A DNA stretch of 60,346 nt from a virus. Taxonomy: Duplodnaviria; Heunggongvirae; Uroviricota; Caudoviricetes. Positions within the stretch are counted from its first letter, which is position 1. The number at the start of each line of letters is the position of its first letter. The position numbers and the translations under genes were made by a program. The DNA is taken from IMG/VR virus record IMGVR_UViG_3300045988_141393. One strand, given 5' to 3'. Shown here piece by piece: positions 1 through 60,346 of this stretch. Below the pieces are notes generated by a model. It saw only the letters and a list, made by a program, of their open reading frames with translations. It searched no databases and had not been told where the DNA came from.

Positions 1-193
1 CGCGTGGATGCCATTTATCGCACAAGATAGAGTGCATTTATCGCGCGGCGCATCATCATTTGTTGATATGCGAATGTATCCAATAAGCATATGTCTCCCT
101 TGTATGCTAAGGATACGATCCTAGAAGATGTCCTGTAAGGAAATAACAAACTGACTAAGTTAGTGGCGCATTAGATGTTATTTCTGGAGGGGT

Positions 194-520
194 ATGTTTG
201 CAGATTATGAAAATCTGGCTGTAGTAGTCATAACATCCCTACTAAGTGGAACCGGCGTATTCCTTCTCGGAGTTAGAGACGGGCGCATTTCTGCGTCCCT
301 GCTCAATCTTGCGAGTGAATTGTTTACTGCGGTAACAGCCGGGCTTGCGGGGTATGGGGTGGCGGTTAGCCAAGAATGGCCTGAAGGTATCATTTTCTGC
401 GTTGTTCTGATTGCCAGTAACAACGGTAGTGAAATTTTACAGGGCTTGAAGTCCAGAGCTAGTAACGTCTTGAATCTCTTAAGCGTAATAGCGAATGGGG
501 GAAAAGGTGGAGAGAAATAA
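194..520 (+). CDS. Small membrane protein, possible holin (LydA-like by size and position)
   Basis: 108 aa, hydrophobic segments; first gene of an operon whose order and sizes resemble the P1 lydA-lydB-darA region; synteny only. Confidence 0.3.
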   Translation: MFADYENLAVVVITSLLSGTGVFLLGVRDGRISASLLNLASELFTAVTAGLAGYGVAVSQEWPEGIIFCVVLIASNNGSEILQGLKSRASNVLNLLSVIANGGKGGEK

Positions 521-966
521 TGGGTAACTTTGGAAATTATTTCATTTTTATCATGGCATTTGTTGCCATCATTGACCGTTTCATTTTTCGTCGCAAGAGT
601 GTTGAGATTTTGAGTATTGGTGACGCTGTAGTGAAAGAATCTGCTATAGCATTTCCTGTTTCGCTACGTGTTAAGCGAAGCTGGGTCAGCAATGCTCAAA
701 TCGAATATTGGTTGCAAGACCTGAAAAATCCATCTGTGGTTATTTCAGGGAAAACGCGACCAGTTGACGCCTCAAAACGCGGTGAGAGAGAAGAGTATTT
801 GCTCATCGATACGAAATATCTTGAGCCAACGAAGTGGGATCTGAAAGTCACATTGACTAACGGTAACTGCCGACTGAATCCGCTTTATCGCATTTTCCCT
901 ATCAATGACTGCATAGAGCGCCAGTTTACGATCGAAAAGCGTAAAGGAGACTGGGATGTCAAATAA
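520..966 (+). CDS. Possible antiholin (LydB-like by size and position)
   Basis: 148 aa, start overlaps stop of upstream ORF; synteny only. Confidence 0.25.
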   Translation: MGNFGNYFIFIMAFVAIIDRFIFRRKSVEILSIGDAVVKESAIAFPVSLRVKRSWVSNAQIEYWLQDLKNPSVVISGKTRPVDASKRGEREEYLLIDTKYLEPTKWDLKVTLTNGNCRLNPLYRIFPINDCIERQFTIEKRKGDWDVK

Positions 967-1576
967 GAATAATTATGTTCTTCTTAATTATGATGAGTTA
1001 AACGAAAAGGGGCTGGCAAAACTCGTCAAAGAAATCAGCAAAGGTGGTTACAAGATAGCGAGGGTGATCCCTGCAAGTAATGGCAGGAAGAAAGATGGGA
1101 TCATGACGCGCACGTTTACCCTTATTGGTATTGATGAACAGACAATGGAAGTTCAGGTTAACGATACCGGTGATATATCTGGGATCAAACTGAATGGTAA
1201 AACAGTACCGTTCAAGCCAGTAAAAACAATGTCGGCTTTGGGGCAATCTCTTGCGGCTTTATTTAATCGCGGAGCAACTTCTTTCCAGAAGTCATTAGCT
1301 CGAAAACTTGCTCGTGCAGCAAAAAATATTGATGACGGAAATAAGAAGCGGCAGGGAGTTAAATCTAACGCTCAGAAATTAGCTGAAGCGAAAGAATCAC
1401 GTGATGCACTCCGTGAAGATATCGCTAATGCTAACGACAAACTGTCTAAACTCCAGAGCAAGTCAGACAAAGTAATACAAGATACGGGTAACGTTAAAGC
1501 TGCCTTGTCTCAGGAAGTAGCTAAGACACGTGCTCTTAAAGAAGAAATCGCGCGCCTGGAGGATGAGCATGATTAA
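956..1576 (+). CDS. Coiled-coil protein, Hdf-like position upstream of DarA-like gene
   Basis: 206 aa, K/E/A-rich coiled-coil C-terminus; synteny only. Confidence 0.3.
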   Translation: MSNKNNYVLLNYDELNEKGLAKLVKEISKGGYKIARVIPASNGRKKDGIMTRTFTLIGIDEQTMEVQVNDTGDISGIKLNGKTVPFKPVKTMSALGQSLAALFNRGATSFQKSLARKLARAAKNIDDGNKKRQGVKSNAQKLAEAKESRDALREDIANANDKLSKLQSKSDKVIQDTGNVKAALSQEVAKTRALKEEIARLEDEHD

Positions 1577-3506
1577 CAATCCTTTACGAATTAATATTCA
1601 GTCTACTTTTGCTGATACGATCCCCGGCTATGTGCCAAGTCGCTGGTCTTCAGAAGAATTAAGCGAAGATGACCTGATTTTTGAGGCGGCGACCTTAGAA
1701 GATATTGAGCTTGCCTATATGGGCAATGAAATACTGGTTGTGTCTGACGAAGCTATGTTTGAGTCCATAACTACAACCAGAATTCGGTTAGCTCAAACAA
1801 TGCGAGCTTTCGTCCGTGCGCTGAATCGTGGCCTGAATGGTACGAATATTATGGCAGGGACTGATGAAGCCGGGACCGATGAAAATGGACGTAATTGTAT
1901 TGGTGGTGCGATTATCGGTCGTGTGCGTCGGGTAGCTAATATCCCTGTTTTGACCGCGCAGATACCGCTTACTGACGGGCAGAGTACAAGCATAATTTTC
2001 CACTCTCCAACAGCTGACGGGGCAAAAATAAAGAGTAACGACGAGCTTGTTGCATTTCAGTTTTTACTTAATAAGCGTAACGTAACTCACGTTGTCGCCC
2101 CGATTGGTGGGAGAGATGTTTCTTTAAGCCAGGTATGCCAGGCGCTATCTAATTTGATTGAGCGTAACAGCGAAAAATTTAAGAAAGCAAAAGAGCGCCA
2201 GGACAAAATGAAGGCAGATATTGAGAGTTATCTCAATGAAGCAGATAAACTGGCAGAAGAACGGTCAATAATGATTGATCAGGTGGACGTTGCGCAACGT
2301 GGGCTGACTGAAAAGCGTGCTGCTCTTACGGAGATGCAAAAAAAACTTGATGCCCAGAAAGCTATCAATGAGGAGTTACAAGCAAAACGCGATAAATTGT
2401 TGTCTTCTAAAGGAGAAAAAACGAAAGAACGAGCGTTTAGTGACCAGCTGCGACATGTAAAACATAATCTTGCCATTGACGGAAAAACAGTGCTGGATAA
2501 TGGCGCTGAAGTTAATTATGTCACGTCCGGCAGTGACAATTTCGTTACGATAGTAGCACCTGAAGGTAAATTCAGTATTGATGCCAGTGCTGTCAAAGGA
2601 GGCAGTTTGGCAGATGCTGCAACCAAATTACTTAAAGCCTACCGAGAGCATAACGCAGAAAAATATAAAGTTGATTTGTTACCAGGCCAGCTGGAAGACT
2701 CCGAACCACCACAGACGGACCCCGAAACAAACCCAGTATCACAACCAGAGAGCCAAGATGTAGGTAAATACCACTATGCACTTCAATCTCGCCCGGCTGG
2801 TGTTGGTGCTGTTCCGGATGGAAATAAAGCCGTGCTTGATCGTCCTGACCAGGCTGATCAGTATTACGAATATGCTCGTCACGGTATCATTACGTATGAC
2901 CGTAAACTGACAGATGAAGAAGTCAGCCAGTACGAGTTGCTTTATCTTCCTGATGAAGATGAGCTGAAAGATTTTGCAGGCCAATTGGTTGCGTCCAGCA
3001 TGTCGAAACATATTGATGGCTATGTGGACCTGTTTGGCAGTGACCTGAAAACATTCAAGGCGCAAGTGAAAATTCTTTTCCGCAAAGCGTTTCCAAACGT
3101 GGCGTATCCACTTAGTGATGGGGAGAACCTTTTCATTATGGACGTGTATAACGCCCTTCAAAATCATTCAAGCGAAGTAAAAACAGAGAATGTGGTTGAG
3201 CCAGAATCACAACCACAACCACAACCACAACCAGCACCAGAACAGGAGTCGGAGCCAGAAGAAGCGGGTGAATCAGCAAGTGAAGCTGATCAGGAAGCAG
3301 ATAAAGCGCTGGAGTACCTGAAATCCGTGCCGGAGCAGTTTACATCCCGCGATCTGACGGTCATCAGTGCTGAACTTGATCATGTGCAGGAAGCAGCAAA
3401 CGCTCTAATCAGTGCAGGTCGATACGACGAGAACGAAGCCACTGTGGGTGCAGCAGTTGACTACCTGATCAATATTCTGGCTGAAATTCAGCAGGGAGGT
3501 GTTTAA
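1563..3506 (+). CDS. DarA-like internal head/antirestriction protein (putative)
   Basis: About 647 aa from ATG 1563 preceded by GGAGG; coiled-coil centre, in-frame (QP)n linker, acidic C-terminus; size and operon position match P1 DarA; not verified by alignment. Confidence 0.35.
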   Translation: MSMINNPLRINIQSTFADTIPGYVPSRWSSEELSEDDLIFEAATLEDIELAYMGNEILVVSDEAMFESITTTRIRLAQTMRAFVRALNRGLNGTNIMAGTDEAGTDENGRNCIGGAIIGRVRRVANIPVLTAQIPLTDGQSTSIIFHSPTADGAKIKSNDELVAFQFLLNKRNVTHVVAPIGGRDVSLSQVCQALSNLIERNSEKFKKAKERQDKMKADIESYLNEADKLAEERSIMIDQVDVAQRGLTEKRAALTEMQKKLDAQKAINEELQAKRDKLLSSKGEKTKERAFSDQLRHVKHNLAIDGKTVLDNGAEVNYVTSGSDNFVTIVAPEGKFSIDASAVKGGSLADAATKLLKAYREHNAEKYKVDLLPGQLEDSEPPQTDPETNPVSQPESQDVGKYHYALQSRPAGVGAVPDGNKAVLDRPDQADQYYEYARHGIITYDRKLTDEEVSQYELLYLPDEDELKDFAGQLVASSMSKHIDGYVDLFGSDLKTFKAQVKILFRKAFPNVAYPLSDGENLFIMDVYNALQNHSSEVKTENVVEPESQPQPQPQPAPEQESEPEEAGESASEADQEADKALEYLKSVPEQFTSRDLTVISAELDHVQEAANALISAGRYDENEATVGAAVDYLINILAEIQQGGV

Positions 3507-3874
3507 TGACCATCTCTGTTTTAGACCGCCTGAAATTAGGTAAAGAGCTATCAGATCTAATGCAGGCGCAGAAAACTGCGCCAGTATTGCAACGCGTCAC
3601 CATTGGTAAGCAGATTGTTGATGTGATGCTGAAATTGGGCCTGGGGACTGCCGCGCAACCGGCAGCGGAACCGCAACAACAGGCTGATCCTGTTGTAGAT
3701 GAAGTCCCTAAGATAGTGACTGACTTCCTGGGCGGTGTGTTCACAAAGTCCACACAAATGGAATTTATTGATGCGCTGCGTGGGATCTCAAACTATGTTG
3801 GCGAGTTCCTTACGTTGGAGCAGGCTAAAGAGCAGACCATAAGCTGGGTGAAAGCTAACGGTTATGCCGGGTAA
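3506..3874 (+). CDS. Small protein, DdrA-like position
   Basis: 122 aa, ATGA-type overlap with upstream stop; followed by hairpin. Confidence 0.3.
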   Translation: MTISVLDRLKLGKELSDLMQAQKTAPVLQRVTIGKQIVDVMLKLGLGTAAQPAAEPQQQADPVVDEVPKIVTDFLGGVFTKSTQMEFIDALRGISNYVGEFLTLEQAKEQTISWVKANGYAG

Positions 3875-3876
3875 TC

Positions 3877-3903
3877 AAAAGGGGCTGAAATGCCCCTTTC
3901 ACT
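3877..3903 (+). terminator. Hairpin terminator-like element
   Basis: AAAAGGGGC-tgaaat-GCCCCTTT stem-loop directly after CDS end. Confidence 0.35.
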
Positions 3904-3956
3904 TATCTGTTCTCACATAAATCACACACTTTTTACACTCACAGCTTTCTCTATAG

Positions 3957-5354
3957 TTGGAGTGTATTTTGAACAAATCAGTTACTTCTGCGCTTTCCGA
4001 GGCCGCAGATATTAACAGCGTCATTGCTCTGGTTTCTTCATTAGAGAGGAAAGAAACACGCCTGGGGCGAAGTAGCTACGTAGTCACCAGCAAAGGTGCA
4101 GAGGTAAAGACGGCTTTTAAGGTCGTTGACGCCAGCAGTCTGATCATTTCGAACAACCTTGACGGTGCGATTAACCCGGCCTTCCCGGAAGAACTCCAAC
4201 CACGAGATCGTACCCGGCTATCCAGCAAACTCCAGGTTAACCGTATTGCCTCCAATTTACGCCCGGCACAATTAACGGATTCCGGTATGAGCAGCCACGG
4301 AGCGCCTATAGTTGGTCCGGACAACGTTGTTGAATCCGGCAACGGAAGGAGTATGGGTATCTGGCGTGCCTATGAGCAAGGACAGGCGGATGAGTATCGC
4401 CAGTACCTGATCGACCATGCGAAAGAGTTTGGTCTGAATCCTGACGAAATTTCGCAAATGTCTATGCCCGTACTGGTGCGAGAAAGACTCACAGATGTAG
4501 ACCGCGCTCAATTTGCCCGCGATTCAAACATTAGTGATCTGCAAGAGATGGCAGCAAGTGAAAAAGCGTATGCGGATGCGCAATTTCTCACTGAGAGCGT
4601 CATGGCGCTATTTAATCCTTCAGATGATGGAAATCTGCTGGCGCGGTCCAATGATGCGTTTATTCGTGCGTTTTTGCGCGAAATTGGCGATACAGCGATG
4701 GCAGGCTTGCTTACTGCCGATGGGCGTCCCACGAAACAGCTTATCGATCGCATCCAGAATGCAATTTTTGCCAAAGCGTACAAGGATGAAAGGCTTGTTC
4801 GGCTGGTGTCGGAAGAGCCAGATCCGGAAATGCGTAATATCCTGACCGCATTAAATACGGCAGCCAGCGATTTTGCGCAAATGCAGTCGCTGTCTGGCGA
4901 CGCTCACCATGACGCAGTAACAGGCTTAGTGGACGGTATAGAGCAGGTTAATGGCCTGGATACACAGGCGATAGCAGCACTCCAGGAAGCAATTAATCTT
5001 GTTCGTGAAGCCAAAGACAACGGTCAGGCCGTTGAAGAAGTGATCGCCCAAAGGGGGTTATTCGGCGACAGTACACCGGAAGCTGAGGCATTGGCGCTAT
5101 TCATCGTAGCAAATAATCGCAGTGCGAAGCGTATGGGGGCAGCATTCAAAAAAATGGCGCAAAAAATCAACGACGAGCTGACTCATAAACAACAGGCATT
5201 GGGCGATATGTTCGGCGGTGGCGATGTTGATCTGCGTCGTATTTTGTCTGCTGTATCTGATGAAATTGAGGGTGAATTTGGCGAAGGGAAAGGTCTGAAC
5301 TTTGCTATGTTTGAAAATTCTACAGATCTAAATAATTGCCGTACGGAAAACTAA
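3957..5354 (+). CDS. Hypothetical protein (465 aa; start may be TTG 3969)
   Basis: Long ORF, uniform coding character, GGAG upstream of 3969. Confidence 0.35.
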   Translation: MECILNKSVTSALSEAADINSVIALVSSLERKETRLGRSSYVVTSKGAEVKTAFKVVDASSLIISNNLDGAINPAFPEELQPRDRTRLSSKLQVNRIASNLRPAQLTDSGMSSHGAPIVGPDNVVESGNGRSMGIWRAYEQGQADEYRQYLIDHAKEFGLNPDEISQMSMPVLVRERLTDVDRAQFARDSNISDLQEMAASEKAYADAQFLTESVMALFNPSDDGNLLARSNDAFIRAFLREIGDTAMAGLLTADGRPTKQLIDRIQNAIFAKAYKDERLVRLVSEEPDPEMRNILTALNTAASDFAQMQSLSGDAHHDAVTGLVDGIEQVNGLDTQAIAALQEAINLVREAKDNGQAVEEVIAQRGLFGDSTPEAEALALFIVANNRSAKRMGAAFKKMAQKINDELTHKQQALGDMFGGGDVDLRRILSAVSDEIEGEFGEGKGLNFAMFENSTDLNNCRTEN

Positions 5355-5418
5355 ACCAACCGCTGAAATCACATACTGATTATGCTGCCGCAAAACTGGA
5401 AACAATTTGCGGTGATTC

Positions 5419-7101
5419 ATGGCAACGAAAGACAAAAACAAAGGCTTTCTGTCAGCATTGAAGAAAGCCTTCAACGGTGGTGATGTTACGCCCGCCGATC
5501 CGGTCGTTTTTACGAGCGGGCATAGTGTCGTTGCTCGTTCCGGCCTGTCTGCTTTACGCCCAGGTATACTGGGGAGCAACAGCGATGGCATGACGAGTGC
5601 AGCAGATTCAATTTCTTTATCCTCTGAACTGCCCGGCGAGCGCCTGCAAAAGTACAACATCCTGGAAACGATGGCTAAAAGCCCGACTATCTCGACGGCT
5701 TTAAATATTCACATTGCACATGCGCTTGCGCCTTCAAAAAAAACCGGACAAGCATTCATCCTTTCGCCAAAGGATGGTTCCGATGCTGAGGCAGTAAGTA
5801 GATGTGAAGAGTTAACTGCTGATTTGGGGGCGATGATTAATGACGGACTTCCTTCATGGGCCATGATTATGGCGATCTTTGGGGTGTCTTATGTCCGCCC
5901 TTATGCTGAACAGGGCAGGGGGATAACAGGCATTGAGTCCAGTTATTACACTCTGCCACACTTCGTCCAGGAGTTTTATCGTGGTAGCCAGCTGGTAGGT
6001 TTCAGTGGTGATTACATCCTGGATACGCATAGTTTGCGCAGAGTAATAACCGAACCGTGGAATCTGGTTTCCATGAAAAATCCCTATTGGACGCCGCAGC
6101 ATAAAGTTATTCCGGTCAGCTACGGCACAAAAGGGTACTCACTGTTAAGTGAGCAGGCTGATAAGCCGTTAATGGAGACGCAGAATTACGGAACTTCATT
6201 CCTTGAATACAGCTATGAACCTTACCTGAATTTATGTGCTGCGCTCGCCGCGCTGAAATCAACGCGAAATAATGCAGCCAAAATTGACCGCCTGATTGCT
6301 CTTACGACGAACACACTGGACCCGGTTAATGCGGCGAACTATACGCGTGGCGTCAGCCAGGCATTGAAGCGACATAGTGACCTGGTGGCGCAAAGGTCGA
6401 TTAATGCCAACGCTATTCCGACGGTGCTTAACCACCTGATACCTGTTATGGGAGACGGGAAGAACGGTATCACTATTGATACGCAATCCATACCCGCAGA
6501 TATCAGTGGTATCGAAGACGTTATGTTTCACCTCCGGCAGCTTGCTGCAAGCCTAGGCATTGACGCAACAATGCTTGGCTGGGCTGATCAGATGAGTGGT
6601 GGACTTGGGGAAGGCGGTTGGCAGCAAACAGCTATCCAGGCCGCATTACGTGCGAACTGGATCAGACAGGCCGCGCAGCGAACTATTTATCGGCTTCATG
6701 ATATTCACCTCGCTTATAAATACGGGAAGGTTTACACCGAAAAAAACCGTCCTTATGACGTGCAATTCAACTCAATGAACACTGCTATCCAGGAAGAGGA
6801 AAACCGGGAACTGGATGCACGCGCCAACTTTGTTGCTGTCATCTCCCAAATTATGGACCAGATCCAGAACAACCCGAAACTGGCTGGTAGTGACGCGTTT
6901 ATGCGTTATCTGTTCACCGAGCAGTTGCACATCGACGATGACACTCTCAACACCATGATCAAAGAGTTTAAGGCGAATGAATCAGAGCAAAACAACGAGC
7001 ATGGTATGTACGAATCCGCGCCGTTGTCGTCCGGTGACGATCCGGAAAACTGGACGCCAGAACAGTTAATAAACTTTGCAAAATTTGTGATGAGCAATTA
7101 A
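5419..7101 (+). CDS. Hypothetical protein, possible portal (Prt-like position)
   Basis: 560 aa ORF after the Dar-like operon; portal assignment is by size and synteny with P1 only. Confidence 0.3.
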   Translation: MATKDKNKGFLSALKKAFNGGDVTPADPVVFTSGHSVVARSGLSALRPGILGSNSDGMTSAADSISLSSELPGERLQKYNILETMAKSPTISTALNIHIAHALAPSKKTGQAFILSPKDGSDAEAVSRCEELTADLGAMINDGLPSWAMIMAIFGVSYVRPYAEQGRGITGIESSYYTLPHFVQEFYRGSQLVGFSGDYILDTHSLRRVITEPWNLVSMKNPYWTPQHKVIPVSYGTKGYSLLSEQADKPLMETQNYGTSFLEYSYEPYLNLCAALAALKSTRNNAAKIDRLIALTTNTLDPVNAANYTRGVSQALKRHSDLVAQRSINANAIPTVLNHLIPVMGDGKNGITIDTQSIPADISGIEDVMFHLRQLAASLGIDATMLGWADQMSGGLGEGGWQQTAIQAALRANWIRQAAQRTIYRLHDIHLAYKYGKVYTEKNRPYDVQFNSMNTAIQEEENRELDARANFVAVISQIMDQIQNNPKLAGSDAFMRYLFTEQLHIDDDTLNTMIKEFKANESEQNNEHGMYESAPLSSGDDPENWTPEQLINFAKFVMSN

Positions 7102-7114
7102 CCGGAGGGAAATA

Positions 7115-8113
7115 ATGCAATCACTGAATACTGTTACGGATCGCTTCTCCCTGGTAGAGAAAATCCGCAAACACACACCGCAGAACAACCGAAATTATGT
7201 CATTCAGTCGGTACGAGACACATTCAACTCGCCAGAAACAAAAGAGCGTATCGCGCTGGGTGAGATGTATGGTTATTACGGTCATGGTCGCCGGGCGATG
7301 CACTATAACAAAACGAAAAGCCTGAACTTGCCGGAAGTCTCTGTTGTGATGGTAGATGGGAAGCCTGTTGTATTGGAGAACGTGCCGTCAAACAGGACTA
7401 TCGACATTTCGATTGACGACAACGGCATTGTTACGCATACGCAGGAAATACTGGATACAGACACCGGGCGTATTGTTCAGGGCATGATTAATTCTGGTGC
7501 TGGTGGTTGGTCGTGGGCTACATCTGGTCCAGATTCATCGGTATCCCTGGTAAAGTCTTTCCACGGCTTTGATTACGTAACTGTGCCTAACTATATCAGC
7601 CTCGACAAGAAAAGCCTGATGCTTGAATCAGCAGAAGAGCGCGATGCGGCTATTCATGCAGCACTTATCGAACAAGGTTTTACCGATAACGCTGCTACGG
7701 ATCTGGTTCACCACTTTTCAGCAATGAAAAATCAGCAAGCCATGCTCGAATCTGCACATCGTGAAGCCCTGGAATCAGAATTGATGCTCCTTGAAGTGGA
7801 AAACATACAGCTTCGAGATAAGCTGCGCGCTCAAACAGCGATGATGGAAAGCCAGGGGGAAAATGCAAAGCAATGCCGCCGGATTTTGCGTGACGCTATC
7901 CAGGAAATGCCTGTTTTTATCAGCGCAGAACAGCGCCGGGCGCTCTGCCGTATGCAGTCTGAAGATGATGCCCGCATAGTGGCTGCGATGCTTGAATCTC
8001 TTGGGGCAAATGCTACTTATGGCTTACCGGTATCAGGCAAGAAAGAACCAGAGTTATCACCGAAGGAGAACAAAAACACCACCCCGTTACTCTTCGTTTC
8101 TAGAAGGGGGTAA
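7115..8113 (+). CDS. Hypothetical protein, possible head-processing protease (Pro-like position)
   Basis: 332 aa ORF immediately after the putative portal; synteny only. Confidence 0.28.
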   Translation: MQSLNTVTDRFSLVEKIRKHTPQNNRNYVIQSVRDTFNSPETKERIALGEMYGYYGHGRRAMHYNKTKSLNLPEVSVVMVDGKPVVLENVPSNRTIDISIDDNGIVTHTQEILDTDTGRIVQGMINSGAGGWSWATSGPDSSVSLVKSFHGFDYVTVPNYISLDKKSLMLESAEERDAAIHAALIEQGFTDNAATDLVHHFSAMKNQQAMLESAHREALESELMLLEVENIQLRDKLRAQTAMMESQGENAKQCRRILRDAIQEMPVFISAEQRRALCRMQSEDDARIVAAMLESLGANATYGLPVSGKKEPELSPKENKNTTPLLFVSRRG

Positions 8114-8226
8114 CCGCCTTGTTAAGTTAAATTTCTAACATAGTGTATTTATATACACTGTTGATCCTGGTGGATGGGATCGAGTAGGATCGCGGTCACT
8201 GCTCCGGTAGCGACTGCCAAAAAAGC

Positions 8227-8253
8227 AAAAGCCGCTGAGAAGCGGCTTTTTGG
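8227..8253 (+). terminator. Rho-independent terminator
   Basis: AAGCCGCT-gaga-AGCGGCTT followed by TTTT. Confidence 0.5.
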
Positions 8254-8313
8254 GTGTATAAATCCACTGCCATAGATTTATACGGTAGATAGATTTTTTC
8301 ACGGAACTATCTG

Positions 8314-9276
8314 GTGAGTATTTTAAATTCAGTTTCAGTAACTTTCAACACTTCTGAGTATAAAAACAACACTGAATACCACAAAAAAATCAAAGGTCAT
8401 CAGTTGAGTTTTTTTGCTCGTCATAGCGGTCTTCTTTCCCCTTCACATAGCGCCATTATTGCCGAGTTCGCCAACCTGGCAGGGTCTACCGATGAATACA
8501 TGATCCGTCGCTCATATGCTGATATGTCCGAGATTACAGGACGCAGCATTTCTACTGTGCGCCGGGCATTTGCTGAAGCGACGAAGTGCGGAATGCTTGT
8601 TAAGCAACATCAGGTAGCGAATAACAATGCCCAGGTGTGTAACGTATATCGGTTTACGACACAATTTCTCCACTTCATTCATGTAGCAATGGAGATAGGG
8701 GGTAAGCAGGGCATCAAATTTGCCAACGCCACAAAGCTGGTTAAGCAGTTGATTTCAAAGGTTCGTTATTTTTTTGAAACTGGGAACCCCCTGTTCAAAT
8801 TGAACAAGTCCCCCCATGTTCAAAATGAACAGCCAATAGAAAATAAGAGTCACTCTATAGCCAAAAGAAGAGAAAGATCATGCGCGGTTCAGCCAAAGGC
8901 TTCACCAGCAAATAGTTCTCAAGCGGATAATGGGGGGCTGGATAAAAAACCAGTAATCAGGGAAGAACATACCAACCACTGCCTGGCGGCGGCAAAAGCG
9001 AGAGCTGCAAAGCGTCGTTCAGACGAGGGGCACGCAAAACGGCAGGCTCTGTATCGTACCGCTGAAAAGCTGGCAAAAAAATTTGCATGGATACGTAGTG
9101 CCGCTACCGCAGTGAATAAGCCTAAACAATCCAGTGCCCTGGATTTCTCAATGGATTATTCTGGCTCCCAGGGGTGTGCAACCATTGGTGAAGCCTTTGA
9201 CCTGATGAAACAGCGTGGCTATCGGTCTGAATTTGACCGTGAGGATTGGTCAATCCCGGCGGGCTTTAGGGGGTGA
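8314..9276 (+). CDS. Helix-turn-helix protein, possible replication or regulatory protein
   Basis: 320 aa; HTH-like segment TGRSISTVRRAFAEATKCGML; basic C-terminus. Confidence 0.35.
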   Translation: MSILNSVSVTFNTSEYKNNTEYHKKIKGHQLSFFARHSGLLSPSHSAIIAEFANLAGSTDEYMIRRSYADMSEITGRSISTVRRAFAEATKCGMLVKQHQVANNNAQVCNVYRFTTQFLHFIHVAMEIGGKQGIKFANATKLVKQLISKVRYFFETGNPLFKLNKSPHVQNEQPIENKSHSIAKRRERSCAVQPKASPANSSQADNGGLDKKPVIREEHTNHCLAAAKARAAKRRSDEGHAKRQALYRTAEKLAKKFAWIRSAATAVNKPKQSSALDFSMDYSGSQGCATIGEAFDLMKQRGYRSEFDREDWSIPAGFRG

Positions 9277-9330
9277 CCTGTGTGTCTACAAAACATCCCA
9301 ATGATCGGAAAATGCTCGTTCGATAATTTG

Positions 9331-9360
9331 TGTTAGAAAATTAATTTGCTGTTTCTAAAT
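9331..9360. promoter_or_regulatory. Inverted pair of the recurrent TGTTAGAAA / TTTCTAAA motif (candidate repressor operator) upstream of the first Icd/Ant module
   Basis: tgttagaaaa (9331..9340) and gtttctaaat (9351..9360) in inverted orientation. Confidence 0.4.
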
Positions 9361-9559
9361 CGGAATGTATGATCTGCATCATCGACTGAAGTCATCCATT
9401 GCTGAAATTTTTAGTTGATCTTCCATGTTTTCAGGCTTATATTCATGCCGTCGTAGCAAATTCTGCGACCAGGTTTGACAGCCTGAATGTTAGTGCGGAC
9501 AACCGCAGATTTCCGATATTGCGGTATTTTTGTGTCCGTAAACCGCGTTACGCCCGAAT

Positions 9560-9689
9560 TATGGTGGGGCGTGATGGGGAGGCTTCGGCCTGCTGGTTTC
9601 ACTAACGCCAGTCTGTCAACCCTGTCACGTCCTGCCACCTGTTTGACAGCGGGTAGCAGGTTGTTAAACCTGTTAGTGAGGCCGTAACT
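9560..9689 (+). ncRNA. Candidate c4-like antisense RNA / structured leader of Icd-Ant module 1
   Basis: Non-coding stretch directly upstream of icd-like ORF with hairpin CAGGTT-gtta-AACCTG, palindrome CTGTTTGACAG and complementary segments CACTAAC / GTTAGTG on the same strand. Confidence 0.3.
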
Positions 9690-9914
9690 ATGGTTAATGC
9701 CAATCCTTGCTCACGTCCTGAATTCATCTGGCGTTTCCACTCCCTGCAAAAACACTGCGATCACTTCGCAATTGCCGCAACCGAAAAAGAAGCCCGTTCT
9801 CTGATCCCTGATCAGCATGGTGTTCTTACTGGTCGTTTCTCTACTTCCCCACAACCAAACACTAATCCCTGGTATCGCAATATTACCAATCCCGGCATTG
9901 CGGAGGCACACTGA
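9690..9914 (+). CDS. icd: Icd-like protein (cell division inhibitor family), copy 1
   Basis: 74 aa; motif EFIWRFHS...AAT-EKEARSL; stop overlaps ATG of downstream Ant-like gene; paralogue at 47297..47512. Confidence 0.5.
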   Translation: MVNANPCSRPEFIWRFHSLQKHCDHFAIAATEKEARSLIPDQHGVLTGRFSTSPQPNTNPWYRNITNPGIAEAH

Positions 9915-10621
9915 TGGATATCTGCATTCTTGAAAAGCCATCAATGACCAGCATTGAGATCGCGGAGCTGGTGGGAAAACGTCATGACAATGTGAAGCGT
10001 ACCATTGAAACATTAGCCGAATCCGGCGTTATTGTTCGTCCTCAAATTGAGGATGAACCAAAAATAGATGTAATGGGGCGTTCTCGATTAATTCAGGTGT
10101 TCCGATTTAGCGACGAGCAAGGCAAACGAGACAGTATCATTGTCGTTGCGCAGCTCTCTCCGGAATTCACCGCCCGGCTGGTGGACCGCTGGCGCGAACT
10201 GGAAGAACAAGTACGCCAGCCGTTGACCGAAATAGAGATGATCGCCGCAATGGCTGCAAATGCAGTTCAGCAGCAAAAGCGGCTTCATGCTGTTGAGTCA
10301 AAGGTTAGCCAGGTCGCTGAAACCGTCGAGCAAATCAAGAAGGGCAATATGCCAGATGGTTACATTGGCTACCGCCAGCTGGCGGCGAAATGCGGCCTGA
10401 CTGAAGCCAAATGTCGCAACCTTGTCAACGCTTACCGGATTCCCACCGATACACATGAGTTTTTAACTCCAGAGGGGGTATTGTCGCGTCGTTCCATCGT
10501 GGCCTTATCTCCCTTCATGAATGCTTTTAACCGGATGATGTCGGAGGCTGAACACCGAGGAAAACGCTGGTATCACCCCAAAATGGGGCAATTCCAGGTG
10601 ATCGGTTGGGGAGGTGAGTGA
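9914..10621 (+). CDS. ant: Antirepressor (Ant / Rha-KilAC type), copy 1
   Basis: 235 aa; N-terminus MTSIEIAELVGKRHDNVKRTIETL; C-terminal block shared nearly verbatim with 47512..48453. Confidence 0.55.
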   Translation: MDICILEKPSMTSIEIAELVGKRHDNVKRTIETLAESGVIVRPQIEDEPKIDVMGRSRLIQVFRFSDEQGKRDSIIVVAQLSPEFTARLVDRWRELEEQVRQPLTEIEMIAAMAANAVQQQKRLHAVESKVSQVAETVEQIKKGNMPDGYIGYRQLAAKCGLTEAKCRNLVNAYRIPTDTHEFLTPEGVLSRRSIVALSPFMNAFNRMMSEAEHRGKRWYHPKMGQFQVIGWGGE

Positions 10622-10818
10622 TGGACATCATGCAGGCGGTAAAAAAAATCAGGGAAGGACAGGCTGAAGTGTGCCGCCGTAAAGCATGGAGTGTTGGTGT
10701 ATGGGCCTGGCCTGATAATTACTCTACTACCGGATGGTTTTGTATTAATGGACTCCAGATCCGGGAAGTTGATTTATCGACGGCTGATATAGTCGGTAAT
10801 GATTGGATCGTGACTTGA
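10618..10818 (+). CDS. DUF2829-like small protein (Tad2-type fold candidate)
   Basis: 66 aa; VCRRKAW ... DIVGNDWIVT; homologous to the C-terminal extension fused to the second Ant copy. Confidence 0.4.
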   Translation: MMDIMQAVKKIREGQAEVCRRKAWSVGVWAWPDNYSTTGWFCINGLQIREVDLSTADIVGNDWIVT

Positions 10819-10826
10819 AGCGTGAT

Positions 10827-10851
10827 GCCCCGGCCTGGCCGGGGCTTTTTT
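10827..10851. terminator. Bidirectional hairpin terminator between convergent genes
   Basis: GCCCCGG-cctgg-CCGGGGC followed by TTTTTT. Confidence 0.5.
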
Positions 10852-11336
10852 CATGCCTCATTAGTTGAGGTTGCTGCGTCTCCGACTGGTAACAGAGCGG
10901 TATTGTGTGGTTCGCCAGCAGGCCAGCGATAGCCAGACACTCTTGATGTTGGGAATGCGCGAATATTAACCGCATCCCCCTGGTTCCCACCCAAGACAAG
11001 CAGATCGCCATTGGCGCGGCGTCCGACAACGAAGCCTACGTGCCCACCGCCTACGCGGGTAAATACAACGATACATCCGTATGCCGGTGTATCTAATTTC
11101 TCGCCCCAATCCAGATAGGATTTTGCCGACTCAAATCTTGTTGAGCGGATGCCTACACGTTCCAGCATTGCACCGACAAATGCTGCGCACCACGGCGTTT
11201 CATCGTCTTTAATTCCGCCGCGCTTGATGTCGCGCCAGAACTGAACGATTTCAGGGTTGTGTTTAGCGCCTTTTATTTCAGTCAGGCCAATGTGCTTACG
11301 GGCTTCAATTAGCCAGCGAGGTTCAATGTTTGCCAT
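10851..11336 (-). CDS. Cell-wall hydrolase-like protein (TIGR02594-type signature)
   Basis: 161 aa; IGLTEIKGAKHNPEIVQFW ... PWCAAFV motif typical of this phage hydrolase family. Confidence 0.5.
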   Translation of the reverse strand: MANIEPRWLIEARKHIGLTEIKGAKHNPEIVQFWRDIKRGGIKDDETPWCAAFVGAMLERVGIRSTRFESAKSYLDWGEKLDTPAYGCIVVFTRVGGGHVGFVVGRRANGDLLVLGGNQGDAVNIRAFPTSRVSGYRWPAGEPHNTALLPVGDAATSTNEA

Positions 11337-11487
11337 ATTTTTCTCCCGGTAATGGGTTAATAAGTAGGCAAACTATGGGGAGTATGTGATTTTGACGGTA
11401 GTATCGTCCCCCTGAAAATAACATTCTCCATACCCTCTCAACCGTACCGCATAGCGGAATTTTTTACGGTTTAGAGGGGGAAATCCT

Positions 11488-14400
11488 TTGGACAAACTAC
11501 TTCATTCAATCAGTGAAGCCTCCAGCTTAGGCGAACTGATTGAAATTGTTAGTCGGTTGCATAAATTACGTGCTGTTGCGACCTTTGGCGTCAGGAAAGC
11601 CGATGGCGTCAGTATTCAGAAAACACGCCGGGCAGCAAACAATGCCGCAGTAAATCTTCTTAATTCCCTTCCGCCCGGCTTCGATGGGGCGAAATTAACT
11701 GACGAACAACGTCAGATTCTTGCCGGGTATACCGGTGAAGGCGGCCTGACAGATGGTGAGGGCAGCCAATACGAATACTACACGCCACAGTTTATGGCTG
11801 AAGGTATATGGGATCTGTTTGCTGACTACGGTATTGATGGCGGGCACGTACTGGAACCATCAGCGGGCACAGGTATTTTCCAGGAGACAAAACGGCAGGG
11901 CATGATAATGACCAGCGCCGAACTGTCTCCGATTTCCGGTCGAATAAACCAGCTTTTGCACCCGGAAGACGATGTGAATATCGGGGCGTTTGAGGCGCTG
12001 GCGGCGAAAGACGCAATGTATGATCACGCTGTAGGTAACGTACCGTTTGGTGAAGGGCGTTCCGGTGTCGCCGGGCTTGATCCGGCATATGCAAACGAGA
12101 AGAACGTTGGCAATTACTTTGTGCTGCGCACGATCGACAAGGTTAAGCCTGGTGGGCTTATCGTATTGGTGGTGCCGAATGGCATGACCGATGGTGCGAA
12201 ATATAAAAAATTGCGCGATAAAGTCAGCCGTAAAGCGGAATTTTTGGGCGCACATCGTATGCCTTCTGGTACGTTCAGCGAATCCGGTACAGATACCGTG
12301 GTGGACGTATGGGTATTGCGTAAACACCCGGAAACCTTCCTGGAGATGATCCCCGACACGGATGATTCAACACTCAAATCGGCAAACGTCCTTTGGGATA
12401 CCTTCCTCAAAGGAAAATGGTTTACAACCGAAGGGAAGCGATTTGTTTACGGCGACATGGAACGTACCAGCTTCCGCAATACCCTGGTGGTGAAAAAAGA
12501 CGGTCGTGTATCCAATGAGTCGATGAAAACCGCGCTATCTCGTCGCTTTGATAGTCGCATCAATTGGGATTTGCTCGGCGTAACTACTCAGGCATGGCAG
12601 GGCGCGAAAGTGGGCGATAAACGCCTTGTAGGCGGTATCTGGCATGAGTTTGATGGTCTGAAATGGGTTAAGGACACGACAACCAAATCCTCCGCGCTTG
12701 ATGTAAGTCGATATGGTGTTTCGACGTTTGGCGATCTGCAGATCGCGTTCCAGTCAACAAACGGGATTCTGGCTTTGTCATGGGACCAGATATCGGCGAT
12801 CGCGTCCGACTATCCATCGGTTGTCAGTGATGAAGTGGCAGCAATGATTCGCTTTGCTGGCAAGCAGCGAGAAAAAGACAGGGAGCGCGTTATGCGCGGT
12901 GCGCTGATAGGTCAGTTGATCAACAAGGCACTTGATTTGCGTAACCTGGGTGTGAACGTTGATGACAAACTGGCAGATGCATCCCGCCTGGCGGCAGCAG
13001 AAGTTGCGAAGTATGGACCACCGCACGCCATTAAGCTGAATGGGCTTGCTGAAGCTGGCGCTAAAAACTGGATGACGTTCACTGGCAATGTGAAACAGGA
13101 TGGTTCCACTTCTGACCTTCTGGCAGGGCGACTTGATGTAACGGATGGTGCTGCCGGTATTGACTTTACACGTCCTGAACAAGTGATAGCACATCTTTTC
13201 AGTGATGTAGCCCTTAATCCTATAACGCTGGGAGACTTTCGTGAGGCGTTTGCTGGTGAACTGCCAGAGGACGACGACGCGGCCCTTGAATACCTGGCGA
13301 AATTTGATGATATCGCTATTGATGGGTATGGCTGCCTGCTGCCGATGGACCGCGCCACCAGCGGCGATATTGCAACCAAAACAGCATTGCTGATGGGCTG
13401 GCGTGATGCGTCAACAGGTGAGCAGAAAGCGAACTTTGAGCGTCAGTTGGCGAAAATCGAAGAGAAACGTATTTTCACGCCACTAAATAAAGTCACCGTT
13501 AATCTGAATGCCCGCTGGCTGGATCGCCGCTTGATAAAAGAGTTCCTGGCAGAGCAGGGCTATGACGAGTTTAAGTACACTGAACCTGATCTGAAGGTCG
13601 TCGATGGCATTCTGGTATCTCCGGACGATTACGAAGGTAAGGACGGGGTATTTACCGGCTATCAGCTACGAACCGTAAACGGCAAAAACGGGAATGAGTT
13701 CAAGAAGGCCAACAATAAAGACGGCTTCCTGAACCAGTTAGAAAACTACCTGAACGGTGTTAAACCGCGTGGGCAGAACGCTAACGAGTACCTGGATAAA
13801 ATTGCTCAACTGGAAGTTAGTTTTAACGACTGGTTACGCACTCACCCGCAGGCTGATCAGATAGCCCGCGAGTATAACGACGCATTCAATGGTTTCATTC
13901 CGTTCACGCATTCTGACGCACCGCTTGGCCTGGAAGGGCTTAGTGGAAAGCGCATTCCTCTTACTTATCAGAATGAAGAAGTTCGGCGCTTGTCAGAAGA
14001 TGGGCGCGGCATCATGGGATTTGGTACCGGGCTGGGTAAAACCACGACCGCGCTTGCGCTTGAGGCGTATAACTTCGAAACAGGTCGCACTAAACGCACG
14101 TGTATTGTTGTTCCGAAGGCGGTTTATCAGAACTGGTATCACGAGGCACAGAGTTTCTACAGTGCTGATGCCTTCGCCAATATGATGTTTATCGGTTTGG
14201 ATGAAGTTCGTGATGACAGCGGAAATATTCTGACCGCGCCGGTGCTTGATGAAAATGGCGAACCACGCCTCGACAGTAACGGGCAGCCTCTTACCAGAAA
14301 TGTTGTGAAAGAGTCCGCCAGCGCCGTTATCGTTCAGCGCATGAACATGATCCCGTCGTCAAATTGGCGAACGGTCATCATGACAAAAGAACAATTCGCG

Positions 14401-17400
14401 TCTATCCCGCTACGAGAAAAAACCATCGAGGAGAACTCACAGCAAGCTGTCTTTAATGCTGTGGAAATGGGGCGTCTTGACCTGGCGTCCGGTAAACACC
14501 GTGATGCGCAGAAGAAGAACAAGATTAAGGATCAGGCCGCGAATACCGGTACAACGAAGAAGCAGAATATCCCGTACTTTGAGGATATGAACTTCGATAG
14601 CGTGATTGCCGACGAGGGGCATAACTACCGCAACTCCTTTAATGCCGGGCGTGAAGCGGGACAACTGGCATATTTGCCTAACCCGGCAGTATCCAAGATG
14701 GCCCGCGACATGGCTGTAAAAGCTGCGTACATGATGAAACGCAACAACGGGCGTGGTGTAGTCATGCTGACGGCAACTCCGCTGGTGAACAGTCCGATTG
14801 ATGCCTTCAACATGCTGTCTACTGTCATTCCGCAGGAAGAGTGGATGCGCATGGGCATCATTACGCCTGATGATTTCGTTCGTGTGTTTGGCAAAACAGC
14901 CACAGTTCAGGTCCAGAAAATTTCCGGGGAAGTGGAAGAGAAGCAGGGGCTGGTGGGCTTCCAGAACCTTGACGGCCTGCGTGGTATTTTCCATCGTTGG
15001 ACCACTCTGAAGACTGCTGCAGATGTCGGAGCAACGGTTAAAATTCCCGACATCATTGAGAACACCTTGCAGATCCCGATGACAGGGGAGCAGGAGACTG
15101 CTTATGAAGAGCTTCGTAAGCGTGCTCAGGAGTTAAGTCGCAATGATGAGCTGACAGTCGATGAAAACGGGCATATCACTAACGACAAACCGGATGATTT
15201 CATCTTCTCCATCATCCGTGACATGGACAAGGTTGCTATAGACCCGGATCTGTATGCCAGTGCGATTACATTCCAGTTCCCCGTTGAGCTTGCAGACCAG
15301 GTAAAAGCTATTGCTGATGCCTTGCCAAAAGTAGCTGGCGGTAAAGTGGCAGATGATGTTGATGAGGCCGAGGAAGACGGCGCTGGCGGGCTGGTCAGTA
15401 CGCGTACCAGCAAGGTAGTGAAGACCGCTTTTAGTGAACATCCGACGCATGTTGAAATACGTGCCAGCATTGAACTGGAAGCTGAAATACTTAAGGCCAT
15501 TGCGGCTGCCGGTATTGATATGCAGCAGGTATCGCACCCCATCCCGCCGAAGTATGCCGCGCTGATCGAAAATCTTCGTGAAGGTCTGAAGAACGGTAAG
15601 CAGATCGTCTTTATTGATGAAAAAGCCCAGCACCAGAAGCTGCGCCGTATTATCGCCAGTGCACTGCAAATGCCGGAGCAGGAGATTGGCATTATCAATG
15701 CGACGACAGTTAGCCAGGCTGGCGGCATCAAGCTGAAGAAGGTGAATAAGCCGACCGAACCTACTCCAAACAAAAACGGTGAATACAAAGAAGGGGCATG
15801 GGAAACCTACTACAGCAAACTTGCCCAATATGAGGATTATCTCTCAGCCAAAAATGATGCTGGCCTTGAGGGCATGGAAGGTATTGCCGCCGACTATAAC
15901 GAAGGTCGCACGCGCATCATAATCTGTAACAAGAAGGCTGAAGTAGGTATTAACCTGCACATCGGGACAACCGATATCCACCACCTGACACTACCCTGGA
16001 CACCAGCCAGTATCGACCAACGAAATGGGCGCGGTGCGCGCGTAGGTTCACCGCAAGAGAAGGTCAATGTTCACTACTATTGTGGCAAAGGCACATTCGA
16101 CGACTTCCGTCTGGATACGCTGAAACGTAAGAAAGACTGGATCAAGATGGTGATGACCTCCGACATGTCAGAGATCGCCAATGGTGATGCGGATGATGCT
16201 GATGAACGCGCCATTATGCTGGCGGCAAACCCGGAAGAACGCCGCGCAATCATGGCTCGCCAGGCTCAAGAGCGTGAAGAACGTCTGAAACTGAAAGCAC
16301 AGCGCGAGGCCAACAATGCTCTCGATATCTACCTGAAAGCGGCAAACGCCGCCGGAAAAGATATCGGCATGATGGAGACAGAACTGAAAAGCGCGATGGA
16401 ACAGATAGAGTATTACCAGCGCAATCTTGACGACCTGATAAAAGCGGGTACGAACAGGAATGGGCAAAAATACGCGCTTGAGCAGTTGAGTAGCTACAGA
16501 AAACGTGCGCGGGTGCTGAAGTTTGCGATCACCAGGGCAAAAGACGCGGATACCATAATGAAACGCTCTCGTGGTGATGTGGAGCGCGCTATTAAGTCTG
16601 GTGTGCTGGATATCAGTATCGATGTTATTCAGAACCCACAGGAATATATGCGCACTGACAAGAATATCCTGTTGCATAAAGGTAGTTATTACCGTGCAGT
16701 CATTGATGATCGCGAAACAACAGCGATTGTCCGGGTGGAAAAAATTGACGGTGAAAAAGCACAATACATCTGCCGTATCGCCTGGCTGGATAGAGCAAGT
16801 CGTTACGCTCGATCACCGGGGTCAATCGTTACATTGCCGTTTGACTCTGTGATTGAAGCGGTAACTTTTGAAGAGGGGGTAGCTGAATCGCGCGCAACGG
16901 CTGCGCGTGGTGTTCAGTGCCACCAGCTATCAACGTCACTTACTCGCGATCAGTTCTATGATGCTATTCGTAACGGAGTAATGAAGGTCACTACAGGCCA
17001 GCCTGGTAGAGCATGGGGCGGTGAACCAGGTATTAAATACTGGGCCTATCGCACCGATGATGGTCAGATCGCGCTGTCATCGACCTATGATGGCATGATA
17101 GGACAGAAAATCGGGCGTACATCGGATATTGCACCAGAGCAGTGGATTTACCCTGATATCAACAATGAGGCGCTGAAGCGTGAAGTGGCAAAAATACAAG
17201 CCAGTGATAATCCGCTGAATATCGTGGACGGAGAGGGATTCCTCCAGGCATTGTATGGGTATGATTACATCCAGGGAATGCAGGCATGGGGCGCACAAGC
17301 AACGATGGATGATGTTGCCCAGGAGTTCGAAAACTGGATGGCTGGGCGTGGTCTGTCAGGTCGCTCGCTTAATAAAGTCACTTCTGAAGATATTCTTAGC

Positions 17401-18324
17401 TTGTTCCGCAAACCGTCCGGAGAAGGTCTGGAATCATTCTGGAGGACCGTGCTGGCATACCGTTTATTCCAGGGCAGGATGAAAGCCTTTAGCAATATCG
17501 ATGATATTGAACGGATGTTTAATCAGGTCAAGATAGCGAAAATTAAGACGAAGATCGAAAAAACACGTTCTGCGCTGGTGGCCTGGCGCGATGCATTGTT
17601 TGAGCAATATAAATCACTCAGTGATGCAGATGGATGGGCGGCATTGGAACAGCTGGCGAATAATGGGGTAGATGGAGCGAAACTCGCCATTGTTCAGGCT
17701 GATAACCCCCTGGAATCACCGGCAGCACAGTGGATTAAGGTGGGGGCTGTCATCAATGCATTTGATGAAAAATACATTAGTAAGGACGATTTTGCTGATG
17801 CTGTTTCTGTTAATCGCCTGGTAGAAATGGCTACCCGCCGCGCCCGTGAGTTGAAAGACGGCGACTATGTGAATGAGTTGCCGGATACGCTCAAATCGGC
17901 AACGTGGCAGGACTATGTATCGCTGAAAAACGGCGGGGCCACTGAATCAGAGATCGCGGAAAGGCTTGAGCAGGCTGAAAGCAAAAGAGAAGAGCAGGCG
18001 GCAGTGGCTGAAGCCAGAGCTGATGAAGCGGCGAATGATGACTATATCATTGTGGTTAATGATAAGCCGATTCGCGCTAAGGCGCGTGTTCGCGGGCGCT
18101 GGTGGAGCGTCAGCGAGGACGTTGGCGCGGTTTATCTCATTGCCGACCAACCAGGTTCCTCGACAATACGGAACGCCAAAGACGCGATTAAGAAGATTGG
18201 CGGGCGTTTCTGGAATTTTGAAGCAAACCCGGTTGCTGATGTGAACTTTGACCGTCCTGCATGGATGGTATCTACGCGTTACTCGGTAGATGAACTGCGT
18301 AAAATAATCGCCGATGCGGCCTAA
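11488..18324 (+). CDS. darB: DarB-like giant antirestriction protein (N6-adenine methyltransferase + SF2 helicase domains)
   Basis: 2278 aa single ORF (TTG start after GAGGGGGA RBS); methyltransferase motif GNVPFG; helicase motifs GFGTGLGKTTTA, DEGHNYRN, QRNGRGAR; size and architecture match P1 DarB (about 2255 aa). Confidence 0.7.
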   Translation: MDKLLHSISEASSLGELIEIVSRLHKLRAVATFGVRKADGVSIQKTRRAANNAAVNLLNSLPPGFDGAKLTDEQRQILAGYTGEGGLTDGEGSQYEYYTPQFMAEGIWDLFADYGIDGGHVLEPSAGTGIFQETKRQGMIMTSAELSPISGRINQLLHPEDDVNIGAFEALAAKDAMYDHAVGNVPFGEGRSGVAGLDPAYANEKNVGNYFVLRTIDKVKPGGLIVLVVPNGMTDGAKYKKLRDKVSRKAEFLGAHRMPSGTFSESGTDTVVDVWVLRKHPETFLEMIPDTDDSTLKSANVLWDTFLKGKWFTTEGKRFVYGDMERTSFRNTLVVKKDGRVSNESMKTALSRRFDSRINWDLLGVTTQAWQGAKVGDKRLVGGIWHEFDGLKWVKDTTTKSSALDVSRYGVSTFGDLQIAFQSTNGILALSWDQISAIASDYPSVVSDEVAAMIRFAGKQREKDRERVMRGALIGQLINKALDLRNLGVNVDDKLADASRLAAAEVAKYGPPHAIKLNGLAEAGAKNWMTFTGNVKQDGSTSDLLAGRLDVTDGAAGIDFTRPEQVIAHLFSDVALNPITLGDFREAFAGELPEDDDAALEYLAKFDDIAIDGYGCLLPMDRATSGDIATKTALLMGWRDASTGEQKANFERQLAKIEEKRIFTPLNKVTVNLNARWLDRRLIKEFLAEQGYDEFKYTEPDLKVVDGILVSPDDYEGKDGVFTGYQLRTVNGKNGNEFKKANNKDGFLNQLENYLNGVKPRGQNANEYLDKIAQLEVSFNDWLRTHPQADQIAREYNDAFNGFIPFTHSDAPLGLEGLSGKRIPLTYQNEEVRRLSEDGRGIMGFGTGLGKTTTALALEAYNFETGRTKRTCIVVPKAVYQNWYHEAQSFYSADAFANMMFIGLDEVRDDSGNILTAPVLDENGEPRLDSNGQPLTRNVVKESASAVIVQRMNMIPSSNWRTVIMTKEQFASIPLREKTIEENSQQAVFNAVEMGRLDLASGKHRDAQKKNKIKDQAANTGTTKKQNIPYFEDMNFDSVIADEGHNYRNSFNAGREAGQLAYLPNPAVSKMARDMAVKAAYMMKRNNGRGVVMLTATPLVNSPIDAFNMLSTVIPQEEWMRMGIITPDDFVRVFGKTATVQVQKISGEVEEKQGLVGFQNLDGLRGIFHRWTTLKTAADVGATVKIPDIIENTLQIPMTGEQETAYEELRKRAQELSRNDELTVDENGHITNDKPDDFIFSIIRDMDKVAIDPDLYASAITFQFPVELADQVKAIADALPKVAGGKVADDVDEAEEDGAGGLVSTRTSKVVKTAFSEHPTHVEIRASIELEAEILKAIAAAGIDMQQVSHPIPPKYAALIENLREGLKNGKQIVFIDEKAQHQKLRRIIASALQMPEQEIGIINATTVSQAGGIKLKKVNKPTEPTPNKNGEYKEGAWETYYSKLAQYEDYLSAKNDAGLEGMEGIAADYNEGRTRIIICNKKAEVGINLHIGTTDIHHLTLPWTPASIDQRNGRGARVGSPQEKVNVHYYCGKGTFDDFRLDTLKRKKDWIKMVMTSDMSEIANGDADDADERAIMLAANPEERRAIMARQAQEREERLKLKAQREANNALDIYLKAANAAGKDIGMMETELKSAMEQIEYYQRNLDDLIKAGTNRNGQKYALEQLSSYRKRARVLKFAITRAKDADTIMKRSRGDVERAIKSGVLDISIDVIQNPQEYMRTDKNILLHKGSYYRAVIDDRETTAIVRVEKIDGEKAQYICRIAWLDRASRYARSPGSIVTLPFDSVIEAVTFEEGVAESRATAARGVQCHQLSTSLTRDQFYDAIRNGVMKVTTGQPGRAWGGEPGIKYWAYRTDDGQIALSSTYDGMIGQKIGRTSDIAPEQWIYPDINNEALKREVAKIQASDNPLNIVDGEGFLQALYGYDYIQGMQAWGAQATMDDVAQEFENWMAGRGLSGRSLNKVTSEDILSLFRKPSGEGLESFWRTVLAYRLFQGRMKAFSNIDDIERMFNQVKIAKIKTKIEKTRSALVAWRDALFEQYKSLSDADGWAALEQLANNGVDGAKLAIVQADNPLESPAAQWIKVGAVINAFDEKYISKDDFADAVSVNRLVEMATRRARELKDGDYVNELPDTLKSATWQDYVSLKNGGATESEIAERLEQAESKREEQAAVAEARADEAANDDYIIVVNDKPIRAKARVRGRWWSVSEDVGAVYLIADQPGSSTIRNAKDAIKKIGGRFWNFEANPVADVNFDRPAWMVSTRYSVDELRKIIADAA

Positions 18325-18360
18325 CAGATAAGGAGCGGCCCCAACCGGGGCCGAATTTGA

Positions 18361-18795
18361 ATGACGACATTAATTGACACTGTAAAACCGACGGAATCCT
18401 ACCTTGAGGACATTTTGCCGCAGGCGCTCAATGGCAGGAGTGAAGAAGAATACCTGACAGTTTATCTTGATGGCATGGTAGAAAGACTGAAGAAAAATCC
18501 ACAGCTTTATCACCTTTATGGGCCGTGGTGGCCTGCGCTTAAAACGTTATTGCTGGAGCGCGGCGACATATCATTTGGACAAGTTGTAGATAGTGATGTG
18601 GCAGAGATCTACAAAATGAGTCGCCCGGCGCTTACGGTTTTGGCTGGGCATCTGTATTCGAGCGATCGCCTGGGAAATGACGCGGTATACAATCCCGTTC
18701 ATGCTCTGGAAGTCGCACCTTATGCTGATGATACAGAGCCATACGTGTACATAAGTTACGACGAGTCTATAGAGAAATATCGAATCATGGGGTAG
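18361..18795 (+). CDS. Hypothetical protein
   Basis: 144 aa ORF. Confidence 0.35.
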   Translation: MTTLIDTVKPTESYLEDILPQALNGRSEEEYLTVYLDGMVERLKKNPQLYHLYGPWWPALKTLLLERGDISFGQVVDSDVAEIYKMSRPALTVLAGHLYSSDRLGNDAVYNPVHALEVAPYADDTEPYVYISYDESIEKYRIMG

Positions 18796-18797
18796 CC

Positions 18798-19058
18798 ATG
18801 CGAAAGAATCGTAGGTTTACGGTCGAAGACCTAAAGGAATATTCCATATCGAAGGGGTATATCCTTGAGTTCCACCGATACAAGAAGGTTTTTACGCTGC
18901 GAAAAGCAGAAAACCCTGCGAACTGGAGCTGGATATACTTTCCTCACACCGATGATAAGTTGGTAGAACTTGTTGATGATTTAACCTATGAAGGTTGGTT
19001 GATCGCAATCGACAAGACAATCAAAGAATTATCCGAACAGGATAAAATAACCCTTTAA
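18798..19058 (+). CDS. Hypothetical protein
   Basis: 86 aa ORF tightly following upstream gene. Confidence 0.3.
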   Translation: MRKNRRFTVEDLKEYSISKGYILEFHRYKKVFTLRKAENPANWSWIYFPHTDDKLVELVDDLTYEGWLIAIDKTIKELSEQDKITL

Positions 19059-19379
19059 AAATAACAGGTTGGGTAAATGCCATGCGATTTACCCTCCTTG
19101 TTGATTAAGGTCACTCTTTACTCTAAAAGCAAATCCGACCTGTTGCATATAGACCATCCTTGAGTAGTATCTCTCTTGTTTTACAAATCTAACGTTGTTG
19201 TTATTATTTCGCATATTTACTATCAATGGGTGTGTTAGAAAATAGCGCGAAAGAGAAGGCGTCGCAGTGAATATTCTGAAACATCCCCACATGCCGCAGC
19301 TCTTAGAGAACTGGAGAAAAACCCAGATCTAATCAAAAGGAACCATGAGCATTACGAGCAGGTTCGCGTCCTGGACTGG

Positions 19380-19688
19380 TTGTATCGCAATATGCGTTAT
19401 GTGTATGAGCATACTCACGCCACTCCAAACGGTGGCCTGCGAGGCATAAGGACGGCAATAAAAATGGTGGCAGAGGGCCAAAAGAAGGGATATCCCGATC
19501 TTTCTATAGACCTTGCTTGTGGGGGATACCACGGAATGCGCATTGAGATGAAACATGGGAGAAATCGCCTGACTCCCGAACAACTCGTCTGGATGACCCG
19601 CCTCACTGAAGCCGGTTACTACTGCTTTGAGGCGCGCAGTGCCGCTGAAGCCATAAAAGCTATCACGGAGTATGTTTGTCTTGATTAA
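19380..19688 (+). CDS. VRR-NUC-like nuclease domain protein
   Basis: About 100 aa; GYPDL ... GG-HGMRIEMK motif typical of VRR-NUC (PD-(D/E)xK) proteins; TTG or ATG start. Confidence 0.45.
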   Translation: MYRNMRYVYEHTHATPNGGLRGIRTAIKMVAEGQKKGYPDLSIDLACGGYHGMRIEMKHGRNRLTPEQLVWMTRLTEAGYYCFEARSAAEAIKAITEYVCLD

Positions 19689-19702
19689 ACGGAGAAATCG
19701 TT

Positions 19703-19903
19703 TTGCGTTTACTTAACGTGGCAGAACTTATCCCTGCAGGAACTAATGCTATCGCTCGTCGTCGCTCATGGCAGCAGGCTCTATGTATTGAGATCTCGAA
19801 ACGTATCAATGGAAGTTTTGAAGCTCGCAATATTGTTACTGGCGATAAGGTTCACATAACCCCGGAAAGTGCAAGCGCTGATGATTGGGAGTTTGTACAT
19901 TGA
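19703..19903 (+). CDS. DUF2829-like small protein
   Basis: 66 aa; IARRRSW ... ADDWEFVH. Confidence 0.4.
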   Translation: MRLLNVAELIPAGTNAIARRRSWQQALCIEISKRINGSFEARNIVTGDKVHITPESASADDWEFVH

Positions 19904-20199
19904 GCAAAAAATATTATGTGAGTCTGGCGTTCGCTGACGATGCGGGGAGGACGCGGAGTATCACGTTGAGCACACCGGTTAAGGCTGTGACAGCGCCGTT
20001 AATCCGTGAAGCTCTCAGAGAGCTGGAATTGGGTGAAAACTCGGCACTGTTGTCGGTTAGTTGGTTAGGGAAAATGTCAGAGAAACAATACGTGGATGGA
20101 GTTACCCCAATAACAGTAATGAGGCTACTTTCATTGCTGCAATGGGCCATCGTACCTGTATTTATCGCGTATCTTATTTATCAGGCTGCAACACAGTAA
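19885..20199 (+). CDS. Hypothetical protein with C-terminal transmembrane helix
   Basis: 104 aa; hydrophobic C-terminus LLSLLQWAIVPVFIAYLIY. Confidence 0.3.
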   Translation: MGVCTLSKKYYVSLAFADDAGRTRSITLSTPVKAVTAPLIREALRELELGENSALLSVSWLGKMSEKQYVDGVTPITVMRLLSLLQWAIVPVFIAYLIYQAATQ

Positions 20200-20207
20200 T
20201 TGCATAA

Positions 20208-20232
20208 AAACCCGCCAATTAGCGGGTTTTTT
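20208..20232 (+). terminator. Rho-independent terminator
   Basis: AAACCCGC-caatta-GCGGGTTT followed by TTTT. Confidence 0.55.
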
Positions 20233-20274
20233 GTTTATTGCATCTTCCGGTACCGCCATCAAACTAATAAAATA

Positions 20275-20284
20275 TGTTAGAAAA
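20275..20284. promoter_or_regulatory. Recurrent TGTTAGAAA motif upstream of 20298 gene
   Basis: tgttagaaaa 14 bp upstream of ORF. Confidence 0.35.
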
Positions 20285-20297
20285 CTAATTTAACAAA

Positions 20298-21521
20298 GTG
20301 ACGGGAACAGCAATGAGTCAACACACTGATACTTCTAATCTGGAAATTATCTCGACAGCAATTGAAACGCTGCGCACACAAATCGCTCTTATACAGAAAC
20401 GGAATCCGGGTGATGACCTGTCAAAGCGACTGCACGAGAGTGTCATTGCCACTACAGATAACCTGGTGGCGGAAATCAACAAGCTGCTTGATGATGGGGC
20501 AGTTGATTACAATAAGCTGGTGGATCAGTTTGAGGAATACCAACAAGCCGTTAATGATGGCTTGATCCGTTTTTCACAAGTCACAGGCGTATCAGCGACA
20601 GTTGAAAGCCTGGGTGATGCAGTTAATCAATTTGCCGCGAATATGCGTAATGAGATCGGCAATCTGGAAGCGCGTCTTGAACAGGCAAATACACTGCGTA
20701 AATCTGCCGAAGCCGATTTGAACCGTTACAAAAAAGACTATCCGCCCAGCCTGACAAAGCGGCTGGATGTTGCGGAGAAGGATAACCGCGCGCTGAAAAG
20801 AGAGCGCCGGGAACTAAAAGAGCGTTTAACCAAGCTCAATCAGCAATGCATTGATTATCAAGGCGAAGGCGTCACACTGCGTAAAAAGTTGGCTACAGCG
20901 CAGAGCATTATCGAAACATTAAAGCGAGAGTGCTCACAGCTTGGTCACGATCTGAACCGTGCTTGTGGCATGGGACAAAGACCAGAGACATTTCCACTCA
21001 TGTATGATGGAAGGGATGCCATTGCCTACATCCATGAGTATCCGCACGGCCTGGTTGCGGAAACAGGGCAGCGTGGCGAAGCACTGTTGACGGCTAATTA
21101 CCATCAACAAATCAGAACCAATCGCCTGTTAACGATGGATGTGATCCCATCGGTATGGGGAACGCCGCTTTACTATCGCCTGCCGGGCTTCGAAAAGGAC
21201 TGGAATACCGACATAGACGAATGTCTCGCAGATAAAATTATGGCGTACCTGGAGACGGATTTTCCGCGCTTATATCGCCGGATTATGGACTCTAAGGATG
21301 CGCCAATCGATGAATTAAAAATGCGTCCGGAGACGCTGGAGGCAATCAAGCAGACGGAGTTTGATACTGTATTCAGTGTGGCCTGCATTCCAAGCTGTTT
21401 CCATGAAAGCATCCCGTTCATGCAAGGAGATCGTCGTCAGGAAATCATTGACGCTTGCCGGGTATGGGCGAACGAATGGGATAAGAAGAATGGGGGTGTA
21501 GAAGATCTTTATGGGAAATAA
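20298..21521 (+). CDS. Hypothetical protein with N-terminal coiled coil
   Basis: 407 aa ORF. Confidence 0.4.
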   Translation: MTGTAMSQHTDTSNLEIISTAIETLRTQIALIQKRNPGDDLSKRLHESVIATTDNLVAEINKLLDDGAVDYNKLVDQFEEYQQAVNDGLIRFSQVTGVSATVESLGDAVNQFAANMRNEIGNLEARLEQANTLRKSAEADLNRYKKDYPPSLTKRLDVAEKDNRALKRERRELKERLTKLNQQCIDYQGEGVTLRKKLATAQSIIETLKRECSQLGHDLNRACGMGQRPETFPLMYDGRDAIAYIHEYPHGLVAETGQRGEALLTANYHQQIRTNRLLTMDVIPSVWGTPLYYRLPGFEKDWNTDIDECLADKIMAYLETDFPRLYRRIMDSKDAPIDELKMRPETLEAIKQTEFDTVFSVACIPSCFHESIPFMQGDRRQEIIDACRVWANEWDKKNGGVEDLYGK

Positions 21522-22099
21522 TGTGTTAGAAATCTAAAATCACAATTCGAATGTATTGATTGTGGAGATAACTTAACATAGAATTTTCCTTGCTGGTGGG
21601 CAGTACCCACGTTTCGCTTGCTGGGCTTGATAGTCACTTATTGGTTATTGTTCGCCCACCAGCATTTAACAAATTAAAGTGTTAGAAAAGTATGGTAATG
21701 CAAGAGCACGCTTTGGCACCGTGCAGGCCAAAGTTCAGCAGGTTTAGTGCGGAAAGTGGTTTCAGAGAGAGCACTTTGCGGAGTAAACGACAATACATGT
21801 TGAGCCACGGAAGGTCTTTTTAAGGTGTTCATTGATGATGGTCCGGCAGAGAGTAACGGTACATGCTGCATCTAATCATCAATGCACATCTTCAACATTA
21901 AGGAGGCATAGGGATTTTTGTGGCGGTTACCTTTTGCCCTGAGTCTCCTTAATGTTGCGGTAATGCACCTATGCGGATGTGGCCTTGCATTGTGTCTTGA
22001 AAGAATGGGGTAAGGCCGGGGATATCCCCAGGGGGAGGCACCCCCGCTGCAACGAACAGCCACAGACGGCAGTCGAGTGATGGAAACGTGTAAAGACTT

Positions 22100-22295
22100 T
22101 AAACCTCGTTACGGCTGGCGTGGCAAACGCGACAACCGAGACAGAGCGGTGACGGGCGGAGAGAGTGCCGCATCAAGAAAGAAGCCGACTTGTGATCCCT
22201 TTCTGCGGGCATTTGAAAGTGAATCCAGCTCAGGCAGTCGGCTTCTTTCTTGTGTGAGATGTAGCGTATTTGCCCATCTTCGGGTGGGCTTTTTT
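22100..22295 (+). ncRNA. Candidate structured small RNA ending in a Rho-independent terminator
   Basis: Perfect 17-bp inverted repeat (22174..22190 / 22236..22252) and terminator GCCCA-tcttcg-GGTGGGC-TTTTTT (22272..22295); no convincing ORF. Confidence 0.25.
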
Positions 22296-22755
22296 AGGGT
22301 TTTCGTCATGGTTAGCGACTTTGCGGCGGTTTAGAAACCGACCATTAAAGTAAATGCAAACGATGATCTGATGATGGTAGCGGCCTAAGAAGCCAGACGC
22401 CACGGGGTATGAGTCGTCCCCCGTCAAAAAATCGACCGCAGAGTGTCCCCGTCTGTGTATTAGGGAACGGGGAGGCATAACAGGCAAGGGCGCTGGTGTG
22501 ATTAACCAGATGAATGAGAAGGGTCAGGTCTTTCTGGTCAGCGCCCTTACCTGTTACGTCCCTCCCGCGTAACAGCCATTGATTAATGGCTTTCTGGGAT
22601 AACATCCTACTACGGGTATATCCCGTCATGCTGAAGGCGCTAATCACGCTGGAAGCCAGGGTTGTGCATCCCCTGTTACCGAATTGCAGCCAGGGCGCGG
22701 TGCGCCGAAAAGCATACGGAGGTGGAAGCCCTCGCCGGAGACGTACCCGGCAAGT

Positions 22756-22832
22756 GATGGTGTAGCTCAGTAGGATAGAGCAGCAGCCTTCTAAGCTGTC
22801 GGTCGGTGGTTCGAATCCACCCACCATCGCCA
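22756..22832 (+). tRNA. tRNA-Arg (anticodon UCU)
   Basis: Manual cloverleaf: acceptor GATGGTG/CACCATC, D GCTC/GAGC, anticodon loop CUUCUAA, T-loop TTCGAAT, 3' CCA encoded. Confidence 0.8.
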
Positions 22833-22837
22833 ATTTA

Positions 22838-22924
22838 GGGGAGTTAGTCCGTAGGGGTAGCGGGGTAGACTGTAAATCTACTGTCATTGCGACTCGGGTG
22901 GTTCGACTCCATCACTCCCCACCA
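22838..22924 (+). tRNA. tRNA-Tyr (anticodon GUA), long variable arm
   Basis: Acceptor GGGGAGT/ACTCCCC, anticodon stem GTAGA/TCTAC with loop CTGTAAA, T-loop TTCGACT, CCA encoded. Confidence 0.7.
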
Positions 22925-22928
22925 AATT

Positions 22929-23004
22929 GCCGGTTTAGCTCAGTTGGTAGAGCGCCTGCCTTGTAAGCAGGATGTCAGCGGTTCGAGTCCGTTAACCGGC
23001 ACCA
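22929..23004 (+). tRNA. tRNA-Thr (anticodon UGU)
   Basis: Acceptor GCCGGTT/AACCGGC, anticodon stem CCTGC/GCAGG loop CTTGTAA, T-loop TTCGAGT, CCA encoded. Confidence 0.8.
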
Positions 23005-23406
23005 ACACAACAGGTAAGGGCATTCTCCCTTATGGGGCTTGGCTTAAATGCATCGAGTGCTCTTACCGTTGTGATGAAGTGCAGCTCTTTGAAGCAACCA
23101 GAAGATAAGCATCTGGCTTCACAACATAAACCGCAGGAACGACCAATAAACGGTAGTCCGTATGGAGAACACCCCGTTGAGGAAGAGGCCTGGCCGGAAC
23201 CGTAACCGGCACCACAACGTTGAGAACACTGGCGTAACGGGGTCATATCCCAATCTATGAATAAATGTTGCGTTGCAGCGTGACAACCAGTGTTCTCAAC
23301 ATTGTGGTGAATGCACAGGCTGATGTGCCGCAACTACAGTAGTGCGCGCTTTGCGGGGCTTGCTACAACCCTGTGTCGGAGTTCAGCACCGACCATCACA
23401 ATCACT

Positions 23407-23493
23407 GGAGAGTAGGGAGCATGGTGCTCAAGCGGTCTTGAAAACCGTCCCATTGCGCAAGCGATGATGGTTCGATTCCATTACTCTCCGCCA
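23407..23493 (+). tRNA. tRNA-Ser (anticodon UGA) candidate, class II
   Basis: Acceptor GGAGAGT/ACTCTCC, anticodon stem GCGGT/ACCGT loop CTTGAAA, 17-nt variable arm, T-loop TTCGATT, CCA encoded; short D-loop makes it less certain. Confidence 0.55.
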
Positions 23494-23756
23494 GTGCAAC
23501 GTTAAGAGTATTTGGCTAATTAAGCGAATGCCGGAAGCAGAACCGGATCACCAAATGCGTACAGGCGTCATCGCCGCCCAGCCAGCCAAGTGCTCTTACC
23601 ATTGCGGTGAATGCGGCTAAGCGCACGCGGAACAGTTAAAACAATCCTCCTTAGTGGTTAAGTCAAACATCCCGGCGTTAATTGTTAACTGGTTAACGTC
23701 ACCTGGAGGCACCAGGCACCGCAGCTTTTTTATTCGGTAAATAATGGAGTGAGAGG

Positions 23757-23993
23757 ATGCAGAACAATCCGAACAAATGTCGAACGCTATGGGTGCGGTT
23801 ATATATTTATGTCGTCCTCTGTTTGATTGTGTCACTGGTTCTGTATGTTTGGCTTTTGCCAAATATGATCTCATCTGACAGCACAATACTTGTATTGTTG
23901 GGAGTCCTTCTCGCGCTCATTTACCCGGCTTTTGCAGTAGTCTTTTTTCGTGAAAAAACCAGGAAATTGATTAATGAAAAAAACGTTGATTAG
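23757..23993 (+). CDS. Small membrane protein
   Basis: 78 aa with two hydrophobic helices; overlaps start of downstream SPFH gene. Confidence 0.3.
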   Translation: MQNNPNKCRTLWVRLYIYVVLCLIVSLVLYVWLLPNMISSDSTILVLLGVLLALIYPAFAVVFFREKTRKLINEKNVD

Positions 23994-24801
23994 TGCAGCG
24001 ATTATTTTTGGTTCTTTATGTCTGACCGGATGCGATCGGGTAGAGCCAGGTAACGTAGGGATCAAAGTAAATAAGCTGGGGGATGATAAAGGTATCGGTG
24101 AAGTAGTTGGCGTTGGTCGCTACTGGACAGGCTTGAATACTGAAGTTTATATCTTCCCGACCTTTAAGCAAATGAAGACATACGATGAGCCGTTCAGCTT
24201 CCAGATGAGCGACGGAACAACCATTGGTTACCACATCGGCGTAGCCTACAAGGTTGATCCAGCAAAAGTCACAACGGTATTTCAGACCTATCGCAAAGGT
24301 GTAGATGATATTACTGATACCGATCTACGCCAGAAGGTTGCAGATGCTCTGAACCGGTTAGCCAGCAAAATGACCACCGACAAATTTATCGACGGTGGCA
24401 AATCTGAATTGCTTGATGCAGCCCTTAAAGACATTCAGGAAGAAATGACGCCCATCGGTATTCAGGTAATGAGCCTCTCATATGTGGGCAAGCCGGAGTA
24501 CCCGCCAACCGTTATCGACAGCATTAATGCCAAAGTCACGGCGAACCAGAAAACTCTGCAACGCGAGCAGGAAGTCAAGCAACGCGAAGCAGAAGCCAAC
24601 ATGCTGCGCGCAGAAGCTGCTGGACAGGCCGATGCCATTCGCACAAAAGCCCAAGCTGAAGCTGATGCCATTCGTTTACGCGGTGAGGCTCTGCGCCAGA
24701 ACCCCGGCGTTATGGAGTTGGAAGCGATCAACAAATGGAACGGAACGCTACCGCAGTATATGACCAGTAATACCGCTGTTCCGTTTGTTCCGGTGAAATA
24801 A
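23974..24801 (+). CDS. SPFH/band-7 domain lipoprotein
   Basis: 275 aa; signal peptide with lipobox LCLTGC; coiled-coil A/E/Q-rich C-terminus typical of prohibitin/HflC-like proteins. Confidence 0.5.
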   Translation: MKKTLISAAIIFGSLCLTGCDRVEPGNVGIKVNKLGDDKGIGEVVGVGRYWTGLNTEVYIFPTFKQMKTYDEPFSFQMSDGTTIGYHIGVAYKVDPAKVTTVFQTYRKGVDDITDTDLRQKVADALNRLASKMTTDKFIDGGKSELLDAALKDIQEEMTPIGIQVMSLSYVGKPEYPPTVIDSINAKVTANQKTLQREQEVKQREAEANMLRAEAAGQADAIRTKAQAEADAIRLRGEALRQNPGVMELEAINKWNGTLPQYMTSNTAVPFVPVK

Positions 24802-24955
24802 CCAAATAGATAACATGATGGAATTTTGGACGTTTGCCGACAAGAACCCTTGGTGGACATTTTTATTTCTGCTGGTGGTTGCATATGGGGTCGAGCAAGC
24901 AGCAAAAGCCTTACGCGGTCCTGGCAAAAAGCGTAAGCGGAATTAACAGTAATCT

Positions 24956-25031
24956 GGCCCTTTAGCTCAGTGGTTAGAGCTGGCGACTCATAATCGCACG
25001 GTCACCGGTTCAAGTCCGGTAGGGGCCACCA
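24956..25031 (+). tRNA. tRNA with CAU anticodon (Ile2 lysidine-type or elongator Met)
   Basis: Acceptor GGCCCTT/AGGGGCC, anticodon loop CTCATAA, T-loop TTCAAGT, CCA encoded; resembles enterobacterial ileX-type tRNA. Confidence 0.7.
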
Positions 25032-25485
25032 TATTTGGTTGTAACACGGCGTCTGGCACATGCGTCGTTAGCGGTCTGGTGACGTTAAAGGGGTATCTTT
25101 GACTCTTGCTCAGGCAAACGGACCAGGTAGCCGGAATGTGCAAGCCCCGATAACAGTGGCGGACCGAGGACTCACCATCCTGGCGATTCGGTGTGACAGC
25201 CGGAAGAGCACGGCGCACAACAGGAAAAGGCGTTAAATTAGCGTGAGCGCCGTTTCCGTTGTGGAAATTGCGGCTATGCGCTCGTGACGAAGCCATTTTT
25301 ATTCACTACGTTCTGATAAGTGACGTCGCCAGGAGTGGCTAACCTGGCAGGTGGAGGCACCACCGCCACAACTCCTTTCAATTCATCATATAGCCGCTCA
25401 GGCTGTACCCCTTAATTAATACGAATTTACGACATCACTACCGGCACTTCCGGGGGATAGTCGCGCGTGTAAAAAAGGAGACGTT

Positions 25486-26061
25486 ATGTTAATGGCGAAC
25501 GATAACGCATATGCAGAAGAAGATCTCATTTTGAGTGACTTCATAGGGAAGCGGGAACGCTGGACCCAAAAGCGAGAGGAACTTTACGCCTCATTAGTTC
25601 GCAAAGGCGTCAATATCGAAACCGCACAGAGCGGCGATATGACAGTGGTAAGCGTTGGATTGCACGGTGTAAGCGTGTCAGCAATCAATCATGAGCCATA
25701 CGTTGCGTTATCCGAGTCAATGGTAAGGTTAGTTAAGTTCCTGAAGTACACAGAAGCGAATAATGTAATCATTGGCAAAAAGAATATCCCTTTTTCCTCG
25801 GCTTTTTACTGGATGATGAAAGGGCTTGATGCCCGGCGGACATCATGGCCTAAAGGGAGCTATATATCGATGTTCCGTGGCAGCATTGGCAGCAAAGAAA
25901 AGCTCTTCGAATTCTTGCCGGAAGAGGCATTCGATATTGTGGAAGGGTGCGATGTGATGGTGATGCCTCGCCTGGTAATGATGAATGGGGATTTACAGGC
26001 GCAGACAGACTGGTTTGCAACTGGTGTGGATATTATCGCGACTGACTGGGAGGCTTTCTGA
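25486..26061 (+). CDS. Protein with C-terminal DUF2829-like domain
   Basis: 191 aa; DARRTSW ... DIIATDWEAF. Confidence 0.4.
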   Translation: MLMANDNAYAEEDLILSDFIGKRERWTQKREELYASLVRKGVNIETAQSGDMTVVSVGLHGVSVSAINHEPYVALSESMVRLVKFLKYTEANNVIIGKKNIPFSSAFYWMMKGLDARRTSWPKGSYISMFRGSIGSKEKLFEFLPEEAFDIVEGCDVMVMPRLVMMNGDLQAQTDWFATGVDIIATDWEAF

Positions 26062-26453
26062 TGTACGGGACTACCAAATTAAGCACTCAACAGGCCACCA
26101 ATATGGAGTGGTCTATCGCTAACTGTAAGATCGTGTCATGCAATGCCACGCGTACTGATGTGGGCCATAAAAGCACTATAACAGGCTATCTAGTAATGAC
26201 CACCAGGGGGATGAGGGTTAGATTTCGCTGGAAAGCAGAGCAAGTAACGCCATTCAGAGAGCCATCAATGCCGCTGCAGGTTGAGCAGGATTATCTATGT
26301 TTACCAGAAATAGATGGAGGAATGCTGGTGGAGTCTGATGGTAGTAAGGCTGATTTTGAAGCCAATTTGAAGCTGGCACAGGCCGTAATCAATAGTTATC
26401 GCGGAAAGTGGATCGCAAAAGTGAAACATGTTGTTCGTTTGTCTCGCTGGTAG
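26061..26453 (+). CDS. Hypothetical protein
   Basis: 130 aa, ATGA overlap with upstream gene. Confidence 0.35.
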   Translation: MYGTTKLSTQQATNMEWSIANCKIVSCNATRTDVGHKSTITGYLVMTTRGMRVRFRWKAEQVTPFREPSMPLQVEQDYLCLPEIDGGMLVESDGSKADFEANLKLAQAVINSYRGKWIAKVKHVVRLSRW

Positions 26454-26561
26454 CGTTAGGTATTTAATATTAATTATCTAATATAATCATCTTTTTACCA
26501 GTCTATACAGTTTTAACATTCTCATTATCATCCCCTCGGTCATTTCCTGCCCGGGGGATTA

Positions 26562-26954
26562 ATGGAACAAATCAGCAGCGCAGAAATTGCGGATATCATG
26601 ATCAGGGCTGACTGCTATCTGACAGTCACTGAAATTACCACTCTCGCCAAAGAAAAATACCCTCATCTCCATGTTTCACGAGTAAGTGTAACTAACATCA
26701 TTCGTCATTTTGTTCGTTCAAGCAGGGCAATCTGTGAGCTGGATGATCGTGTGTATCCACGAAAATACTGGCTACATGGTCTGAACGGATATCAGTTCAA
26801 GGTGCGCGGGCGCACGCCTGAATACGGTAGCTTACTGGTTAAAAACTGTAGCAGGAAATCAGTCGAACAGGCGCGAAAAGAGCAACGAGAGCTGGTGGAC
26901 ATGGCGAATAAGCTGTGGAATGCCGCCGTTAAAAAGCGTGGTGTTGCTTTATGA
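26562..26954 (+). CDS. Hypothetical protein (Lpa-like position upstream of terminase genes)
   Basis: 130 aa; position equivalent to the P1 late activator gene; synteny only. Confidence 0.3.
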   Translation: MEQISSAEIADIMIRADCYLTVTEITTLAKEKYPHLHVSRVSVTNIIRHFVRSSRAICELDDRVYPRKYWLHGLNGYQFKVRGRTPEYGSLLVKNCSRKSVEQARKEQRELVDMANKLWNAAVKKRGVAL

Positions 26955-28315
26955 GTCTGGTTAATTGGGAGGAGCACCGCGCCCGCTTTATAGCGTTGCG
27001 TGAAGAAAAAGGGATCACTGTAAAGGAATACTGTGAGGAGCATGGCCTTAGCTTCAATACAGCCAGAAAGCATCTCAATATGAAAAAAAATGAGGTGCGG
27101 TCGCAGGTAAAGACAACAAAAAAAAGCACCAAATCACCTGAAAAAAAACGGGCGGGAAGAGCAACAAAAAAGCTGGAAGAGGGTGCAGAAAAAACAAAAT
27201 TTACAGAAATTGACAATTCGCAGGGCGCAGGTTCTTTCCGAAGTATGCCGAGAAAGAAAACTTCGGATCATGAAAATAATGCAAATAATAACAATGAGAT
27301 AAAAGAATCTGTCAGGAGATCATTGCGCGAAAAAATGGCGAAAATGATCCCCGAAGAAGATAAAAGCGCCCCAAAAATTGAGGGATCTTCAGCAATGATC
27401 CCTGGCGGTGCTGTGCAACGTGCCACATTGCCCACTACGAATGTGGCTCGCGACATGATGAAGAACGGCGCAGAAGAACACCTGCGGTTAGCAATTCAAA
27501 TGGCGCAAGAGCGCGCACTTCAGTATCAAAGCATTGTTGATCAGGAGGCCGAACGTCTACAGGCGGAAATAGACGCCTTGGGCGATAAAGAGCCAGAAGG
27601 AATGCACCCTGGGCAGCGCCTTCTCGGTCTAATCAGTGACGCGGCCTACTACATGAATGATTTTATCAGTAGGTTGGCAGCTATATATCAGTCCGAACAA
27701 AAGCTGCGACAGGGGGATGAAAAGCTTCGTCAGAGCGCTCGCCAGCAAGCATTCAAAGAGGCTGAGGCCAGAGAAAAACTCGAATTAGCACGCCTACAGG
27801 CCGAACAGCGTGGCAAAGAGATTGAATATCGCATTGGCGCTGACGCACGCGCTGCCAGAGTTATCGCCGCCGCTATACGTATGCGTGAGCGCGAGGAACT
27901 GGATGATATCGGTGTTGCTGAATACATCGAGCGCCAGGGGGTCAGCGTCCCGGCTATCCTCGCGGCGCGCGCGGCGAAAGCTATCACTCTTCTCGAACCA
28001 CCTGTTTCTGACGTCAATGATGTTGATGATGAACAGCTGGACAAAGAGGCAAGGGAGTTTGCAACGCTTCAGGCTAACCATCCGCAATGGCTGGCAGAGC
28101 GCCGGGCGGATGTGGCAACCATTGTTGAAGAATTGGGGTGCGGAGATTACGACCGCAATGGCGAGCGTAAAGCTGGAGAATTCGAGGCCAACGACGAAGA
28201 GCTGGATATTGACCCTTCGGCAACGGCTGAAATTTACGGTGATTATGATGCATCTGATGCAGGGTATGACGCCGGAGATGATGATATCGCGATAGAACCG
28301 CCGGAGGATGATTAA
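26951..28315 (+). CDS. Terminase small subunit-like protein (PacA-like)
   Basis: 454 aa; N-terminal HTH-like region, very acidic C-terminus, immediately upstream of ATPase-bearing terminase; contains GATC cluster. Confidence 0.4.
   Translation: MSLVNWEEHRARFIALREEKGITVKEYCEEHGLSFNTARKHLNMKKNEVRSQVKTTKKSTKSPEKKRAGRATKKLEEGAEKTKFTEIDNSQGAGSFRSMPRKKTSDHENNANNNNEIKESVRRSLREKMAKMIPEEDKSAPKIEGSSAMIPGGAVQRATLPTTNVARDMMKNGAEEHLRLAIQMAQERALQYQSIVDQEAERLQAEIDALGDKEPEGMHPGQRLLGLISDAAYYMNDFISRLAAIYQSEQKLRQGDEKLRQSARQQAFKEAEAREKLELARLQAEQRGKEIEYRIGADARAARVIAAAIRMREREELDDIGVAEYIERQGVSVPAILAARAAKAITLLEPPVSDVNDVDDEQLDKEAREFATLQANHPQWLAERRADVATIVEELGCGDYDRNGERKAGEFEANDEELDIDPSATAEIYGDYDASDAGYDAGDDDIAIEPPEDD
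27266..27544. repeat. GATC-rich cluster, candidate pac site
   Basis: Six GATC in about 280 bp (27266, 27318, 27346, 27384, 27397, 27539), several as TGATCC/TGATCA, inside the PacA-like gene. Confidence 0.35.
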
Positions 28316-29823
28316 TGGCTGGCGGGCGCAAGATTAAATGCGTCACCAGCGATCCACGCTGGCGCGATATGGTAATCAAATACCGCTACAACTTTACCCA
28401 GGCTGTTGTCGATATTTTTGGGATGTTCCCCTCCCACCAGCAGCAGCAGATCATTCAGTCAGTGCAGGAAACGGGGAGTAGGACGACCGTCACGTCCGGA
28501 CACGGAACGGGGAAGTCGTCCCTTACCGCGATGTTGCTGTTGATTTTTATGATCCTGTTCCCCGATGCCCGTGTCATCATTGTTGCTAACAAGATAGGCC
28601 AGGTAAAAACAGGCGTATTCAAATACGTTAAACAGTATTGGGCGAATGCAGTTAAGCGTCATGGGTGGTTGCAGACCTATTTTGTCCTCTCTGACACCAT
28701 GTTTTATGAGCGCTCCCGTAAGGGGATTTGGGAAGTTCTCTGCAAAGGTTATCGACTCGGCAACGAAGAAGCGCTGGCGGGGGAACACGCGGCACATTTG
28801 CTTCTAATTCTGGACGAAGCATCTGGTATATCTGATAAGGCGATCGGCGTAATGACCGGTGCTCTTACTGAAGAAGATAACCGGATGTTGATGCTATCCC
28901 AGCCAACAAGGCCAAGTGGTTATTTCTACGATTCGCACCATTCTCAAGCAAAAACCCCAGACAACCCGAAAGGGATCTGGACAGCAATTGTTCTTAACTC
29001 GGAAGAATCACCGTTCGTCACACCACAATTCATCAAGCAGAAGCTTCTGGAATATGGCGGGCGCGATTCTATTGAGTACATGGTCAAGGTGCTTGGTCAG
29101 TTCCCACGAGAAATTAACGGCTATTTGCTTGGTCGTGATGAATGCGATCGCGCTGCTCGCCGCAAGGTGTTGTTGGAGAAAAACTGGGGATGGGTGGCAA
29201 CGGCTGACGTTGGTAATGGGCGAGATAAGTCGGTCCTCAACATCTGCAAAGTATCTGGTCACAGGGATAAGCGGCGCGTTGTTAACTTTAAGGTAATGGA
29301 GATGCCTGGCACTATGGACCCATTGGCCTTTGCTGACTTCATATATAACGAATGTACGCCGGAAAAATACCCGAATATAACAATCGCGGTTGATGCTGAT
29401 GGTTTTGGTTCTGATACGTGTGCGCAGTTGGTGCGTCGTGGTGCGAACCCGGTACGTATTCGGTGGGGAAAACCCATGTTTGCGAACAAAGACAGGGAGC
29501 GATTTGTTAATCAGCGTGCCTACGCAAATATTATGGCGCGAGATGCCATAAAGTCAGGGCGTATGCGGATAGACAGTGACCCTAAAACGGCAGAGCAAGC
29601 GTCAAAAATCCCCTTTTTACTGAATGAAGAAGGGAAAATGGCGATGATGCGCAAAGAGCACATGCGGCAAAAGCTAAACATCAAATCGCCTGACCGATGG
29701 GATACCTACTGCTTCACTATGCTGGTGGACTATGTGCCTGCTAATGAAGATATTGGTGCCGAAATGGCAACTTTCCGAGATCAGGTTCTGGCGGATATCG
29801 AAATGCCGGATCTGGATATATAA
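28315..29823 (+). CDS. Terminase large subunit (PacB-like ATPase-nuclease)
   Basis: 502 aa; Walker A SGHGTGKSS, Walker B HLLLILDEASG, C-terminal acidic AVDADG nuclease-like motif. Confidence 0.55.
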   Translation: MAGGRKIKCVTSDPRWRDMVIKYRYNFTQAVVDIFGMFPSHQQQQIIQSVQETGSRTTVTSGHGTGKSSLTAMLLLIFMILFPDARVIIVANKIGQVKTGVFKYVKQYWANAVKRHGWLQTYFVLSDTMFYERSRKGIWEVLCKGYRLGNEEALAGEHAAHLLLILDEASGISDKAIGVMTGALTEEDNRMLMLSQPTRPSGYFYDSHHSQAKTPDNPKGIWTAIVLNSEESPFVTPQFIKQKLLEYGGRDSIEYMVKVLGQFPREINGYLLGRDECDRAARRKVLLEKNWGWVATADVGNGRDKSVLNICKVSGHRDKRRVVNFKVMEMPGTMDPLAFADFIYNECTPEKYPNITIAVDADGFGSDTCAQLVRRGANPVRIRWGKPMFANKDRERFVNQRAYANIMARDAIKSGRMRIDSDPKTAEQASKIPFLLNEEGKMAMMRKEHMRQKLNIKSPDRWDTYCFTMLVDYVPANEDIGAEMATFRDQVLADIEMPDLDI

Positions 29824-29824
29824 A

Positions 29825-29841
29825 GCCCCGCGATGCGGGGC
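29825..29841. terminator. Hairpin between convergent genes
   Basis: GCCCCGC-gat-GCGGGGC. Confidence 0.35.
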
Positions 29842-29850
29842 CGGTTGTGA

Positions 29851-30888
29851 TTACCAGAGCTTCGCGGCGTACTGCGTTTGGGGGAATGTGTATCCGTAAC
29901 GTTCTTCGATTGCTTTGCCGTATTTTTTACGAGCTTCATTCAGTTTAATGCCGGTCAGGTCGTCTCCAGAGGCCATCATTACGTCTAACAATTCCAGATC
30001 CATTTTATCCAGCCTTGCCATTGCTTCACGTGATGTACGTATCTTACGTTCAATGATATGGCGAATAGCCGGATCGGCATCCTCCAGCATCTTAGCGGAT
30101 TTCTGCTTAAGGCTTTCATTGCGAATATCGATGTTCCTTAAGATGTACGACTTCGCAACGTAGCTTGGCTGGTGTTTTTCCAGGTCACGAACACGATATA
30201 AGTTAAAATCGCCGAGAAGGCTGCAAGGTACCGATTCGACGCCAGAATAAATTGTAATGCTCCGGCGTTCACCAACATTATTGACAACGGGGATCGTTGT
30301 CTTCGGTAGTCTTGCGAAAACCAATGCGCCATGTGCGCCAACTCTAAAGCGAGAAAGGGCATTGCTGCCTTCGATGTTTGTTGTCAGCACAACATCTGTA
30401 TATGCCTCTTTACGCGCCCGGTAGATCTCGCCTTCAGGCTCAGCTTCAAAGAAGCGCTGTTCTTCTTCAAGAGCACCTACGATTTGAGAAAAAACCCTAT
30501 TTTTCAGGCTTTTCTTTATGATTTTGTCGTATTTTTTTAGCAATTGTTCACGTGTAAATGTACGTGTTGTTGTAGCGCTTTGCACAACGACATGCGTGCT
30601 TTGATTGGTGTCCTCAATGATGAATGGGATCGGAGAATATACAGACTCAACAATGTTCGACGCTTTGCCGTCGGCATCGCGGCACATGTCAACGAAGGCT
30701 TTCCATTCAGCAAGACATTTTTCAGCTTCTTCTAATATGTTTTGGTCATGCGTTAATGCAACATGGCGGAATTCCTCGCCAGCATAACTGGTATCATGGA
30801 AAACAGAGTTTGCGACCACCAGCTCTTTCCACCGTTCAGCGGTTTGCAGGAACCGTTTGTACTCTTTCTCGATCGACTTCTTACTCAT
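29851..30888 (-). CDS. Hypothetical protein in the immunity-repressor (C1) position
   Basis: 345 aa, AGGA RBS; lies between terminase genes and lox-Cre as c1 does in P1; recurrent operator-like motif 20 bp upstream of its start; identity not verified. Confidence 0.3.
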   Translation of the reverse strand: MSKKSIEKEYKRFLQTAERWKELVVANSVFHDTSYAGEEFRHVALTHDQNILEEAEKCLAEWKAFVDMCRDADGKASNIVESVYSPIPFIIEDTNQSTHVVVQSATTTRTFTREQLLKKYDKIIKKSLKNRVFSQIVGALEEEQRFFEAEPEGEIYRARKEAYTDVVLTTNIEGSNALSRFRVGAHGALVFARLPKTTIPVVNNVGERRSITIYSGVESVPCSLLGDFNLYRVRDLEKHQPSYVAKSYILRNIDIRNESLKQKSAKMLEDADPAIRHIIERKIRTSREAMARLDKMDLELLDVMMASGDDLTGIKLNEARKKYGKAIEERYGYTFPQTQYAAKLW

Positions 30889-30906
30889 TATTCCTACTCG
30901 ATTTAG

Positions 30907-30916
30907 TTTTCTAACA
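30907..30916. promoter_or_regulatory. Recurrent TTTCTAACA motif in promoter region of C1-position gene
   Basis: ttttctaaca immediately upstream of the minus-strand start at 30888. Confidence 0.4.
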
Positions 30917-31097
30917 TAAAATTACTATGACAAATTTATGTCGAATAACAGAGTGAGTAAAGGATCGAACTGTGATTTTTTGTCATCAATTTTAGAAAAC
31001 CAACCGTAGAAACCACACTTCGCAAATTAAAGACCATGAAGGCAACGTGTTACTGGTCATCATCAATCTATGATGGATTTAAAAAAATCGGCATTTT

Positions 31098-31131
31098 ATA
31101 ACTTTAAATAATTGGCATTATTTAAAGTTAA
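31098..31131. other. lox-like site (13-bp inverted repeats flanking 8-bp spacer)
   Basis: ATAACTTTAAATA-ATTGGCAT-TATTTAAAGTTAA; arms match 12/13; shares ATAACTT...ATA with loxP arms; 150 bp upstream of cre-like gene. Confidence 0.55.
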
Positions 31132-31282
31132 GCTATAATCATGGGTGGATGATCAGTGTTGACATCACTGAAAATACGTGCCTCGAATCAAAGGTTTGAA
31201 TCTTGAAAATTAACTTATAGCTACCCTGTCATTTTTATATTTTTCGCGTAGCGTCATCTGTATATAGAGGTTAAATAGTTTC

Positions 31283-32311
31283 ATGAGTGAATTAATTATC
31301 TCTGGCAGTTCCGGTGGTTTTCTGCGCAACATTGGCAAAGAGTACCAGGAAGCCGCAGAAAACTTTATGCGGTTCATGAATGACCAGGGAGCTTATGCGC
31401 CGAATACTCTGCGCGACCTCCGTTTGGTGTTTCATTCCTGGGCGCGCTGGTGTCACGCTCGCCAGCTTGCCTGGTTTCCGATCTCACCAGAAATGGCCCG
31501 CGAGTATTTTCTTCAGCTGCATGATGCCGATCTGGCTTCGACCACCATTGATAAGCACTACGCCATGCTGAACATGCTGCTTTCGCATTGTGGCCTTCCG
31601 CCACTTTCGGATGATAAAAGTGTTTCTCTGGCTATGCGGCGCATCCGGCGCGAAGCGGCAACTGAAAAAGGCGAACGAACAGGCCAGGCTATACCGCTGC
31701 GGTGGGACGATCTGAAACTGCTCGACGTCCTGTTGTCCAGGTCAGAACGGCTGGTGGATCTGCGCAACCGGGCTTTTCTCTTTGTTGCATACAATACGCT
31801 GATGCGTATGTCGGAAATCTCGCGTATTCGTGTAGGAGATCTGGACCAAACAGGTGACACTGTCACGCTACATATTTCACACACGAAGACAATAACGACC
31901 GCCGCCGGGCTTGATAAGGTGCTTTCCCGTCGCACTACCGCTGTGCTGAATGACTGGCTGGATGTTTCCGGGCTTCGCGAACATCCTGACGCAGTGCTGT
32001 TCCCGCCGATACACCGTAGCAATAAGGCCAGGATCACGACAACGCCCCTTACTGCACCTGCAATGGAGAAAATATTCAGCGACGCCTGGGTGTTGCTGAA
32101 TAAAAGAGATGCTACGCCAAACAAAGGAAGATACCGGACGTGGACCGGGCATAGTGCACGCGTCGGGGCCGCTATTGATATGGCTGGAAAGCAGGTGTCT
32201 ATGGTGGAGATCATGCAGGAAGGAACCTGGAAGAAACCGGAAACACTTATGCGGTATCTTCGCCGTGGCGGCGTGTCTGTGGGGGCTAATAGCCGCCTGA
32301 TGGATTCGTAA
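31283..32311 (+). CDS. cre: Cre-like tyrosine site-specific recombinase
   Basis: 342 aa (P1 Cre is 343); blocks WARWCHARQLAWFP, RNRAFLFVAYNTLMRMSEISRIRVGDLD, WTGHSARVGAAIDMA, IMQEGTWKKPETLMRYLR parallel Cre. Confidence 0.8.
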   Translation: MSELIISGSSGGFLRNIGKEYQEAAENFMRFMNDQGAYAPNTLRDLRLVFHSWARWCHARQLAWFPISPEMAREYFLQLHDADLASTTIDKHYAMLNMLLSHCGLPPLSDDKSVSLAMRRIRREAATEKGERTGQAIPLRWDDLKLLDVLLSRSERLVDLRNRAFLFVAYNTLMRMSEISRIRVGDLDQTGDTVTLHISHTKTITTAAGLDKVLSRRTTAVLNDWLDVSGLREHPDAVLFPPIHRSNKARITTTPLTAPAMEKIFSDAWVLLNKRDATPNKGRYRTWTGHSARVGAAIDMAGKQVSMVEIMQEGTWKKPETLMRYLRRGGVSVGANSRLMDS

Positions 32312-32384
32312 ATTAAATTTCTAACACATCTTTTTAGATTAACGTCTTTGCTGTAAAGTACCCTCGCCTATTTAGGAGGGTGCT

Positions 32385-32729
32385 TTGCAGAGTCAAATCA
32401 CGGAATCAAGACGCTTCAAGGTGGATGGTTACACCGTAACCTTCGCCGCTGGTGTTAAGAACAGTCATGCTGTCGTTGTGTTCGGCATCATGACCGGGCT
32501 TGAGGCCGTCCCTGTGTTTACCCTCGAAAAAAACTGGCGAAATCTGGAGGAAGCAGAAAGCTACGTCCGGAAAGTAACCATCATTGCCGCCGAAAAACTC
32601 CTGGCCCACTATCAGGAAAATTATCGCACTATGGTCGAGAAGATTAATCTCGCTTTCACTCGCCCCACTACCGGCTTTATTGCACCGGATACTAATGCAG
32701 GTCGATATCCGGCAAGGGGGCGTCGGTGA
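32385..32729 (+). CDS. Hypothetical protein
   Basis: 114 aa ORF. Confidence 0.3.
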   Translation: MQSQITESRRFKVDGYTVTFAAGVKNSHAVVVFGIMTGLEAVPVFTLEKNWRNLEEAESYVRKVTIIAAEKLLAHYQENYRTMVEKINLAFTRPTTGFIAPDTNAGRYPARGRR

Positions 32730-33202
32730 AAACTTATTACCCATCTCTGAATTGTTACCCGTCTTCCTATCCAGAATTGTCCGGGAAGCTGTTAGCTCTA
32801 TTAGCTAAAGCACCTACGGAATGGTTTAAGCCAGTCGTTATCAATCCACACTTCCTGGATTACGGATCTGTTCGCACTCGTAACGAACTCAAAAACCTAC
32901 TGGCGCATGGATTCATTCGACACCGTGCCGGGAAAGGCTATCAGTTAGCGATTGCGCCAGAAGAGGCCGTGCGGCTATTCGCATATCGTGACAGCCAGAC
33001 AAAAGCTCGGGTAATAGCTCAAATACTTCATAACGGCAGCACCTATGCCCGCCAGTTTGGCGGCGACACGTCGCAGTTCTTGCGGGCGGTGCGATCGCTG
33101 GAGGAGCAAGGAGTTATTGAAAGTTCCTGTCTTCCTGTTCCTACCGTTCCACATATCAAACGTCGGGTTTACACCTTCACGCAGAGAGCTAAAAAACAAT
33201 GA
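32726..33202 (+). CDS. Hypothetical protein
   Basis: 158 aa, overlapping stop/start with neighbours. Confidence 0.3.
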   Translation: MKTYYPSLNCYPSSYPELSGKLLALLAKAPTEWFKPVVINPHFLDYGSVRTRNELKNLLAHGFIRHRAGKGYQLAIAPEEAVRLFAYRDSQTKARVIAQILHNGSTYARQFGGDTSQFLRAVRSLEEQGVIESSCLPVPTVPHIKRRVYTFTQRAKKQ

Positions 33203-33693
33203 TTTACGTAAAAGTGAAACGCCTACATCCGGCAGCAAAACTTCCAGCTTATGCCACCTCCGGATCGGCGGCGATGGATTTTGAGGCTGTTGAAATAAAA
33301 CCATGCGTCGATAGCAATGGTGCAATTTCCTCAAGCTGGTGGGTGTATACCGGACTGGCTATGGAGATCCCGCCCGGCTGGTGTCTGAAACTCTATCCGC
33401 GATCAGGATTGGGCTGCAAAAAACATACTCGCCTGGCTAACTGCGTAGGAATTATCGACTCCGATTATCGCGGCGAAATCATGGCAAAACTGATTACTGA
33501 TCCAGGCGGGGAAGGCGTTTGTCTCAAGCCTGGAATGGCTGTCATGCAAGGAATTTTTGAGCGTGTTGAACAAGTCTCACTAGTCGAGGTTGAGGAACTC
33601 AACGAAACGGAGCGTGGTGCTGGTGGCTTTGGTAGCACATCGGAAGGCCGCGTTGAAATCAAGCGTACACCGCTTCAGTACGCAAAGTTTTAA
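33199..33693 (+). CDS. dut: dUTPase
   Basis: 164 aa; motifs AMDF, RSGL, IIDSDYRGE, RGAGGFGSTS. Confidence 0.65.
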   Translation: MIYVKVKRLHPAAKLPAYATSGSAAMDFEAVEIKPCVDSNGAISSSWWVYTGLAMEIPPGWCLKLYPRSGLGCKKHTRLANCVGIIDSDYRGEIMAKLITDPGGEGVCLKPGMAVMQGIFERVEQVSLVEVEELNETERGAGGFGSTSEGRVEIKRTPLQYAKF

Positions 33694-33707
33694 GTAGAGG
33701 AAGGATT

Positions 33708-34370
33708 ATGGCCAGCACTTTTCAGGTGTTCCCCAAATACAAATGCCACAGCATCATTCGGGCATCGAAAATCAAAGATATTGTTATTGTCGGCAAAGCT
33801 TATGCGCCAATTTTTGGCAGCATCGAAGTCGTGGAGCCAAAAGGAATGACGCTTCGTGTTGATGGTGTGTTCTTGGAAAAGTTCCGACCGCAAATAGGAG
33901 GATATCTCGTCACTGCTGAAAATGGTTATCTGGTCTATGTGCCAGAGAAAGCATTTGAAAAATGCTATAGCCGGGTTAACGACGCCTCCGAAAATGGGGT
34001 ATCGCTCAGCATTGAAGGTCACAATGGGGTGACATTCATTACAGCCAGGGACGTAACTATTTCTGCTGGCGGTATCGCTACTCTACAAGAAGAAATCGAC
34101 CTTGAAGCAGCCGACTTTTCTGACGCGCTGATGTGGATGAAGGATGGCAAGAAAGTTGCTCGACGCGGGTGGAACGGCGAAGACCAATTCTGCTGGCTGG
34201 TTCCTGAAGGACAGTACCCGGCACGAATGGAAGCCATTAAGGGATATTTCCCCGGCGACCTCGTTCCGTATGGTGCTTATTTCGCCTTAAAAAATGCACA
34301 AGGTGTAGTTGTTCCGTGGGTGCCTTCAGTTGGCGACCTGCTGGCCTGTGACTGGTTTGTTGTGGAGTGA
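33708..34370 (+). CDS. Protein with C-terminal DUF2829-like domain (Tad2-type candidate)
   Basis: 220 aa; ALMWMKDGKKVARRGWNG ... LLACDWFVVE. Confidence 0.45.
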   Translation: MASTFQVFPKYKCHSIIRASKIKDIVIVGKAYAPIFGSIEVVEPKGMTLRVDGVFLEKFRPQIGGYLVTAENGYLVYVPEKAFEKCYSRVNDASENGVSLSIEGHNGVTFITARDVTISAGGIATLQEEIDLEAADFSDALMWMKDGKKVARRGWNGEDQFCWLVPEGQYPARMEAIKGYFPGDLVPYGAYFALKNAQGVVVPWVPSVGDLLACDWFVVE

Positions 34371-34376
34371 TTTGAC

Positions 34377-35144
34377 ATGGAAAGCACTAAAACAATTCAA
34401 TACCGCTTGCGTAATGGCCTGCTGGTGGCTGTTAACGCCGACATGTCACTGCCGTTTGACACGATTGAACGCACTATCATGACGTATCTCGGCTTTAATG
34501 AAGAGCTGAATGAAGAGCATGGCGTAGCTATATGGAGTGATGCAGACAGCGGCGTTCGTCGTTACATCACCGCCAGGGGCAAAGACTACTCTCTGGAAGA
34601 ACTGTTTGCCCTTGCGCAGTCTTTCGAATGTGTAGCATTAGACCTGTTTAATGATCCTGCTATAGCGCAACGACTTATACGCGAGCTTGGGCTATCCGTT
34701 ACACCAATTATCTTTAAAAATGGCAGCCTGACTGGCACATGGCGCGTAGAACGCATCTCAAACTACCTTCCATATAACCGACAGTTAAATGGAGTAATCT
34801 CCGGCGTTAATCAGCCCGTAGCGTGTGAAAATGTAAACCTGGTTGTCGCTGTTTTGGCAACCGCATGTCGTGTTATCGGTTTGGCTAAACAGGCATTTAT
34901 TCATTTCCCAAATGGTGCAGAAGGTAGCGCAGAGATTATCGCGTGTGATTTCGAATTTACCTGGATGCTACGCGAATATCTGGACCAAACAGTATTCCGT
35001 GCCGAAGAACTGGATATGTATATCACGTCAACGATTCCAGACGATGTGCGAGCTGAAGCAATCGCTACAGCCAGGGCGAAATGCCGTGCGGCGATTGCAG
35101 AACAGGCCAAAGAAGAAGTTAAGGAAGTGGCAGATGGCGACTAA
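34377..35144 (+). CDS. Hypothetical protein
   Basis: 255 aa ORF. Confidence 0.35.
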   Translation: MESTKTIQYRLRNGLLVAVNADMSLPFDTIERTIMTYLGFNEELNEEHGVAIWSDADSGVRRYITARGKDYSLEELFALAQSFECVALDLFNDPAIAQRLIRELGLSVTPIIFKNGSLTGTWRVERISNYLPYNRQLNGVISGVNQPVACENVNLVVAVLATACRVIGLAKQAFIHFPNGAEGSAEIIACDFEFTWMLREYLDQTVFRAEELDMYITSTIPDDVRAEAIATARAKCRAAIAEQAKEEVKEVADGD

Positions 35145-36228
35145 GAGCAATATTTATAAAGATCCGCGCTGGCTGTCGCTGGTGGAGAAATATAAAGACA
35201 ATTGGGTACTGGCAGCAAAAGAATTGTTTGATATTGATTTAAGCCACCAGCAACAACAAATTGTTGAAGCTATACAGCCCAACAATGCAAAAGCTACTGT
35301 CACCACTCCGTATGGGATCGGACGACCGCAAGTGCTTGCTGTTATTAGTACCCTTTATACGATTATGTATCCTGATTCCCGGACAGTAATTGTTTATCCA
35401 AAATCAAATGCTTGCAAAAGAGGAATTGTTGCATATGTGTGGCAATGTTGGGAGGCATTACTGAAAAAACAACCTTTTATCATTGAGTATTTTAAGGTCG
35501 GTGATAGCGGTCTGATGTTCAATGAATTTTGGGGAATGTGCTTTTGTAACTACCGCCTTAACTATGAAGATAGCATTGCAGGTCACTACGCCGACCATCT
35601 TTTATTCATTATTGTGGATTCCGCACATATCAGCGATCGGGCATACAGCATTGTGTGGGCAAGCATGACTAGTGGTGATTCACGCATATTGCTCACTTCA
35701 ATTCCGTCACCAGAGGAAATAGGCTTTTTTTATGATTCACATCATGGACGTGCTTTAGCTGAAGATAATACGAGTGGTGTATATAAAGCCATTAAGCTGA
35801 GTGCGGAGGATTCACCATTTATTACCCAAGAATATCTTGATCATTTTGCCGAAAGGTATGGCGGGCGAAATAGTGATGACTATCGTCGTATGATTCTTGG
35901 TGAGTTCCCTGGTATTAGGGAGGCTGTTCTTGAATCAGATATGCCGAAGACAATGCGCTTTTCGATGCCTGATGGTAGTGAATGGACAATGCCATTACGA
36001 GTGATAGCCCGGCATCATGCGCAGCACCACGCCAAAAAACATGGCGTCACGACATTAGAATGGTTGAAATCGCACACTATTCCACTCTTCACTGCAGATC
36101 ACAATGCTATCGTTGAGTGGGCAAAAACAATTCCGTGGGAGCATGTCGCTGAATATGCTCACATGCTAAAACCGCCGAAAGACAGGCACGAAATTAGCTG
36201 GCTGACAGCCGAAAAAATCATTGAATGA
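35134..36228 (+). CDS. Terminase-large-subunit paralogue with degenerate ATPase motifs
   Basis: 364 aa from ATG 35134; shares DPRW, SHQQQQI, FYDSHH, SPF-T, YGGR, LG-FP blocks with 28315..29823 but Walker A is TPYGIGRPQ and Walker B is LLFIIVDSAH; no nuclease-like C-terminus. Confidence 0.45.
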   Translation: MATKSNIYKDPRWLSLVEKYKDNWVLAAKELFDIDLSHQQQQIVEAIQPNNAKATVTTPYGIGRPQVLAVISTLYTIMYPDSRTVIVYPKSNACKRGIVAYVWQCWEALLKKQPFIIEYFKVGDSGLMFNEFWGMCFCNYRLNYEDSIAGHYADHLLFIIVDSAHISDRAYSIVWASMTSGDSRILLTSIPSPEEIGFFYDSHHGRALAEDNTSGVYKAIKLSAEDSPFITQEYLDHFAERYGGRNSDDYRRMILGEFPGIREAVLESDMPKTMRFSMPDGSEWTMPLRVIARHHAQHHAKKHGVTTLEWLKSHTIPLFTADHNAIVEWAKTIPWEHVAEYAHMLKPPKDRHEISWLTAEKIIE

Positions 36229-36235
36229 TATCAAC

Positions 36236-36266
36236 AAAAAGCCCGCCTGGTCTGGCGGGCTTCTTT
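36236..36266. terminator. Bidirectional terminator between convergent genes
   Basis: AAGCCCGCC-tggtc-TGGCGGGCTT followed by T-rich run. Confidence 0.5.
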
Positions 36267-36273
36267 ATGCGCC

Positions 36274-36663
36274 TTAAATCACAGGTCTATAATCAAACTC
36301 CCCACTTCGGGCATCATTGATGACATGAGTGATCACACCAAAAACAGCATTACTGCCCGTGTATCCATCGTCATCTACTGGTAACGCCTCTTTCTTCCCG
36401 GTGCTTAAATCCTCCAGGTGCTGGCGCGGATACTTCCTGTATCTCTTTATGCGATATTCACCCTCCATAGCGCATATAAGCAGTGAACCATCAACCGGAG
36501 TAAGTGAGGAATCAACCACCAGCAAAGCACCTTGCAATATTCCCTCACGGTGATGGCTGTCTGCCGCCCGCATGAAGTAGGTCGCGGAAGGATGTCTGAT
36601 TAGTTGCTGATCAAGAGAAATGCGGCTCTCTGCATAATCCGCCGCAGGAGAAGGGAAGCCCAT
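36274..36663 (-). CDS. humD: UmuD'-like protein (HumD-like, pre-truncated UmuD homologue)
   Basis: 129 aa starting MGFPSPAADY...; aligns to UmuD from residue about 24 onward; LexA box directly upstream. Confidence 0.7.
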   Translation of the reverse strand: MGFPSPAADYAESRISLDQQLIRHPSATYFMRAADSHHREGILQGALLVVDSSLTPVDGSLLICAMEGEYRIKRYRKYPRQHLEDLSTGKKEALPVDDDGYTGSNAVFGVITHVINDARSGEFDYRPVI

Positions 36664-36681
36664 AGCGTTTTACCTCAATGA

Positions 36682-36701
36682 TACTGTTTATTCATACAGT
36701 A
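36682..36701. promoter_or_regulatory. LexA (SOS) box
   Basis: TACTGTTTATTCATACAGTA = CTGT-N8-ACAG, 19 bp upstream of humD-like start. Confidence 0.6.
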
Positions 36702-36786
36702 TACATTGAAAAGGCATAGTTTGTGAAAGCGGGGTTTGTAGGCGCGCCACGCTGGGGGCTAATCACATTTCTCCCCCATCTTGCCG

Positions 36787-37038
36787 TTATTTTTTTGGTG
36801 CATCCTCGTTCTGATACACCGGATCGCTCCCTTTTGGCAACTGGAGGCTTAACTGCCGGTAGTGCCGTAGCCGTTCCATGAAATAGGCGCGCAGGTTTTC
36901 CGGTTGCTCACGGGCCACCTGCTCTGCAATCACAGGTATATTCAGCCGTTCTTTGTAAGCAACGCCGCTGGCGGCAAGGTCTACGTTCACCTTGTCTCGC
37001 TCTTCCTGGCTTTTAGCTGCTATATTTCGATCTGACAC
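36787..37038 (-). CDS. Hypothetical small protein
   Basis: 83 aa ORF upstream of humD-like gene. Confidence 0.35.
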
Positions 37039-37070
37039 AAGAAACCTCCCGGAGTTAGTGGATCAGGCAC

Positions 37071-37421
37071 ATGCACAATAACGTTCTCAATGTTAGCCGT
37101 TCAATTCAGACAATCAGAGACTGCACCAGTGTGGTGGCATCAATCCCATTGCGAAATAGCATAGACGAACTGCAAATTCGGGTATTGAATCTGAATCAGG
37201 CTAACAAGCAATTGCGCTTTATTTTGACGCTGAAAAGTGAAACAGAGGGGATAAAGCACAGCGTAAAAGTGTTTTCTGAGGCCATTCTGCTTAATGGGAA
37301 GCTCCGGCATCTGGTAAGGCCAGAACGTCAATATCCTGACGTCCTGGGTCGTGAAAAATACCTTCTTTCCGAAGTTCAAGATAAGGTGATCGATTTCGTT
37401 AAATCTCATCCCCTGCATTGA
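37071..37421 (+). CDS. Hypothetical protein (strand ambiguous; antisense alternative 37140..37418)
   Basis: 116 aa ATG-initiated ORF; fully overlapped by a 92-aa antisense ORF. Confidence 0.25.
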   Translation: MHNNVLNVSRSIQTIRDCTSVVASIPLRNSIDELQIRVLNLNQANKQLRFILTLKSETEGIKHSVKVFSEAILLNGKLRHLVRPERQYPDVLGREKYLLSEVQDKVIDFVKSHPLH

Positions 37422-37460
37422 GAGCAGGTGTTCCTCTTTGTAACAAAGATGCCACCAGCA

Positions 37461-37727
37461 TTATGGTTCGCATTTCCAAATGGTGTTCTGAACGCCCGTA
37501 CCGGGCGCGAGATGGGGATTAGCGTTCGCGCTATGCTGATATACGGCTTTAGACTTCCCATATTGCTGACAGGCTTTATCTGCGGTTTTTTGCAGACTAT
37601 CCAGCCCATACCAGCCATCTGACTGGATGCTTACCTTTTCACCGTCGTTGTATTGCACCATTGCACACCCAGACACTGCCAGCATCGCACCGACAATAAC
37701 GCTTTTCCATAAAACTCTATGCAACAT
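37461..37727 (-). CDS. Small lipoprotein
   Basis: About 88 aa from ATG 37727; signal peptide with lipobox LAVSGC; GAGGGGA RBS. Confidence 0.4.
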   Translation of the reverse strand: MLHRVLWKSVIVGAMLAVSGCAMVQYNDGEKVSIQSDGWYGLDSLQKTADKACQQYGKSKAVYQHSANANPHLAPGTGVQNTIWKCEP

Positions 37728-37772
37728 ATACAAAAATCCCCTCTGTGAATTGAGGGGATTTTAGCATGGTGA

Positions 37773-38507
37773 TCAGATATCGGCTTTATTCGGAATTTTA
37801 TCAGCCACCAGCGGCAATAAAGCCTTCGCCATTTCATGAACCAACATGGCATCAATGACGCCTAGCGTATGGCCCGGCTTAATCTTTAATGCGGCCTCAA
37901 GATAGCCTCTTTCCAGAGTGGTTTTTACGCTTTTCTTGGGCGATTGTTGGGAACTATCCGGAAAATCCGGATGGTTGCCAGCCTCATAAGCTACCCGCAA
38001 CCAGTGCATGAATGTTTCAGTAGACACACAACCGCAGTCCAAGTCGATTTTTTCGCGTTGTTGCCCCAGCCATTGCTCAAAATTTAACTTATTGGATGCT
38101 TCAAGAGCCTCTTCGTATTGTTTGCGCGAAATTATTTCCGTGTATTCCTCGCGATCAAGGTTACTTATCGGAAGCCTGACCTCAAGGCAAAAATTGCGCC
38201 CACGCGGGCTTTTCGCTGGATCAGAGCCAAAAGCAAAGAAACCATATGATGGTTCACAGCAGTCCTCTCTAACCATGCGACAATCGAGCACATCATCAGG
38301 CCACCCTCCACGCTTTGGCAGCTCCTGCACCAACAAGTCAATCAGCTTTATACTCTCACCGTCTTTGCAGGTTGCTAACGCTATTTGGGCAAGCTCCAAT
38401 ACCTCATCTGCCGTGTATCCAGCGCCGTGTCCATACATTTCGATGCGTGCAATAATCTCTGATATGCGAAATTTAGTGATTTTAGTCATAGTTTTATTTC
38501 CTTGCAT
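37773..38507 (-). CDS. Hypothetical protein
   Basis: 244 aa ORF. Confidence 0.4.
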   Translation of the reverse strand: MQGNKTMTKITKFRISEIIARIEMYGHGAGYTADEVLELAQIALATCKDGESIKLIDLLVQELPKRGGWPDDVLDCRMVREDCCEPSYGFFAFGSDPAKSPRGRNFCLEVRLPISNLDREEYTEIISRKQYEEALEASNKLNFEQWLGQQREKIDLDCGCVSTETFMHWLRVAYEAGNHPDFPDSSQQSPKKSVKTTLERGYLEAALKIKPGHTLGVIDAMLVHEMAKALLPLVADKIPNKADI

Positions 38508-38695
38508 GGTTCGCCTTTACGGCATACGGCTACACGGTCATTTCTTACATTAACCACTGTCACCGTTCCGTCATCACATTGAATAACGATGAAAGGGTGT
38601 TCATTCTCTTTTGTGCAATGTTGCTGTTCTCCAGCCATTGCAGCCGGAGGAGCAAATAGCGCCAGAACAAATGCCAACCTTAAAAAATGCTTCAT
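38486..38695 (-). CDS. Small secreted Cys-containing protein
   Basis: 69 aa; N-terminal signal peptide MKHFLRLAFVLALFAPPAAMA. Confidence 0.3.
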   Translation of the reverse strand: MKHFLRLAFVLALFAPPAAMAGEQQHCTKENEHPFIVIQCDDGTVTVVNVRNDRVAVCRKGEPCKEIKL

Positions 38696-38950
38696 TTGGC
38701 CTTATCCGTTATCAAAATTGGAATATCCGTTATCACGAGCGTGATATCCGTTATGAAGTGGGGAATAAGACCACTTACCAATACCCTCCGCCTGACTCAA
38801 AGTTGGCGATAAGCCAGGCTGCGAAAAGAGTAACCCCGCTCCAAAAACCACACCCCACCGTACCCCATTTAACACCACCAGCTAATAAAATAAATAAACC
38901 GCAAAGGCATACAAACAAAAAAGTAATCCAAAATTTCTTTCTGTTTTTCA

Positions 38951-39244
38951 TTATGGTTGACTCCAGTTATCTTCAATAGCAATGCTCAATCTTTGTAACC
39001 ATTCTGCTAATTTCAGCATTGCTTCTCTTTCGCTTAAACCACACGGAAACTCATCAAGCGATATTGTTGGCTTGAAGTTTCCCAAATTATCCATTTCGAC
39101 GGTCAGATTTTGCTCCAGCACGGTATTCCTTACGCGGCTATTGTGCCGAAGCAAATATACTGAACGTGATTTATTGGTTTTGTGGTCGAGCTGATATTCG
39201 GTAAGTATCATCTGGCTTCCGCCATGATTATTACCGCGCCACAT
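38951..39244 (-). CDS. Hypothetical protein
   Basis: 97 aa ORF. Confidence 0.3.
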   Translation of the reverse strand: MWRGNNHGGSQMILTEYQLDHKTNKSRSVYLLRHNSRVRNTVLEQNLTVEMDNLGNFKPTISLDEFPCGLSEREAMLKLAEWLQRLSIAIEDNWSQP

Positions 39245-39267
39245 AATTACTCCGTGTTAATTGAAAT

Positions 39268-39549
39268 TTAGCTATTAATCTTCACTTTTATCGCGAACAC
39301 CTTTACCGGTTTATCACCGAAGTGTGGATGTGTGATTGTTTTTATTTCATATCCGTTATACGGGACGTCAATTCTGCGACTGAAGTCGTCGCGCTTCGGA
39401 TATCCCTTTGTGATAATCAGGCGGTCATATTCCCGGAACATGATTCGCTTATTCCAGTAGTCATTACACAGGCGATACTCTTCCGTTTTCTCTCCGCGAA
39501 TCATGGCATCGAAAAATTCACCTTTAACGGCAAGTTGCAGGTTAGCCAC
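39268..39549 (-). CDS. ASCH/PUA-like domain protein
   Basis: About 93 aa from GTG 39549 preceded by AGGAGG; LAVKGEFFDAMIRGEKTEEYR resembles ASCH-type small proteins. Confidence 0.4.
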   Translation of the reverse strand: MANLQLAVKGEFFDAMIRGEKTEEYRLCNDYWNKRIMFREYDRLIITKGYPKRDDFSRRIDVPYNGYEIKTITHPHFGDKPVKVFAIKVKINS

Positions 39550-40237
39550 GGTTAACCTCCTGCGGCGGTTCTGGTAGAGGCATCCAGTGTGATGGTATCC
39601 ACGACGCACCAGGAATTATCCACCCATCATTAGCGTCAGGATGCCCAGGGATGTAAGTCGCCCATTTCATTCGCCAGTCACCTTTCCTGTCAAACTCCCT
39701 GGCAACAAGAACGGCTGTTTTGCTATCCGGCATTCGCTCACTACAGCTTATCCAACCATCCGGAGTTACCGGAGAGTTGCCAGCCAGTCTACGCAAAACA
39801 GCCTTAACAGCCTCAATACGCTCATCATCGCAACTTTCTGCAGTATCTATGCGGTCGAGCATGATGATGGCGTTATCAATATCAGGATTGCCGGTCCACT
39901 CATTACCGCGATTGGATTCGGCAGCCTGGTTGCACATAATCTCAGGCGTAAGCTCTTTGTAAGCATAAGCAAGAGGCTCTGATGCATTATCCGGCACAAC
40001 CGACGCAGGCGCGGCAGCATAAACAGGAATAACGTCCGCTTGCTCTTTATTGCTTTCATCCGTTAAAGCCCAGAATAATTTCCCGGCAGGATGTTTGAAA
40101 ATATAAGCAACTGGATCTGCTTCCAGCGATGCCAGTGCAATTTCATAAGCCCGGCGTTCAATATTGTCTCGAACGTCCAGGCTGCTGATACGCTCTTTGA
40201 TTTCTTTAATCAGTTCTTTGTCGGTGAAAGTGGTCAT
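39542..40237 (-). CDS. DUF551 domain protein
   Basis: 231 aa from ATG 40237 preceded by AAGGAGAG; C-terminal signature WIPSHWMPLPEPP. Confidence 0.5.
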   Translation of the reverse strand: MTTFTDKELIKEIKERISSLDVRDNIERRAYEIALASLEADPVAYIFKHPAGKLFWALTDESNKEQADVIPVYAAAPASVVPDNASEPLAYAYKELTPEIMCNQAAESNRGNEWTGNPDIDNAIIMLDRIDTAESCDDERIEAVKAVLRRLAGNSPVTPDGWISCSERMPDSKTAVLVAREFDRKGDWRMKWATYIPGHPDANDGWIIPGASWIPSHWMPLPEPPQEVNRG

Positions 40238-40238
40238 A

Positions 40239-40427
40239 TCACTCTCCTTTAGTGCGAAAGTGGTTTTTCCAGCGGTTTTGCGCCGCGCTGGGCTTTTTGC
40301 AAAAACCACAATCCATCATCCCGTAATATTTCATCAACCCCATCCGTCGGTTGCTGAGTCTCACCCACTGCCAGACGCCAGGAGCGTTTCTACGAACTAA
40401 CAGAATCTTTGCTTTACGGTTTTTCAT
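40239..40427 (-). CDS. Small basic protein (MKNRKAK family, copy B)
   Basis: 62 aa; ATGA-coupled to upstream paralogue. Confidence 0.3.
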   Translation of the reverse strand: MKNRKAKILLVRRNAPGVWQWVRLSNRRMGLMKYYGMMDCGFCKKPSAAQNRWKNHFRTKGE

Positions 40428-40600
40428 CTTACAGCGTACCCTTTCTTCCGCCTGTTCTGTGACGCAGTAGGCTTACGCTTTGCGGCAAAAGCCACCTGAC
40501 CAAATGGATGGAGTACCGCTATCTTATGGTTGCTAATAACCAGCTCCACCACACGCACAGGTCGCTGTAAAAAAAGTCGTTTTGCCTTACGGTTTTTCAT
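40424..40600 (-). CDS. Small basic protein (MKNRKAK family, copy A); not in ORF track
   Basis: 58 aa read by eye: MKNRKAKRLFLQRPVRVVELVISNHKIAVLHPFGQVAFAAKRKPTASQNRRKKGYAVR; overlaps neighbours by ATGA. Confidence 0.3.
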   Translation of the reverse strand: MKNRKAKRLFLQRPVRVVELVISNHKIAVLHPFGQVAFAAKRKPTASQNRRKKGYAVR

Positions 40601-40773
40601 CGCTTTGCTCTCCTGCGTCTCTTTGCTGCTCGTCGTGCCGCTGCAATACCGGTATGGCGGCGCTTTGGTGCCGGGATGATGTTGTCAGCCATCAGGACAT
40701 ACGGCTTTGCAATTAGCGCAGAAGCCCAAAAACGAGTCGGGTACGGTAACAAGCCGATACATGCCACACGCAT
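40597..40773 (-). CDS. Small protein with hydrophobic N-terminus and poly-basic C-terminus; not in ORF track
   Basis: 58 aa read by eye: MRVACIGLLPYPTRFWASALIAKPYVLMADNIIPAPKRRHTGIAAARRAAKRRRRAKR; TAATG overlap with upstream gene. Confidence 0.25.
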   Translation of the reverse strand: MRVACIGLLPYPTRFWASALIAKPYVLMADNIIPAPKRRHTGIAAARRAAKRRRRAKR

Positions 40774-41408
40774 TACTCACCTCCTTTGATGCGAATGCCT
40801 GCGGCGCGGATTGCATCGATGACTTCAGAAACTTTGTATGCCATTACCGTTTGGTAATCATCGTTAAAATCTGTTCGATGAAGCATACTGCTACGTTCCG
40901 GGAGCAGTATTTCCCGCGCTTCCAGTTCTGCTATGCGCTTCTCTGCGGATTCCAGCGCCGCAACCAATTCGTCTACATTTCCGGCAGCTTGCAGTGCGTA
41001 ATCGGTAATAGCCATCTCATGATCAATTTCAGTACCGTTCTCATTCGTTGAGGTGATAGCAAAATAATCAGAGTCGATTTCGTTATCAGCTAAGTGGCGT
41101 AGCGTATCGGCAACAAGCCGGCCGTTTTCGATTAGCAGCTTCCCTACCGTTAGAGCAATATCCTCGTTCTCCTGGTCGCGGCGTTTTATGTATTGCAGGT
41201 TTCTTTCCCGTTCATCCAGTAGTGCCAGCACGGTTTCTGGTCCGGCCAGAAATTTGAAGGCGTTGAGCGCATCAATATCCACACCGTAATCTTTAAGTTC
41301 CTGTTCACTTAACAAATCATCATCAGCTGGCAACATTAACAGGCGTTCCATTGCTGGAATTGCACGTTCCGCCGCCTCACGCAGTGCCTGGTAATTAATT
41401 TTGCTCAC
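40773..41408 (-). CDS. Ead/Ea22-like prophage protein (tentative)
   Basis: 211 aa acidic protein of the kind found in lambdoid early regions. Confidence 0.35.
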   Translation of the reverse strand: MSKINYQALREAAERAIPAMERLLMLPADDDLLSEQELKDYGVDIDALNAFKFLAGPETVLALLDERERNLQYIKRRDQENEDIALTVGKLLIENGRLVADTLRHLADNEIDSDYFAITSTNENGTEIDHEMAITDYALQAAGNVDELVAALESAEKRIAELEAREILLPERSSMLHRTDFNDDYQTVMAYKVSEVIDAIRAAGIRIKGGE

Positions 41409-41694
41409 TGGTTGCCTCCGCTTTCCACGTTTTCAGACTTTCACCACAGAACGGGCAAAATGAAACCCGAATCGGCGATTTAGAAAACTCGCCTGACCGA
41501 AGCATGATCAGATCTTGTGAATGAATTAATTCATGGTTATAGATTTTGTATTTCAGCAGACCTTTTCGCGTCGTGTATTCAGCATCCTGCTCCAGAGATT
41601 GCGCCAGCGCCGCGCACGGTTCTATTTTTCTGTCATTAATCAAACAAGTGGAGATTCTGCACTTTGCAGCTCCGTCACCGTTACCTTGACTCAT
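41395..41694 (-). CDS. Small zinc-ribbon-like protein
   Basis: 99 aa; Cys pairs C..C ... CPFCG. Confidence 0.35.
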   Translation of the reverse strand: MSQGNGDGAAKCRISTCLINDRKIEPCAALAQSLEQDAEYTTRKGLLKYKIYNHELIHSQDLIMLRSGEFSKSPIRVSFCPFCGESLKTWKAEATSEQN

Positions 41695-41707
41695 TGCGTT
41701 GTTTCCA

Positions 41708-42703
41708 TCAGTTATTGAACGTGATCACTCCGCGCTCAATGGCGAAGTCGAAAAGCTGGTTAGCGGCTACGTAAAGGCGGATGCCATGTGCTTTTTCCCA
41801 TGCCCGGACATCGTTTTCTGCGCTTCTGGCGCAGTCATCGCAAAGAGGAACAGCCCAGCGGTCGTGTTCGTTTAACGAGCGGGCGCGGTACATGAATGGG
41901 TGGTTAACTTTGCCACCGCATCCGATGCACGGACGAGAAACCACAAACCGGAGATAAGCCGGGCTTTTACCGAGGACCGCTTTTGGTCGGCGCATATAAA
42001 GCAGGCCGGAATCCTCATCTACAGACAGGTTGACGATCTGCTCTGCGGTTATGTCCACCAGCTCGCGGGTACTGTGCTCCCAGGTGATATCTGATTCTTT
42101 CAGCGTACCGGTAGGGATTTCAGTTTTTGGCTGACAAAATGCAATGCGACCGGCTTCATCTGGCAGCTCATCTTTCAGATTCCGGCGAATGGCCCAAAAA
42201 GTGAGTTCAACCATGCTCAGATCGCGTTCTGGCGGTAGTTTTAACTCGCTCGCAGCCCAGTTCATAACCCAGTTGGCACGATTCAGGGATAACTGGTCGT
42301 CCAGCTTGCTGTACCCCTTCATCATGTATTCCGCATCATGCTTCCAGCACAGGCGAACGGCAGAGCCGTTATAGAAATGAGTGGTTAGCTGGTGGCTGCA
42401 ATCGCGCTTATCGTGCGCCTGGCAATCGTGGATATTGGAACTTACCCAATGAACAAGCGAATCTTCACCGCCCAACGCGTTAAATACGCGCTCGCTTTGA
42501 AAAAACGGTTTCAGGGACTGGTTGGCAACCAGCGAATAATTCAGATCCACTACGCCATCTGGCGTGTTTTCAGCCTGTTCACGCGGAAGTGGGGAGATAA
42601 TGAAACGGCGACCTACGCCAATGTAGTTACTGGTGGGCTTGTCTACCGGAAAGACAGCCACACCAGCTCCGTTTACGAAATGAGGTGTGATTATTGCACT
42701 CAT
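41708..42703 (-). CDS. DUF968-like protein with C-terminal Cys/His cluster (HNH-like)
   Basis: 331 aa; CIGCGG ... H ... C..C cluster near C-terminus. Confidence 0.4.
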   Translation of the reverse strand: MSAIITPHFVNGAGVAVFPVDKPTSNYIGVGRRFIISPLPREQAENTPDGVVDLNYSLVANQSLKPFFQSERVFNALGGEDSLVHWVSSNIHDCQAHDKRDCSHQLTTHFYNGSAVRLCWKHDAEYMMKGYSKLDDQLSLNRANWVMNWAASELKLPPERDLSMVELTFWAIRRNLKDELPDEAGRIAFCQPKTEIPTGTLKESDITWEHSTRELVDITAEQIVNLSVDEDSGLLYMRRPKAVLGKSPAYLRFVVSRPCIGCGGKVNHPFMYRARSLNEHDRWAVPLCDDCARSAENDVRAWEKAHGIRLYVAANQLFDFAIERGVITFNN

Positions 42704-42745
42704 AATGTATACCGACTCTGTTTTGTTCCGAGCGGTAAAATAATA

Positions 42746-42776
42746 TGTTAGAAAACTAAAATCAATGTTCTAACAC
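42746..42776. promoter_or_regulatory. Inverted pair of recurrent motif (candidate operator) upstream of DUF968 gene
   Basis: tgttagaaaa (42746..42755) and tgttctaaca (42767..42776). Confidence 0.4.
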
Positions 42777-42800
42777 ATTTTGAGTGCGTAAATGATTTGA

Positions 42801-43493
42801 TCAGACTTTAAGCTGTCCTCCCTTCACCTGCATTAGCGTCAGGTTTCCGCAAAATACGGCACCAGTGTCGATATACTGCTGATTCCAGAATGTCTTCGGG
42901 CTTTTCACCGGAGTGTGACCAAAGATAAAACGATCTGCGCCCGAAATTTCGCCACCAATATCATCCATCGAATCACTGATACGCTCGCGCGCCCAGACAA
43001 CGTTGAAAAGCGGCACCTCCTTACCGAATTGGTATTCATTATCCGGATAGTCGGCATGGGCTATAACGATAGTTTCATTCCCGGTGTTCAGCTCAATGAT
43101 ATAGGGCAGACGTCTTACCAGCTCCACCAGCGCCCTGGCTAATATTTCCCGATCAGCGTCCAGCATGAAGAACCATTGACCGCCATTCATTAGCCAGTTA
43201 TTCACATTGCCTGCGGGACTTAACGCATCGATCATTAATCGCTCGTGGTTTCCCATAACCGACCGAAACCAGGGCATCTGCAATAGCTCCAGGCATTCAA
43301 CATTTTCGGCGCCGCGATCGATAAGGTCGCCAACCGATATCAGTAAATCCTGTGTCGGGTCAAAATCCACACGATGGAGTTCATTCATAAGTAGGGTGTA
43401 GCAACCGTGCAAATCACCAACAACCCATATGTTTCTGTAGCCTGAACCATCAATACGGCTATATAAATTCACTTCATGCAGAGCCTGGATCAT
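42801..43493 (-). CDS. Ser/Thr protein phosphatase (lambda PPase-type metallophosphoesterase)
   Basis: 230 aa from ATG 43493; motifs GDLHG, GDLIDRG, GNHE. Confidence 0.65.
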
Positions 43494-43801
43494 GCGGCAA
43501 CCTTCTCCCGCAGCCAGATACAAACTGGACCATCTTCAGTGTCATGAATAGAGCCAACAAACCAGCCTTCACCCTCTGGTCGCTCCGGTTCCCAGGCGGC
43601 AATATCGGGACCAGCTGCGTCCAGATCAAAATCATCTTCATCCATACTGCGAATAGTCCACTGAAGATTATTTTCCTTCATCCAGGCGTCAAATTCCTCA
43701 GTGGATATATATTCACGACCTGCGCAAAACTTTTCATACTCCGGATGTGTCCAGCAGCCATATTCATCACGTTCTACCGGCATTTCTTTAATGATGCTCA
43801 C
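43490..43801 (-). CDS. Hypothetical protein
   Basis: 103 aa; ATGA overlap with downstream phosphatase gene. Confidence 0.35.
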
Positions 43802-44022
43802 TCTTCATCCTCCAAGTCGGCAACGGCATCCATCACATCCGAACCGCGAATAACCTCAAAAGCACGGCAGGCCATTTCAAACACCTGTTGTTCTTGCGGA
43901 TGCGGTGACTCCCAATACTTAAAACCAGGTCGATGCTCGTAACCCATCATGGAATAAAAATCGCCAGCAAGTTCAATCGCGGCATCAACAAGTTCGCGAT
44001 TTGTCATCGTCTGTTCTGTCAT
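43798..44022 (-). CDS. Hypothetical protein
   Basis: 74 aa ORF in overlapping gene chain. Confidence 0.3.
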   Translation of the reverse strand: MTEQTMTNRELVDAAIELAGDFYSMMGYEHRPGFKYWESPHPQEQQVFEMACRAFEVIRGSDVMDAVADLEDEE

Positions 44023-44294
44023 TTGGTTTTCTCCTGTCTGAACATCACTATCATCAGGTCGCCTTTTGTCGCTATCCTCGCTGTTGTGCCTGGTTCAATG
44101 CGGCTAAGTTCAAATGCGTCATAGAACGCTTCTAATGCCTTCTGGCGTAGTTCCTGTTTGCGCCGTTTTTTCCACTGTTTTAGGAAAATGGAACCCAGCC
44201 ATCGCCATGTGCGGGACATGATGTAAAGCCAACCGAGAAGTGCCAGACCGGAATTTAGGAGCGTATCGATCGTTATTGTCGTGTCGATATTCAC
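44019..44294 (-). CDS. Small membrane protein
   Basis: 91 aa with hydrophobic helix. Confidence 0.3.
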   Translation of the reverse strand: MNIDTTITIDTLLNSGLALLGWLYIMSRTWRWLGSIFLKQWKKRRKQELRQKALEAFYDAFELSRIEPGTTARIATKGDLMIVMFRQEKTK

Positions 44295-44707
44295 TTGCTG
44301 ATTCCTCTTCGAAGCTCATCGGCAAAGTCAGTTGCATGTTCACCGAGTAGTTTCCAGTTATCGCGTATATCAGATGCAAGCGACTGTTCGGATTTTGAGT
44401 TACATTTCTGTGCAAACATCTCCAATCCCTGCGCCCGGACTTCAGCCAGGAAAGCGTCGGTGGCTGGCGTTTCGATATCGTTAATTTCAGGAAGAATCTC
44501 TTCCCATGTGGCGATATCGCCATTCAAATGCCATCCGGCAATTCCACTGGAGTTATCCGCAACACTGCGAACGGCTTCAATAGTTTCATGCATTGCCGCA
44601 TTCTCCGCCGCCAGCGCCGCGCGCTCTTTCTCAAGTCGGGAAATTTCCGTTACATACTCAGCGTTACGCTCTGCCAGTTGTGCGGGCGTTAAACCTTCAG
44701 ACTTCAT
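44291..44707 (-). CDS. Hypothetical protein
   Basis: 138 aa ORF. Confidence 0.35.
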   Translation of the reverse strand: MKSEGLTPAQLAERNAEYVTEISRLEKERAALAAENAAMHETIEAVRSVADNSSGIAGWHLNGDIATWEEILPEINDIETPATDAFLAEVRAQGLEMFAQKCNSKSEQSLASDIRDNWKLLGEHATDFADELRRGISK

Positions 44708-45014
44708 TCACTCTCCTTTCGAAATAAACGTACTGATTAATCATTCCCAGGGGCATTTCGAGTTTTTCTGCGATCTCACGGCGGGGAACACCACACTGAT
44801 GAAGCTGCCGCGCCAGTTCTATATCGCTCTGCCGGTATTTGGCTGACTGGTGAAAGTCTCCTTTCAGAATCATGCTGATCCGCAGTTGCCGCGCTTTAGT
44901 CCTGACTGCGCCACCGGTACGTCCGATCAGTCTCCCAATAGTCTCGACTGTCATAGTCCCGGCGCACTGGCGGAGTATCATGATTTCCGCCCTTCCCCAT
45001 CCCCGCCAGCTCAC
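44697..45014 (-). CDS. Small HTH-containing protein
   Basis: 105 aa; HTH-like segment VPRREIAEKLEMPLGMINQYV. Confidence 0.35.
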   Translation of the reverse strand: MSWRGWGRAEIMILRQCAGTMTVETIGRLIGRTGGAVRTKARQLRISMILKGDFHQSAKYRQSDIELARQLHQCGVPRREIAEKLEMPLGMINQYVYFERRVNEV

Positions 45015-45634
45015 GCCGACATCCTCTGAGACATAAACTCCACAAAACGAACTGCATCTTCAGAAACAACGCCGCATGACTTCAGATAATTCATTGCGTC
45101 ATTAGGTAGCGGATTAGTTGGTTCGGCATTTGCCAGGGATTGAGATAAACGCGTGATTAATTTGACCATTCTCCGCTGTCGGAGGTTGTATCCTTCGGCT
45201 AAAGACAGGTAACTGGAAAGGGTATTGCTTAAGCGAGCGCGAAGCTGATCCGTGCCGTGACATTCAATAGCAACATCACGTAACGCATCGACCAGTTCGC
45301 GGTAAATATGCGCTGCCATTCTGCAATCTGTGTCAGATGGCGCTTCATAAATTACCGTCAGCTCCAGTTTTTCAGCCAGGGCGTGTTCTGCTCGTGCTCC
45401 TGCGGACGCTTCCCAGCCCTTAAGCAGATAGATAGCATCAGCAGAACGCACCATTGCCAGGCAAATATCCATGTATTCACTCTGACAAAGGCCACCAGGT
45501 AACACAGCTGGATTCAGAACGATATGCCCTTCAGCCATCAGCTCGCTCGCTTTCGCATTAAACGCCGCACGGTTGTAATCTGGATAACCAGTCATCGGCC
45601 CCGCGATGTAAATTTTCAAAACTCGTTTCACCAT
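45011..45634 (-). CDS. DUF4406 (nucleoside 2-deoxyribosyltransferase-like) domain protein
   Basis: 207 aa from ATG 45634; KIYIAGPMTGYPDYNRAAF ... AIYLLKGWEASAGARAEHALA. Confidence 0.5.
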   Translation of the reverse strand: MVKRVLKIYIAGPMTGYPDYNRAAFNAKASELMAEGHIVLNPAVLPGGLCQSEYMDICLAMVRSADAIYLLKGWEASAGARAEHALAEKLELTVIYEAPSDTDCRMAAHIYRELVDALRDVAIECHGTDQLRARLSNTLSSYLSLAEGYNLRQRRMVKLITRLSQSLANAEPTNPLPNDAMNYLKSCGVVSEDAVRFVEFMSQRMSA

Positions 45635-45789
45635 CAAAATTTCCCCAGAATCGTGACGCAAAACATAAGCACTGCGAAAAGCTCAATACCAAGCTCAAGT
45701 AGCGCCAACGCCCCGAAAAACAACACATAGAACAGGCCAATCTCATTCACAGATGGCTGGTGGATCGCACTTAAAGCTATAAGCATCAT
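45634..45789 (-). CDS. Small hydrophobic membrane peptide; not in ORF track
   Basis: 51 aa read by eye (MMLIALSAIHQ...VLMFCVTILGKF), GGAGGA RBS, stop overlaps start of DUF4406 gene. Confidence 0.3.
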   Translation of the reverse strand: MMLIALSAIHQPSVNEIGLFYVLFFGALALLELGIELFAVLMFCVTILGKF

Positions 45790-45828
45790 GTCCTCCAAAC
45801 ATTTATCAGTGATGATATTAATGTTTTG

Positions 45829-45838
45829 TGTTAGAAAA
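45829..45838. promoter_or_regulatory. Recurrent TGTTAGAAA motif upstream of ref-like gene
   Basis: tgttagaaaa about 70 bp upstream of 45907. Confidence 0.4.
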
Positions 45839-45906
45839 TCAATTTTGAATATCTAACTGTTTTGATCAATCATAGAAAAATCGTTGAAAAGTAAGAGACT
45901 GCCATC

Positions 45907-46485
45907 ATGCAGAAACAGAGTTATTGGGAGAAACAGAGACAAAAAGCCATGCAAAAATTGGCTGACCCGGCCTGGCGAGAGGAACAAAGGGCAAAGCGCC
46001 TTCAACAAGCTCAACGCCAGCAGCAGCGAGCGAGAGAAAAAGCCGCATCGCCTGAATATCGGCAAAAGAAAATTGAAAAAGCAAAGCAATATGAACAGCG
46101 GAGAAAAGATAAAGCTGTATCCGCTCCGCCCAAGAAAACACGCACGTCACGCGGCCTGAAAGGCAGATCACTCACAGCCGATGAACGCCGGATACAGACC
46201 GCTATCGGTACTCTCCCCTGCATTGCCTGCCATATTCACGGGCAACATAGCCCAGTGGTATCCCTGCACCATATCTTCGGGAGAACGGCAGAGAACGCGC
46301 ATAAATATGTCCTCCCTTTGTGTAAATGGCACCACCAGTACGCAGCGCCAGCCGAGGTCCGAGAACAATATCCCTGGCTGGTCCCGGTTCATGCTGACGG
46401 AAAAATAGGCGGAAAAGCAGATTTCATGCGGCACAATGCCGATGAAATGGCGTTGTATCAGATGGCGATTGAATTGATAAATTAG
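45907..46485 (+). CDS. ref: Ref-like HNH endonuclease (recombination enhancement function family)
   Basis: 192 aa; basic low-complexity N-terminus followed by HNH core CIACHIHGQH ... HHIFG ... CKWHH. Confidence 0.6.
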   Translation: MQKQSYWEKQRQKAMQKLADPAWREEQRAKRLQQAQRQQQRAREKAASPEYRQKKIEKAKQYEQRRKDKAVSAPPKKTRTSRGLKGRSLTADERRIQTAIGTLPCIACHIHGQHSPVVSLHHIFGRTAENAHKYVLPLCKWHHQYAAPAEVREQYPWLVPVHADGKIGGKADFMRHNADEMALYQMAIELIN

Positions 46486-46816
46486 TTTTCTAACATTTTA
46501 AGTTGAATTGAAAAATGCTCCGATGTACATTCACTACCGATTGGCACACCGGTCAACTTTTTGAGACAAACTATTTAGTTTTTCGTATGATTGCCGCCGC
46601 CATACCAATGGCGGTGCAATATAGGTGGCTGAAAAGCCCCCGTTGACTCACGGTGTTCCAGCCTTTATTGCGCCGCCACCAGACCGTGGAACAGTCGATG
46701 GCGGCTCCGAAAGCAAGGAGTCACTACACTATGAACAGCTACTGTCTTTTCCCATCACTCGTTGTCCGCCACTCACGCGATAATCTGCATTCTTTACTCG
46801 CGCTGGGGGTGTCAAA

Positions 46817-46984
46817 ATGACCGTTCGCTACCTCAACTTTCAAATCCAGAACATCACTGGCGGTTGCTATGACTGGTTTGTCGCTCTCGGAAAAGAAGTG
46901 ATCACCGGGAAGCTGGATGAAGTGAAAGCTAAAGCAATGGCCTACGCCTGCAAGCAAGCCCGGAAGAAATCCGCCAAAGCATAA
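46817..46984 (+). CDS. Small hypothetical protein; not in ORF track
   Basis: 55 aa read by eye (MTVRYLNFQIQNITGGCYDWFVALGKEV...), followed by hairpins and terminator. Confidence 0.25.
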   Translation: MTVRYLNFQIQNITGGCYDWFVALGKEVITGKLDEVKAKAMAYACKQARKKSAKA

Positions 46985-47087
46985 AATACTGACTGTTGCG
47001 CCCTGGCATTATCGTGGGGTATATTTCTACGGCACCTTAGAAAAACGGGTGCCGGGATTGGAACCCCGGATAATGCAAAAGGCGACA

Positions 47088-47111
47088 CAGACGCCGAAAG
47101 CGTCTTTTTTT
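47088..47111 (+). terminator. Rho-independent terminator
   Basis: GACGC-cgaaa-GCGTC followed by TTTTTTT. Confidence 0.55.
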
Positions 47112-47149
47112 GTGTCATGCCATCGCACAGCCATACGTAGCGTTTAGCT

Positions 47150-47296
47150 CAGAGATCAATGGTAGTGCTGGCTGGGCTGCCGAAAGGCAGGCCGGTTCCC
47201 TTTTGCGCCGGTAGTTCCAACCCAGTCAGTGCTACCGCCATTGAGATTGGAACCTCACGCGGTAGCTCCTTAAATTAGCAAAAGGAGGCTGCCATT
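47150..47296 (+). ncRNA. Candidate c4-like antisense RNA / structured leader of Icd-Ant module 2
   Basis: Interleaved complementary segments GTTCCAA / TTGGAAC and GCTACCGC / GCGGTAGC upstream of the icd-like start. Confidence 0.3.
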
Positions 47297-47512
47297 ATGG
47301 CTACTACCCCTACCCCAACTCATTCTGAATTTATCTGGCGTTTCTATTCCTGCCAAAAACACCTGTATATCTGCGTCATGGCTGCAACCGAAGCAGAAGC
47401 GCGCTCATACCTTCCCGAAGAACCCTGCATTTTTGCTGCTCGCTTCACTCTTGATGCGATGGAGATCCTCAATTACTGGAATCTGCCAATGAACTGCGTG
47501 GAGGTGCACTGA
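47297..47512 (+). CDS. icd: Icd-like protein, copy 2
   Basis: 71 aa; EFIWRFYS ... AAT-EAEARSYLP; same stop/start overlap with downstream Ant. Confidence 0.5.
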   Translation: MATTPTPTHSEFIWRFYSCQKHLYICVMAATEAEARSYLPEEPCIFAARFTLDAMEILNYWNLPMNCVEVH

Positions 47513-48453
47513 TGAATCTGTCCATCTCTCAAAAAGCGACAATGACCAGTATTGAGATCGCGGAACTGGTAGGAAGTCGCCCAGATAGTGTGAAGAGAAC
47601 TATCGAAACACTGGCTAAAAAGAGTGTGATCCAATTTCCACAATCTGTGGAAATTGAAAATAAACAATCAGTTGGCCCTCGTCGATTTTCCAAGGCTTAC
47701 ATCTTTGAAGGCGAACAAGGCAAGCGTGACAGTATCATTGTCGTCGCACAGCTTTCTCCCGAATTTACCGCCCGGCTGGTGGACCGCTGGCGCGAACTGG
47801 AGAATGCCCGGGTACAGTTAAAATCAAAAGCCGAAATTCTGGCTGAAATGGCGCAAATGCATCTTGAGCATGAACGCCGGATCAACGCCGTTAATGCCCA
47901 GGTAGCCGAAGTATCGGCACAAGTGTCCAAAGTCGCTGAAACCGTCGAGCAAATCAAGAAAGGCAATATGCCGGAAGGCTACATTGGCTACCGCCAGCTG
48001 GCGGCGAAATGTGGCCTGACTGAAGCCAAATGCCGCAACCTTGTCAACGCTTACCGGATTCCCACCGATACGCATGAGTTTTTAACTCCAGATGGTTTGC
48101 TTGCGAGACGCTCCATTGTGGCCCTGGCCCCCTTCCGGAAAGCCTTTAAGCAGGTGATGTCGGAGGCAGAACCACGCAATAAACGCTGGTATCATCCAAA
48201 GATGGGGATGTTTCAGGCAATCCACCATCCTGTGCCTGAAAGCCCAAAGGATAATCTGTCACTACATACCGTCAGAGAGAAGATCAGGACTGGATACGCA
48301 ACAGTGTGTCGTCGTTCTTCCTGGCCTGAAGGTATATGGGTGTGGCCCGAAGGTGGATCACGAAAGCACTGGCGCACTATCCGGGACGGGAAAATCCATG
48401 CTATTGATTTAGCGCCAGAGGATATTGTTGCTACGGACTGGATTGTTAGTTAA
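47512..48453 (+). CDS. ant: Antirepressor (Ant) fused to C-terminal DUF2829-like domain, copy 2
   Basis: 313 aa; Ant blocks shared with copy 1; residues from about 255 onward carry VCRRSSW ... DIVATDWIVS. Confidence 0.55.
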   Translation: MNLSISQKATMTSIEIAELVGSRPDSVKRTIETLAKKSVIQFPQSVEIENKQSVGPRRFSKAYIFEGEQGKRDSIIVVAQLSPEFTARLVDRWRELENARVQLKSKAEILAEMAQMHLEHERRINAVNAQVAEVSAQVSKVAETVEQIKKGNMPEGYIGYRQLAAKCGLTEAKCRNLVNAYRIPTDTHEFLTPDGLLARRSIVALAPFRKAFKQVMSEAEPRNKRWYHPKMGMFQAIHHPVPESPKDNLSLHTVREKIRTGYATVCRRSSWPEGIWVWPEGGSRKHWRTIRDGKIHAIDLAPEDIVATDWIVS

Positions 48454-48462
48454 TTACTGTTG

Positions 48463-48483
48463 CCCCGGCCTGTCCGGGGCTTT
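48463..48483 (+). terminator. Rho-independent terminator
   Basis: GCCCCGG-cctgt-CCGGGGC followed by TTT. Confidence 0.5.
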
Positions 48484-48512
48484 AACTACTAAATAACCGG
48501 ATTCTCCGCACG

Positions 48513-48797
48513 ATGAAGAAAATAGATTTCACTTACTCTGCTGCCACAATCCAGCGACGTTTCCGTCTCATAAGGGAAGTGGAACTATCAAAAAACTGGT
48601 ATCAAATTCTACTGGATGAAGAGTTTTCACTGATGGTTATAGCAGAAAAATTGGCTATGCCGAATGACCGGCACAAGGTCATAGCCAGCCTGGATCTGGT
48701 GACAAACAGATACTGGGAATCCGAGGAACTACTTGAAGTTGGCTTGATACGCGAGATGATAGAACAGGCTGTTCCCCTCCACTTACAGCAACCATAA
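48513..48797 (+). CDS. Hypothetical protein
   Basis: 94 aa ORF. Confidence 0.3.
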   Translation: MKKIDFTYSAATIQRRFRLIREVELSKNWYQILLDEEFSLMVIAEKLAMPNDRHKVIASLDLVTNRYWESEELLEVGLIREMIEQAVPLHLQQP

Positions 48798-48933
48798 TTG
48801 AAAGGTCTTAACGATAGTCTGCCACGAATAGTTACTTTCACTGCCTAAAGTTATTTAATTGCATTACAAAGTGTAAATTAGTAACATTAGAATCTCACAC
48901 AGCACTATAACTATATGTTTTTTATGTAAAAGG

Positions 48934-49293
48934 ATGATAATCGTGGCTACTAAAATTAAACTTGAAAACCCTCAAACTGGCGAATCAATCACCGGTTTTT
49001 ATGGTTTTTCCTGGACTACATTCTTGTTTGGTGCTTTTCCAGCTTTGTTCAGGAAAGACTTTATAACTTTTATTGGGGTATTCGTAGTGATGCTGATACT
49101 GGCATTCCTCACAGCCGGAATTGGCCCGTGGATTGCCTCATTTATCTGGGCGTTCATGTATAATAAATATTTCACCGTAAATAAGATAAAACAAGGCTTC
49201 ATTTTTGCTGGTTCTCACACAGAAAATGAGTTGGCTGCTAGCAAGCTAGGATTGTCATTAAATCAAAACAACTGCAAAACTATTACCGAGTAA
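48934..49293 (+). CDS. Small integral membrane protein (AT-rich cassette)
   Basis: 119 aa; two or three hydrophobic helices; lower GC than flanks. Confidence 0.35.
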   Translation: MIIVATKIKLENPQTGESITGFYGFSWTTFLFGAFPALFRKDFITFIGVFVVMLILAFLTAGIGPWIASFIWAFMYNKYFTVNKIKQGFIFAGSHTENELAASKLGLSLNQNNCKTITE

Positions 49294-49332
49294 AGCCAAA
49301 AAGCAGGCTTAATAGTAAGCCTGCTATATCAA

Positions 49333-50154
49333 TCACGAATCTCTCTGACAATTCAGAAACATAAACGCCCGCTTGTCTGTTAAATCCGTAACATAATACT
49401 CTCTCATGCCTGTAGGTTTTATTCTACGAGCATATACAAACTTATGAACTGGTTGTTTTTCCCCATAACTTACATCAGTCCTAAATTCATCAACCACGCT
49501 ACCATCTTTTTCGACTTCCTTTCTCACCAGCTTATTTTCTAATGCTGGCTTTGATTCGTCCATGCCACTAAAAGCATCCTGGCCTGTACTATTGCCTCGA
49601 TTTCCGCGCGGCAAATCCCATGAGAAATAAGTGCCATAGTCAGTAATCACACGATCCCAGACTCCAGTATCCCCCATATAGTTAGAGCGCTTTCCATTGT
49701 AGGTTACAGCCACTTTACAGGAGTACGTTTCTTCATTCCCTCCAGCCTTACTCGCTGTGGTTGCAGGGATATTTTGGATAGATGCGCTTACGTCATCTTG
49801 CGTTAACTCCTCAACTGGAGCAAATTCATATATGGGGGTGCCGAGGCTATTTAAATATAACTTATATCTAACCCTAAGCGCACTTCCATCTGAGAATTCA
49901 TACGTTCCCAGGCATTGGAGCTTATTTTTTTCTCTTATCTCATTGATCTGATTATAAGCATCGATTACAGAAATTGCTTCCTGATCGTCCTTCAGCAGTT
50001 CATTATAATCATCGATTAACATCTGCCTAGTTTTAGGGGAATTGCAGTCAATTTTGCTAAAATCATAAGCAAAGGTGAGTGTGGGGACAAAAAGAGCAAC
50101 AACAGTAGCTAGTATTGTTGAGGAAAATCTTTTTCCATTTTTTATAAAAAACAT
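49333..50154 (-). CDS. Secreted hypothetical protein (AT-rich cassette)
   Basis: 273 aa from ATG 50154; signal peptide MFFIKNGKRFSSTILATVVALFVPTLTFA; lower GC than flanks. Confidence 0.4.
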   Translation of the reverse strand: MFFIKNGKRFSSTILATVVALFVPTLTFAYDFSKIDCNSPKTRQMLIDDYNELLKDDQEAISVIDAYNQINEIREKNKLQCLGTYEFSDGSALRVRYKLYLNSLGTPIYEFAPVEELTQDDVSASIQNIPATTASKAGGNEETYSCKVAVTYNGKRSNYMGDTGVWDRVITDYGTYFSWDLPRGNRGNSTGQDAFSGMDESKPALENKLVRKEVEKDGSVVDEFRTDVSYGEKQPVHKFVYARRIKPTGMREYYVTDLTDKRAFMFLNCQRDS

Positions 50155-50447
50155 TTCATTAACTCCATACCTTACCATCTTTGCCGCGAGCGCGGTCCCT
50201 AAAACCCTTAACTTCACTGCACCGTCCTTCATGCAATCAAAATGACTTTTATGTTATAAAAATAATCAGCCAAATCAACATGATTTAGGCCAAATTTCTG
50301 TCAAAAAATAAAATCCACAAAAAGTGGTTGACACTATTTTGGAAATCACAAACTGCACATAATCCATCGCGCTAACGGCTCCCGTTGAAGGTTCTTTTGA
50401 CGATTAACTTTCAGCCGAAGCGCGGTAGGGAGTCATAACGCCAAAGC

Positions 50448-50472
50448 AGGCCGCCATGTGCGGCCTTTTTTT
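50448..50472 (+). terminator. Rho-independent terminator (possible 3' end of a short non-coding transcript)
   Basis: AGGCCGC-catgt-GCGGCCT followed by TTTTTTT, 28 bp upstream of the 50500 gene start. Confidence 0.4.
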
Positions 50473-50499
50473 GTATCCGTCATCCGTGGAGGAAGGACA

Positions 50500-51153
50500 A
50501 TGGAAAAGATCGCAATATTCAGCCTGACCACCAGCAAGCCTCAAATGCTCACTGCAATACTGAAAGACGGTGCTCTCATTATTAACGAAGTAAAACCCCT
50601 TCCCGCGTCAGCATTGGAGCAAAAGCAAAAAATTCCTCCAGCTATAGCAGCCCTGCGGAAAAGCAAATTTAAGGTACTGGTAGACGAAATTACGCCAACG
50701 ATCTCCGCTGGCACCGGAGCAAGCCAGGTGACTCTCAAGACCCGTCATGCCGATGGCAGAGCAGCAATCATCGTCGGGATGGAAAGATACAGAGAGTTAA
50801 AACTCCAGAAGCTATTATCCCTGCCGCAAAATAACAAAGGTGCTTTCGAAATCCCCGACTCTATCGTTGATACCGAATACAACGGTAACGGAGAAGAAGT
50901 CTACAGGGTGAACTGGCAGGATATCAGGCCGGAACATATTCTGATGATCCTGTGTTGCTACGCTACCGTATACCACAACGTTGCCAGTGCGGATTACGTA
51001 GAGCAGATGACCGGTACAGTCGAGAAAGAGCAAAAAACAGGCATACTCACTTCGTTCCTTTCCATTATTGGGCATGAAAAAGTTGAAGCAGGCACCTCCC
51101 AGGCAAAGTCACTGGCTGGGAAAGAAGTTGATGAAGATACCGTGATACTTTGA
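50500..51153 (+). CDS. Hypothetical protein
   Basis: 217 aa from ATG 50500 with GGAGG RBS. Confidence 0.4.
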   Translation: MEKIAIFSLTTSKPQMLTAILKDGALIINEVKPLPASALEQKQKIPPAIAALRKSKFKVLVDEITPTISAGTGASQVTLKTRHADGRAAIIVGMERYRELKLQKLLSLPQNNKGAFEIPDSIVDTEYNGNGEEVYRVNWQDIRPEHILMILCCYATVYHNVASADYVEQMTGTVEKEQKTGILTSFLSIIGHEKVEAGTSQAKSLAGKEVDEDTVIL

Positions 51154-51489
51154 TCACATTAGTAGCTTTGTTAACTCCCTCAATACCAGGTAGAAGAGTA
51201 ACAAAAACACTGACGTGGACACCTGCTTAGTTAAAGAGGCACTAATGAATTTATTCAATAAATCAATCAGCTTATTAAAAGTATTCATCTTGTCGAATCC
51301 CTTCGATCTGTAGATAACAACCAGCTCACTATCGAGCTGGTCCATGCCTTAAGTTTAATGAAAGTCACTTGTTGACAATCAATAAATTCCAGAACAACGA
51401 ACTAACTCTGTTCATCCGAATAGTGCTTGCACTTTGCCCTCTCCGCGTGTACTGTGTATACACAGGATACAGGCACGGATGAAGTTATT

Positions 51490-51771
51490 TTGATTAAGTC
51501 ATTTCGCCATAAAGGGCTTGAACGATTTTTCAAGACAGGATCAACAGCAGGCATTCAAGCTAAACATGCGATTAAGCTACGCATTCAATTGACTGCTCTT
51601 AATGCAGCTAAACGCCCGGACGATATGTCTGCGCCGGGATGGGAATTGCACCCACTAAAGGGGGCAGACCTTAAAGGTCACTGGGCAATATCAGTAAACG
51701 GTAACTGGCGACTTACCTTCCGATTTGAAGGCGAAGACGCAATTCTTGTTGACTATCAGGATTATCATTGA
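51490..51771 (+). CDS. higB: HigB-type toxin (RelE/ParE superfamily killer protein)
   Basis: About 93 aa; [13 protein letters not shown] ... [40 protein letters not shown] matches killer-protein family; start uncertain (TTG 51490); palindrome CTGTGTATACACAG in leader. Confidence 0.65.
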
Positions 51772-51779
51772 GGAACACT

Positions 51780-52061
51780 ATGAGTCGTATGCATAATCCC
51801 GCGCATCCTGGCGCGGTTCTTCGTGAGTATCTGGGAGACATATCAGTCACAGATGCAGCTGCCGCATTAGGCATTACTCGCACGGCGCTTTCTCGGATTC
51901 TGAACGAGAAAGCAGGGATTTCTGCTGATATGGCGCTTCGTCTGGAATCTGCTCTGGGAACCAGTGCCGAGATGTGGACTGGTATGCAATCCCAGTATGA
52001 GCTTTGGGTCGCTTCACAAACCGCTCGCCCAAATATCCGCCCGTTATTTTTCCACGCTTAA
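51780..52061 (+). CDS. higA: HigA-type HTH antitoxin
   Basis: 93 aa; [10 protein letters not shown] ... [31 protein letters not shown] ... [12 protein letters not shown]. Confidence 0.65.
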
Positions 52062-52152
52062 TTTCACAGCGTCACCCGCCCTGGTGACGCTGCTTTCTCG
52101 CATTTCACATCCTCCATAAAGTTTCCCCAGGTTATGACTGAGGAGCTTTGTT

Positions 52153-52482
52153 ATGGGCTATAGCAGACTCGACGATAGGTACATTGAAGACGATATTTTT
52201 CGTGCACTGTTCCACCAGGAGATGATTAAACGGGTATCGGAATATCACCCGGATAATTTCCAGTACACGATAAAAATTGATGAAGTCTATCGTTCAGACC
52301 TGGCTGCCTACCGGGCGTATGGGAACGCCGATTTGCGCTGGGTATTCCGGGTGCTGGTGGGCCATGAGTCAGAAATGGAAGAAATGCCCGCCGGGACCAC
52401 GTTAACTCTTCCTGATGTGGCATGGCTGAGGAACAAGATCCGTGATTACGCGAGCGCGGAACCGGAGATAGAAAATGCCTGA
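52153..52482 (+). CDS. Hypothetical protein
   Basis: 109 aa ORF. Confidence 0.35.
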   Translation: MGYSRLDDRYIEDDIFRALFHQEMIKRVSEYHPDNFQYTIKIDEVYRSDLAAYRAYGNADLRWVFRVLVGHESEMEEMPAGTTLTLPDVAWLRNKIRDYASAEPEIENA

Positions 52483-53671
52483 TTTCCTGAAAAACCAGGA
52501 CGGGCGCTATATCACTGACGGCCTGTCCTCTAAGGACTTCACGCGTTTATTCGACCTTATCAGGAAAGAACAAACCCGTAAGCGCCGACAAGCTCACCGG
52601 ACGCTGACGCCAGGTAGACTGAGGAACAAATCCGCCGAAGATATTCTCAAGTTAGGGAAGAAAAAAGGCGGCACGTTCTTCACGCGAGACGACCTGAAAG
52701 GTTTCGAAAAGCTACGGAGTAAAACGCGCGAAAAATATGACAGTAAGACGGCAGGCATCACATACGCCCAGCTGGTGGCATCCAGCCAGGCTATCGATAT
52801 TAAGCGTGCAAATAACGCCGTGGATGACGGATCTGGTATCAAAAGAGCTACACCCGTATCTCTTCGCCACAATGTGATTAATATCCGCGTAGAAGCATCG
52901 GATATATCCGTCCACCAGCACCATATCGTCCGTATACGCTTTGAAGAATGGGATCAGATGGTCGATGACATCGCAGAAGACGATAAATCAGCTCTGAAAA
53001 TCACTAAATCACTGTGCGCCGGGCGGGTGTCTTTCGATTGTGACTGTGGTCGTCATCAATACTGGTATCGTTACATCGCTACTGCGGGTAACTTTGCCCT
53101 GGCCCCGCCAAAAGAATACGCCTATCCAAAAGTTCGTAACCCTAAGCTACAAGGCGTCGCCTGTAAACACGTGATCCACTCAATGACGCGGTTACAGTCC
53201 GCCAGTTGGCAAATGAGTATTGCTCGTGCGTTACAAAAGGCCGCAACGCAAATTGCATTTGGTGACGATCGCCGCCGTACAACTAAACACTTCTCAAAAG
53301 AAGACGAGAAGGAGTTTAATCGCAATCGTAGCAGTAAAACGAACGTTGAAGCCGCCAAACGCGAATGGAGGCTCTATCAGAAACGCCAGGCCGCTTTAAG
53401 CACAAAACTGGCAAAGGACAACGGGAAGATTGACAAGCTACGTGACCAGCTGACCAGGGCCAGAAAGTTGTCAGACGCACAGAAAAAACGGGCAGCAGCA
53501 AAAGAAGCAGCCTTGCAACGTGAGAAACAGAAAAACAAGGAGCTTCAGCAACGCCTTGCCGATCAATTCGCACTGAAGAAGCAAGCGTTCATTGATGCAC
53601 TGGTCATGGCAGGAACGTCACCTGAGCAAGCTGAAAAAATGTTTATGGAGTACGTGAAGAAAGGTTCTTGA
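52475..53671 (+). CDS. Hypothetical protein with SWIM-like zinc-finger motif
   Basis: 398 aa; CxC...CxH arrangement FDCDCGRHQYWY ... ACKHVIH; basic coiled-coil C-terminus. Confidence 0.4.
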   Translation: MPDFLKNQDGRYITDGLSSKDFTRLFDLIRKEQTRKRRQAHRTLTPGRLRNKSAEDILKLGKKKGGTFFTRDDLKGFEKLRSKTREKYDSKTAGITYAQLVASSQAIDIKRANNAVDDGSGIKRATPVSLRHNVINIRVEASDISVHQHHIVRIRFEEWDQMVDDIAEDDKSALKITKSLCAGRVSFDCDCGRHQYWYRYIATAGNFALAPPKEYAYPKVRNPKLQGVACKHVIHSMTRLQSASWQMSIARALQKAATQIAFGDDRRRTTKHFSKEDEKEFNRNRSSKTNVEAAKREWRLYQKRQAALSTKLAKDNGKIDKLRDQLTRARKLSDAQKKRAAAKEAALQREKQKNKELQQRLADQFALKKQAFIDALVMAGTSPEQAEKMFMEYVKKGS

Positions 53672-53705
53672 TTGACAACACAGGCGGTCATACAGACCGC
53701 CAAAC

Positions 53706-54065
53706 TCATACACCAACCAGGCTTTCAAGAGGAATGCCAAACTGGGAATGTAAACGACGAATCATAGGTAACGTTAAATTTCGTGTCCCATTTAGCACTT
53801 CGTAAACACGATTTGACTTACCAATCGCCGGTTCCAGATCCTTCACGGTCAGCCCTTGCTGTTCCATACGGAATTTAATGGCTTCAATAGGTGATGGTGG
53901 CTCAATTGGGTAATGCTTTTTCTCGTACTCTTCAATGAGCAGGCACATTACTTCAAAGAAATCGCCTTCCGGTGTGTTCATTTCCGGTTCGTTATCGAAC
54001 ATCGGTTCGACCGCACGCAGTGCGGCCTCATAATCTTGTTCTGTACGGATAGGTTTAATGTTCAT
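53706..54065 (-). CDS. higA: HigA-type antitoxin (second, unrelated module)
   Basis: 119 aa; ... QGLTVKDLEPAIGKSNRVYEVLNGTRNLTLPMIRRLHSQFGIPLESL typical of HigA C-terminal HTH. Confidence 0.6.
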   Translation of the reverse strand: MNIKPIRTEQDYEAALRAVEPMFDNEPEMNTPEGDFFEVMCLLIEEYEKKHYPIEPPSPIEAIKFRMEQQGLTVKDLEPAIGKSNRVYEVLNGTRNLTLPMIRRLHSQFGIPLESLVGV

Positions 54066-54068
54066 GAT

Positions 54069-54371
54069 TTACTCCAGTTCTATTGTATCAGCTTCAATGG
54101 CATCGTATTCCTTATGTGTTCCAATAAACTTAACGAACATCCATCCTCGCTGATAAGCAATTGCGACAATTAACCTGTAATCATTTCCCTTAATATTGAA
54201 CACCACGCGCCTGTTTTTAAGGATGCTGGCTGTCCGGTACTGTTCTTTGATCTCAGCCGGATTTTTCCAGTCAGCCTTTGTTGCTTCATCAACCCATGCC
54301 TTTAATGGCTGTTCTGCATCGGGATTCTTCGCCCAGAAATCCCTTAGTGTTTTTACCGAAATTATTTTCAT
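54069..54371 (-). CDS. higB: HigB-type toxin (second module)
   Basis: About 100 aa from ATG 54371; MKIISVKTLRDFWAKNP ... FIGTHKEYD resembles HigB toxin family; encoded upstream of its antitoxin. Confidence 0.6.
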   Translation of the reverse strand: MKIISVKTLRDFWAKNPDAEQPLKAWVDEATKADWKNPAEIKEQYRTASILKNRRVVFNIKGNDYRLIVAIAYQRGWMFVKFIGTHKEYDAIEADTIELE

Positions 54372-54516
54372 CACAGATTCCTTCTCGCTGAAAGTATAGT
54401 AGTCCCAATATGGGACAATGTAAAGCACTTTAGTCCCATGTTGGGATATGAATTGAAATCACAATCTCCAGACAATGCACCCTCGATACCTGATAAATCG
54501 ACCTTTGAGGATGCTT

Positions 54517-55308
54517 ATGGGCCGTTTTGACGAATGGTTTGCTGACGATGCAAACCTGGCAAGTAAGGAGTCAGAACATGACAGCACGCAGAGAGAAACG
54601 CCAGCGACGGTTGAAGCGGATGCAGGAAGCGCGCCGGAACATGGCAATGCCGGACCGGATTCATTCAGCATTCTGGAAGAGCAATCCACCGCCGAAGCTG
54701 ATAGCCATGATAATTTTGCTGATAGCAACGGTGGCCTTACTCCGGACGCTGGCGAATCAGATATAGCCATACTTCCACCTTCCCTGGCTGGCAGAGAACC
54801 GACTCCACAGTTAAAAGCACGCTATAACGGGCATAAAGCCTTTAATGACCAAATCCGCGCAGACTGGATGCTGATTATTGAATCCAGCCCAGACGCGTTT
54901 CAGGCTCTCTTATATCGACCAGATGTTGGCACATATGGGGTAGTCAGCGACGAAACAGGAGAAGAGTCATTCACTGAACTGGATAACAACCAACGCGAAC
55001 TGACTTACCAGGAACCTGAAATCGTTTATGTGCTGGATAACCCTGACGGGCGTGACTCTTTCCATGCGATTGACGCAGACGGTGAGCAGGATGGCTTAAC
55101 CGATGATGTTCTGATTCTGCGTATTGCAGCAAATAACGTCCCCGTCGGCTCAATTCTTGAATGGAATGAAGAGATGGTAAACGGCGTAGCCCGCCGCTGG
55201 TGGTACGTGCACCGTATTTTTAGCTACGGCACACAGCATGTTGGTTCGCTTTACTACTGCATACCTGCCAGGAATTTTGATACGACTCAAAACGGAGTGA
55301 TCGAATGA
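54517..55308 (+). CDS. Acidic hypothetical protein
   Basis: 263 aa from ATG 54517 with GAGGA RBS. Confidence 0.35.
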   Translation: MGRFDEWFADDANLASKESEHDSTQRETPATVEADAGSAPEHGNAGPDSFSILEEQSTAEADSHDNFADSNGGLTPDAGESDIAILPPSLAGREPTPQLKARYNGHKAFNDQIRADWMLIIESSPDAFQALLYRPDVGTYGVVSDETGEESFTELDNNQRELTYQEPEIVYVLDNPDGRDSFHAIDADGEQDGLTDDVLILRIAANNVPVGSILEWNEEMVNGVARRWWYVHRIFSYGTQHVGSLYYCIPARNFDTTQNGVIE

Positions 55309-56072
55309 CTTCAAATAAAACCCTCCTGGCGCGAACAGGTGAATGGCAAACCTCACGCACAGGAAAATTCCAGACCACGGGCTTTGAAAACGTGGATAAC
55401 GCGTTTGCGACGCTAATCAGCAACATTTTTTCTGATATCTTACTTGTGGCCCCCGCGCCGGAAGAAAAACGCTTTGCGTCATTCCTGAATCGTCCACCAG
55501 CAGAGCGTGTCTATGTGGCCCGTTTCGACAATGCGATCGAGTTTCTTAAAGCAGTTCGTCGCGCAAATGCCGGGCAAGGGAGAAAACCTGAAAACCAGAA
55601 CATTAACCGGGATGCTCTCCCCCTGGTCAATATCTCACGCACTATGGATATCAATTATATCAACGATGATCAGCAGATTGACCGCAAAAAAGTAGCCAGT
55701 TTTTGCGAACCGGATACCGGAATGCCTTTAGCAGAACTGGAATACACCCAGGCCATTCTGACGTATGACGTTACGTTAATGGCAACTGATAAAGCGACCA
55801 TGAGTCTGATGTGTAATTCGCTGGGCGCACGGCTTCGCCTGATGACAGGTACACAATTTGAAGCAACCACTCACCTTGTTCGTGTCCCGGTCCCGCTGAT
55901 TTGCTCGATACAGGATGCCAAAGAAGTCGGCTTTACGGATGTTTCAGCACCAATTGGAGAAGAGCGTATTTATGCCACACAAGCGCCGATAAGTGTGATT
56001 GCAGACGTGATCACAGCATGGGAGTTGGACGCAAAACGTATTATTACCGAAACCTCGATATCTATGGGGTGA
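55305..56072 (+). CDS. Hypothetical protein (possible virion/baseplate component)
   Basis: 255 aa ORF, ATGA overlap with neighbours. Confidence 0.35.
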   Translation: MTSNKTLLARTGEWQTSRTGKFQTTGFENVDNAFATLISNIFSDILLVAPAPEEKRFASFLNRPPAERVYVARFDNAIEFLKAVRRANAGQGRKPENQNINRDALPLVNISRTMDINYINDDQQIDRKKVASFCEPDTGMPLAELEYTQAILTYDVTLMATDKATMSLMCNSLGARLRLMTGTQFEATTHLVRVPVPLICSIQDAKEVGFTDVSAPIGEERIYATQAPISVIADVITAWELDAKRIITETSISMG

Positions 56073-56075
56073 TAA

Positions 56076-57056
56076 GTGGCCCAGGAGTTACAACAATATT
56101 TTCTACAGTCAGTGCTCATTAACGATAACAAAGTGCCACGAGACTGGATTTTTACCGCAGTATATGTAGAAAAAACCAGCCTCAAAGCCCCTTTGCTAAA
56201 ACTGGAAATTCATGACGCTACCGGCACCGTAATTGATGACTGGAAAGCCAAATACGGTGCATCGCTGGTGGCTGAAATGGGCGATCCAAACGGTAATGCA
56301 GGCACTTTTAAAACAGATTTCTTTGTTACGTCTGCAATGCTGGCTGGTGATGTTGTTACCGTTATTGCTGTCAGTGAAGACGTGCGCAGGTTTAAGATCC
56401 CCTCCCCGCGCACAAATTTACATACCAACAAAACACCAGACGCTATATTCAAGGCATATTCCGGCAAGCTTAAAATTACCAGCAGCGTGCTAAAACGCGC
56501 AGTTACATATCATCTGAATGCCGGTGACAAACCGTCAAAAATGCTCTCGCAGATAGCGCGAGACAAAGGTGCATTATGTTGGGTATGCCGTGGGGAATTT
56601 AACTTTTACACCCTGGCTGATCTGATGAAGCAAACGCCATCATTTACCTACGAGGGGAATAACCCTAAAGCAGAATACACTTTGTCCAAAATGCGCCTAC
56701 TCCAACAGGAACATGCGACAACAGCAAAGAATCAATATCGTTTTGTTGGGTATTCCATGACCGATGGCTACGTCGAATATGGCGATAGCTCACTCCCAGT
56801 GCGTTATATATCCGACTCTGATATGGAAACTCTTCGCAATATGCAGCTGTCTCTCGTCCCCAAAATGGATATAGAAGTCGCAGGCAATCCGGATATAAAA
56901 CCGGGAATGGTAATAGAGATTATCGTATACCGCTATGACCAGGAAAACCGCATTGATGAATCAATGCCCCGCAAGCTGATAGTAAAAAATGTTGCGCACT
57001 TTGAAGACCGCGTAGGCTACACAACACGAATGATATTAGGAGTGCCGAACAAATGA
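56076..57056 (+). CDS. Hypothetical protein (possible baseplate component)
   Basis: 326 aa ORF directly upstream of spike-like gene. Confidence 0.35.
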   Translation: MAQELQQYFLQSVLINDNKVPRDWIFTAVYVEKTSLKAPLLKLEIHDATGTVIDDWKAKYGASLVAEMGDPNGNAGTFKTDFFVTSAMLAGDVVTVIAVSEDVRRFKIPSPRTNLHTNKTPDAIFKAYSGKLKITSSVLKRAVTYHLNAGDKPSKMLSQIARDKGALCWVCRGEFNFYTLADLMKQTPSFTYEGNNPKAEYTLSKMRLLQQEHATTAKNQYRFVGYSMTDGYVEYGDSSLPVRYISDSDMETLRNMQLSLVPKMDIEVAGNPDIKPGMVIEIIVYRYDQENRIDESMPRKLIVKNVAHFEDRVGYTTRMILGVPNK

Positions 57057-57706
57057 AGCGTAGAGCGCAAATTGTTGGAACTGTGCACCCGGCAGGGCTT
57101 ATGCGTGCTCAGGTCCGTGTTTTACCAGACTGGAATGGCGTTCCTGATGACGATCTACCCTGGGCAGAATACCTGTTACCCATAGGTAACGCGTTTGTAC
57201 CTACAGTAAAAGGCGACCTGGTATGGGTAGAGTTTCCTTATCTGGATGTTAATGGTCGAATTGATACCAGACGCCCAATGATAGTTGGCGCAGCTCAGGA
57301 TGCGCCTGGCGGAGTACCAAACGTCGCGCCGGAGGCGTCAGGCAATGGTAGCGGCTGGACGCCACCAGAAGTAGACGGAGCGCCTCCCCGCCCGCAATTT
57401 TCGGCGACAAAAGATTTCGTGATTCACCGCAACAATGTGCTCGAAGTGCGAACGGCTGGCGGTGGATATGAAATAGCGAATACGGCAGCAGGCTCAAGGA
57501 TTGGAATGAATGAATCAGGGCAGATATACATCATTGGTCCGGCTGATGTAGTAGTGAATGCGGGAGGGAGTGTTAACGTCAAATCAGCCGATAACATCAG
57601 CGTTAATGGCAAAAACATTACTGTGACAGCCGACGAAAATATTGATTTCAAGGCTGGAGGCACCTTCCAGGCTATCGCAAGCAACTTTGATTTCAAGAAG
57701 GGATAG
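57053..57706 (+). CDS. Baseplate central spike protein (gpV-like)
   Basis: 217 aa; N-terminal IVGTVHPAGLMRAQVRVLPDWNGVPDDDLPWAEYL ... GDLVWVEFPYLDVNG resembles gpV OB-fold; Gly/Asn-rich beta-helix-like C-terminus. Confidence 0.45.
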   Translation: MKRRAQIVGTVHPAGLMRAQVRVLPDWNGVPDDDLPWAEYLLPIGNAFVPTVKGDLVWVEFPYLDVNGRIDTRRPMIVGAAQDAPGGVPNVAPEASGNGSGWTPPEVDGAPPRPQFSATKDFVIHRNNVLEVRTAGGGYEIANTAAGSRIGMNESGQIYIIGPADVVVNAGGSVNVKSADNISVNGKNITVTADENIDFKAGGTFQAIASNFDFKKG

Positions 57707-57722
57707 AAAACACATCCAATTG

Positions 57723-57753
57723 TGTTAGATAATTGAATAGAATTTTCTAACAC
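57723..57753. promoter_or_regulatory. Inverted pair of recurrent motif (candidate operator) upstream of rdgC-like gene
   Basis: tgttagat (57723..57730) and ttttctaaca (57744..57753). Confidence 0.4.
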
Positions 57754-57765
57754 AATTGGTGAAAC

Positions 57766-58671
57766 ATGAGATCAGTCGCTTTCAAAAACATCTTCATCTA
57801 TCGTCTTTCACGTGAAGTTAACTGGAGTGCCGCAGAAGTATCCGATGCTCTTAGCAAATTCGTGTTTACTCCTTGCGGTTCTCAGGACACAGCTAAAGTC
57901 GGTTGGACACCTGTTCTTGGTGACAACCTCACCCATGAATACCAGGGTTTTCTGCTAATACAGCATAAGCGAGAAGAAAAAATTCTCCCCTCGCAGGTGC
58001 TCAAGGAAGAGTTGCAGAAAAAAGTCCTGAAACTCGAAGAAGAGCAAGCCCGCAAGCTGAAGAAAACGGAAAGAGACAGTCTTAAAGATGAAGTCCTGCA
58101 TTCACTTTTGCCTCGCGCGTTCACGAGAAAATCACTCGCCAAAATCCTGATCGACCGCAGCAACCATCTGGTATTCGTTGAGGCAAGCAGCGCCAAAAAG
58201 GCAGAGGACCAGCTGGCTTTATTGCGAAAGTCGCTCGGCAGCCTGCCTGTCATTCCATTCACACCACGCGAACCGCTGGAAATTACAATGACCGAGTGGT
58301 TTAAAAGCGGCTTCCCTGCCGGATTTACAGCAGGTGAAGACGCCACATTAAAGGGTCTGCTCGATAATGGTGGTGCCGTTCGCTGCAACAAAGTTGATCT
58401 ACAGTCCGACGAGATTATGTCTCACATTGAGGCGGGGAAAGTAGCTACGACCGTTGCAATTAACTGGATGGACCGTGCGTCGTTCAGAGTCAACGATGAT
58501 ATGAGTATCAAAGCCCTGACATTCTGTGATGATCTCTATGACCAGAACGACGATATCGACCGGGAGGATGTAGCACAACGATTTGATGCTGATTTCGTGC
58601 TCTTTACGGGCGAATTATCTGCACTGTTTAACGCGCTGGTGGAGGCCATTGGCGGTGAAGCAGAACGATAA
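57766..58671 (+). CDS. rdgC: RdgC-like recombination-associated protein (HrdC-like)
   Basis: 301 aa; near-collinear similarity to RdgC including [69 protein letters not shown]. Confidence 0.75.
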
Positions 58672-58687
58672 TAACCGACCGCTTGTT

Positions 58688-59335
58688 GTGAGTCTTTGTG
58701 ATTTCACGGGGAAAATGGTCGCCCCCTGGCTGGAGCATGGTATAGATGCTGTTATCGTCGATCCACAACACGCAAAGACCACAGATGAGCTGATGCAATC
58801 AGGCGCAGTTCTGACACGTATCAGTGCGATTATCGATAGTGATGAAGTTTATGCTTTTCTCCGAAATAATTTACAACGTATTGTGTTTTTAGCTGGTTTT
58901 CCGCCGTGCACGGACCTTGCTGTTTCCGGTGCGCGCTGGTTTGCACATAAGGCTGACAAAGATCCGGTTTTCCAGTTCAAAGCGATGCAAGTCGTCTGGC
59001 AGTGTTACGACATTGCAAAGATGATTGGTTGCCCGTACATGATTGAAAACCCGGTCAGCCAAATATCGACATTCTGGCGTAAACCTGATCACATCTTCCA
59101 TCCTTACCACTTCACTGCATATTGCAAGGAAGACAATTACACCAAAAAAACATGCCTCTGGAGCGGGCAGGGCTTTGTCATGCCTGATGCCCTAATGGAC
59201 GAATCATTAGGCAAGCCAGATAACAGAATCCATACCGCGCCACCTGGGCCTGAAAGGGCTAATTTTCGAAGTGCTACTCCGAATGGATTCGCAAAAGCAG
59301 TTTTCGAAGCAAATAAGGGGGTGCTCTATGAGTAA
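58688..59335 (+). CDS. Divergent C5-cytosine methyltransferase-like protein
   Basis: About 215 aa from GTG 58688; motif IV-like GFPPCTDLAVSGA and motif VI-like MIENP; too short for a canonical C5-MTase; start uncertain. Confidence 0.35.
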   Translation: MSLCDFTGKMVAPWLEHGIDAVIVDPQHAKTTDELMQSGAVLTRISAIIDSDEVYAFLRNNLQRIVFLAGFPPCTDLAVSGARWFAHKADKDPVFQFKAMQVVWQCYDIAKMIGCPYMIENPVSQISTFWRKPDHIFHPYHFTAYCKEDNYTKKTCLWSGQGFVMPDALMDESLGKPDNRIHTAPPGPERANFRSATPNGFAKAVFEANKGVLYE

Positions 59336-60233
59336 ATCTCTAGTAAGCACAGCCATAGAAAGACATGATTCGATGGCGGAAATTAGCTATATGCGCACCA
59401 TTCGGACTCCGGATGAATACGAGCGTCCGATCTTCAAATGGGTAGGCGGTAAATTTTCAGAGTTGCCTATAGTGCTTGAGCATCTACCACACGGTAAGCG
59501 GTTAATAGAACCATTCGTTGGTGGCGGTTCCGTATTTACGAATGCAGGATTTCGCCACAACCTGCTTAATGATATTAACGGTGACTTGATTAACTTCTAT
59601 CAGACATTGCAGCGAGAAAGACATTCTCTAGTCACGCTGTCATATAGTTTTTTCCAAAATTACAACAACGCTGACGCTTACCTCGAAGTGCGTGAGGCAT
59701 TTAACAGAGGAAAGTATGACCAACTACATCATGCTGCTGCCTTTTTGTACCTTAATCGGCACTGTTTTAATGGCGTAACACGGTACAACCAAAATGGCGA
59801 GTTCAACGTAGGGTATGGTAAATACAAAGCGCCCTACTTCCCACATGCAGAGATGGAGGCATTTTTGGCTGATGACGTACTCAAAAACACTTCCTTTGTA
59901 TCAGGTGACTTTGCTGGCGTCATCGAGGCGGCTGGTGAAGGCGATGTGATTTTTTGCGATCCGCCGTATGAACCGCTGCCGGATACAGAAGGGTTTACCA
60001 GTTATTCAGGAAATAGCTTCCGTTTCGACGAACAGAAACGGCTGGTATCTCTATTGGTGGAAGCCCACCAGCGCGGCGCTAAGGTAGTGATTACAAATAG
60101 TGGTGCTCCAAACATCCGTGAACTATATGAAGGAAACGGGTTTAAAGTACATCATATGGCAGCCAGACGGTCGGTTTCCTGCAAGGCGTCAACACGTGTA
60201 GTTGCTAACGATATAATTGCAATAATGAAGTAA
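59328..60233 (+). CDS. dam: N6-adenine DNA methyltransferase (Dam family)
   Basis: 301 aa from ATG 59328; KWVGGKF ... EPFVGGGSV and catalytic DPPY (FCDPPYEP). Confidence 0.75.
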   Translation: MSKSLVSTAIERHDSMAEISYMRTIRTPDEYERPIFKWVGGKFSELPIVLEHLPHGKRLIEPFVGGGSVFTNAGFRHNLLNDINGDLINFYQTLQRERHSLVTLSYSFFQNYNNADAYLEVREAFNRGKYDQLHHAAAFLYLNRHCFNGVTRYNQNGEFNVGYGKYKAPYFPHAEMEAFLADDVLKNTSFVSGDFAGVIEAAGEGDVIFCDPPYEPLPDTEGFTSYSGNSFRFDEQKRLVSLLVEAHQRGAKVVITNSGAPNIRELYEGNGFKVHHMAARRSVSCKASTRVVANDIIAIMK

Positions 60234-60234
60234 A

Positions 60235-60265
60235 AAACGCCGCAGTAGCGGCGTTTACTTTTTCA
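60235..60265 (+). terminator. Rho-independent terminator
   Basis: AAACGCCGC-agta-GCGGCGTTT followed by T-rich run. Confidence 0.5.
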
Positions 60266-60346
60266 TGTGGCGAAATACCTATTAACCTAACTTCGCCCAG
60301 GTATCACGCAGCCCAACGGTGCGGTTAAATACCGGTTTTTCCGCCG

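Follow-up and report, generated by a model that had tools for sequence, protein, structure and literature searches.

Simple sequence repeats in bacterial and phage genes are often phase-variation switches, and a perfect run of CAACCA units inside the coding sequence of a phage head protein raises the question of whether its copy number changes among relatives and, if so, what such changes do to the protein. The run lies in the window, by which we mean the whole 60,346-nt stretch of DNA that was analysed. The window belongs to a D6-type, P1-like phage-plasmid; positions 56-7999 share 96.6% DNA identity with Escherichia phage D6, the window aligns collinearly with lydA, lydB, hdf, darA, ddrA, ddrB and prt as annotated in D6, and its open reading frames (ORFs) at 194-520, 520-966, 956-1576, 1563-3506, 3506-3874 and 3957-5354 keep the order lydA-lydB-hdf-darA-ddrA-ddrB found in both P1 and D6.

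The repeat falls within the ORF at 1563-3506 (plus strand, with an alternative start at 1530), which profile and orthologue matches identify as darA. Its product matches the NCBIfam model NF052326 (anti_RE_DarA, 'antirestriction phage head protein DarA') over the full length (1136.5 bits, cutoff 350; residues 4-647 on profile positions 1-654) and contains the Pfam domains DarA_N (PF18788, residues 64-203, E = 5e-40) and DarA_C (PF18789, residues 401-464, E = 9e-19) in that order. Amino acid identity is 94% to D6 orf27/darA and 38% to P1 DarA, and the sequence matches the P1 DarA chain 9ukm_I in the PDB with E = 7e-122. P1 DarA is packaged into the head, processed by Pro and protects DNA against type I restriction, a role known for P1 only; all the other Dar proteins depend on it and on Hdf for their incorporation, and both affect head morphogenesis (PMC12810830, PMC9024508). 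In the P1 virion, the part of DarA that spans residues 70-382 is paired with Hdf and anchored at the junction of penton and hexon, and cryo-EM does not resolve the C-terminal half, residues 383-639, in situ (PMC12810830). The features of the gene referred to below are these:

1563..3506, plus strand: darA coding sequence, 647 amino acids and stop, assigned to the antirestriction internal head protein DarA (ORF list, translation, NF052326, Pfam).
3180..3281, plus strand: predicted acidic, proline-rich inter-domain linker, residues 540-573, KTENVVEPESQPQPQPQPAPEQESEPEEAGESAS (AlphaFold2, composition, 50 homologues).
3208..3233, plus strand: perfect hexanucleotide tandem repeat, (CAA CCA)x4 in frame at 3210-3233 (Tandem Repeats Finder, shuffles, relatives with n = 1-12).
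3234..3239, plus strand: single GCA CCA (Ala-Pro) unit directly 3' of the QP tract.
3246..3251, plus strand: second small indel site of the linker, GAG TCG (Glu-Ser) (alignment, flank haplotypes, indels in locus L033).
3282..3503, plus strand: predicted conserved C-terminal three-helix domain, residues 574-647, tethered by the linker (AlphaFold2, conserved columns).

At 3208-3233, where the letters read cacaaccacaaccacaaccacaacca, Tandem Repeats Finder reports a repeat of period 6 with 4.3 copies, 100% matches and 0 indels, and it reports no other perfect repeat of at least four copies in the 60-kb window. The leading CA of the run belongs to the TCA codon of Ser549, and the four full units that follow are read as (CAA CCA)x4 and translated as QPQPQPQP, Q550-P557 of the 647-residue protein; the in-frame CAACCA run encoding this peptide, which had been proposed in a first-pass annotation made from the letters alone, is therefore confirmed by the repeat finder, by direct reading and by translation. 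The 24-nt motif (CAACCA)4 occurs once in the whole window, and in 100 dinucleotide-preserving shuffles of the window the expected number of occurrences was 0.00. A variable number tandem repeat (VNTR) is taken to comprise at least three perfect head-to-tail short units, and the tract has 4.3 copies of its 6-nt unit.

Copy number was compared among relatives in three ways. The whole gene, searched against PLSDB by megablast, matched 113 plasmids (93 Escherichia, 14 Salmonella and 6 Shigella), with gene match lengths that were mostly 6-nt steps apart. With the repeat at its centre, a 321-nt probe matched 86 records, every one plasmid-borne, from 85 complete E. coli genomes, as well as 113 PLSDB plasmids, and its match lengths in complete plasmids of E. 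coli, Salmonella and Shigella were 303, 309, 315, 321, 327, 333, 339, 345 and 351 nt. Finally, the tract was read directly in 27 related loci and the window, the loci comprising representatives of the length classes, four IMG/VR contigs and ten metagenome contigs. Most of the comparative data come from plasmid and E. coli collections; an exact-pattern scan for the repeat with its right flank in one-genome-per-species contigs gave 0 matches.

The directly read loci and the window carry 1, 2, 3, 4, 5, 6, 7, 8, 9 or 12 perfect CAACCA units, bounded by ...GAGCCAGAA[T/C]CA on one side and by GCACCAGAACAGGAG on the other; since loci were partly picked by length class, these counts are a catalogue of alleles, and neither allele frequencies nor an unbiased census. 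The comparison of repeat number among relatives had been set beforehand as the refuting test of the annotation, and the number proved not to be invariant, with alleles of 1 to 12 units. The codons CAA CCA are identical in every unit of the tract, which points to recent duplication at the DNA level and not to selection on the peptide. The longest alleles seen, with 8-12 units, came exclusively from Salmonella plasmids, and n = 7 was read from one E. coli O111 plasmid as well; common descent or selection could lie behind this host restriction of long alleles.

The pace of change was judged from full-length genes aligned with the tract masked. Across the rest of the 1.9-kb gene, no substitution and no indel separates four Salmonella plasmids (L012-L015), which carry 12, 9, 7 and 8 units respectively, and a further pair of loci (L005 and L021) is identical outside the tract, with four units in one and five in the other. 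The repeat is the fastest-changing site of darA, and changes faster than point substitution accumulates. Change is also recurrent: at least three flank haplotypes carry expansions, with several alleles on each. On haplotype A the tract has 1, 3, 4, 5 or 6 units; haplotype B combines 7, 7, 8, 9 and 12 units in DNA with EP(QP)1-3 in database proteins, and haplotype C shows 2 and 6 units. The second indel site, GAGTCG at 3246-3251, belongs to a pair of adjacent GAGNCN units, of which one is missing in the haplotype C relatives. Indels in the tract are of 6 or 12 nt only; since they add or remove whole 6-nt units, the reading frame is kept. The expectation that linker length would alter without a frameshift thus holds, as genes that are otherwise identical differ only in unit number, in steps of 6 nt.

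Phage D6 and its close relatives lack a tandem repeat at this position and have CACCCACAAACA instead, where the codons CAC CCA CAA ACA (His-Pro-Gln-Thr) stand in the peptide context SHPQT. Among the matches listed, this D6-type allele accounts for 24 of 60 E. coli records and 20 of 60 plasmid records, and its probe match is 320 nt in all of them (24/24 and 20/20, the latter from PLSDB); likewise, the linker peptide is 37 residues long in all 11 database proteins that have it. Intermediate states occur, namely CAACCA-CAAACA in two loci (L002 and L009) and CAACCA-CAACCA in several. The D6-type is invariant in length and the repeat type is variable, so that length varies only where at least two identical units are present, as slippage predicts.

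Could the differences be errors of sequencing or assembly, in which a short repeat is collapsed or expanded? Some 'complete' plasmid records do have darA lengths that are not a multiple of three, owing to single-base indels in A runs, and these are probable errors; they fall elsewhere in the gene, however, and none is in the tract. The tract spans 6-72 nt, far below read length, its units are perfect, and identical alleles turn up again in separately made assemblies that differ in laboratory, country and type of data (complete plasmids, IMG/VR, ENA metagenomes and Logan). We regard an artefact as scarcely credible and reject it, because the differences are all exact multiples of 6, because they recur independently, and because the non-repeat D6-type allele is constant in length among the matches listed.

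A second possibility is that the tract is an on/off contingency locus subject to phase variation, or else a signal in the DNA itself, such as a protein binding site, a promoter or an RNA element. Switching of this kind is common for simple sequence repeats, as mentioned above, but here the unit is 6 nt long and in frame, and the ORF is intact in every allele read. As to a DNA signal, the motif has a single occurrence in the window, no promoter-like site was found within 2900-3700 and no Rfam match within 2500-4200, and no ORF of at least 60 amino acids spans the repeat on the opposite strand; three weak terminator-like matches lie away from the repeat, at 3438-3456 and 3578-3595 on the minus strand. 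Both readings are very improbable, and we reject them on the in-frame unit and on the want of a promoter-like site at 2900-3700 or an Rfam match at 2500-4200.

An AlphaFold2 (AF2) model of DarA on a 50-sequence alignment was of moderate quality overall (mean pLDDT 69.6, pTM 0.28). It is confident in the N-terminal body and in a long helix, in a domain at about 401-540 (pLDDT 72-91 as 10-residue block means, mostly at least 84) and in three C-terminal helices at 574-592, 598-617 and 621-644 (block means 79-87). Foldseek searches of the PDB with this model gave 9ukm_I (E = 1.5e-16) and 9vz0_I (E = 7e-10) as the sole significant matches, which cover the N-terminal half only and are silent on the binding partner of the C-terminal domain. 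Segments with pLDDT below 50 are 1-68, 168-186, 283-289, 374-394 and 540-571. The first of these corresponds to a part of P1 DarA suggested to be removed by the Pro protease (PMC12810830); 374-394 is a first proline-rich linker, and the QP run at 550-557 sits in the middle of the last. The tract is thus predicted to lie in a disordered linker between two folded domains. That linker, residues 540-573, has a net charge of -8 and 7 Pro in 34 residues, and there is a weak match to the Pfam procyclin family (EP-repeat, Trypan_PARP) at residues 542-580; many DarA homologues have a precomputed match to the same family (PF05887).

Among 50 DarA homologues, those without an inserted domain have 15-45 residues before the conserved 'SEAD...' C-terminal domain, and this stretch is mostly proline-rich, with up to 38% Pro and XP repeats in many; in Cronobacter phage JK004 it contains (AP)4-5. 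Judged from these sequences, composition is kept across the DarA family and length and sequence are free, with no preferred length. The DarA linker would presumably be extended or flexible. A 14-residue deletion (P0143) was also observed in the same linker. The word 'linker' in the first-pass annotation therefore stands, given predicted pLDDT below 50 at 540-571 between confident domains and a family-wide XP-rich stretch of variable length. The 'acidic tail' that was said to follow stands only in part: about 16 further acidic linker residues do come after the tract, but then begins a conserved, acidic 74-residue domain, predicted as three helices, with a net charge of -11 and with conserved columns from E574/A575/D576 to G646 that are common to P1 and Cronobacter JK004 DarA, so that this is no mere tail.

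At this position, other units have been expanded in sister lineages of DarA. In a cluster of 83%-identical proteins it is the neighbouring unit that is repeated, as ESQP(AP)nEQE with n = 1, 2, 3 or 5; at the DNA level, the allele with n = 5 consists of CAACCA followed by (GCACCA)5 (L030), and the single GCACCA unit at 3234..3239 of the window is the counterpart of this expanded microsatellite, (GCACCA)1-5. In a cluster of 78%-identical proteins the tract is (EP)/(VP)n, encoded by (GAACCA)3-4. Three units, CAACCA, GCACCA and GAACCA, have expanded independently at one linker position. The ancestral-type sequence has CCA every 6 nt, so that any 6-nt unit is easily duplicated and the sequence is predisposed to slippage.

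These expansions are among the points that could be taken to favour an adaptive tuning knob, in which selection favours differing linker lengths and the microsatellite is kept as a device of evolvability. DarA helps to determine head size and also serves as the platform on which the other Dar proteins are packaged; such tuning would act through the reach of the C-terminal domain, and so on cargo loading, the ratio of capsid sizes or release on ejection, in a host-dependent manner; the expansion of three different units at the same position in sister lineages, the confinement of the 8-12-unit alleles to Salmonella plasmids among those seen, and the part that DarA and Hdf play in incorporating the other Dar proteins and in head morphogenesis (PMC12810830, PMC9024508) are all consistent with it. 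With a CCA every 6 nt in the ancestral-type sequence, however, mutational predisposition is by itself enough to account for independent expansions; the D6-type allele without a repeat is common among the matches listed, and linkers of 15-45 residues across the family give no sign of an optimum. We consider selection for linker length unlikely, and slightly less likely still the specific proposal that repeated XP microsatellites in D6-type phage-plasmids vary C-terminal reach as a host-dependent modulation of antirestriction packaging or of the head ratio.

Very probably, then, the tract is a coding microsatellite (VNTR) in darA that changes by slippage in a length-tolerant XP linker. Identical CAACCA units would misalign during replication of the phage-plasmid, through slipped-strand mispairing, or during unequal exchange between copies, and the misalignment would add or remove whole 6-nt units; we infer slippage as the molecular mechanism, and unequal recombination would give identical products. 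Each unit would mean one Gln-Pro more or less in a disordered, acidic, XP-type linker that is predicted to join the DarA_C-containing domain (about 401-540) to the three-helix domain (574-647), and the length of the tether would change accordingly. A polyproline-II helix rises by about 3.1 Å per residue; on this figure, up to about 6 Å could be gained per unit, and alleles with n = 0 and n = 12 could differ by up to about 7 nm. Since the length of the unit is divisible by three and changes of length are tolerated in the linker, all alleles from (QP)1 to (QP)12 persist, each with the gene unbroken. Tether length would drift near-neutrally and would not act as a switch. Several alleles, including the no-repeat D6-type, each occur in many independent records and the family has no preferred length, so that near-neutrality is the simplest account; length variation in the tract is probably near-neutral, and seems to have no strong effect on fitness, although we hold this with less confidence than slippage in the linker.

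Comparable loci and linkers are known from other systems. Like the VNTR loci used for MLVA typing of S. Typhimurium (STTR5, STTR6 and STTR10pl), the darA tract is a short perfect repeat on a mobile element that differs by whole units between near-identical isolates. These MLVA loci have a 6-bp unit, and STTR10pl is carried on the S. Typhimurium virulence plasmid. STTR6 is located on the prophage Gifsy-1, and STTR10pl forms part of the MLVA string (PMC3901673). The darA tract differs from them in belonging to D6-type phage-plasmids and in that its allele range of 1-12 comes from database sequences and not from typing studies. Its presumed origin by slippage in a short coding tandem repeat is shared with the tetranucleotide contingency loci of Haemophilus and Neisseria, but those shift the frame and switch a gene on or off, whereas darA alleles are all in frame and modulate length.

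As a linker, the tract resembles the (EP)n(KP)n region of TonB, the (AP)n hinge of OmpA, the (EP)n repeats of procyclin and the Ala/Pro linkers of E2 in having alternating X-Pro between folded domains; high acidity and a length that varies between homologues are also common to the DarA linker and these systems. Procyclin is a trypanosome protein and the Ala/Pro-rich E2 linkers belong to 2-oxoacid dehydrogenase; XP linkers of the TonB, OmpA and procyclin type are extended and polyproline-II-like. The likeness is one of composition alone, without homology, and DarA is found inside a phage capsid and not in the cell envelope. The closest comparison is the orthologue P1 DarA (PDB 9ukm/9vz0; PMC12810830), which shares gene order and domain order and has a short XP linker, TQPEPAPAQPDET, at the same position before the conserved C-terminal domain, but at only 38% identity and with no tandem DNA repeat there. 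The darA repeat is a standard coding VNTR in a standard XP-type linker, and the searched literature yielded no prior description of a repeat or VNTR polymorphism in darA itself.

The phenomenon is an ordinary one and biologically modest, with a clean comparative demonstration. D6-type phage-plasmids are frequent in E. coli, Salmonella and Shigella, and in them the tract is the most variable site of an otherwise highly conserved darA; it could serve as a typing marker that separates otherwise identical plasmids in epidemiological tracking, and its variation inflates the number of 'distinct' DarA sequences in databases, where one 90% cluster has 1162 members. For the protein, it means that the tether to the C-terminal domain tolerates anything between about 0 and 12 additional QP dipeptides, and the alleles provide a natural linker-scanning experiment for dissecting how the Dar antirestriction complex of P1 and D6 is assembled in the head.

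Length variation in DarA extends beyond the CAACCA tract of its main linker (residues 540-573), the acidic, Pro-rich stretch between the DarA_C-containing domain and the C-terminal three-helix domain. GAGTCG (window 3246-3251), one of two neighbouring GAGNCN units, is absent from relatives carrying haplotype C, one of at least three flank haplotypes around the repeat, and makes a second whole-unit indel of this linker. One database protein (P0143) has 14 amino acids deleted from the same linker, between two EPE motifs. Another Pro-rich linker lies nearer the N-terminus:

2682-2744, first DarA linker (residues 374-394), Pro-rich and low-confidence, before the DarA_C domain

Across the alignment of DarA homologues (A3), this first linker also differs greatly in length, being 14-55 amino acids long in most and up to 159 in a few long ones, with a Pro content that reaches about 50%; in DarA of Cronobacter phage JK004 this position is occupied by a long (XP)n run.

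In several plasmid records described as 'complete' (loci L032, L033 and L034), single-base indels in A runs, at window positions ~2338 and ~2415, divide darA into two annotated ORFs; these are probably long-read sequencing errors rather than true pseudogenes. The 168.8-kb Salmonella plasmid NZ_MK356558.1 (hit H188) has two sites that match the 321-nt darA linker probe, one of them over 341 nt at 86% identity; this record may be a cointegrate or carry a second DarA variant.

Departures from Escherichia phage D6 are seen downstream of darA and at the left end of the window. The first concerns the interval between two genes:

3957-5354, ddrB
5419-7101, prt, the portal gene

In phage D6 this interval holds two genes, orf24, whose product has a DUF4145 domain, and orf23; the window lacks both, the gap here being 5354-5419, and the D6 side of the match is ~1 kb longer and in two pieces. 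At the left end, bases 1-55 have no likeness to D6 and are 100% identical to E. coli prophage records PV468777 and CP025887, D6 homology beginning at base 56, which falls in the 5' portion of the region of the cin invertase gene. The invertible tail-fibre segment is probably where the contig was broken.

Elsewhere, the window contains a tRNA cluster and two further short tandem repeats:

22756-25031, + strand, cluster of five tRNA genes (Arg-TCT, Tyr-GTA, Thr-TGT, Ser-TGA and Met-CAT)
24558-24599, 21-nt unit, two copies, within ORF 23974-24801
31082-31131, 24-nt A/T-rich unit, 2.1 copies, in the gap upstream of ORF 31283-32311

The A/T-rich repeat could be iteron-like.

Follow-up and report, generated by a model that had tools for sequence, protein, structure and literature searches.

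A dispersed set of candidate operators for a P1 C1-related repressor in a D6-like plasmid prophage

The stretch of DNA analyzed here (hereinafter, the window; 60,346 nucleotides) is a D6-like plasmid prophage, with most of its genes 92-100% identical to those of D6 (MF356679 / NC_050154; immC fragment AY753669), and with the accessory genes replaced between about 35 and 41 kb. The window encodes the lytic replication gene repL, two immI-type modules that each contain a C4 RNA, icd and an anti-repressor gene, a tRNA island, the late-gene activator gene lpa, dre, ref, and an hrdC(rdgC)-dcm-dam operon (Table 1). Its c1 gene encodes a 345-aa D6-type prophage repressor, the presumed binder of the sites described below. 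The repressor is annotated in the D6 records but the operators are not; the sites may already have been described by Gilcrease and Casjens 2018 or Sauer and McDermott 2004.

Sequence comparison identifies the product of c1 as a remote but significant homolog of the C1 repressor of phage P1. The two proteins are 21% identical over 240 aa (BLASTP, E 2e-8), and profile-profile comparison with hhalign aligns residues 9-240 of the window protein with residues 10-245 of P1 C1 (probability 95.6%, E 1.2e-8). The match to the NCBIfam model NF041318 (phage_rep_C1; E 9e-6, 25.4 bits) falls far below the equivalog level (curated cutoff of 500): the window protein is only distantly related to P1 C1 and is not its equivalog. 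The PF27008 (Phage_P7_repressor_C1) domain is present in the precomputed annotation of relatives that are 99% to 44% identical to the window C1, whereas a search of the local Pfam copy yielded no match for the window protein; in a tblastn search of 50,697 phage records, D6 was the sole match. The C1 core (residues ~9-240) is followed by a helical C-terminal extension of about 100 aa (residues ~233-345), and the family falls into two length classes, with P1 C1 lacking this extension.

A search of both strands of the entire window detected 12 exact copies of the 9-mer TGTTAGAAA, compared with 0.42 +/- 0.70 expected from dinucleotide shuffles (maximum 3; none of the 100 shuffles reached 12), and when 9-mers were ranked by enrichment without prior choice, this word came directly below the Chi sites. 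The core is part of a longer, asymmetric site of ~19-21 bp, informative from -2 to +16 relative to the core, with the ~20-bp consensus aTrTGTTAGAAAAyTAAtTT; the operator-motif sequence TGTGTTAGAAAACTAATTT is a candidate target of the c1 product. A 21-nt position weight matrix (PWM) gave 14 matches above 15 bits, with 0.22 expected in Markov simulations, although the 12 exact copies that constitute the training set score high by construction. On a gene map derived from D6, none of the 12 exact copies overlaps coding sequence. Of the complete D6 genome, 89.5% is coding, and all 15 PWM matches fall within the remaining 10.5%. Inverted pairs of sites were found at no fewer than five loci, and the core offset is 21 bp in all of them; several of the partner half-sites score close to the PWM background.

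All eleven intergenic loci listed in the original prediction are present, to within 1 nt. The list was incomplete: the exact copy at 19233 was overlooked, as were three degenerate sites found only through conservation, namely the pair upstream of lpa and the distal c1 site. The three inverted pairs noted originally are real, including the one at 9328..9363, and two more were added, at 45829/45850 and 26454/26475. The gene map also bears out the assignment of sites to the regions upstream of c1, both icd/ant modules, ref, the rdgC/methyltransferase operon, the tRNA island and the minus-strand accessory block, as well as the lack of sites in front of the Dar and pac operons.

Table 1. Candidate operators of the C1 repressor and associated features of the window. 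L007, L008, L009, L011 and L012 are related elements.
Feature	Position	Strand	PWM score (bits)	P1 counterpart	Setting	Related elements
Operator between pro and repL	8123..8143	-	25.7	OrepL	171 nt upstream of repL	Orthologous site in D6; variant motif at same position in Leclercia
Operator of immI-type module 1	9328..9363	.	30.1	Oc4	Strong site 9328-9348 (+); weak inverted partner core ATTTAGAAA, 9352-9360 (7/9 match, 21-bp offset, below PWM threshold); upstream of c4-a1b1, C4 RNA, icd, anti-repressor	
a1b1 of module 1	9437-9489				Rfam	
C4 RNA of module 1	9557-9642				Rfam	
Weaker site upstream of pmgM (VRR-NUC)	19230..19250	+	14.4	O26	Exact core copy 19233-19241 (+), immediately downstream of strong predicted promoter 19180-19207	Ortholog in L008 (20.1 bits); variant motif in Leclercia; absent from D6
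Operator between pmgR and pmgS	20272..20292	+	31.3	OpmgRa/b		Kept in D6, L007, L008, L011
Operator directly past pmgS stop codon	21521..21541	+	27.4	OpmgT, Obanab	First of two upstream of tRNA island	Kept in relatives
Second operator upstream of tRNA island	21677..21697	+	21.9			Kept in D6, L007, L008, L011
tRNAs of tRNA island	22756-25028	+			Rfam	
Degenerate inverted operator pair, lpa	26451..26486	.	15.4 + 6.9	Olpa	Cores 26454 (+) and 26475 (-); 76 nt upstream of lpa	21-24 bits in D6, L007, L008; GTTA(G) and TCTAA invariant across six elements
c1	29851..30888	-			345-aa D6-type repressor	100% identical to D6 orf1
Proximal c1 operator TTATGTTAGAAAACTAAATCG	30899..30919	-	26.1		Ends 11 nt before c1 ATG, downstream of predicted c1 promoter	TGTTAGAAAA invariant across six elements (C1 44-100% identical)
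Predicted c1 promoter TTTACT-17-TAAATT	30933..30961	-			Best sigma-70 match of the region; flanked on both sides by c1 operators	Both hexamers conserved in alignment
Distal c1 operator	30987..31007	+	8.5 only		Core TTTTAGAAA at 30990-30998; inverted relative to proximal operator, upstream of -35	TTTTCTAA block invariant in 6/6 aligned elements
Operator overlapping dre stop codon	32309..32329	-	30.5		56 nt upstream of orf117-orf116-dut-orf114-isaA operon	Kept in L007, L008, L009, L011, L012; variant motif at same place in Leclercia
Bivalent tail-to-tail operator, ppp/pdcB	42743..42778	.	28.3 + 21.2		Minus-strand block; 21-bp offset	Kept in D6, L007, L008, L012
Bivalent operator, divergent orf88/ref control region	45826..45861	.	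26.2 + 4.9	Oref, Oppp	Strong site 45826-45846 (+), weak partner core at 45850 (-)	Entire block invariant in four elements; partner full-strength in L008
Operator overlapping ref stop codon	46478..46498	-	29.1		Upstream of immI-type module 2 (orf86, orf85, isrK-like leader, C4 RNA, icd2, anti-repressor 2)	
isrK of module 2	47032-47110				Rfam	
C4 RNA of module 2	47155-47242				Rfam	
Bivalent operator of hrdC(rdgC)-dcm-dam operon	57720..57755	.	16.0 + 25.4	Odmt	11 nt upstream of operon; 21-bp offset	Pair present in D6; variant motif at same position in Leclercia

Comparison with related elements shows that the motif is conserved and co-varies with the repressor. D6, in which C1 is 100% identical, has the same sites as the window, except that the window carries the extra site upstream of pmgM and a weaker lpa site. 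The same core is retained in elements in which C1 is 90, 80, 68, 51 and 44% identical, and in alignments of the c1, lpa and orf88/ref control regions, the motif blocks persist as invariant islands amid diverged flanks across elements with C1 of 44-100% identity. In Leclercia, where the C1 identity drops to 30%, a different word, cCTTAGAATyw.T.T, occupies the same positions, with 12 of its 14 copies being intergenic. The motif changes with the repressor while the positions do not, and the three core words of P1, D6-type and Leclercia genomes are mutually exclusive.

Taken together, the location of the sites, their footprints in relatives, the co-variation with c1 and the correspondence to the P1 system support the dispersed regulon originally predicted for the product of 29851..30888, and the motif is very likely the operator of this D6-type C1 repressor. 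Since the protein is also a remote homolog of P1 C1, the case for a C1-type operator regulon is well supported. The alternative that fares best, albeit an unlikely one, is that the sites are bound by another protein of the element, such as a Rha/Roi-type "anti-repressor" or a small regulator, with C1 acting elsewhere or being inactive. Given that the genomes diverge as wholes, the co-variation is not specific to c1 and does not tell it from other co-diverging genes, so another conserved DNA-binding protein is a possible binder; the element encodes other putative DNA-binding proteins, the annotations of L007 and L008 listing a Rha family regulator and a "DNA-binding protein". However, the sites match the experimentally defined P1 C1 regulon gene for gene, including the autoregulatory c1 sites. 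Furthermore, L009, a chimeric Salmonella plasmid in which the prophage remnant consists of the c1-dre-dut fragment only, lacks an annotated Rha-family regulator in the 41 kb examined and yet has retained the two local sites, one upstream of c1 and one following dre.

The orientation of the sites bears on a somewhat less probable reading, namely, that the motif is itself a promoter element, either an extended -10 (TGnTAGAAA) or a site for an early activator or sigma-like factor, so that it would mark early promoters rather than silence them. The core does contain TG-n-TAGAAA, and TAACAT is found in its complement, both of which resemble a -10 hexamer, and several sites overlap a predicted -10 or -35, but TAGAAA does not end in the conserved T of the -10 element. 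The motif occurs in both directions relative to the downstream gene and points away from it at repL, lpa, orf117 and orf86; such mixed orientation is more in keeping with repressor binding than with a promoter element. Inverted pairs with a fixed offset of 21 bp are not promoter-like either, and at c1, the conserved promoter hexamers precede the proximal site. The shuffle controls, together with the phylogenetic footprints and their conserved positions and pair spacing, effectively rule out a chance, compositional or mobile-repeat artefact, even though the motif is AT-rich, as is the intergenic DNA around it, and its one-mismatch variants show only mild enrichment (26 vs 15.9).

Under the favored reading as C1 operators, the repeated 20-bp words are very probably the sites through which a master repressor silences early, replication and anti-repressor genes. 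While the element persists as a plasmid prophage, some 18 half-sites in about 13 intergenic control regions of the window would be occupied by the repressor, each site overlapping or abutting a putative sigma-70 promoter such that transcription would be blocked; most of these overlaps depend on weak hexamer matches, and the region shows no excess of consensus sigma-70 promoters (13 vs 17.8 expected). The predicted targets of silencing are repL, both c4-icd-antirepressor modules, ref, hrdC-dcm-dam, pmgS, pmgM, the tRNA island, the post-dre accessory operon, pdcB and lpa. Because a conserved operator pair precedes lpa, the structural and lysis operons would all be reached indirectly, through this gene. 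The c1 gene itself appears to be autoregulated through two inverted sites around its predicted promoter. P1 C1 binds as one monomer per operator site, and the asymmetry of the single site in the window likewise implies one protein monomer per site. In several regions, two sites are arranged tail-to-tail, and the fixed 21-bp offset, equal to two helical turns, would place two monomers on one face of the DNA, where the D6-specific C-terminal helical domain may connect them.

The closest known system is the C1 regulon of P1 and P7 (immC, with immI as its antirepressor arm). P1 has 22 operators with the consensus ATTGCTCTAATAAATTT (PMC8546580). In the P1 annotation, C1 operators stand in front of c1, repL, c4-icd-ant, lpa, ref, hrdC-dmt, pmgR/S, pmgL/M, the ban-tRNA operon and ssb-isaA. 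As anticipated in the original prediction, the sites in the window occupy corresponding positions at the same target genes, including the tRNA/tci and isaA operons. In both systems, the repressor cores are homologous; the repressor gene adjoins pacAB and lies opposite a lox/rox-recombinase gene; the operators are asymmetric (~17-20 bp), dispersed, and either monovalent or bivalent and inverted; and C4 RNA/icd/ant modules and tRNAs lie downstream of sites. The correspondence extends to detail: P1 Omat and the site at 46478..46498 both overlap the ref stop codon. The operator sequences, in contrast, differ, that of the window being TGTGTTAGAAAAyTAAtTT. The suggested resemblance of the core to the P1 operator half (..CTCTAATA..) did not hold up: in a column-shuffle test, the two motifs are not significantly similar (p = 0.12), and their best alignment, which has TTAGA in common, is in opposite orientation; the P1 core has 0 copies in the window and TGTTAGAAA has 0 copies in P1. 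This mismatch to the P1 consensus suggests a different immunity specificity. In addition, the window repressor carries the C-terminal helical extension; the bivalent sites span 36 bp as opposed to 28 bp in P1 Obanab and Oc1ab; and the anti-repressors, which carry Rha/Roi-type annotations, come in two modules, with no homologs of P1 Ant1/2 and KilA found. A tblastn search of the window and D6 with P1 Lxc, Coi and ImcA/B gave nothing at E < 0.3, and Lxc has not been detected in a D6-like plasmid (PMC6799933).

A second comparison comes from structure prediction. The C1 model is of high confidence (pLDDT 95, pTM 0.82), and Tus is both its only and its top structural match in the PDB, with TM-scores of 0.39-0.45. 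That the repressor would be modelled with a Tus fold was unexpected; a P1-like operator design was expected. Sequence and profile searches of PDB sequences with C1 gave no match, Tus included, hhalign comparison of the C1 family profile with Tus gave a probability of 9%, and the resemblance between Ter and the operator sequence is not significant. Tus acts as a monomer on an asymmetric site, and C1 is not known to contain a recognized DNA-binding motif. It is conceivable, although we lean slightly against it, that P1- and D6-type C1 proteins are structural homologs of Tus, monomers that would read asymmetric operators via a Tus-like inter-domain beta-sheet clamp; such a clamp would account for the lack of a recognized DNA-binding motif in C1. 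A weaker corollary is that the D6-specific C-terminal helical domain may couple the two monomers at the 21-bp-offset pairs, replacing the absent Lxc. The genes for Tus and C1 each have a site directly upstream. The roles differ: Tus-Ter of E. coli mediates polar fork arrest, and C1 would repress transcription at many promoters. If the homology is real, it would suggest a common origin on mobile elements for the Tus-Ter fork trap of enterobacteria and the immunity repressor/operator pairs of phage-plasmids.

The 9-nt word TGTTAGAAA very probably marks the operator regulon of a C1-family repressor, with both binding and repression predicted. This reading, already proposed in the original prediction, is supported by the positional match with phage P1, the footprints, the co-variation and the homology of the repressor. 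The window contains 12 copies on both strands, against 0.42 +/- 0.70 expected and a maximum of 3 in dinucleotide-preserving shuffles; the motif is present at all 11 loci originally named, and an additional exact copy, overlooked there, is located at 19233-19241. In an unbiased 9-mer enrichment analysis of the window, TGTTAGAAA ranks second, with Chi alone ahead. Conservation among the 12 aligned copies exceeds the 9-mer, extending from about -2 to +16, and yields the extended asymmetric site aTrTGTTAGAAAAyTAAtTT. A 21-nt weight matrix built from the 12 exact copies, whose own high scores are therefore inherent, gives 14 matches above 15 bits on the two strands of the window, against 0.22 expected in Markov simulations. 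As anticipated, the motif is intergenic rather than coding: all 12 exact copies lie outside coding sequence in the window gene map (3 of the 12 touch a stop codon), and 15 of 15 matrix matches above 12 bits in the complete D6 genome, 89.5% of which is coding, are intergenic. The operator sites are annotated in neither of the two D6 records, and full-text literature searches, with the D6 genome paper (Gilcrease and Casjens 2018) outside their scope, found no description of D6 operators.

By nucleotide and protein comparison, the window is a plasmid prophage similar to phage D6. The pac-c1 region is ~98% identical to D6, numerous plasmids of E. coli align at 93-97%, and D6 proteins map over nearly all of the window at 92-100% identity. 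The presumed binder of the motif, encoded by the ORF at 29851-30888 on the minus strand, is 100% identical to D6 orf1, which is annotated as "prophage repressor, similar to P1 C1". The Chi words (GCTGGTGG) are the top over-represented 9-mers in the window (TGCTGGTGG, 16 copies against 0.82 expected) and likewise in related plasmids. A 461-aa ORF at 34843-36228, in a region unlike D6 and outside the pac operon, is 37% identical to the large terminase PacB over PacB residues 10-264 and represents a second terminase-like gene.

Sequence comparison indicates that the homology of the repressor to P1 C1 is real: the two proteins share 21% identity over 240 aa (BLASTP, E 2e-8), and hhalign aligns residues 9-240 with 10-245 at 95.6% probability. 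The NCBIfam phage_rep_C1 model matches with E 9e-6, although the score of 25 bits is far below its cutoff of 500. Residues R41, R157 and R159 of the repressor are invariant. A local Pfam search of the repressor gave no match; PF27008 (Phage_P7_repressor_C1) is assigned to relatives, the family name coming solely from precomputed annotations. A tblastn search of 50,697 phage records retrieved D6 only, and the same search of plasmids yielded 149 records with this repressor family, at identities graded from 100% to about 25%; protein searches added C1 variants at 51%, 48% and 44% identity. A profile-based, word-indexed search for homologues contributed a single further protein, and the short, P1-size relatives were reached by a full HMM scan, which produced 83 clusters in two length classes, namely long proteins (345-380 aa) that match the full-length profile and short ones (250-285 aa, the size of P1 C1) that match positions ~5-245 only. 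These two classes imply that D6-type proteins possess an extra C-terminal domain of ~100 aa (residues ~233-345, window 29851-30154), which forms long helices in the model and is absent from the P1-size members. This extension may serve for oligomerisation in elements devoid of Lxc and Coi; searches of the window and of D6 revealed no homologue of P1 Lxc, Coi, ImcA/B, Ant1/2 or KilA, and the absence of Lxc agrees with a previous report (PMC6799933).

P1 has 22 operators scattered over its genome, with ATTGCTCTAATAAATTT as their asymmetric consensus of 17 bp, and RepL and Lpa are among the controlled products (PMC8546580). The sites in the window precede a gene set that matches the one under annotated P1 C1 operators, and in both genomes one site overlaps the ref stop codon. 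The target genes originally listed (c1, both Icd/Ant modules, ref, hrdC-dcm-dam, the tRNA island and the minus-strand pdcB block) were all recovered. The claim that the core resembles a P1 operator half (CTCTAATA) did not hold: a PWM-to-PWM comparison against a column-shuffle null gave p = 0.12, with the best alignment in reverse orientation and sharing TTAGA, and this resemblance was rejected as evidence.

Putative operators and associated elements of the window, with the annotated operators of P1
Feature	Coordinates	Context
Putative operator	30899-30919	before c1
Putative operator	8123-8143	before repL
Putative operator	9328-9348	before c4-icd-antirepressor module 1
Putative operator	46478-46498	before c4-icd-antirepressor module 2
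Putative operator	45826-45846	before ref and the divergent orf88-ppp block
Putative operator	57720-57755	before hrdC-dcm-dam
Putative operator	20272-20292	before pmgS
Putative operator	19230-19250	before pmgM
Putative operators	21521-21541, 21677-21697	before tRNA island
Putative operator	32309-32329	before dut-isaA operon
Putative operator	42743-42778	before pdcB
Inverted pairs (core starts)	42746/67, 57723/44, 45829/50, 26454/75, 9331/52	
C4 RNA (Rfam)	9557-9642, 47155-47242	a1b1/isrK leader at each module
Candidate late boxes	3920-3930, 5367-5377, 11381-11391 (-), 50344-50354, ~54470, ~52110	
P1 Oc1a-e (RefSeq)		c1 and coi
P1 OrepL (RefSeq)		
P1 Oc4 (RefSeq)		c4-icd-ant
P1 Olpa, Oref (RefSeq)		
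P1 Omat (RefSeq)		overlaps ref stop codon
P1 Odmt (RefSeq)		uhr-hrdC-dmt
P1 OpmgRa/b (RefSeq)		
P1 O26 (RefSeq)		pmgL-pmgM
P1 Oppp, OpmgT (RefSeq)		
P1 Obanab (RefSeq)		operon with tRNAs, tciABC, ban
P1 Ossb (RefSeq)		ssb-isaA

Several individual loci show additional features. The two anti-repressor modules are unlike in the type of leader RNA, given that module 2 carries an isrK-family RNA (47032-47110, 62.5 bits) and module 1 a c4-a1b1 element instead. The annotated N-terminus of D6 pmgM is unusable in the window (19194-19400) because the frame meets a TAG (19236-19238) inside the operator core; the window gene must begin further downstream, possibly at TTG 19380, or else be truncated, and in relatives this VRR-NUC gene is annotated at widely differing lengths (75-164 aa). 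In D6, a further strong site (54200-54220, 23.9 bits) is found in the part of the genome beyond the coverage of the window, where the major capsid gene gp23 and orf52 diverge.

Genomic context was obtained for several relatives of the repressor, and orthologous intergenic positions hold the same core in elements whose C1 is 90, 80, 68, 51 and 44% identical. In a six-element alignment of the region upstream of c1, the sole invariant blocks are the proximal TGTTAGAAAA and the distal, inverted TTTTCTAA (30990-30998), a one-mismatch site with a matrix score of just 8.5 bits; the two blocks flank, one on either side, a conserved predicted promoter, TTTACT-17-TAAATT. The lpa upstream region holds a degenerate inverted pair made up of invariant GTTA(G) and TCTAA at a distance of 21 bp, and the site reaches 21-24 bits in D6 and in two related elements (L007 and L008). 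Between orf88 and ref, the block at the pair is invariant despite diverged flanks. Directly 5' of the lpa start codon, there is also a conserved GC-rich inverted repeat, CCCCTCGG...CCCGGGGG (26530-26556), which is kept in elements with diverged flanks and may be an RNA hairpin acting on lpa translation.

TGTTAGAAA is absent from a Leclercia plasmid (L010, NZ_CP042508) with a 30%-identical C1. The substitute word, cCTTAGAATyw.T.T, occurs there before c1, after the recombinase gene, before pmgM, after pmgS, between pro and the repL-position gene, beside ref and before rdgC, with 12 of 14 copies intergenic in a replicon that is 86% coding. The core words of P1, the D6-type elements and Leclercia are mutually exclusive among these three genomes; because whole genomes diverge together, such co-variation cannot pinpoint c1 among all genes. 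The c1 upstream region of the Leclercia plasmid (9133-9525) also contains a GATC-containing palindrome, AGTGATCAC (7 copies against 0.26 expected in 30 kb), relatives of which, GTGATCA/TGATCAC, cluster between the recombinase gene and c1; it may represent Dam-sensitive control.

The motif points both ways relative to the downstream gene, which speaks against its being a promoter element. Tail-to-tail inverted pairs, with a core offset that is always 21 bp, are present at five or more loci, and the three pairs originally predicted (9331/52, 42746/67 and 57723/44) are all among them. Under relaxed sigma-70 scoring, most sites have -35 or -10 hexamers inside or beside them; a strict consensus scan detected no enrichment of promoter-like sites (13 against 17.8 expected), few of which meet operators. 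Promoter occlusion is therefore only inferred, apart from the c1 region, whose promoter hexamers are conserved. Under the proposed scheme, C1 would repress replication, the anti-repressors and lpa, following the same logic as in P1. The structural and lysis operons lack operators, consistent with the original prediction for the structural ones, and a late-box candidate is found there instead. The P1-type late-promoter box aACAAGTGACTT occurs only once in the window (51372, minus strand); the candidate D6-type box, AAATCACAnaCT-N3-5-TAnnnT, which is unlike the P1 Lpa box, precedes ddrB, prt, orf16, mat, gp7 and gp26, and AWTCACAHMCT is present in 4 copies against 0.29 expected.

The only PDB match of the predicted C1 model is the Ter-binding protein Tus of E. 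coli, with modest TM-scores of 0.39-0.45. Tus binds as a monomer, clamping an asymmetric site of ~23 bp, and P1 C1 likewise acts as a monomer on an asymmetric operator, so that a fold match would suit the binding mode. PDB sequence searches and comparison of the family profile with Tus found no sequence homology, and full-text literature searches found no paper linking C1 to Tus. TerB lies 12 nt 5' of the tus start codon (PMC8707476); the proximal operator lies 11 nt 5' of c1 and shares TATGTT..ACTAAA and the distance to the start codon with TerB. This resemblance fails the shuffle test (p = 0.055 for the best site, 0.36-0.58 for the whole motif). If true, the Tus-like model would explain in structural terms how C1-family repressors recognise asymmetric operators as monomers, and would offer a clue to where Tus came from.

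D6-like plasmid prophages are common in E. coli, Salmonella and Shigella, and the operator word, together with the full site list, should define their immunity group. Operator words predict hetero-immune elements, with at least three dialects in the family (P1, D6-type and Leclercia-type). The site list flags early and lysogeny-controlled genes, including the two anti-repressor modules and the late activator lpa, and offers engineering targets for inducible derivatives and for orthogonal repressor/operator pairs beside Dre/rox. Compared with P1, whose bivalent operators span 28 bp, those of the window span 36 bp; on the sequence evidence, the design is P1-like, as expected, and differs in its operator word and in a repressor that has diverged.

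Follow-up and report, generated by a model that had tools for sequence, protein, structure and literature searches.

Two P1-type immunity I modules with separate C4 antisense RNA codes in a D6-like plasmid prophage

Introduction

The c4-icd-ant operon is the textbook example of a phage immunity that is based on an antisense RNA. In the immunity I region (immI) of P1 and P7, a promoter is followed by the target segments a1 and b1, the processed C4 RNA, a second pair of targets (a2 and b2) that extends over the icd ribosome-binding site, and the coupled genes icd and ant. RNase P excises P1 C4 from its precursor as a stable RNA of about 77 nt, and transcription also ends prematurely under C4. 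The heteroimmunity of P1 and P7 follows from a recoding of the C4 segments a' and b' with compensating changes in the targets, and this recognition code determines exclusion or tolerance between P1-type plasmids. Such phage-plasmids commonly carry resistance genes in E. coli and Salmonella.

A related layout is found in the Salmonella prophage Gifsy-1 (isrK, STnc1160/orf45, anrP), where a short, terminated RNA, the Hfq-binding IsrK (Rfam RF01394), bears a1 and b1, and where, according to Rfam, isrK is directly followed by C4. Unlike P1 immI, this locus is without icd, and its coupling ORF, orf45, overlaps the C4 RNA itself. Gifsy-1 IsrK has been shown to activate AnrP translation and prophage induction in trans, Ant expression requires translation of the upstream ORF, and compensatory mutant pairs (G28/C162 and G31/C159) have been published (PMC4825925, Table 1D). 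The same paper likens the locus to the P4 CI RNA, and the term "phage P1" has 0 occurrences in it.

Double arrangements have likewise been described for the P1/D6-type phage group. In the P1-like plasmids RCS47, JL22, vB_EcoM-673R5 and pTZ20_1P, a second ant module, noted as an insertion in PMC6906374, lies between pacB and c1 and coexists with the resident immI, so that these elements also possess two modules. D6 annotates two icd-ant pairs (orf19/orf18/orf17 and orf83/orf82), and its record is without C4 RNA annotation (D6 annotation and PMC6799933). Here we describe a DNA stretch of 60,346 nucleotides (the window; IMG/VR record IMGVR_UViG_3300045988_141393) in which two immI-like modules had been proposed from the letters alone, and compare both with these systems.

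Results

Two modules in a D6-like element

The window is a D6-like, P1-type plasmid prophage and belongs to the same element type as D6 and the D6-like plasmid prophages such as pYU39_89. Both modules have been found at the positions assigned to them in the initial annotation (Table 1) and are conserved in D6 and, at a coverage of at least 80%, in some 95 plasmids, with 94-95% DNA identity between the window and D6 across both. The double arrangement is real, but it is the one already described for this group. In comparison with P1, the window carries two modules instead of one and does not keep the P1 gene order: repL is located upstream of module 1, no kilA-repL follows downstream, and kilA is absent from the gene order of the window.

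Table 1. Features of the two modules and of the region upstream of module 1, in window positions.
Feature	Position	Strand	Evidence
Candidate D6-type C1 operator, TGTTAGAAAATTAAT	9331..9345	+	dispersed 15-mer; putative role, by analogy with P1 Op sites
Promoter, sigma-70-like, TTGATC-17-TATATT	9415..9443	+	promoter scan; consensus match only
Upstream C4 target element, module 1	9437..9489	+	Rfam RF03163 c4-a1b1, 54.4 bits (threshold 46.7)
a1, module 1, TTGACAG	9475-9481	+	exact complement of a'; same as annotated P1 a1
b1, module 1, GTTAGTG	9489-9495	+	exact complement of b'; same as annotated P1 b1
C4 antisense RNA, module 1	9557..9642	+	Rfam RF01695, 68.8 bits, E 2.7e-11
a2, module 1, TTGACAG	9643-9649	+	exact complement of a'; same as annotated P1 a2
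b2, module 1, GTTAGTGA	9672-9679	+	exact complement of b'; same as annotated P1 b2
icd1, Icd-like, 74 aa	9690..9914	+	NF033153, 40.3 bits; phrog_1426
ant1, Rha-type antirepressor, 235 aa	9914..10621	+	Pfam Phage_pRha, 37.5 bits; phrog_63
Orf66, 65 aa, predicted divergent Tad2-like (DUF2829) fold	10618/10621-10818	+	
Intrinsic-terminator-like hairpin closing the module 1 operon	10827..10855	+	8 G-C pairs, then TTTTTT
IsrK-type leader RNA, module 2	47032..47110	+	Rfam RF01394 isrK, 62.5 bits (threshold 50)
a1, module 2, TTGGAAC	47058-47064	+	exact complement of module-2 a'
b1, module 2, GCAAAAGG	47075-47082	+	exact complement of module-2 b'
Terminator hairpin in the IsrK-type RNA	47089-47105	+	terminator scan; then seven T
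C4 antisense RNA, module 2	47155..47242	+	Rfam RF01695, 76.7 bits, E 2.9e-13
a2, module 2, TTGGAAC	47247-47253	+	exact complement of a'; sequence read directly
b2, module 2, GCAAAAGG	47278-47285	+	exact complement of b'; sequence read directly
icd2, Icd-like, 71 aa	47297..47512	+	NF033153, 49.5 bits; phrog_1426
ant2, Rha-type, 313 aa, fused C-terminal Tad2-like domain	47512..48453	+	phrog_63; phrog_7385 at residues 254-312
Tad2-like domain fused to Ant2	about 48259-48453	+	

C4 RNAs and their target sites

Both leaders encode a C4-type RNA, as had been proposed, and match the Rfam C4 covariance model over its full length and above its threshold of 45 bits. The module-1 RNA is identical to the annotated and experimentally characterised c4 RNA of P1, and the same identity with P1 holds for its four target sites. 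It folds into an outer stem, two hairpins and a single-stranded junction, carries a' = CUGUCAA and b' = UCACUAAC, and by analogy with P1 its mature form would comprise 77 nt (9562-9638). The -10 box of the module-1 promoter aligns with the annotated -10 of P1c4 in the P1 record, which makes it the positional equivalent of the P1 promoter P1c4/P51b. Downstream of it, b1 starts at the last base of the RF03163 match and runs 6 nt past 9489, and b2 extends into the GAGG Shine-Dalgarno sequence of icd1.

The leader of module 2 is not of the P1 a1b1 type and corresponds to the isrK and C4 type of lambdoid Stx phages, phiP27 and Gifsy-1, with a1 and b1 on a short terminated IsrK-type RNA and with a' = GUUCCAA and b' = CCUUUUGC in C4. 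Its b2 reaches into the AGGAGG Shine-Dalgarno sequence of icd2, within AAGGAGG. Compensatory changes have been observed in 13 of the 25 pairs of the C4 consensus structure (11 homologues). As to the mutually complementary segments that the initial annotation had recognised in the leaders, each C4 has exact complements of its a' and b', both upstream and downstream. Chance complementarity is excluded by the E-values of the covariance model together with exact complements of 7-8 nt at four sites per module in conserved order. Two groups of protein calls over the leaders have been set aside. The "Ash family protein" (PGAP) in the module-2 leader is a plus-strand ORF of 39 aa on the C4 RNA, probably a protein call on an RNA gene and therefore not counted with the module, and the minus-strand ORFs over the leaders (orf84 in D6 and its window equivalents) belong to no Pfam or NCBIfam family and are probably non-genes.

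Closely similar leaders occur outside the D6 type. The isrK, C4 and icd leader of the RCS47-type second modules is 87-95% identical to module 2 (69.5% for the copy of 673R5), with a homology that stops within icd at about 47445, and likewise the P1-like DNA identity of module 1 ends within icd1 at about 9801. The RCS47 ant product (371 aa) and Ant2 are unrelated by BLASTP, as are Gifsy-1 AnrP and Ant2. The second module of the P1-like plasmids adjoins c1, whereas module 2 of the window adjoins ref/pmgF.

Specificity codes

The code of module 1 is exactly that of P1 and the code of module 2 belongs to the IsrK/lambdoid lineage, and at the a' and b' segments no cross-complementarity between the modules has been found. 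Since the recognition sequences are unrelated, the two circuits should be orthogonal, and the dual immunity specificity that had been considered for the two modules fits these data. A survey of 92 C4 loci (window, D6, P1, P7, RCS47, JL22, 673R5, Stx phages, phiP27 and IMG/VR contigs) has resolved 13 combinations of a' and b'. In most of these, among them every allele of the P1/D6 type and of the window type, a change of code is accompanied by matching changes at all four targets; the 673R5-type allele (read in L007) pairs via G-U wobbles, and in two Stx-phage alleles and in phiP27 b1 has a partial match or none. Relative to the window, D6 has another b' in module 1 (UCGUAAGU) and another a' in module 2 (GUCUCAA), in each case with compensating targets, as in the P1-versus-P7 principle. 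The compensated changes in alleles of both modules imply selection on the pairing. For this survey, a' and b' have been taken by alignment columns, as single-sequence minimum-free-energy folds had spurious pairs within the loops of several RNAs. Whole-molecule RNAduplex energies between C4 and the leaders ignored intramolecular structure and gave no discrimination, and the exact complementarity of the exposed segments has been used in their place. Counted on the Gifsy-1 sequence, the published mutant pairs G28/C162 and G31/C159 fall exactly on base pairs of a1 with a'.

Icd and Ant proteins

Both Icd-like proteins exceed the cutoff of the NCBIfam family NF033153 (phage_ICD_like, 25 bits), with 45% identity between the two and 61% between Icd1 and P1 Icd. 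A TGATG joins the icd stop and the overlapping ant start in either module (9912-9916 and 47510-47514), in agreement with the first reading. The antirepressors match phrog_63, "anti-repressor Ant" (E 3.5e-47 for Ant1 and 1e-61 for Ant2), and the Ant1 equivalent is annotated as anti-repressor in D6. They had been called Rha/KilAC-type, of which the Rha part holds in Pfam for Ant1, while Ant2 with 26.5 bits stays just under the cutoff of 29.9 (its close homologue P0004 reaches 36.9 bits); a KilAC/ANT domain has been found in neither protein by Pfam at E<0.01. Unlike P1, in which the module encodes an in-frame Ant2 form, the window modules are without such a form, and their antirepressors are Rha/Roi-type. 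BLASTP detects no significant similarity to P1 Ant1 (E 0.23), although both are placed in phrog_63.

The two Ants are 67% identical over 238 aa. The proposed contrast of diverged N-terminal parts and nearly identical C-terminal blocks is too simple, as the divergence is patchy, with one patch of 120 nt at 93-97% nucleotide identity (10331-10450 and 47950-48069). Given the overall identity and this near-identical central block, the two proteins most likely share a target. They are assumed to bind the C1 homologue of the element (29851-30888, minus strand), although their pairwise similarity to P1 Ant1 is not significant.

The Tad2-like part

Tad2 is a homotetramer whose pockets sequester gcADPR or other immune nucleotides. 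A DUF2829/Tad2-like part is not limited to the fused Ant2 and is present in module 1 as a separate ORF, Orf66, which is 47% identical to Ant2 residues 256-313. Its ATG overlaps the ant1 stop just as ant1 overlaps icd1, and it is translationally coupled. P1 has no such ORF or domain after Ant. Orf66 is predicted to adopt the Tad2 fold, an N-terminal helix followed by a five-stranded antiparallel sheet, and the model is closest to ModTad2 and AcrIIA7. With the Tad2/AcrIIA7 sponges (DUF2829, PF11195) it shares this predicted fold and two conserved signature motifs, but it is far shorter (65 aa against 89 aa in SPO1 Tad2), with shortened versions of the loops that form the dimer interface and the ligand pocket in SPO1 Tad2, and it is linked or fused to an antirepressor. 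Its Pfam score for PF11195 is 15.1 bits (cutoff 25), the Ant2 C-terminus has no Pfam match to PF11195, and a Foldseek search with the domain has returned nothing; the relatives P0008 (37.4 bits) and P0005 (23.9 bits) connect the Orf66 family transitively to PF11195. With 8 representatives among 1.84 billion this is a tiny family, and Orf66 is conserved in a cluster of 165 member sequences. A strong-scoring Tad2-like protein is encoded elsewhere in the element (33708-34370, 79.5 bits).

Candidate operators

In P1, the c4 promoter has a C1-controlled operator, Op51. The P1 C1-operator consensus ATTGCTCTAATAAATTT has 0 matches in the window at up to 3 mismatches, and P1-type C1 control has therefore been dropped. 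A de novo k-mer scan has yielded a dispersed 15-mer, TGTTAGAAAAYTAAT, with 12 sites in the window (up to 2 mismatches) against 0.35 expected, and other copies lie upstream of repL, c1 and ref. By analogy with P1, it may be the operator of a D6-type C1 repressor. Candidate operators precede the module-1 promoter by 70 nt and module 2 by about 550 nt, so that C1 control of either leader is hypothetical.

Discussion

Taken together, the window very probably represents a D6-like prophage in which the P1 immunity I switch is present twice, as independent copies that each have a C4 code of their own. By analogy with P1, a constitutive leader transcript would contain, in this order, a1, b1, a tRNA-like C4 of ~77-80 nt, a2, b2, icd and ant, and C4 would be cut from the very transcript that it controls. 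Its exposed segments, a' in the junction and b' in the loop of the second hairpin, would pair with a2 and b2 and mask the icd ribosome-binding site. As ant is translationally coupled to icd, an untranslated icd would leave ant without coupled translation, and with ant silent the prophage repressor would stay active. The upstream a1 and b1 would compete for C4, and in module 2, where they are predicted to reside on a separate short terminated IsrK-type RNA, they could relieve the block in trans.

Several other explanations have been weighed against this reading. That the leaders are ordinary structured 5' UTRs with fortuitous complementarities has a virtually negligible probability in view of full-length covariance matches at E 1e-11 to 1e-13, a module-1 RNA identical to P1 c4, and loops and targets that co-vary in trans across 13 alleles. 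The modules are paralogous, and the Ant/Tad2-like frame of module 2 appears split in module 1, as might be expected if one copy were a redundant, decaying duplicate without function; this is very improbable, because all ORFs are intact with coupled stop and start codons, none of the eight RNA targets has a mismatch, D6 and the related plasmids have conserved both modules with compensated allele changes, and the split Orf66 is itself conserved. More weight has to be given to the idea that module 2 serves another output, as an inducible circuit of the IsrK type in which the short RNA acts as a stress-responsive activator as in Gifsy-1 and Ant2 is directed against the repressors of other prophages or against host or defence functions. 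The leader type, the trans-activation of AnrP and induction by Gifsy-1 IsrK (PMC4825925), the joining of the isrK/C4 cassette to unrelated cargo proteins in RCS47 and Gifsy-1, and the failure to find a candidate C1 operator near the module-2 promoter are consistent with it. We regard such an output as possible but rather unlikely, given the identity and the near-identical central block shared by Ant2 and Ant1 and the position of the equivalent module directly beside c1 in P1-like plasmids, with which a role of this module type in the element's own immunity fits.

The Tad2-like domain invites a further reading, namely that the operons are mainly early anti-defence loci whose Tad2-like products sequester nucleotides of host immune signalling, the antisense RNA merely silencing them in the lysogen. 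The poor Pfam scores and the empty Foldseek search, the reduced length with shortened interface and pocket loops, the tiny family, and the Tad2-like protein that the element already possesses at another locus make this improbable. The more specific suggestion that one copy has been recruited for anti-defence through a fused DUF2829 is not favoured, since both modules carry this part. It would be a long shot that the domain on both antirepressors binds host immune signalling nucleotides and ties the lysis-lysogeny switch to abortive-infection signalling; if it did, a Tad2-like signal sponge would be made as the very first product upon derepression, or alternatively the antirepressor would sense a raised Thoeris/CBASS alarm and allow the prophage to escape, and the two orthogonal C4 codes would amount to two separately releasable triggers.

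For the dual immunity I switch, which we prefer, the double module leaves the current understanding unchanged, and the additions are modest: 13 specificity alleles have been catalogued, the mutational data on Gifsy-1 IsrK have been placed on the a1:a' pairing of a C4 RNA, and these antirepressors have been found repeatedly in association with a minimal Tad2-like domain. The C4 RNA cassette emerges as a portable regulator that is coupled to differing cargo proteins, and from the presence of the exact P1 code beside a second code of the IsrK type, the cross-immunity of the element with P1-like elements can be predicted.

Element identity and antirepressor genes

Sequence comparison identifies the window as a D6-like, P1-type plasmid prophage. 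Region 9300-11000 has been aligned with Escherichia phage D6 over its full length at 94.1% identity, with P1 (93%) and P7 (89%) being matched within it at 9430-9801 only, and 46900-48600 is 95.3% identical to D6. The first 25 kb share 99.8% identity with plasmids of ∼92 kb from E. coli and Salmonella. Set against the D6 annotation, the window also shows homologues of repL, darB, c1, cre and ref as well as a tRNA cluster, and the CHAP-domain protein is named 'baseplate hub subunit and tail lysozyme' in the RefSeq record of D6 (Table).

ORF calls have placed both icd/ant pairs where the initial annotation had seen two Icd-Ant immunity-I-like modules, with the icd stop overlapping the antirepressor ATG as TGATG in each. 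With 40.3 and 49.5 bits, both Icd-like ORFs exceed the cutoff of 25 set for NCBIfam NF033153 'host cell division inhibitor Icd-like'; Icd1 is 45% identical to Icd2 and 61% to P1 Icd, and Ant1 and Ant2 share 67% identity. The assignment of the antirepressors to a Rha/KilAC type holds in its Rha part for Ant1, which passes Pfam Phage_pRha, with Ant2 slightly under threshold; the KilAC part has been dropped, as the Pfam search found no KilAC/ANT domain in either protein. Both strongly match phrog_63 'anti-repressor Ant'. DNA identity between the modules amounts to 50-65%, broken by far higher patches, among them a 120-nt patch of 93-97% identity (10331-10450 in ant1, 47950-48069 in ant2), which could stem from gene conversion between the two paralogous genes or from this segment being strongly constrained.

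Features of the two modules and their surroundings
Feature	Position	Strand	Evidence or remark
c4-a1b1 element, module 1	9437-9489		Rfam
C4 antisense RNA, module 1	9557-9642		Rfam 68.8 bits, threshold 45
isrK match, module 2	47032-47110		Rfam
C4 antisense RNA, module 2	47155-47242		Rfam 76.7 bits, threshold 45
Exact complements of module-2 a' GUUCCAA (junction segment)	47058-47064, 47247-47253
Exact complements of module-2 b' CCUUUUGC (loop segment)	47075-47082, 47278-47285
CHAP-domain protein, 161 aa	10851-11336	-	Pfam CHAP 31.4 bits; directly downstream of module 1
DarB-like helicase/methylase, 2278 aa	11488-18324	+	Next after CHAP-domain protein
Four tRNA genes	22756-22829, 22838-22921, 22929-23001, 24956-25028	+	Counterpart of tRNA cluster annotated in D6
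TGTTAGAAAAYTAAT copies	8126, 9331, 20275, 21524, 26469, 30902, 32312, 42746, 42761, 45829, 46481, 50252

C4 RNAs and their pairing codes

The Rfam covariance search that had been proposed for the leaders has returned a full-length C4 antisense RNA in each of them, above threshold. The annotated 77-nt P1 c4 RNA is identical to the module-1 C4 at every base, and the module-1 targets of its recognition segments a' and b', located upstream (a1, b1) and downstream (a2, b2) of C4, are identical to the sites in the P1 record annotation. In module 2, the downstream b' target extends into an AAGGAGG Shine-Dalgarno sequence 9 nt ahead of the icd2 ATG. Assuming stretches of ∼100 nt, the odds that chance alone supplies complements of 7-8 nt to all four expected sites are roughly estimated at 1e-10 per module. 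Neither C4 has a complement of its a' or b' in the leader of the opposite module.

The module-2 C4 RNA is overlain by a 39-aa ORF (47159-47278, + strand), which matches Pfam PF10554 Phage_ASH at 33 bits (cutoff 26), is labelled 'ash family protein' by PGAP in near-identical plasmids, and has its positional counterpart in 'orf45' of Gifsy-1. Given this positional match, the Phage_ASH protein family may largely represent a translated RNA gene.

Similarity to P1 stops at ∼9801, in the middle of icd1, and similarity to RCS47/JL22 at ∼47445, in the middle of icd2. BLASTP has found no relationship of Ant1 with P1 Ant1, or of Ant2 with the second ant of RCS47 and Gifsy-1 AnrP. Judged from these breakpoints and the unrelated cargo proteins, the leader and the N-terminal half of icd behave as a portable regulatory cassette, and a recurrent recombination junction inside icd is pointed to.

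When 11 diverse C4 RNAs are folded to a consensus, the outer stem and the two hairpins are retained, with compensatory changes in 13 of 25 pairs. Across 80 IMG/VR loci encoding Icd2 relatives together with P1, P7, D6, RCS47, JL22, 673R5 (vB_EcoM-673R5), two Stx-type phages and phiP27, we have collected 92 C4 copies with 13 a'/b' combinations. The four targets co-vary with a'/b' in most combinations, including all P1/D6-type and window-type alleles; b1 is partly matched or unmatched in both Stx-phage alleles and in phiP27, and the 673R5-type allele, an apparent exception, pairs by G-U wobbles as read directly in one locus (L007). The module-1 b' reads UCGUAAGU in D6 (L001 3259-3344), whereas the window carries the P1 code UCACUAAC; the module-2 a' reads GUCUCAA in D6 (L002 3256-3343) versus GUUCCAA in the window. 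The targets are compensated at both loci, which argues that pairing has been kept by selection. This is the principle of P1-versus-P7 heteroimmunity at work in both loci, and D6 and the window, otherwise 94-95% identical, are predicted to be heteroimmune at both.

Regulatory model and relation to IsrK

By analogy with the P1 immI annotation and review text, the leader transcript would be processed to release C4, whose pairing with a2/b2 would, as in P1 immI, block translation of icd and, by coupling, that of ant. The terminator scan places an intrinsic terminator, consisting of 47089-47105 and a T-run, at the end of the module-2 a1/b1 segment, so that a short RNA plus a read-through mRNA would be expected; following the Gifsy-1 experiments, this a1/b1 RNA may serve as an anti-antisense activator in an IsrK arrangement. 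In the element studied here, expression, processing and the Ant target are those we infer.

The isrK-anrP leader of Gifsy-1 (L093, 34131-34329, minus strand) is itself matched by the Rfam C4, isrK and c4-a1b1 models, C4 lying directly downstream of isrK and c4-a1b1 also matching the isrK region. With the first nucleotide of the Rfam isrK match numbered 1, on the assumption that it is the IsrK 5' end, a1 (TTGGCGT) occupies nucleotides 26-32 and a' (ACGCCAA) nucleotides 158-164; the IsrK compensatory mutant pairs G28/C162 and G31/C159 (PMC4825925, Table 1D) thus correspond to a1:a' base pairs of C4 RNA. IsrK has been reported to switch on antirepressor translation in trans (PMC4825925), in a paper that likens the system to P4 CI RNA and contains no occurrence of 'phage P1'.

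Tad2-like domains and a candidate C1 operator

The Tad2-like (DUF2829) part forms a separate 65-aa ORF in module 1, its ATG overlapping the ant1 stop, and the C-terminal 60 residues of Ant2 in module 2, 47% identical to that ORF. Its Pfam score is 15.1 bits, under the cutoff of 25, and the family has 8 representatives in 1.84 billion proteins; two relatives reach 37.4 and 23.9 bits on the Tad2-like model, and a profile search of PDB sequences has weakly matched AcrIIA7 on both signature motifs. We assign a minimal Tad2-like fold to both modules with moderate confidence. The earlier suggestion that one copy had been recruited for anti-defence through DUF2829 is not favoured, because both modules carry the domain. 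That putative ligand binding by the domain couples these switches to host immune-nucleotide signalling is considered very improbable. A Tad2-like domain at the C-terminus of a 220-aa protein (33708-34370, + strand) scores strongly, at 79.5 bits, and the D6 counterpart of this protein is orf114 'DUF2829 domain-containing protein'; beyond the two minimal, antirepressor-linked ones, the element thus holds a further Tad2-like gene that is clear-cut.

The P1 C1-operator consensus has zero matches in the window. A dispersed asymmetric 15-mer, TGTTAGAAAAYTAAT, occurs at 12 sites (≤2 mismatches) versus 0.35 expected, with copies closely upstream of repL, the module-1 leader, the c1 homologue and ref, and is probably an operator of the D6-type C1 repressor.

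Relation to previous work

[quoted passage not shown] The small additions made here comprise the presence of the exact P1 code in a D6 backbone and the catalogue of C4 alleles, together with the mapping of the IsrK mutants to a1:a' and the Tad2-like domain, split from or fused to the antirepressor.

Follow-up and report, generated by a model that had tools for sequence, protein, structure and literature searches.

Tad2 of SPO1 (gp34.65; PDB 8SME/8SMF) is the founding gcADPR sponge of the Tad2/DUF2829 family (Pfam PF11195), and its published ligand contacts are W25, N26, W73, S76, T78, and D79. The fold of the family comprises an N-terminal helix, an antiparallel sheet of five strands, and a short helix ahead of the last strand, and Tad2 sponges are homotetramers with two pockets between protomers. 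In Tad2 as published, an α2 insert forms the V-shaped dimer, and the ligand pocket is made of core elements, not of the β2-β3 insertion. The W21A/N22A and S90A/T92A/D93A mutations of HgmTad2 abolished the binding of gcADPR. In HgmTad2, also described as AcrIIA7 (PDB 8KBI; 158-aa form 9KZR), the stretch between β2 and β5 is an insertion that varies, and in this protein a large insertion domain is the binder of cyclic dinucleotides; N-terminally extended Tad2 proteins are also known. ModTad2 (MoTad2; PDB 8V3E, 9EIB), from a Myroides odoratus prophage, represents a clade that blocks Thoeris of type II as well as Pycsar. In a published panel of sponge homologues, 19 of 84 inhibited none of seven systems, and ligand specificity is therefore not readable from sequence. 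Tad2 was detected in 93% of D6-like phage-plasmids in a 2025 survey. A second relevant system is the immI operon of P1, in which a C4 antisense RNA, icd, and ant follow one another.

Five ORFs with a two-block motif

The window, the whole 60,346-nucleotide stretch of DNA analysed here, belongs to a D6-like (P1-family) E. coli phage-plasmid, with 98% identity to phage D6 over 10.5 kb and 99.6-99.8% identity to E. coli plasmids of about 90 kb. In a preliminary description of this DNA, five ORFs (copies 1 to 5) were listed as sharing an arginine-tryptophan block and a C-terminal D-W block, and each was found where it had been placed, all on the plus strand. Among 509 ORFs (stop-to-stop, at least 50 aa, six frames), RR..W was present in six and D-W within five residues of the C-terminus in seven. 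Both blocks occurred together in four ORFs, and copy 4 carries a variant RRGW plus D-W, against about 0.08 ORFs expected under independence. At four to five ORFs, the motif is thus far more frequent than chance predicts. The form (A/V)-x-R-R-x-x-W proposed for the first block needs correction for copy 4, in which R-R-G-W is one residue shorter than in the other copies.

The same description had assigned all five segments to DUF2829, and its proposed check against Pfam divided them. The curated gathering score of PF11195 (25 bits) was exceeded by copy 4 (79.5 bits for the whole protein, 82.3 bits for the domain alone) and by copy 3 (39.1 and 40.5 bits, respectively), and copies 1, 5, and 2 stayed below it. 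By profile score, only copies 3 and 4 are demonstrable Tad2/DUF2829 domains. Nothing relevant was found with NCBIfam and PADLOC, and neither the N-terminal modules of copies 3 and 4 nor the neighbouring ORFs had a Pfam match.

The window was also scanned with profiles built without any window sequence, run on 756 window ORFs. With the HMM of the copy-2 family, the top four ORFs were copies 2, 1, 5, and 3 (1e-32, 1.7e-4, 3.1e-3, and 0.077; next ORF, 1.2). Copy 2 ranked third with the HMM of the copy-1/5 family (0.0081; next ORF, 0.36), and copies 4, 3, and 1 took ranks one to three with the Tad2-family HMM (8e-61, 0.058, and 0.24). The self-built Tad2 comparison profile was shallow (Neff about 2.9). 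Profile scans of the window and of the complete D6 genome detected no sixth copy.

Copy 4 carries a canonical Tad2 domain

Copy 4 (33708..34370) is a 220-aa protein in which an optional N-terminal module (residues about 1-94) is joined by a linker to a Tad2/DUF2829 domain of canonical type (residues 131-220; nt 34098-34367). In a phmmer search against PDB, ModTad2 (9eib and 8v3e) was matched at E = 1e-20, together with HgmTad2/AcrIIA7 and SPO1 Tad2. The C-terminal 90 residues align with ModTad2 end to end (E = 8e-27), sharing the GWNG loop, the W-x-P-S segment, and the D-x-L-A-x-D-W helix, and the domain matches HgmTad2/AcrIIA7 at E = 2e-11. Identity is 44% to ModTad2 (BLASTP) and 33% to SPO1 Tad2. 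At the six SPO1 contact positions the residues of copy 4 are W, N, W, S, G, and D, five of the six being kept; at the equivalents of SPO1 T65, D67, and H71 it differs, with N, Q, and V. Unlike ModTad2, it has an N-terminal extension of about 130 residues, of which residues about 15-94 form the optional module and are missing from D6 orf114. The insertion that is large in HgmTad2 is short in copy 4, of a different kind in copy 3, and absent from copies 1, 2, and 5. Copy 4 is labelled 'DUF2829 domain-containing protein' in RefSeq. It represents no new kind of gene, as the Tad2 of D6-like and P1-like phage-plasmids has already been annotated and surveyed.

Copy 3 is a divergent member

Copy 3 (25486..26061) encodes 191 aa, with about 100 uncharacterised N-terminal residues followed by a divergent Tad2-like domain (residues about 103-190). 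The SPO1 contact positions are partially retained (W, P or gap, W, T, V, and D), and a 14-residue insertion precedes the W73 equivalent. No direct sequence match of copy 3 was obtained among PDB chains. Its stop codon overlaps the ATG of the next ORF (TGATG). In D6 and the majority of plasmids the gene is labelled 'hypothetical'; some plasmids have it as 'MW1434 family type I TA system toxin'.

Copies 1, 5, and 2 form a group of mini-domains

The remaining three copies are mini-domains of 60-66 residues. Copy 1 (10621..10818) is a standalone protein of 65 aa (66 aa if counted from GTG at 10618); copy 5 (48271..48453) forms the C-terminus (residues about 254-313) of an antirepressor, and copy 2 (19703..19903) is a standalone 66-aa protein encoded between VRR-NUC (pmgM-like) and pmgR-like genes. 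Copies 5 and 1 are 41% identical. Copy 1 matched phrog_7385 at E = 2e-49, and copy 5 matched the same family at E = 4e-16 as well as the copy-2 family, phrog_7206, at E = 0.01. By hhalign, the mini-domain families aligned to one another with P = 2.8e-5. Together with the HMM rankings above, these matches show copies 1, 5, and 2 to be mutually homologous.

Their link to Tad2 was examined against the same Pfam model. Copy 1 scored 15.1 bits (E = 0.034), a sub-threshold match that nevertheless covers model positions 1-72 of 73; copies 5 and 2 did not match PF11195 even at E up to 10. Among relatives, PF11195 was the best Pfam family for four of seven in the copy-1/5 group (best E = 0.012) and for two of 10 in the copy-2 group (best E = 0.15), all below threshold. 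No significant match to Tad2 emerged when copies 1, 2, and 3 were searched against PDB chains, whether with single sequences or with family profiles. The AF2 model of copy 1 (pLDDT 74) has the topology α1-β-β-β-β-α-β, and its top Foldseek match in PDB was SPO1 Tad2 (8smf; probability 0.99, E = 0.043, TM 0.54). The copy 2 model (pLDDT 84) has a Tad2-like order of elements, yet Foldseek matched it only to generic SH3/Tudor-like barrels. In both models the order of secondary structures is that of the published Tad2 core. A further connection is phrog_643 (84 positions, labelled 'transcriptional regulator'), a family short like the mini-domains, which was matched by ModTad2 (3e-5), SPO1 Tad2, and copy 4 (8e-4). 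Copy 1 and two copy-2 relatives also matched it over most of their length, at E values (0.09-0.2) that are individually non-significant. These sub-threshold Pfam matches (E = 0.012-0.15), the Foldseek match of copy 1, and phrog_643 make the tie to Tad2 suggestive only.

Relatives were few: a word-indexed search returned seven for copies 1/5 and five for copy 2, and the alignments are therefore not deep. When the copy-2 profile was run against 1.84 billion proteins, only six further relatives of 66-76 aa and three repeat-protein false positives were recovered. Two standalone relatives of copy 5, P0004 and P0005 (81-83 aa), were considered as evidence that the domain can be an independent gene; P0005 was rejected as such, since it is a remnant next to an integrase gene and to IS elements.

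SPO1 Tad2, which belongs to the same Pfam family as copies 3 and 4, is about 25 residues longer than copies 1, 5, and 2, which lack the β2-β3 insert carrying α2; identity to it is only 17-27% (MAFFT alignment). At the W73 position, copy 1 has V, copy 5 has I, and copy 2 has an alignment gap; at the N26 position, copy 1 has S, copy 5 has P, and copy 2 has no aligned residue. The D79 equivalent is retained in copies 1 and 5 and replaced by S in copy 2. The W25 equivalent and the C-terminal D-W are retained in all five copies, and further conserved tryptophans (W29, W31, and W40) occur in copies 1 and 5.

Genomic setting of the mini-domains

Two genes for Rha/Roi-type antirepressors are present on the plus strand, Ant1 (9914..10621; 235 aa, without a mini-domain) and Ant2 (47512..48453; 313 aa, fused to one). 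Ant1 matched Pfam Phage_pRha (37.5 bits) and phrog_63, anti-repressor Ant (E = 4e-47), and Ant2 matched phrog_63 at E = 1e-61. Ant1 is 67% identical to residues 1-237 of Ant2, which in turn is 85% identical to D6 orf82. Each gene is preceded by a leader on the same strand. The leader of operon 1 (9437..9914) contains a c4-a1b1 target (9437-9489; RF03163, 54.4 bits), a C4 antisense RNA (9557-9642; RF01695, 68.8 bits), and an icd-like ORF (9690-9914), and that of operon 2 (47032..47512) contains an isrK-like RNA (47032-47110; RF01394, 62.5 bits), a C4 antisense RNA (47155-47242; RF01695, 76.7 bits), and an icd-like ORF (47297-47512). Both C4 scores lie above the Rfam gathering score of 45, and both ORFs are Icd-like in the D6 annotation. 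The arrangement of the P1 immI operon, with C4 RNA upstream of an icd-like ORF and ant on one strand and TGATG overlaps, is therefore present twice in the window. Copy 1 is the last gene of operon 1, and an intrinsic terminator (10827..10851, plus strand) with an 8-bp all-GC stem followed by TTTTTT closes the operon 9 nt past the copy-1 stop codon.

The preliminary description had reported Ant and the mini-domain as separate ORFs in operon 1 and as one ORF in operon 2, and had raised a frameshift as the origin of the split. The arrangement is as reported, with a TGATG stop-start overlap between the Ant1 and copy-1 ORFs on one side and the fused ORF on the other; the frameshift did not hold. 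A GGAGG Shine-Dalgarno sequence lies immediately upstream of the overlap, and the junction is identical in D6 and present in many plasmids, ruling out a sequencing artefact. A 17-nt indel separates the fused and split arrangements, and the split is a gene fission or fusion that has become fixed.

Roi-like proteins of Stx-converting, Klebsiella, and Providencia phages share 54-69% identity with the Ant cores. Association with a mini-domain, either fused or as a coupled downstream gene, was seen only for Ants of the D6 lineage, whereas the antirepressors of 540 other phage records end at about residue 237. phiP27 was considered as a second lineage with such an association and was rejected, the downstream gene being another ant.

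Copy 2 lies in a different setting, the operon darB-ulx-VRR-NUC-X-pmgR-pmgS. Its syntenic position is invariant among relatives at 32-50% identity, indicating that copy 2 is a syntenic backbone gene and not variable anti-defence cargo.

Discussion

We consider it fairly probable that the five copies represent a graded family of Tad2 folds with at least two roles, copy 4 being a sponge, copy 3 a divergent member, and the mini-domains modules other than sponges. By analogy with the solved homologues, the C-terminal domain of copy 4 would form a tetramer and sequester a TIR-derived or cyclic-nucleotide immune signal. The likeliest ligand class would be the one bound in the ModTad2 clade, with His-ADPR as the signal of type II Thoeris and perhaps also the Pycsar signals cUMP/cCMP, and the element may thereby be protected from signalling-based abortive infection. 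Copy 3, keeping both stacking tryptophans and the aspartate, probably binds another small molecule, or may have lost binding. Copies 1, 5, and 2 would be insertion-less 'core-only' relatives, consisting of α1, four strands, a short helix, and the last strand, and probably do not serve as signal sponges. Copies 1 and 5 presumably act with the Rha/Roi-type antirepressor, in operon 1 as a separate protein whose translation is coupled to it and in operon 2 fused to its C-terminus, most likely as a module for oligomerisation or partner binding; copy 2 is a fixed part of its dar/pmg operon.

Alternatively, the short copies could be ordinary SH3/Tudor-like β-barrels unrelated to Tad2, with blocks that are convergent or shared by descent among themselves only, leaving two Tad2-like domains instead of five. 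We regard this as unlikely, but less so than the other alternatives. For independent members of the mini-domain families, PF11195 was repeatedly the best of 24,736 Pfam models, with near-full-length alignment, and SPO1 Tad2 came top of 350,542 chains for copy 1. phrog_643 links both groups, the copy-2-family HMM placed a bona fide PF11195 domain, copy 3, fourth of 756 ORFs as the Tad2-family HMM placed copy 1 third, and the invariant G, R, W, and D-W columns occupy the same secondary-structure elements. At the other extreme, all five copies might be sponges with distinct ligands, together covering Thoeris I, II, and IV, Pycsar, and CBASS; fusion to Ant would then simply serve to co-express a sponge with the lytic switch. 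The diversity of known members, which bind 3'cADPR, His-ADPR, N7-cADPR, cUMP/cCMP, or cyclic dinucleotides, sometimes in separate pockets, fits such an arsenal, as do the W25 equivalent and D-W common to all five, the D79 equivalent and additional tryptophans of copies 1 and 5, and a pocket built from core elements that the mini-domains keep topologically. Against it, W73 and N26 are absent from copies 1, 5, and 2, and D79 also from copy 2, whereas mutation of either the W/N pair or the S/T/D triad of HgmTad2 eliminates gcADPR binding; the mini-domains lack the α2 insert of the V-shaped dimer, none of them passes the Pfam threshold, copies 1 and 5 track the antirepressor, and copy 2 is fixed in the backbone. 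An arsenal of five sponges is improbable.

Other names attached to the family suggest a toxin of a type I toxin-antitoxin system, after the 'MW1434 family' label that RefSeq gives to some copy-3 homologues, or an anti-CRISPR, since a DUF2829 protein was first reported as AcrIIA7. The MW1434 paper is a bioinformatic gene listing without functional test in its text, and the five proteins have no hydrophobic segment of the kind expected in type I toxins, which are small, hydrophobic peptides active on membranes, the maxima of the 19-residue Kyte-Doolittle mean being 0.67-1.41. We rejected both labels, and either function is extremely unlikely here. A more speculative variant of the graded family, to which we give little credence, retains a ligand for the short copies. 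As the published pocket is formed by the core and not by the missing insertion, ligand binding by mini-domains is still conceivable. The antirepressor-linked mini-domain may then bind a small molecule and link the C4/Ant lysis-lysogeny switch to a nucleotide signal of host immunity or stress, copy 2 being a third 'mini-Tad2' with a separate dar/pmg role. For example, the antirepressor might be activated or stabilised once a signalling defence of the host fires, which would allow the plasmid prophage to leave a cell that is committed to abortive infection.

In these clinically widespread phage-plasmids, copy 3 is a second PF11195 protein, and most records call it hypothetical. With its odd pocket, in which N26 is lost and an extra insertion is present, it is a candidate for ligand specificity of a new kind; the family has already been used to discover immune signals. 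The mini-domains of the graded family may constitute an unrecognised insertion-less branch of the Tad2 fold which, unlike anti-defence cargo, is tied both to the antirepressor of an immunity operon and, in the case of copy 2, to the dar/pmg operon, which is conserved. Such a branch, if confirmed, would show either the origin of the sponge fold or its co-option, and would caution against taking every DUF2829-like match as anti-Thoeris.

Identification of five copies of a two-block domain

The preliminary description had noted five ORFs with a common two-block motif, and all were present with the sequences as quoted: copy 1 (10621..10818, following ant1), copy 2 (19703..19903), copy 3 (25486..26061), copy 4 (33708..34370) and copy 5 (48271..48453, the C-terminus of the second antirepressor, Ant2). 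Among six-frame stop-to-stop ORFs of >=50 aa in the window (n=509), used as the chance test set, RR..W occurred in 6 and DW <=5 residues from the C-terminus in 7; both blocks together were found in 4 ORFs, against about 0.08 expected by chance. In copy 4, the first block is RRGW, one residue shorter, accompanied by DW. Family HMMs made without any window sequence were run on 756 window ORFs. The best four for the copy-2-family HMM were copy 2 (1e-32), copy 1 (1.7e-4), copy 5 (3.1e-3) and copy 3 (0.077), and the fifth-ranked ORF fell to 1.2. With the copy-1/5-family HMM, copy 2 was third at 0.0081 and the following ORF gave 0.36, while the top three for the Tad2-family HMM were copy 4 (8e-61), copy 3 (0.058) and copy 1 (0.24). 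The five-copy pattern is real and non-random. Neither the window nor the complete genome of D6 contains a sixth copy, and no membrane-like segment was seen in any of the five proteins.

Over 10.5 kb that include copies 1 and 2, the window is 98% identical to Escherichia phage D6, which is a P1-like plasmid prophage. Copies 1, 2 and 3 correspond to D6 orf17, orf11 and orf6, each labeled 'hypothetical', copy 4 to orf114 ('DUF2829 domain-containing protein'), and Ant2 with copy 5 to orf82 ('anti-repressor Ant'). Non-mobilizable E. coli plasmids of ~90 kb match the 3.5 kb surrounding copy 4 at 99.6-99.8% identity. By Rfam, the window also carries a three-tRNA cluster (22756-23001) and a fourth tRNA ~2 kb downstream (24956-25028), matching the annotated tRNA region of D6 (Ser, Thr, Asn in D6).

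Relationship to the Tad2/DUF2829 family

Assignment of all five copies to DUF2829, the family of the anti-defence 'sponge' Tad2, stood for two of them. Copies 4 (79.5 bits) and 3 (39.1 bits) exceeded the gathering score of PF11195 ('Tad2-like'; 25 bits), indicating that both belong to the Tad2/DUF2829 family; copy 1 stayed below it (15.1 bits, E = 0.034), spanning model positions 1-72 of 73, and copies 2 and 5 gave no match with E allowed up to 10. In PDB sequence search, the last 90 residues of copy 4 directly matched ModTad2 (9EIB and 8V3E, E = 1e-20; 44% identity), HgmTad2/AcrIIA7 (2e-11) and SPO1 Tad2 (9e-9; 33% identity), all structurally solved members. The copy 3 domain had no direct sequence match among PDB chains.

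The short copies 1, 5 and 2 are mutually homologous. Copies 1 and 5 share 41% identity, hhalign aligned the profiles of the copy-1/5 and copy-2 families over 63 columns (P = 2.8e-5, probability 74%), and the C-terminus of copy 5 matched the PHROG of copy 2 (E = 0.01). Several observations bear on their relationship to Tad2. PF11195 was the top Pfam family for 4 of the 7 copy-1/5-family members (best E = 0.012) and for 2 of the 10 copy-2-family members (best E = 0.15). The profile phrog_643 was matched by ModTad2 (3e-5), by SPO1 Tad2 and copy 4 (8e-4), and at 0.09-0.2 by copy 1 and two copy-2 relatives (P0039, P0041). Among 350,542 chains, the best match to the copy 1 AlphaFold2 model (pLDDT 74) was SPO1 Tad2 (8SMF), though at no better than E = 0.043 and TM 0.54. 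Profiles of the short copies aligned with the shallow Tad2-family profile at hhalign P = 0.016-0.039, and the pooled profile reached SPO1 Tad2 in the PDB only at E = 4.4. Descent from the Tad2 fold is thus plausible, and indeed likely, for copies 1 and 5; for copy 2 it is unproven, a possibility that we favor only slightly.

Pocket residues

In SPO1 Tad2, 1''-3' gcADPR is contacted by W25, N26, W73 and D79, and also by I63, T65, D67, H71, S76 and T78. Binding of gcADPR was markedly reduced in the HgmTad2 mutants W21A/N22A and S90A/T92A/D93A. The stretch from β2 to β5 is a variable insertion in HgmTad2, and helix α2, inside the β2-β3 segment, makes the V-shaped dimer of SPO1 Tad2. The SPO1 Tad2 sequence, taken from the phage record, was aligned with all five copies. 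The C-terminal D-W and W25 were kept throughout. Copy 4 also keeps N26, W73, S76 and D79, and differs at the positions of T65, D67, H71 and T78. Copy 3 keeps W73 and D79, has lost N26, carries T for S76, and has 14 extra residues ahead of W73. D79 is retained in copies 1 and 5, in which N26 is replaced by S and P, and W73 by V and I, respectively; S76 is kept in copy 1 and is A in copy 5. Copy 2 has no residue aligned with N26 or W73, and carries T for S76 and S for D79. Because the ~25-residue β2-β3 insert and W73 are absent from copies 1, 5 and 2, these appear from the alignment to be 'core-only' versions missing half of the aromatic sandwich.

Association of copies 1 and 5 with antirepressors

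Two C4 antisense RNAs were identified by Rfam (9557-9642 and 47155-47242), each with an upstream leader of c4-a1b1 or isrK type and followed by an icd-like ORF and then a Rha/Roi-type ant (ant1, 9914..10621; ant2, 47512..48453), linked by TGATG stop-start overlaps. The immI modules so formed (9437-10851 and 47032-48453; leader RNA, C4 antisense RNA, icd-like ORF and Rha/Roi-type ant) are complete, paralogous and of P1 type, the Ant1 and Ant2 cores being 67% identical. As described before, antirepressor and domain are separate ORFs in the first locus and a single ORF in the second, and the junction sequences bear this out: in operon 1, ant1 ends at 10621, where GGAGGTGAGTGATG gives a Shine-Dalgarno sequence and an ATG overlapping the ant1 stop, and the operon closes with an 8-bp all-GC terminator 9 nt past the copy-1 stop; in operon 2, the copy-1-type domain forms the C-terminus of Ant2.

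A frameshift had been suspected at the Ant/copy-1 junction. The Shine-Dalgarno sequence and overlapping ATG speak against it, and the junction DNAs of ant1/copy 1 and Ant2 differ by a 17-nt indel and substitutions. Since D6 has an identical split form, which also occurs in a protein cluster of 165 members, and the copy-1/5 domain is present in 123 plasmid records (fused in about 100 of them), the split is a fixed fission or fusion rather than a sequencing error. Roi/Ant homologues of 540 other phage records stop at about residue 237, the end point of Ant1. Phage phiP27, considered as a further case, was rejected: it gave the sole slightly longer match, and its downstream gene is a second ant. 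The association is thus a feature of the D6 lineage, seen twice, and by the 'Rosetta stone' argument both parts would act together.

In the closely related plasmid NZ_CP069886.1 (L004), no Ant2-type gene is listed from ref to mat in the PLSDB gene table, which is incomplete; this listing suggests that D6-like plasmids vary in whether they carry the second immI module. An 81-aa ORF annotated as 'transcriptional regulator' in E. coli draft genomes (P0005; loci L005-L009) is the detached C-terminal part of an Ant2-type gene; with IS elements and a Cre-like integrase gene beside it, it is taken as the remnant of a D6-like element.

Copy 2 in the dar/pmg operon

The copy-2 family comprised seven representative clusters among 1.84 billion, all of 66 aa save one of 76 aa. 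Its slot (darB, ulx, small ORF, VRR-NUC, copy 2, pmgR-like, then pmgS if the contig reaches) was unchanged in three divergent elements at 32-42% identity, and copy 2 overlaps the adjacent genes at its start and stop codons. Copy 2 thus behaves as a backbone gene, unlike exchangeable anti-defence cargo. In the window, the darB-to-pmgS block lies at 18361-21521, and its order is strict in L011, L012 and L013, divergent P1/D6-related elements from metagenomes; the arrangement suggests one translationally coupled operon joining anti-restriction and 'morphogenetic' genes.

Surroundings of copies 3 and 4

Copy 4 comes after dut. Residues ~15-94 of the protein are absent from D6 orf114 and present in phage SJ46, whose homologue is 80% identical over the full length. 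The N-module (residues ~1-94; 33708-33990) alone matches ORFs of Klebsiella phages ZX1 and LASTA, ORFs of Ralstonia phages GP4 and NK-7, and phrog_11049, and no Pfam family; it is an indel variant. In PHROGs 872, 1048 and 30130, the Tad2 domain is C-terminal within longer profiles, indicating that N-terminal extensions are common in the family.

Copy 3 lies upstream of lpa, is coupled to the following ORF, and occurs in about 125 plasmid records. That ORF (130 aa, 26061-26453; D6 orf5), TGATG-coupled to the copy 3 end and without a Pfam family match, may act with copy 3. RefSeq names for copy-3 homologues conflict among plasmid matches (H148, H153, H155): 'hypothetical protein', 'DUF2829 domain-containing protein' and 'MW1434 family type I TA system toxin', the last stemming from a bioinformatic list without functional assay.

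Proposed roles

The headline Tad2 gene, copy 4, is already known: RefSeq labels it a DUF2829 protein, and according to a 2025 survey, 93% of D6-like phage-plasmids and 56% of the P1-like ones carry 'Tad2 AcrIIA7 (anti-Thoeris)'. Ligands of other Tad2 proteins include 3'cADPR, N7-cADPR and cyclic dinucleotides, and sponge ligand specificity is unassignable from sequence because 19 of 84 tested homologues (about a quarter) inhibited none of seven systems. By analogy, copy 4 is very probably a Tad2 sponge, and a ligand of the ModTad2 class is tentatively proposed as the most likely. Copy 3, a diverged Tad2-like protein whose pocket is altered, has an even chance of being a sponge for another molecule. 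Copies 1 and 5 would constitute an accessory module of the antirepressor inside C4-controlled immunity operons; given that the Tad2 core fold oligomerises and that they lack key ligand residues, their putative role is most likely oligomerisation or partner binding. Copy 2 is a small, conserved member of the dar/pmg operon. The remaining novelty lies in a candidate insertion-less Tad2-like clade linked to an antirepressor.
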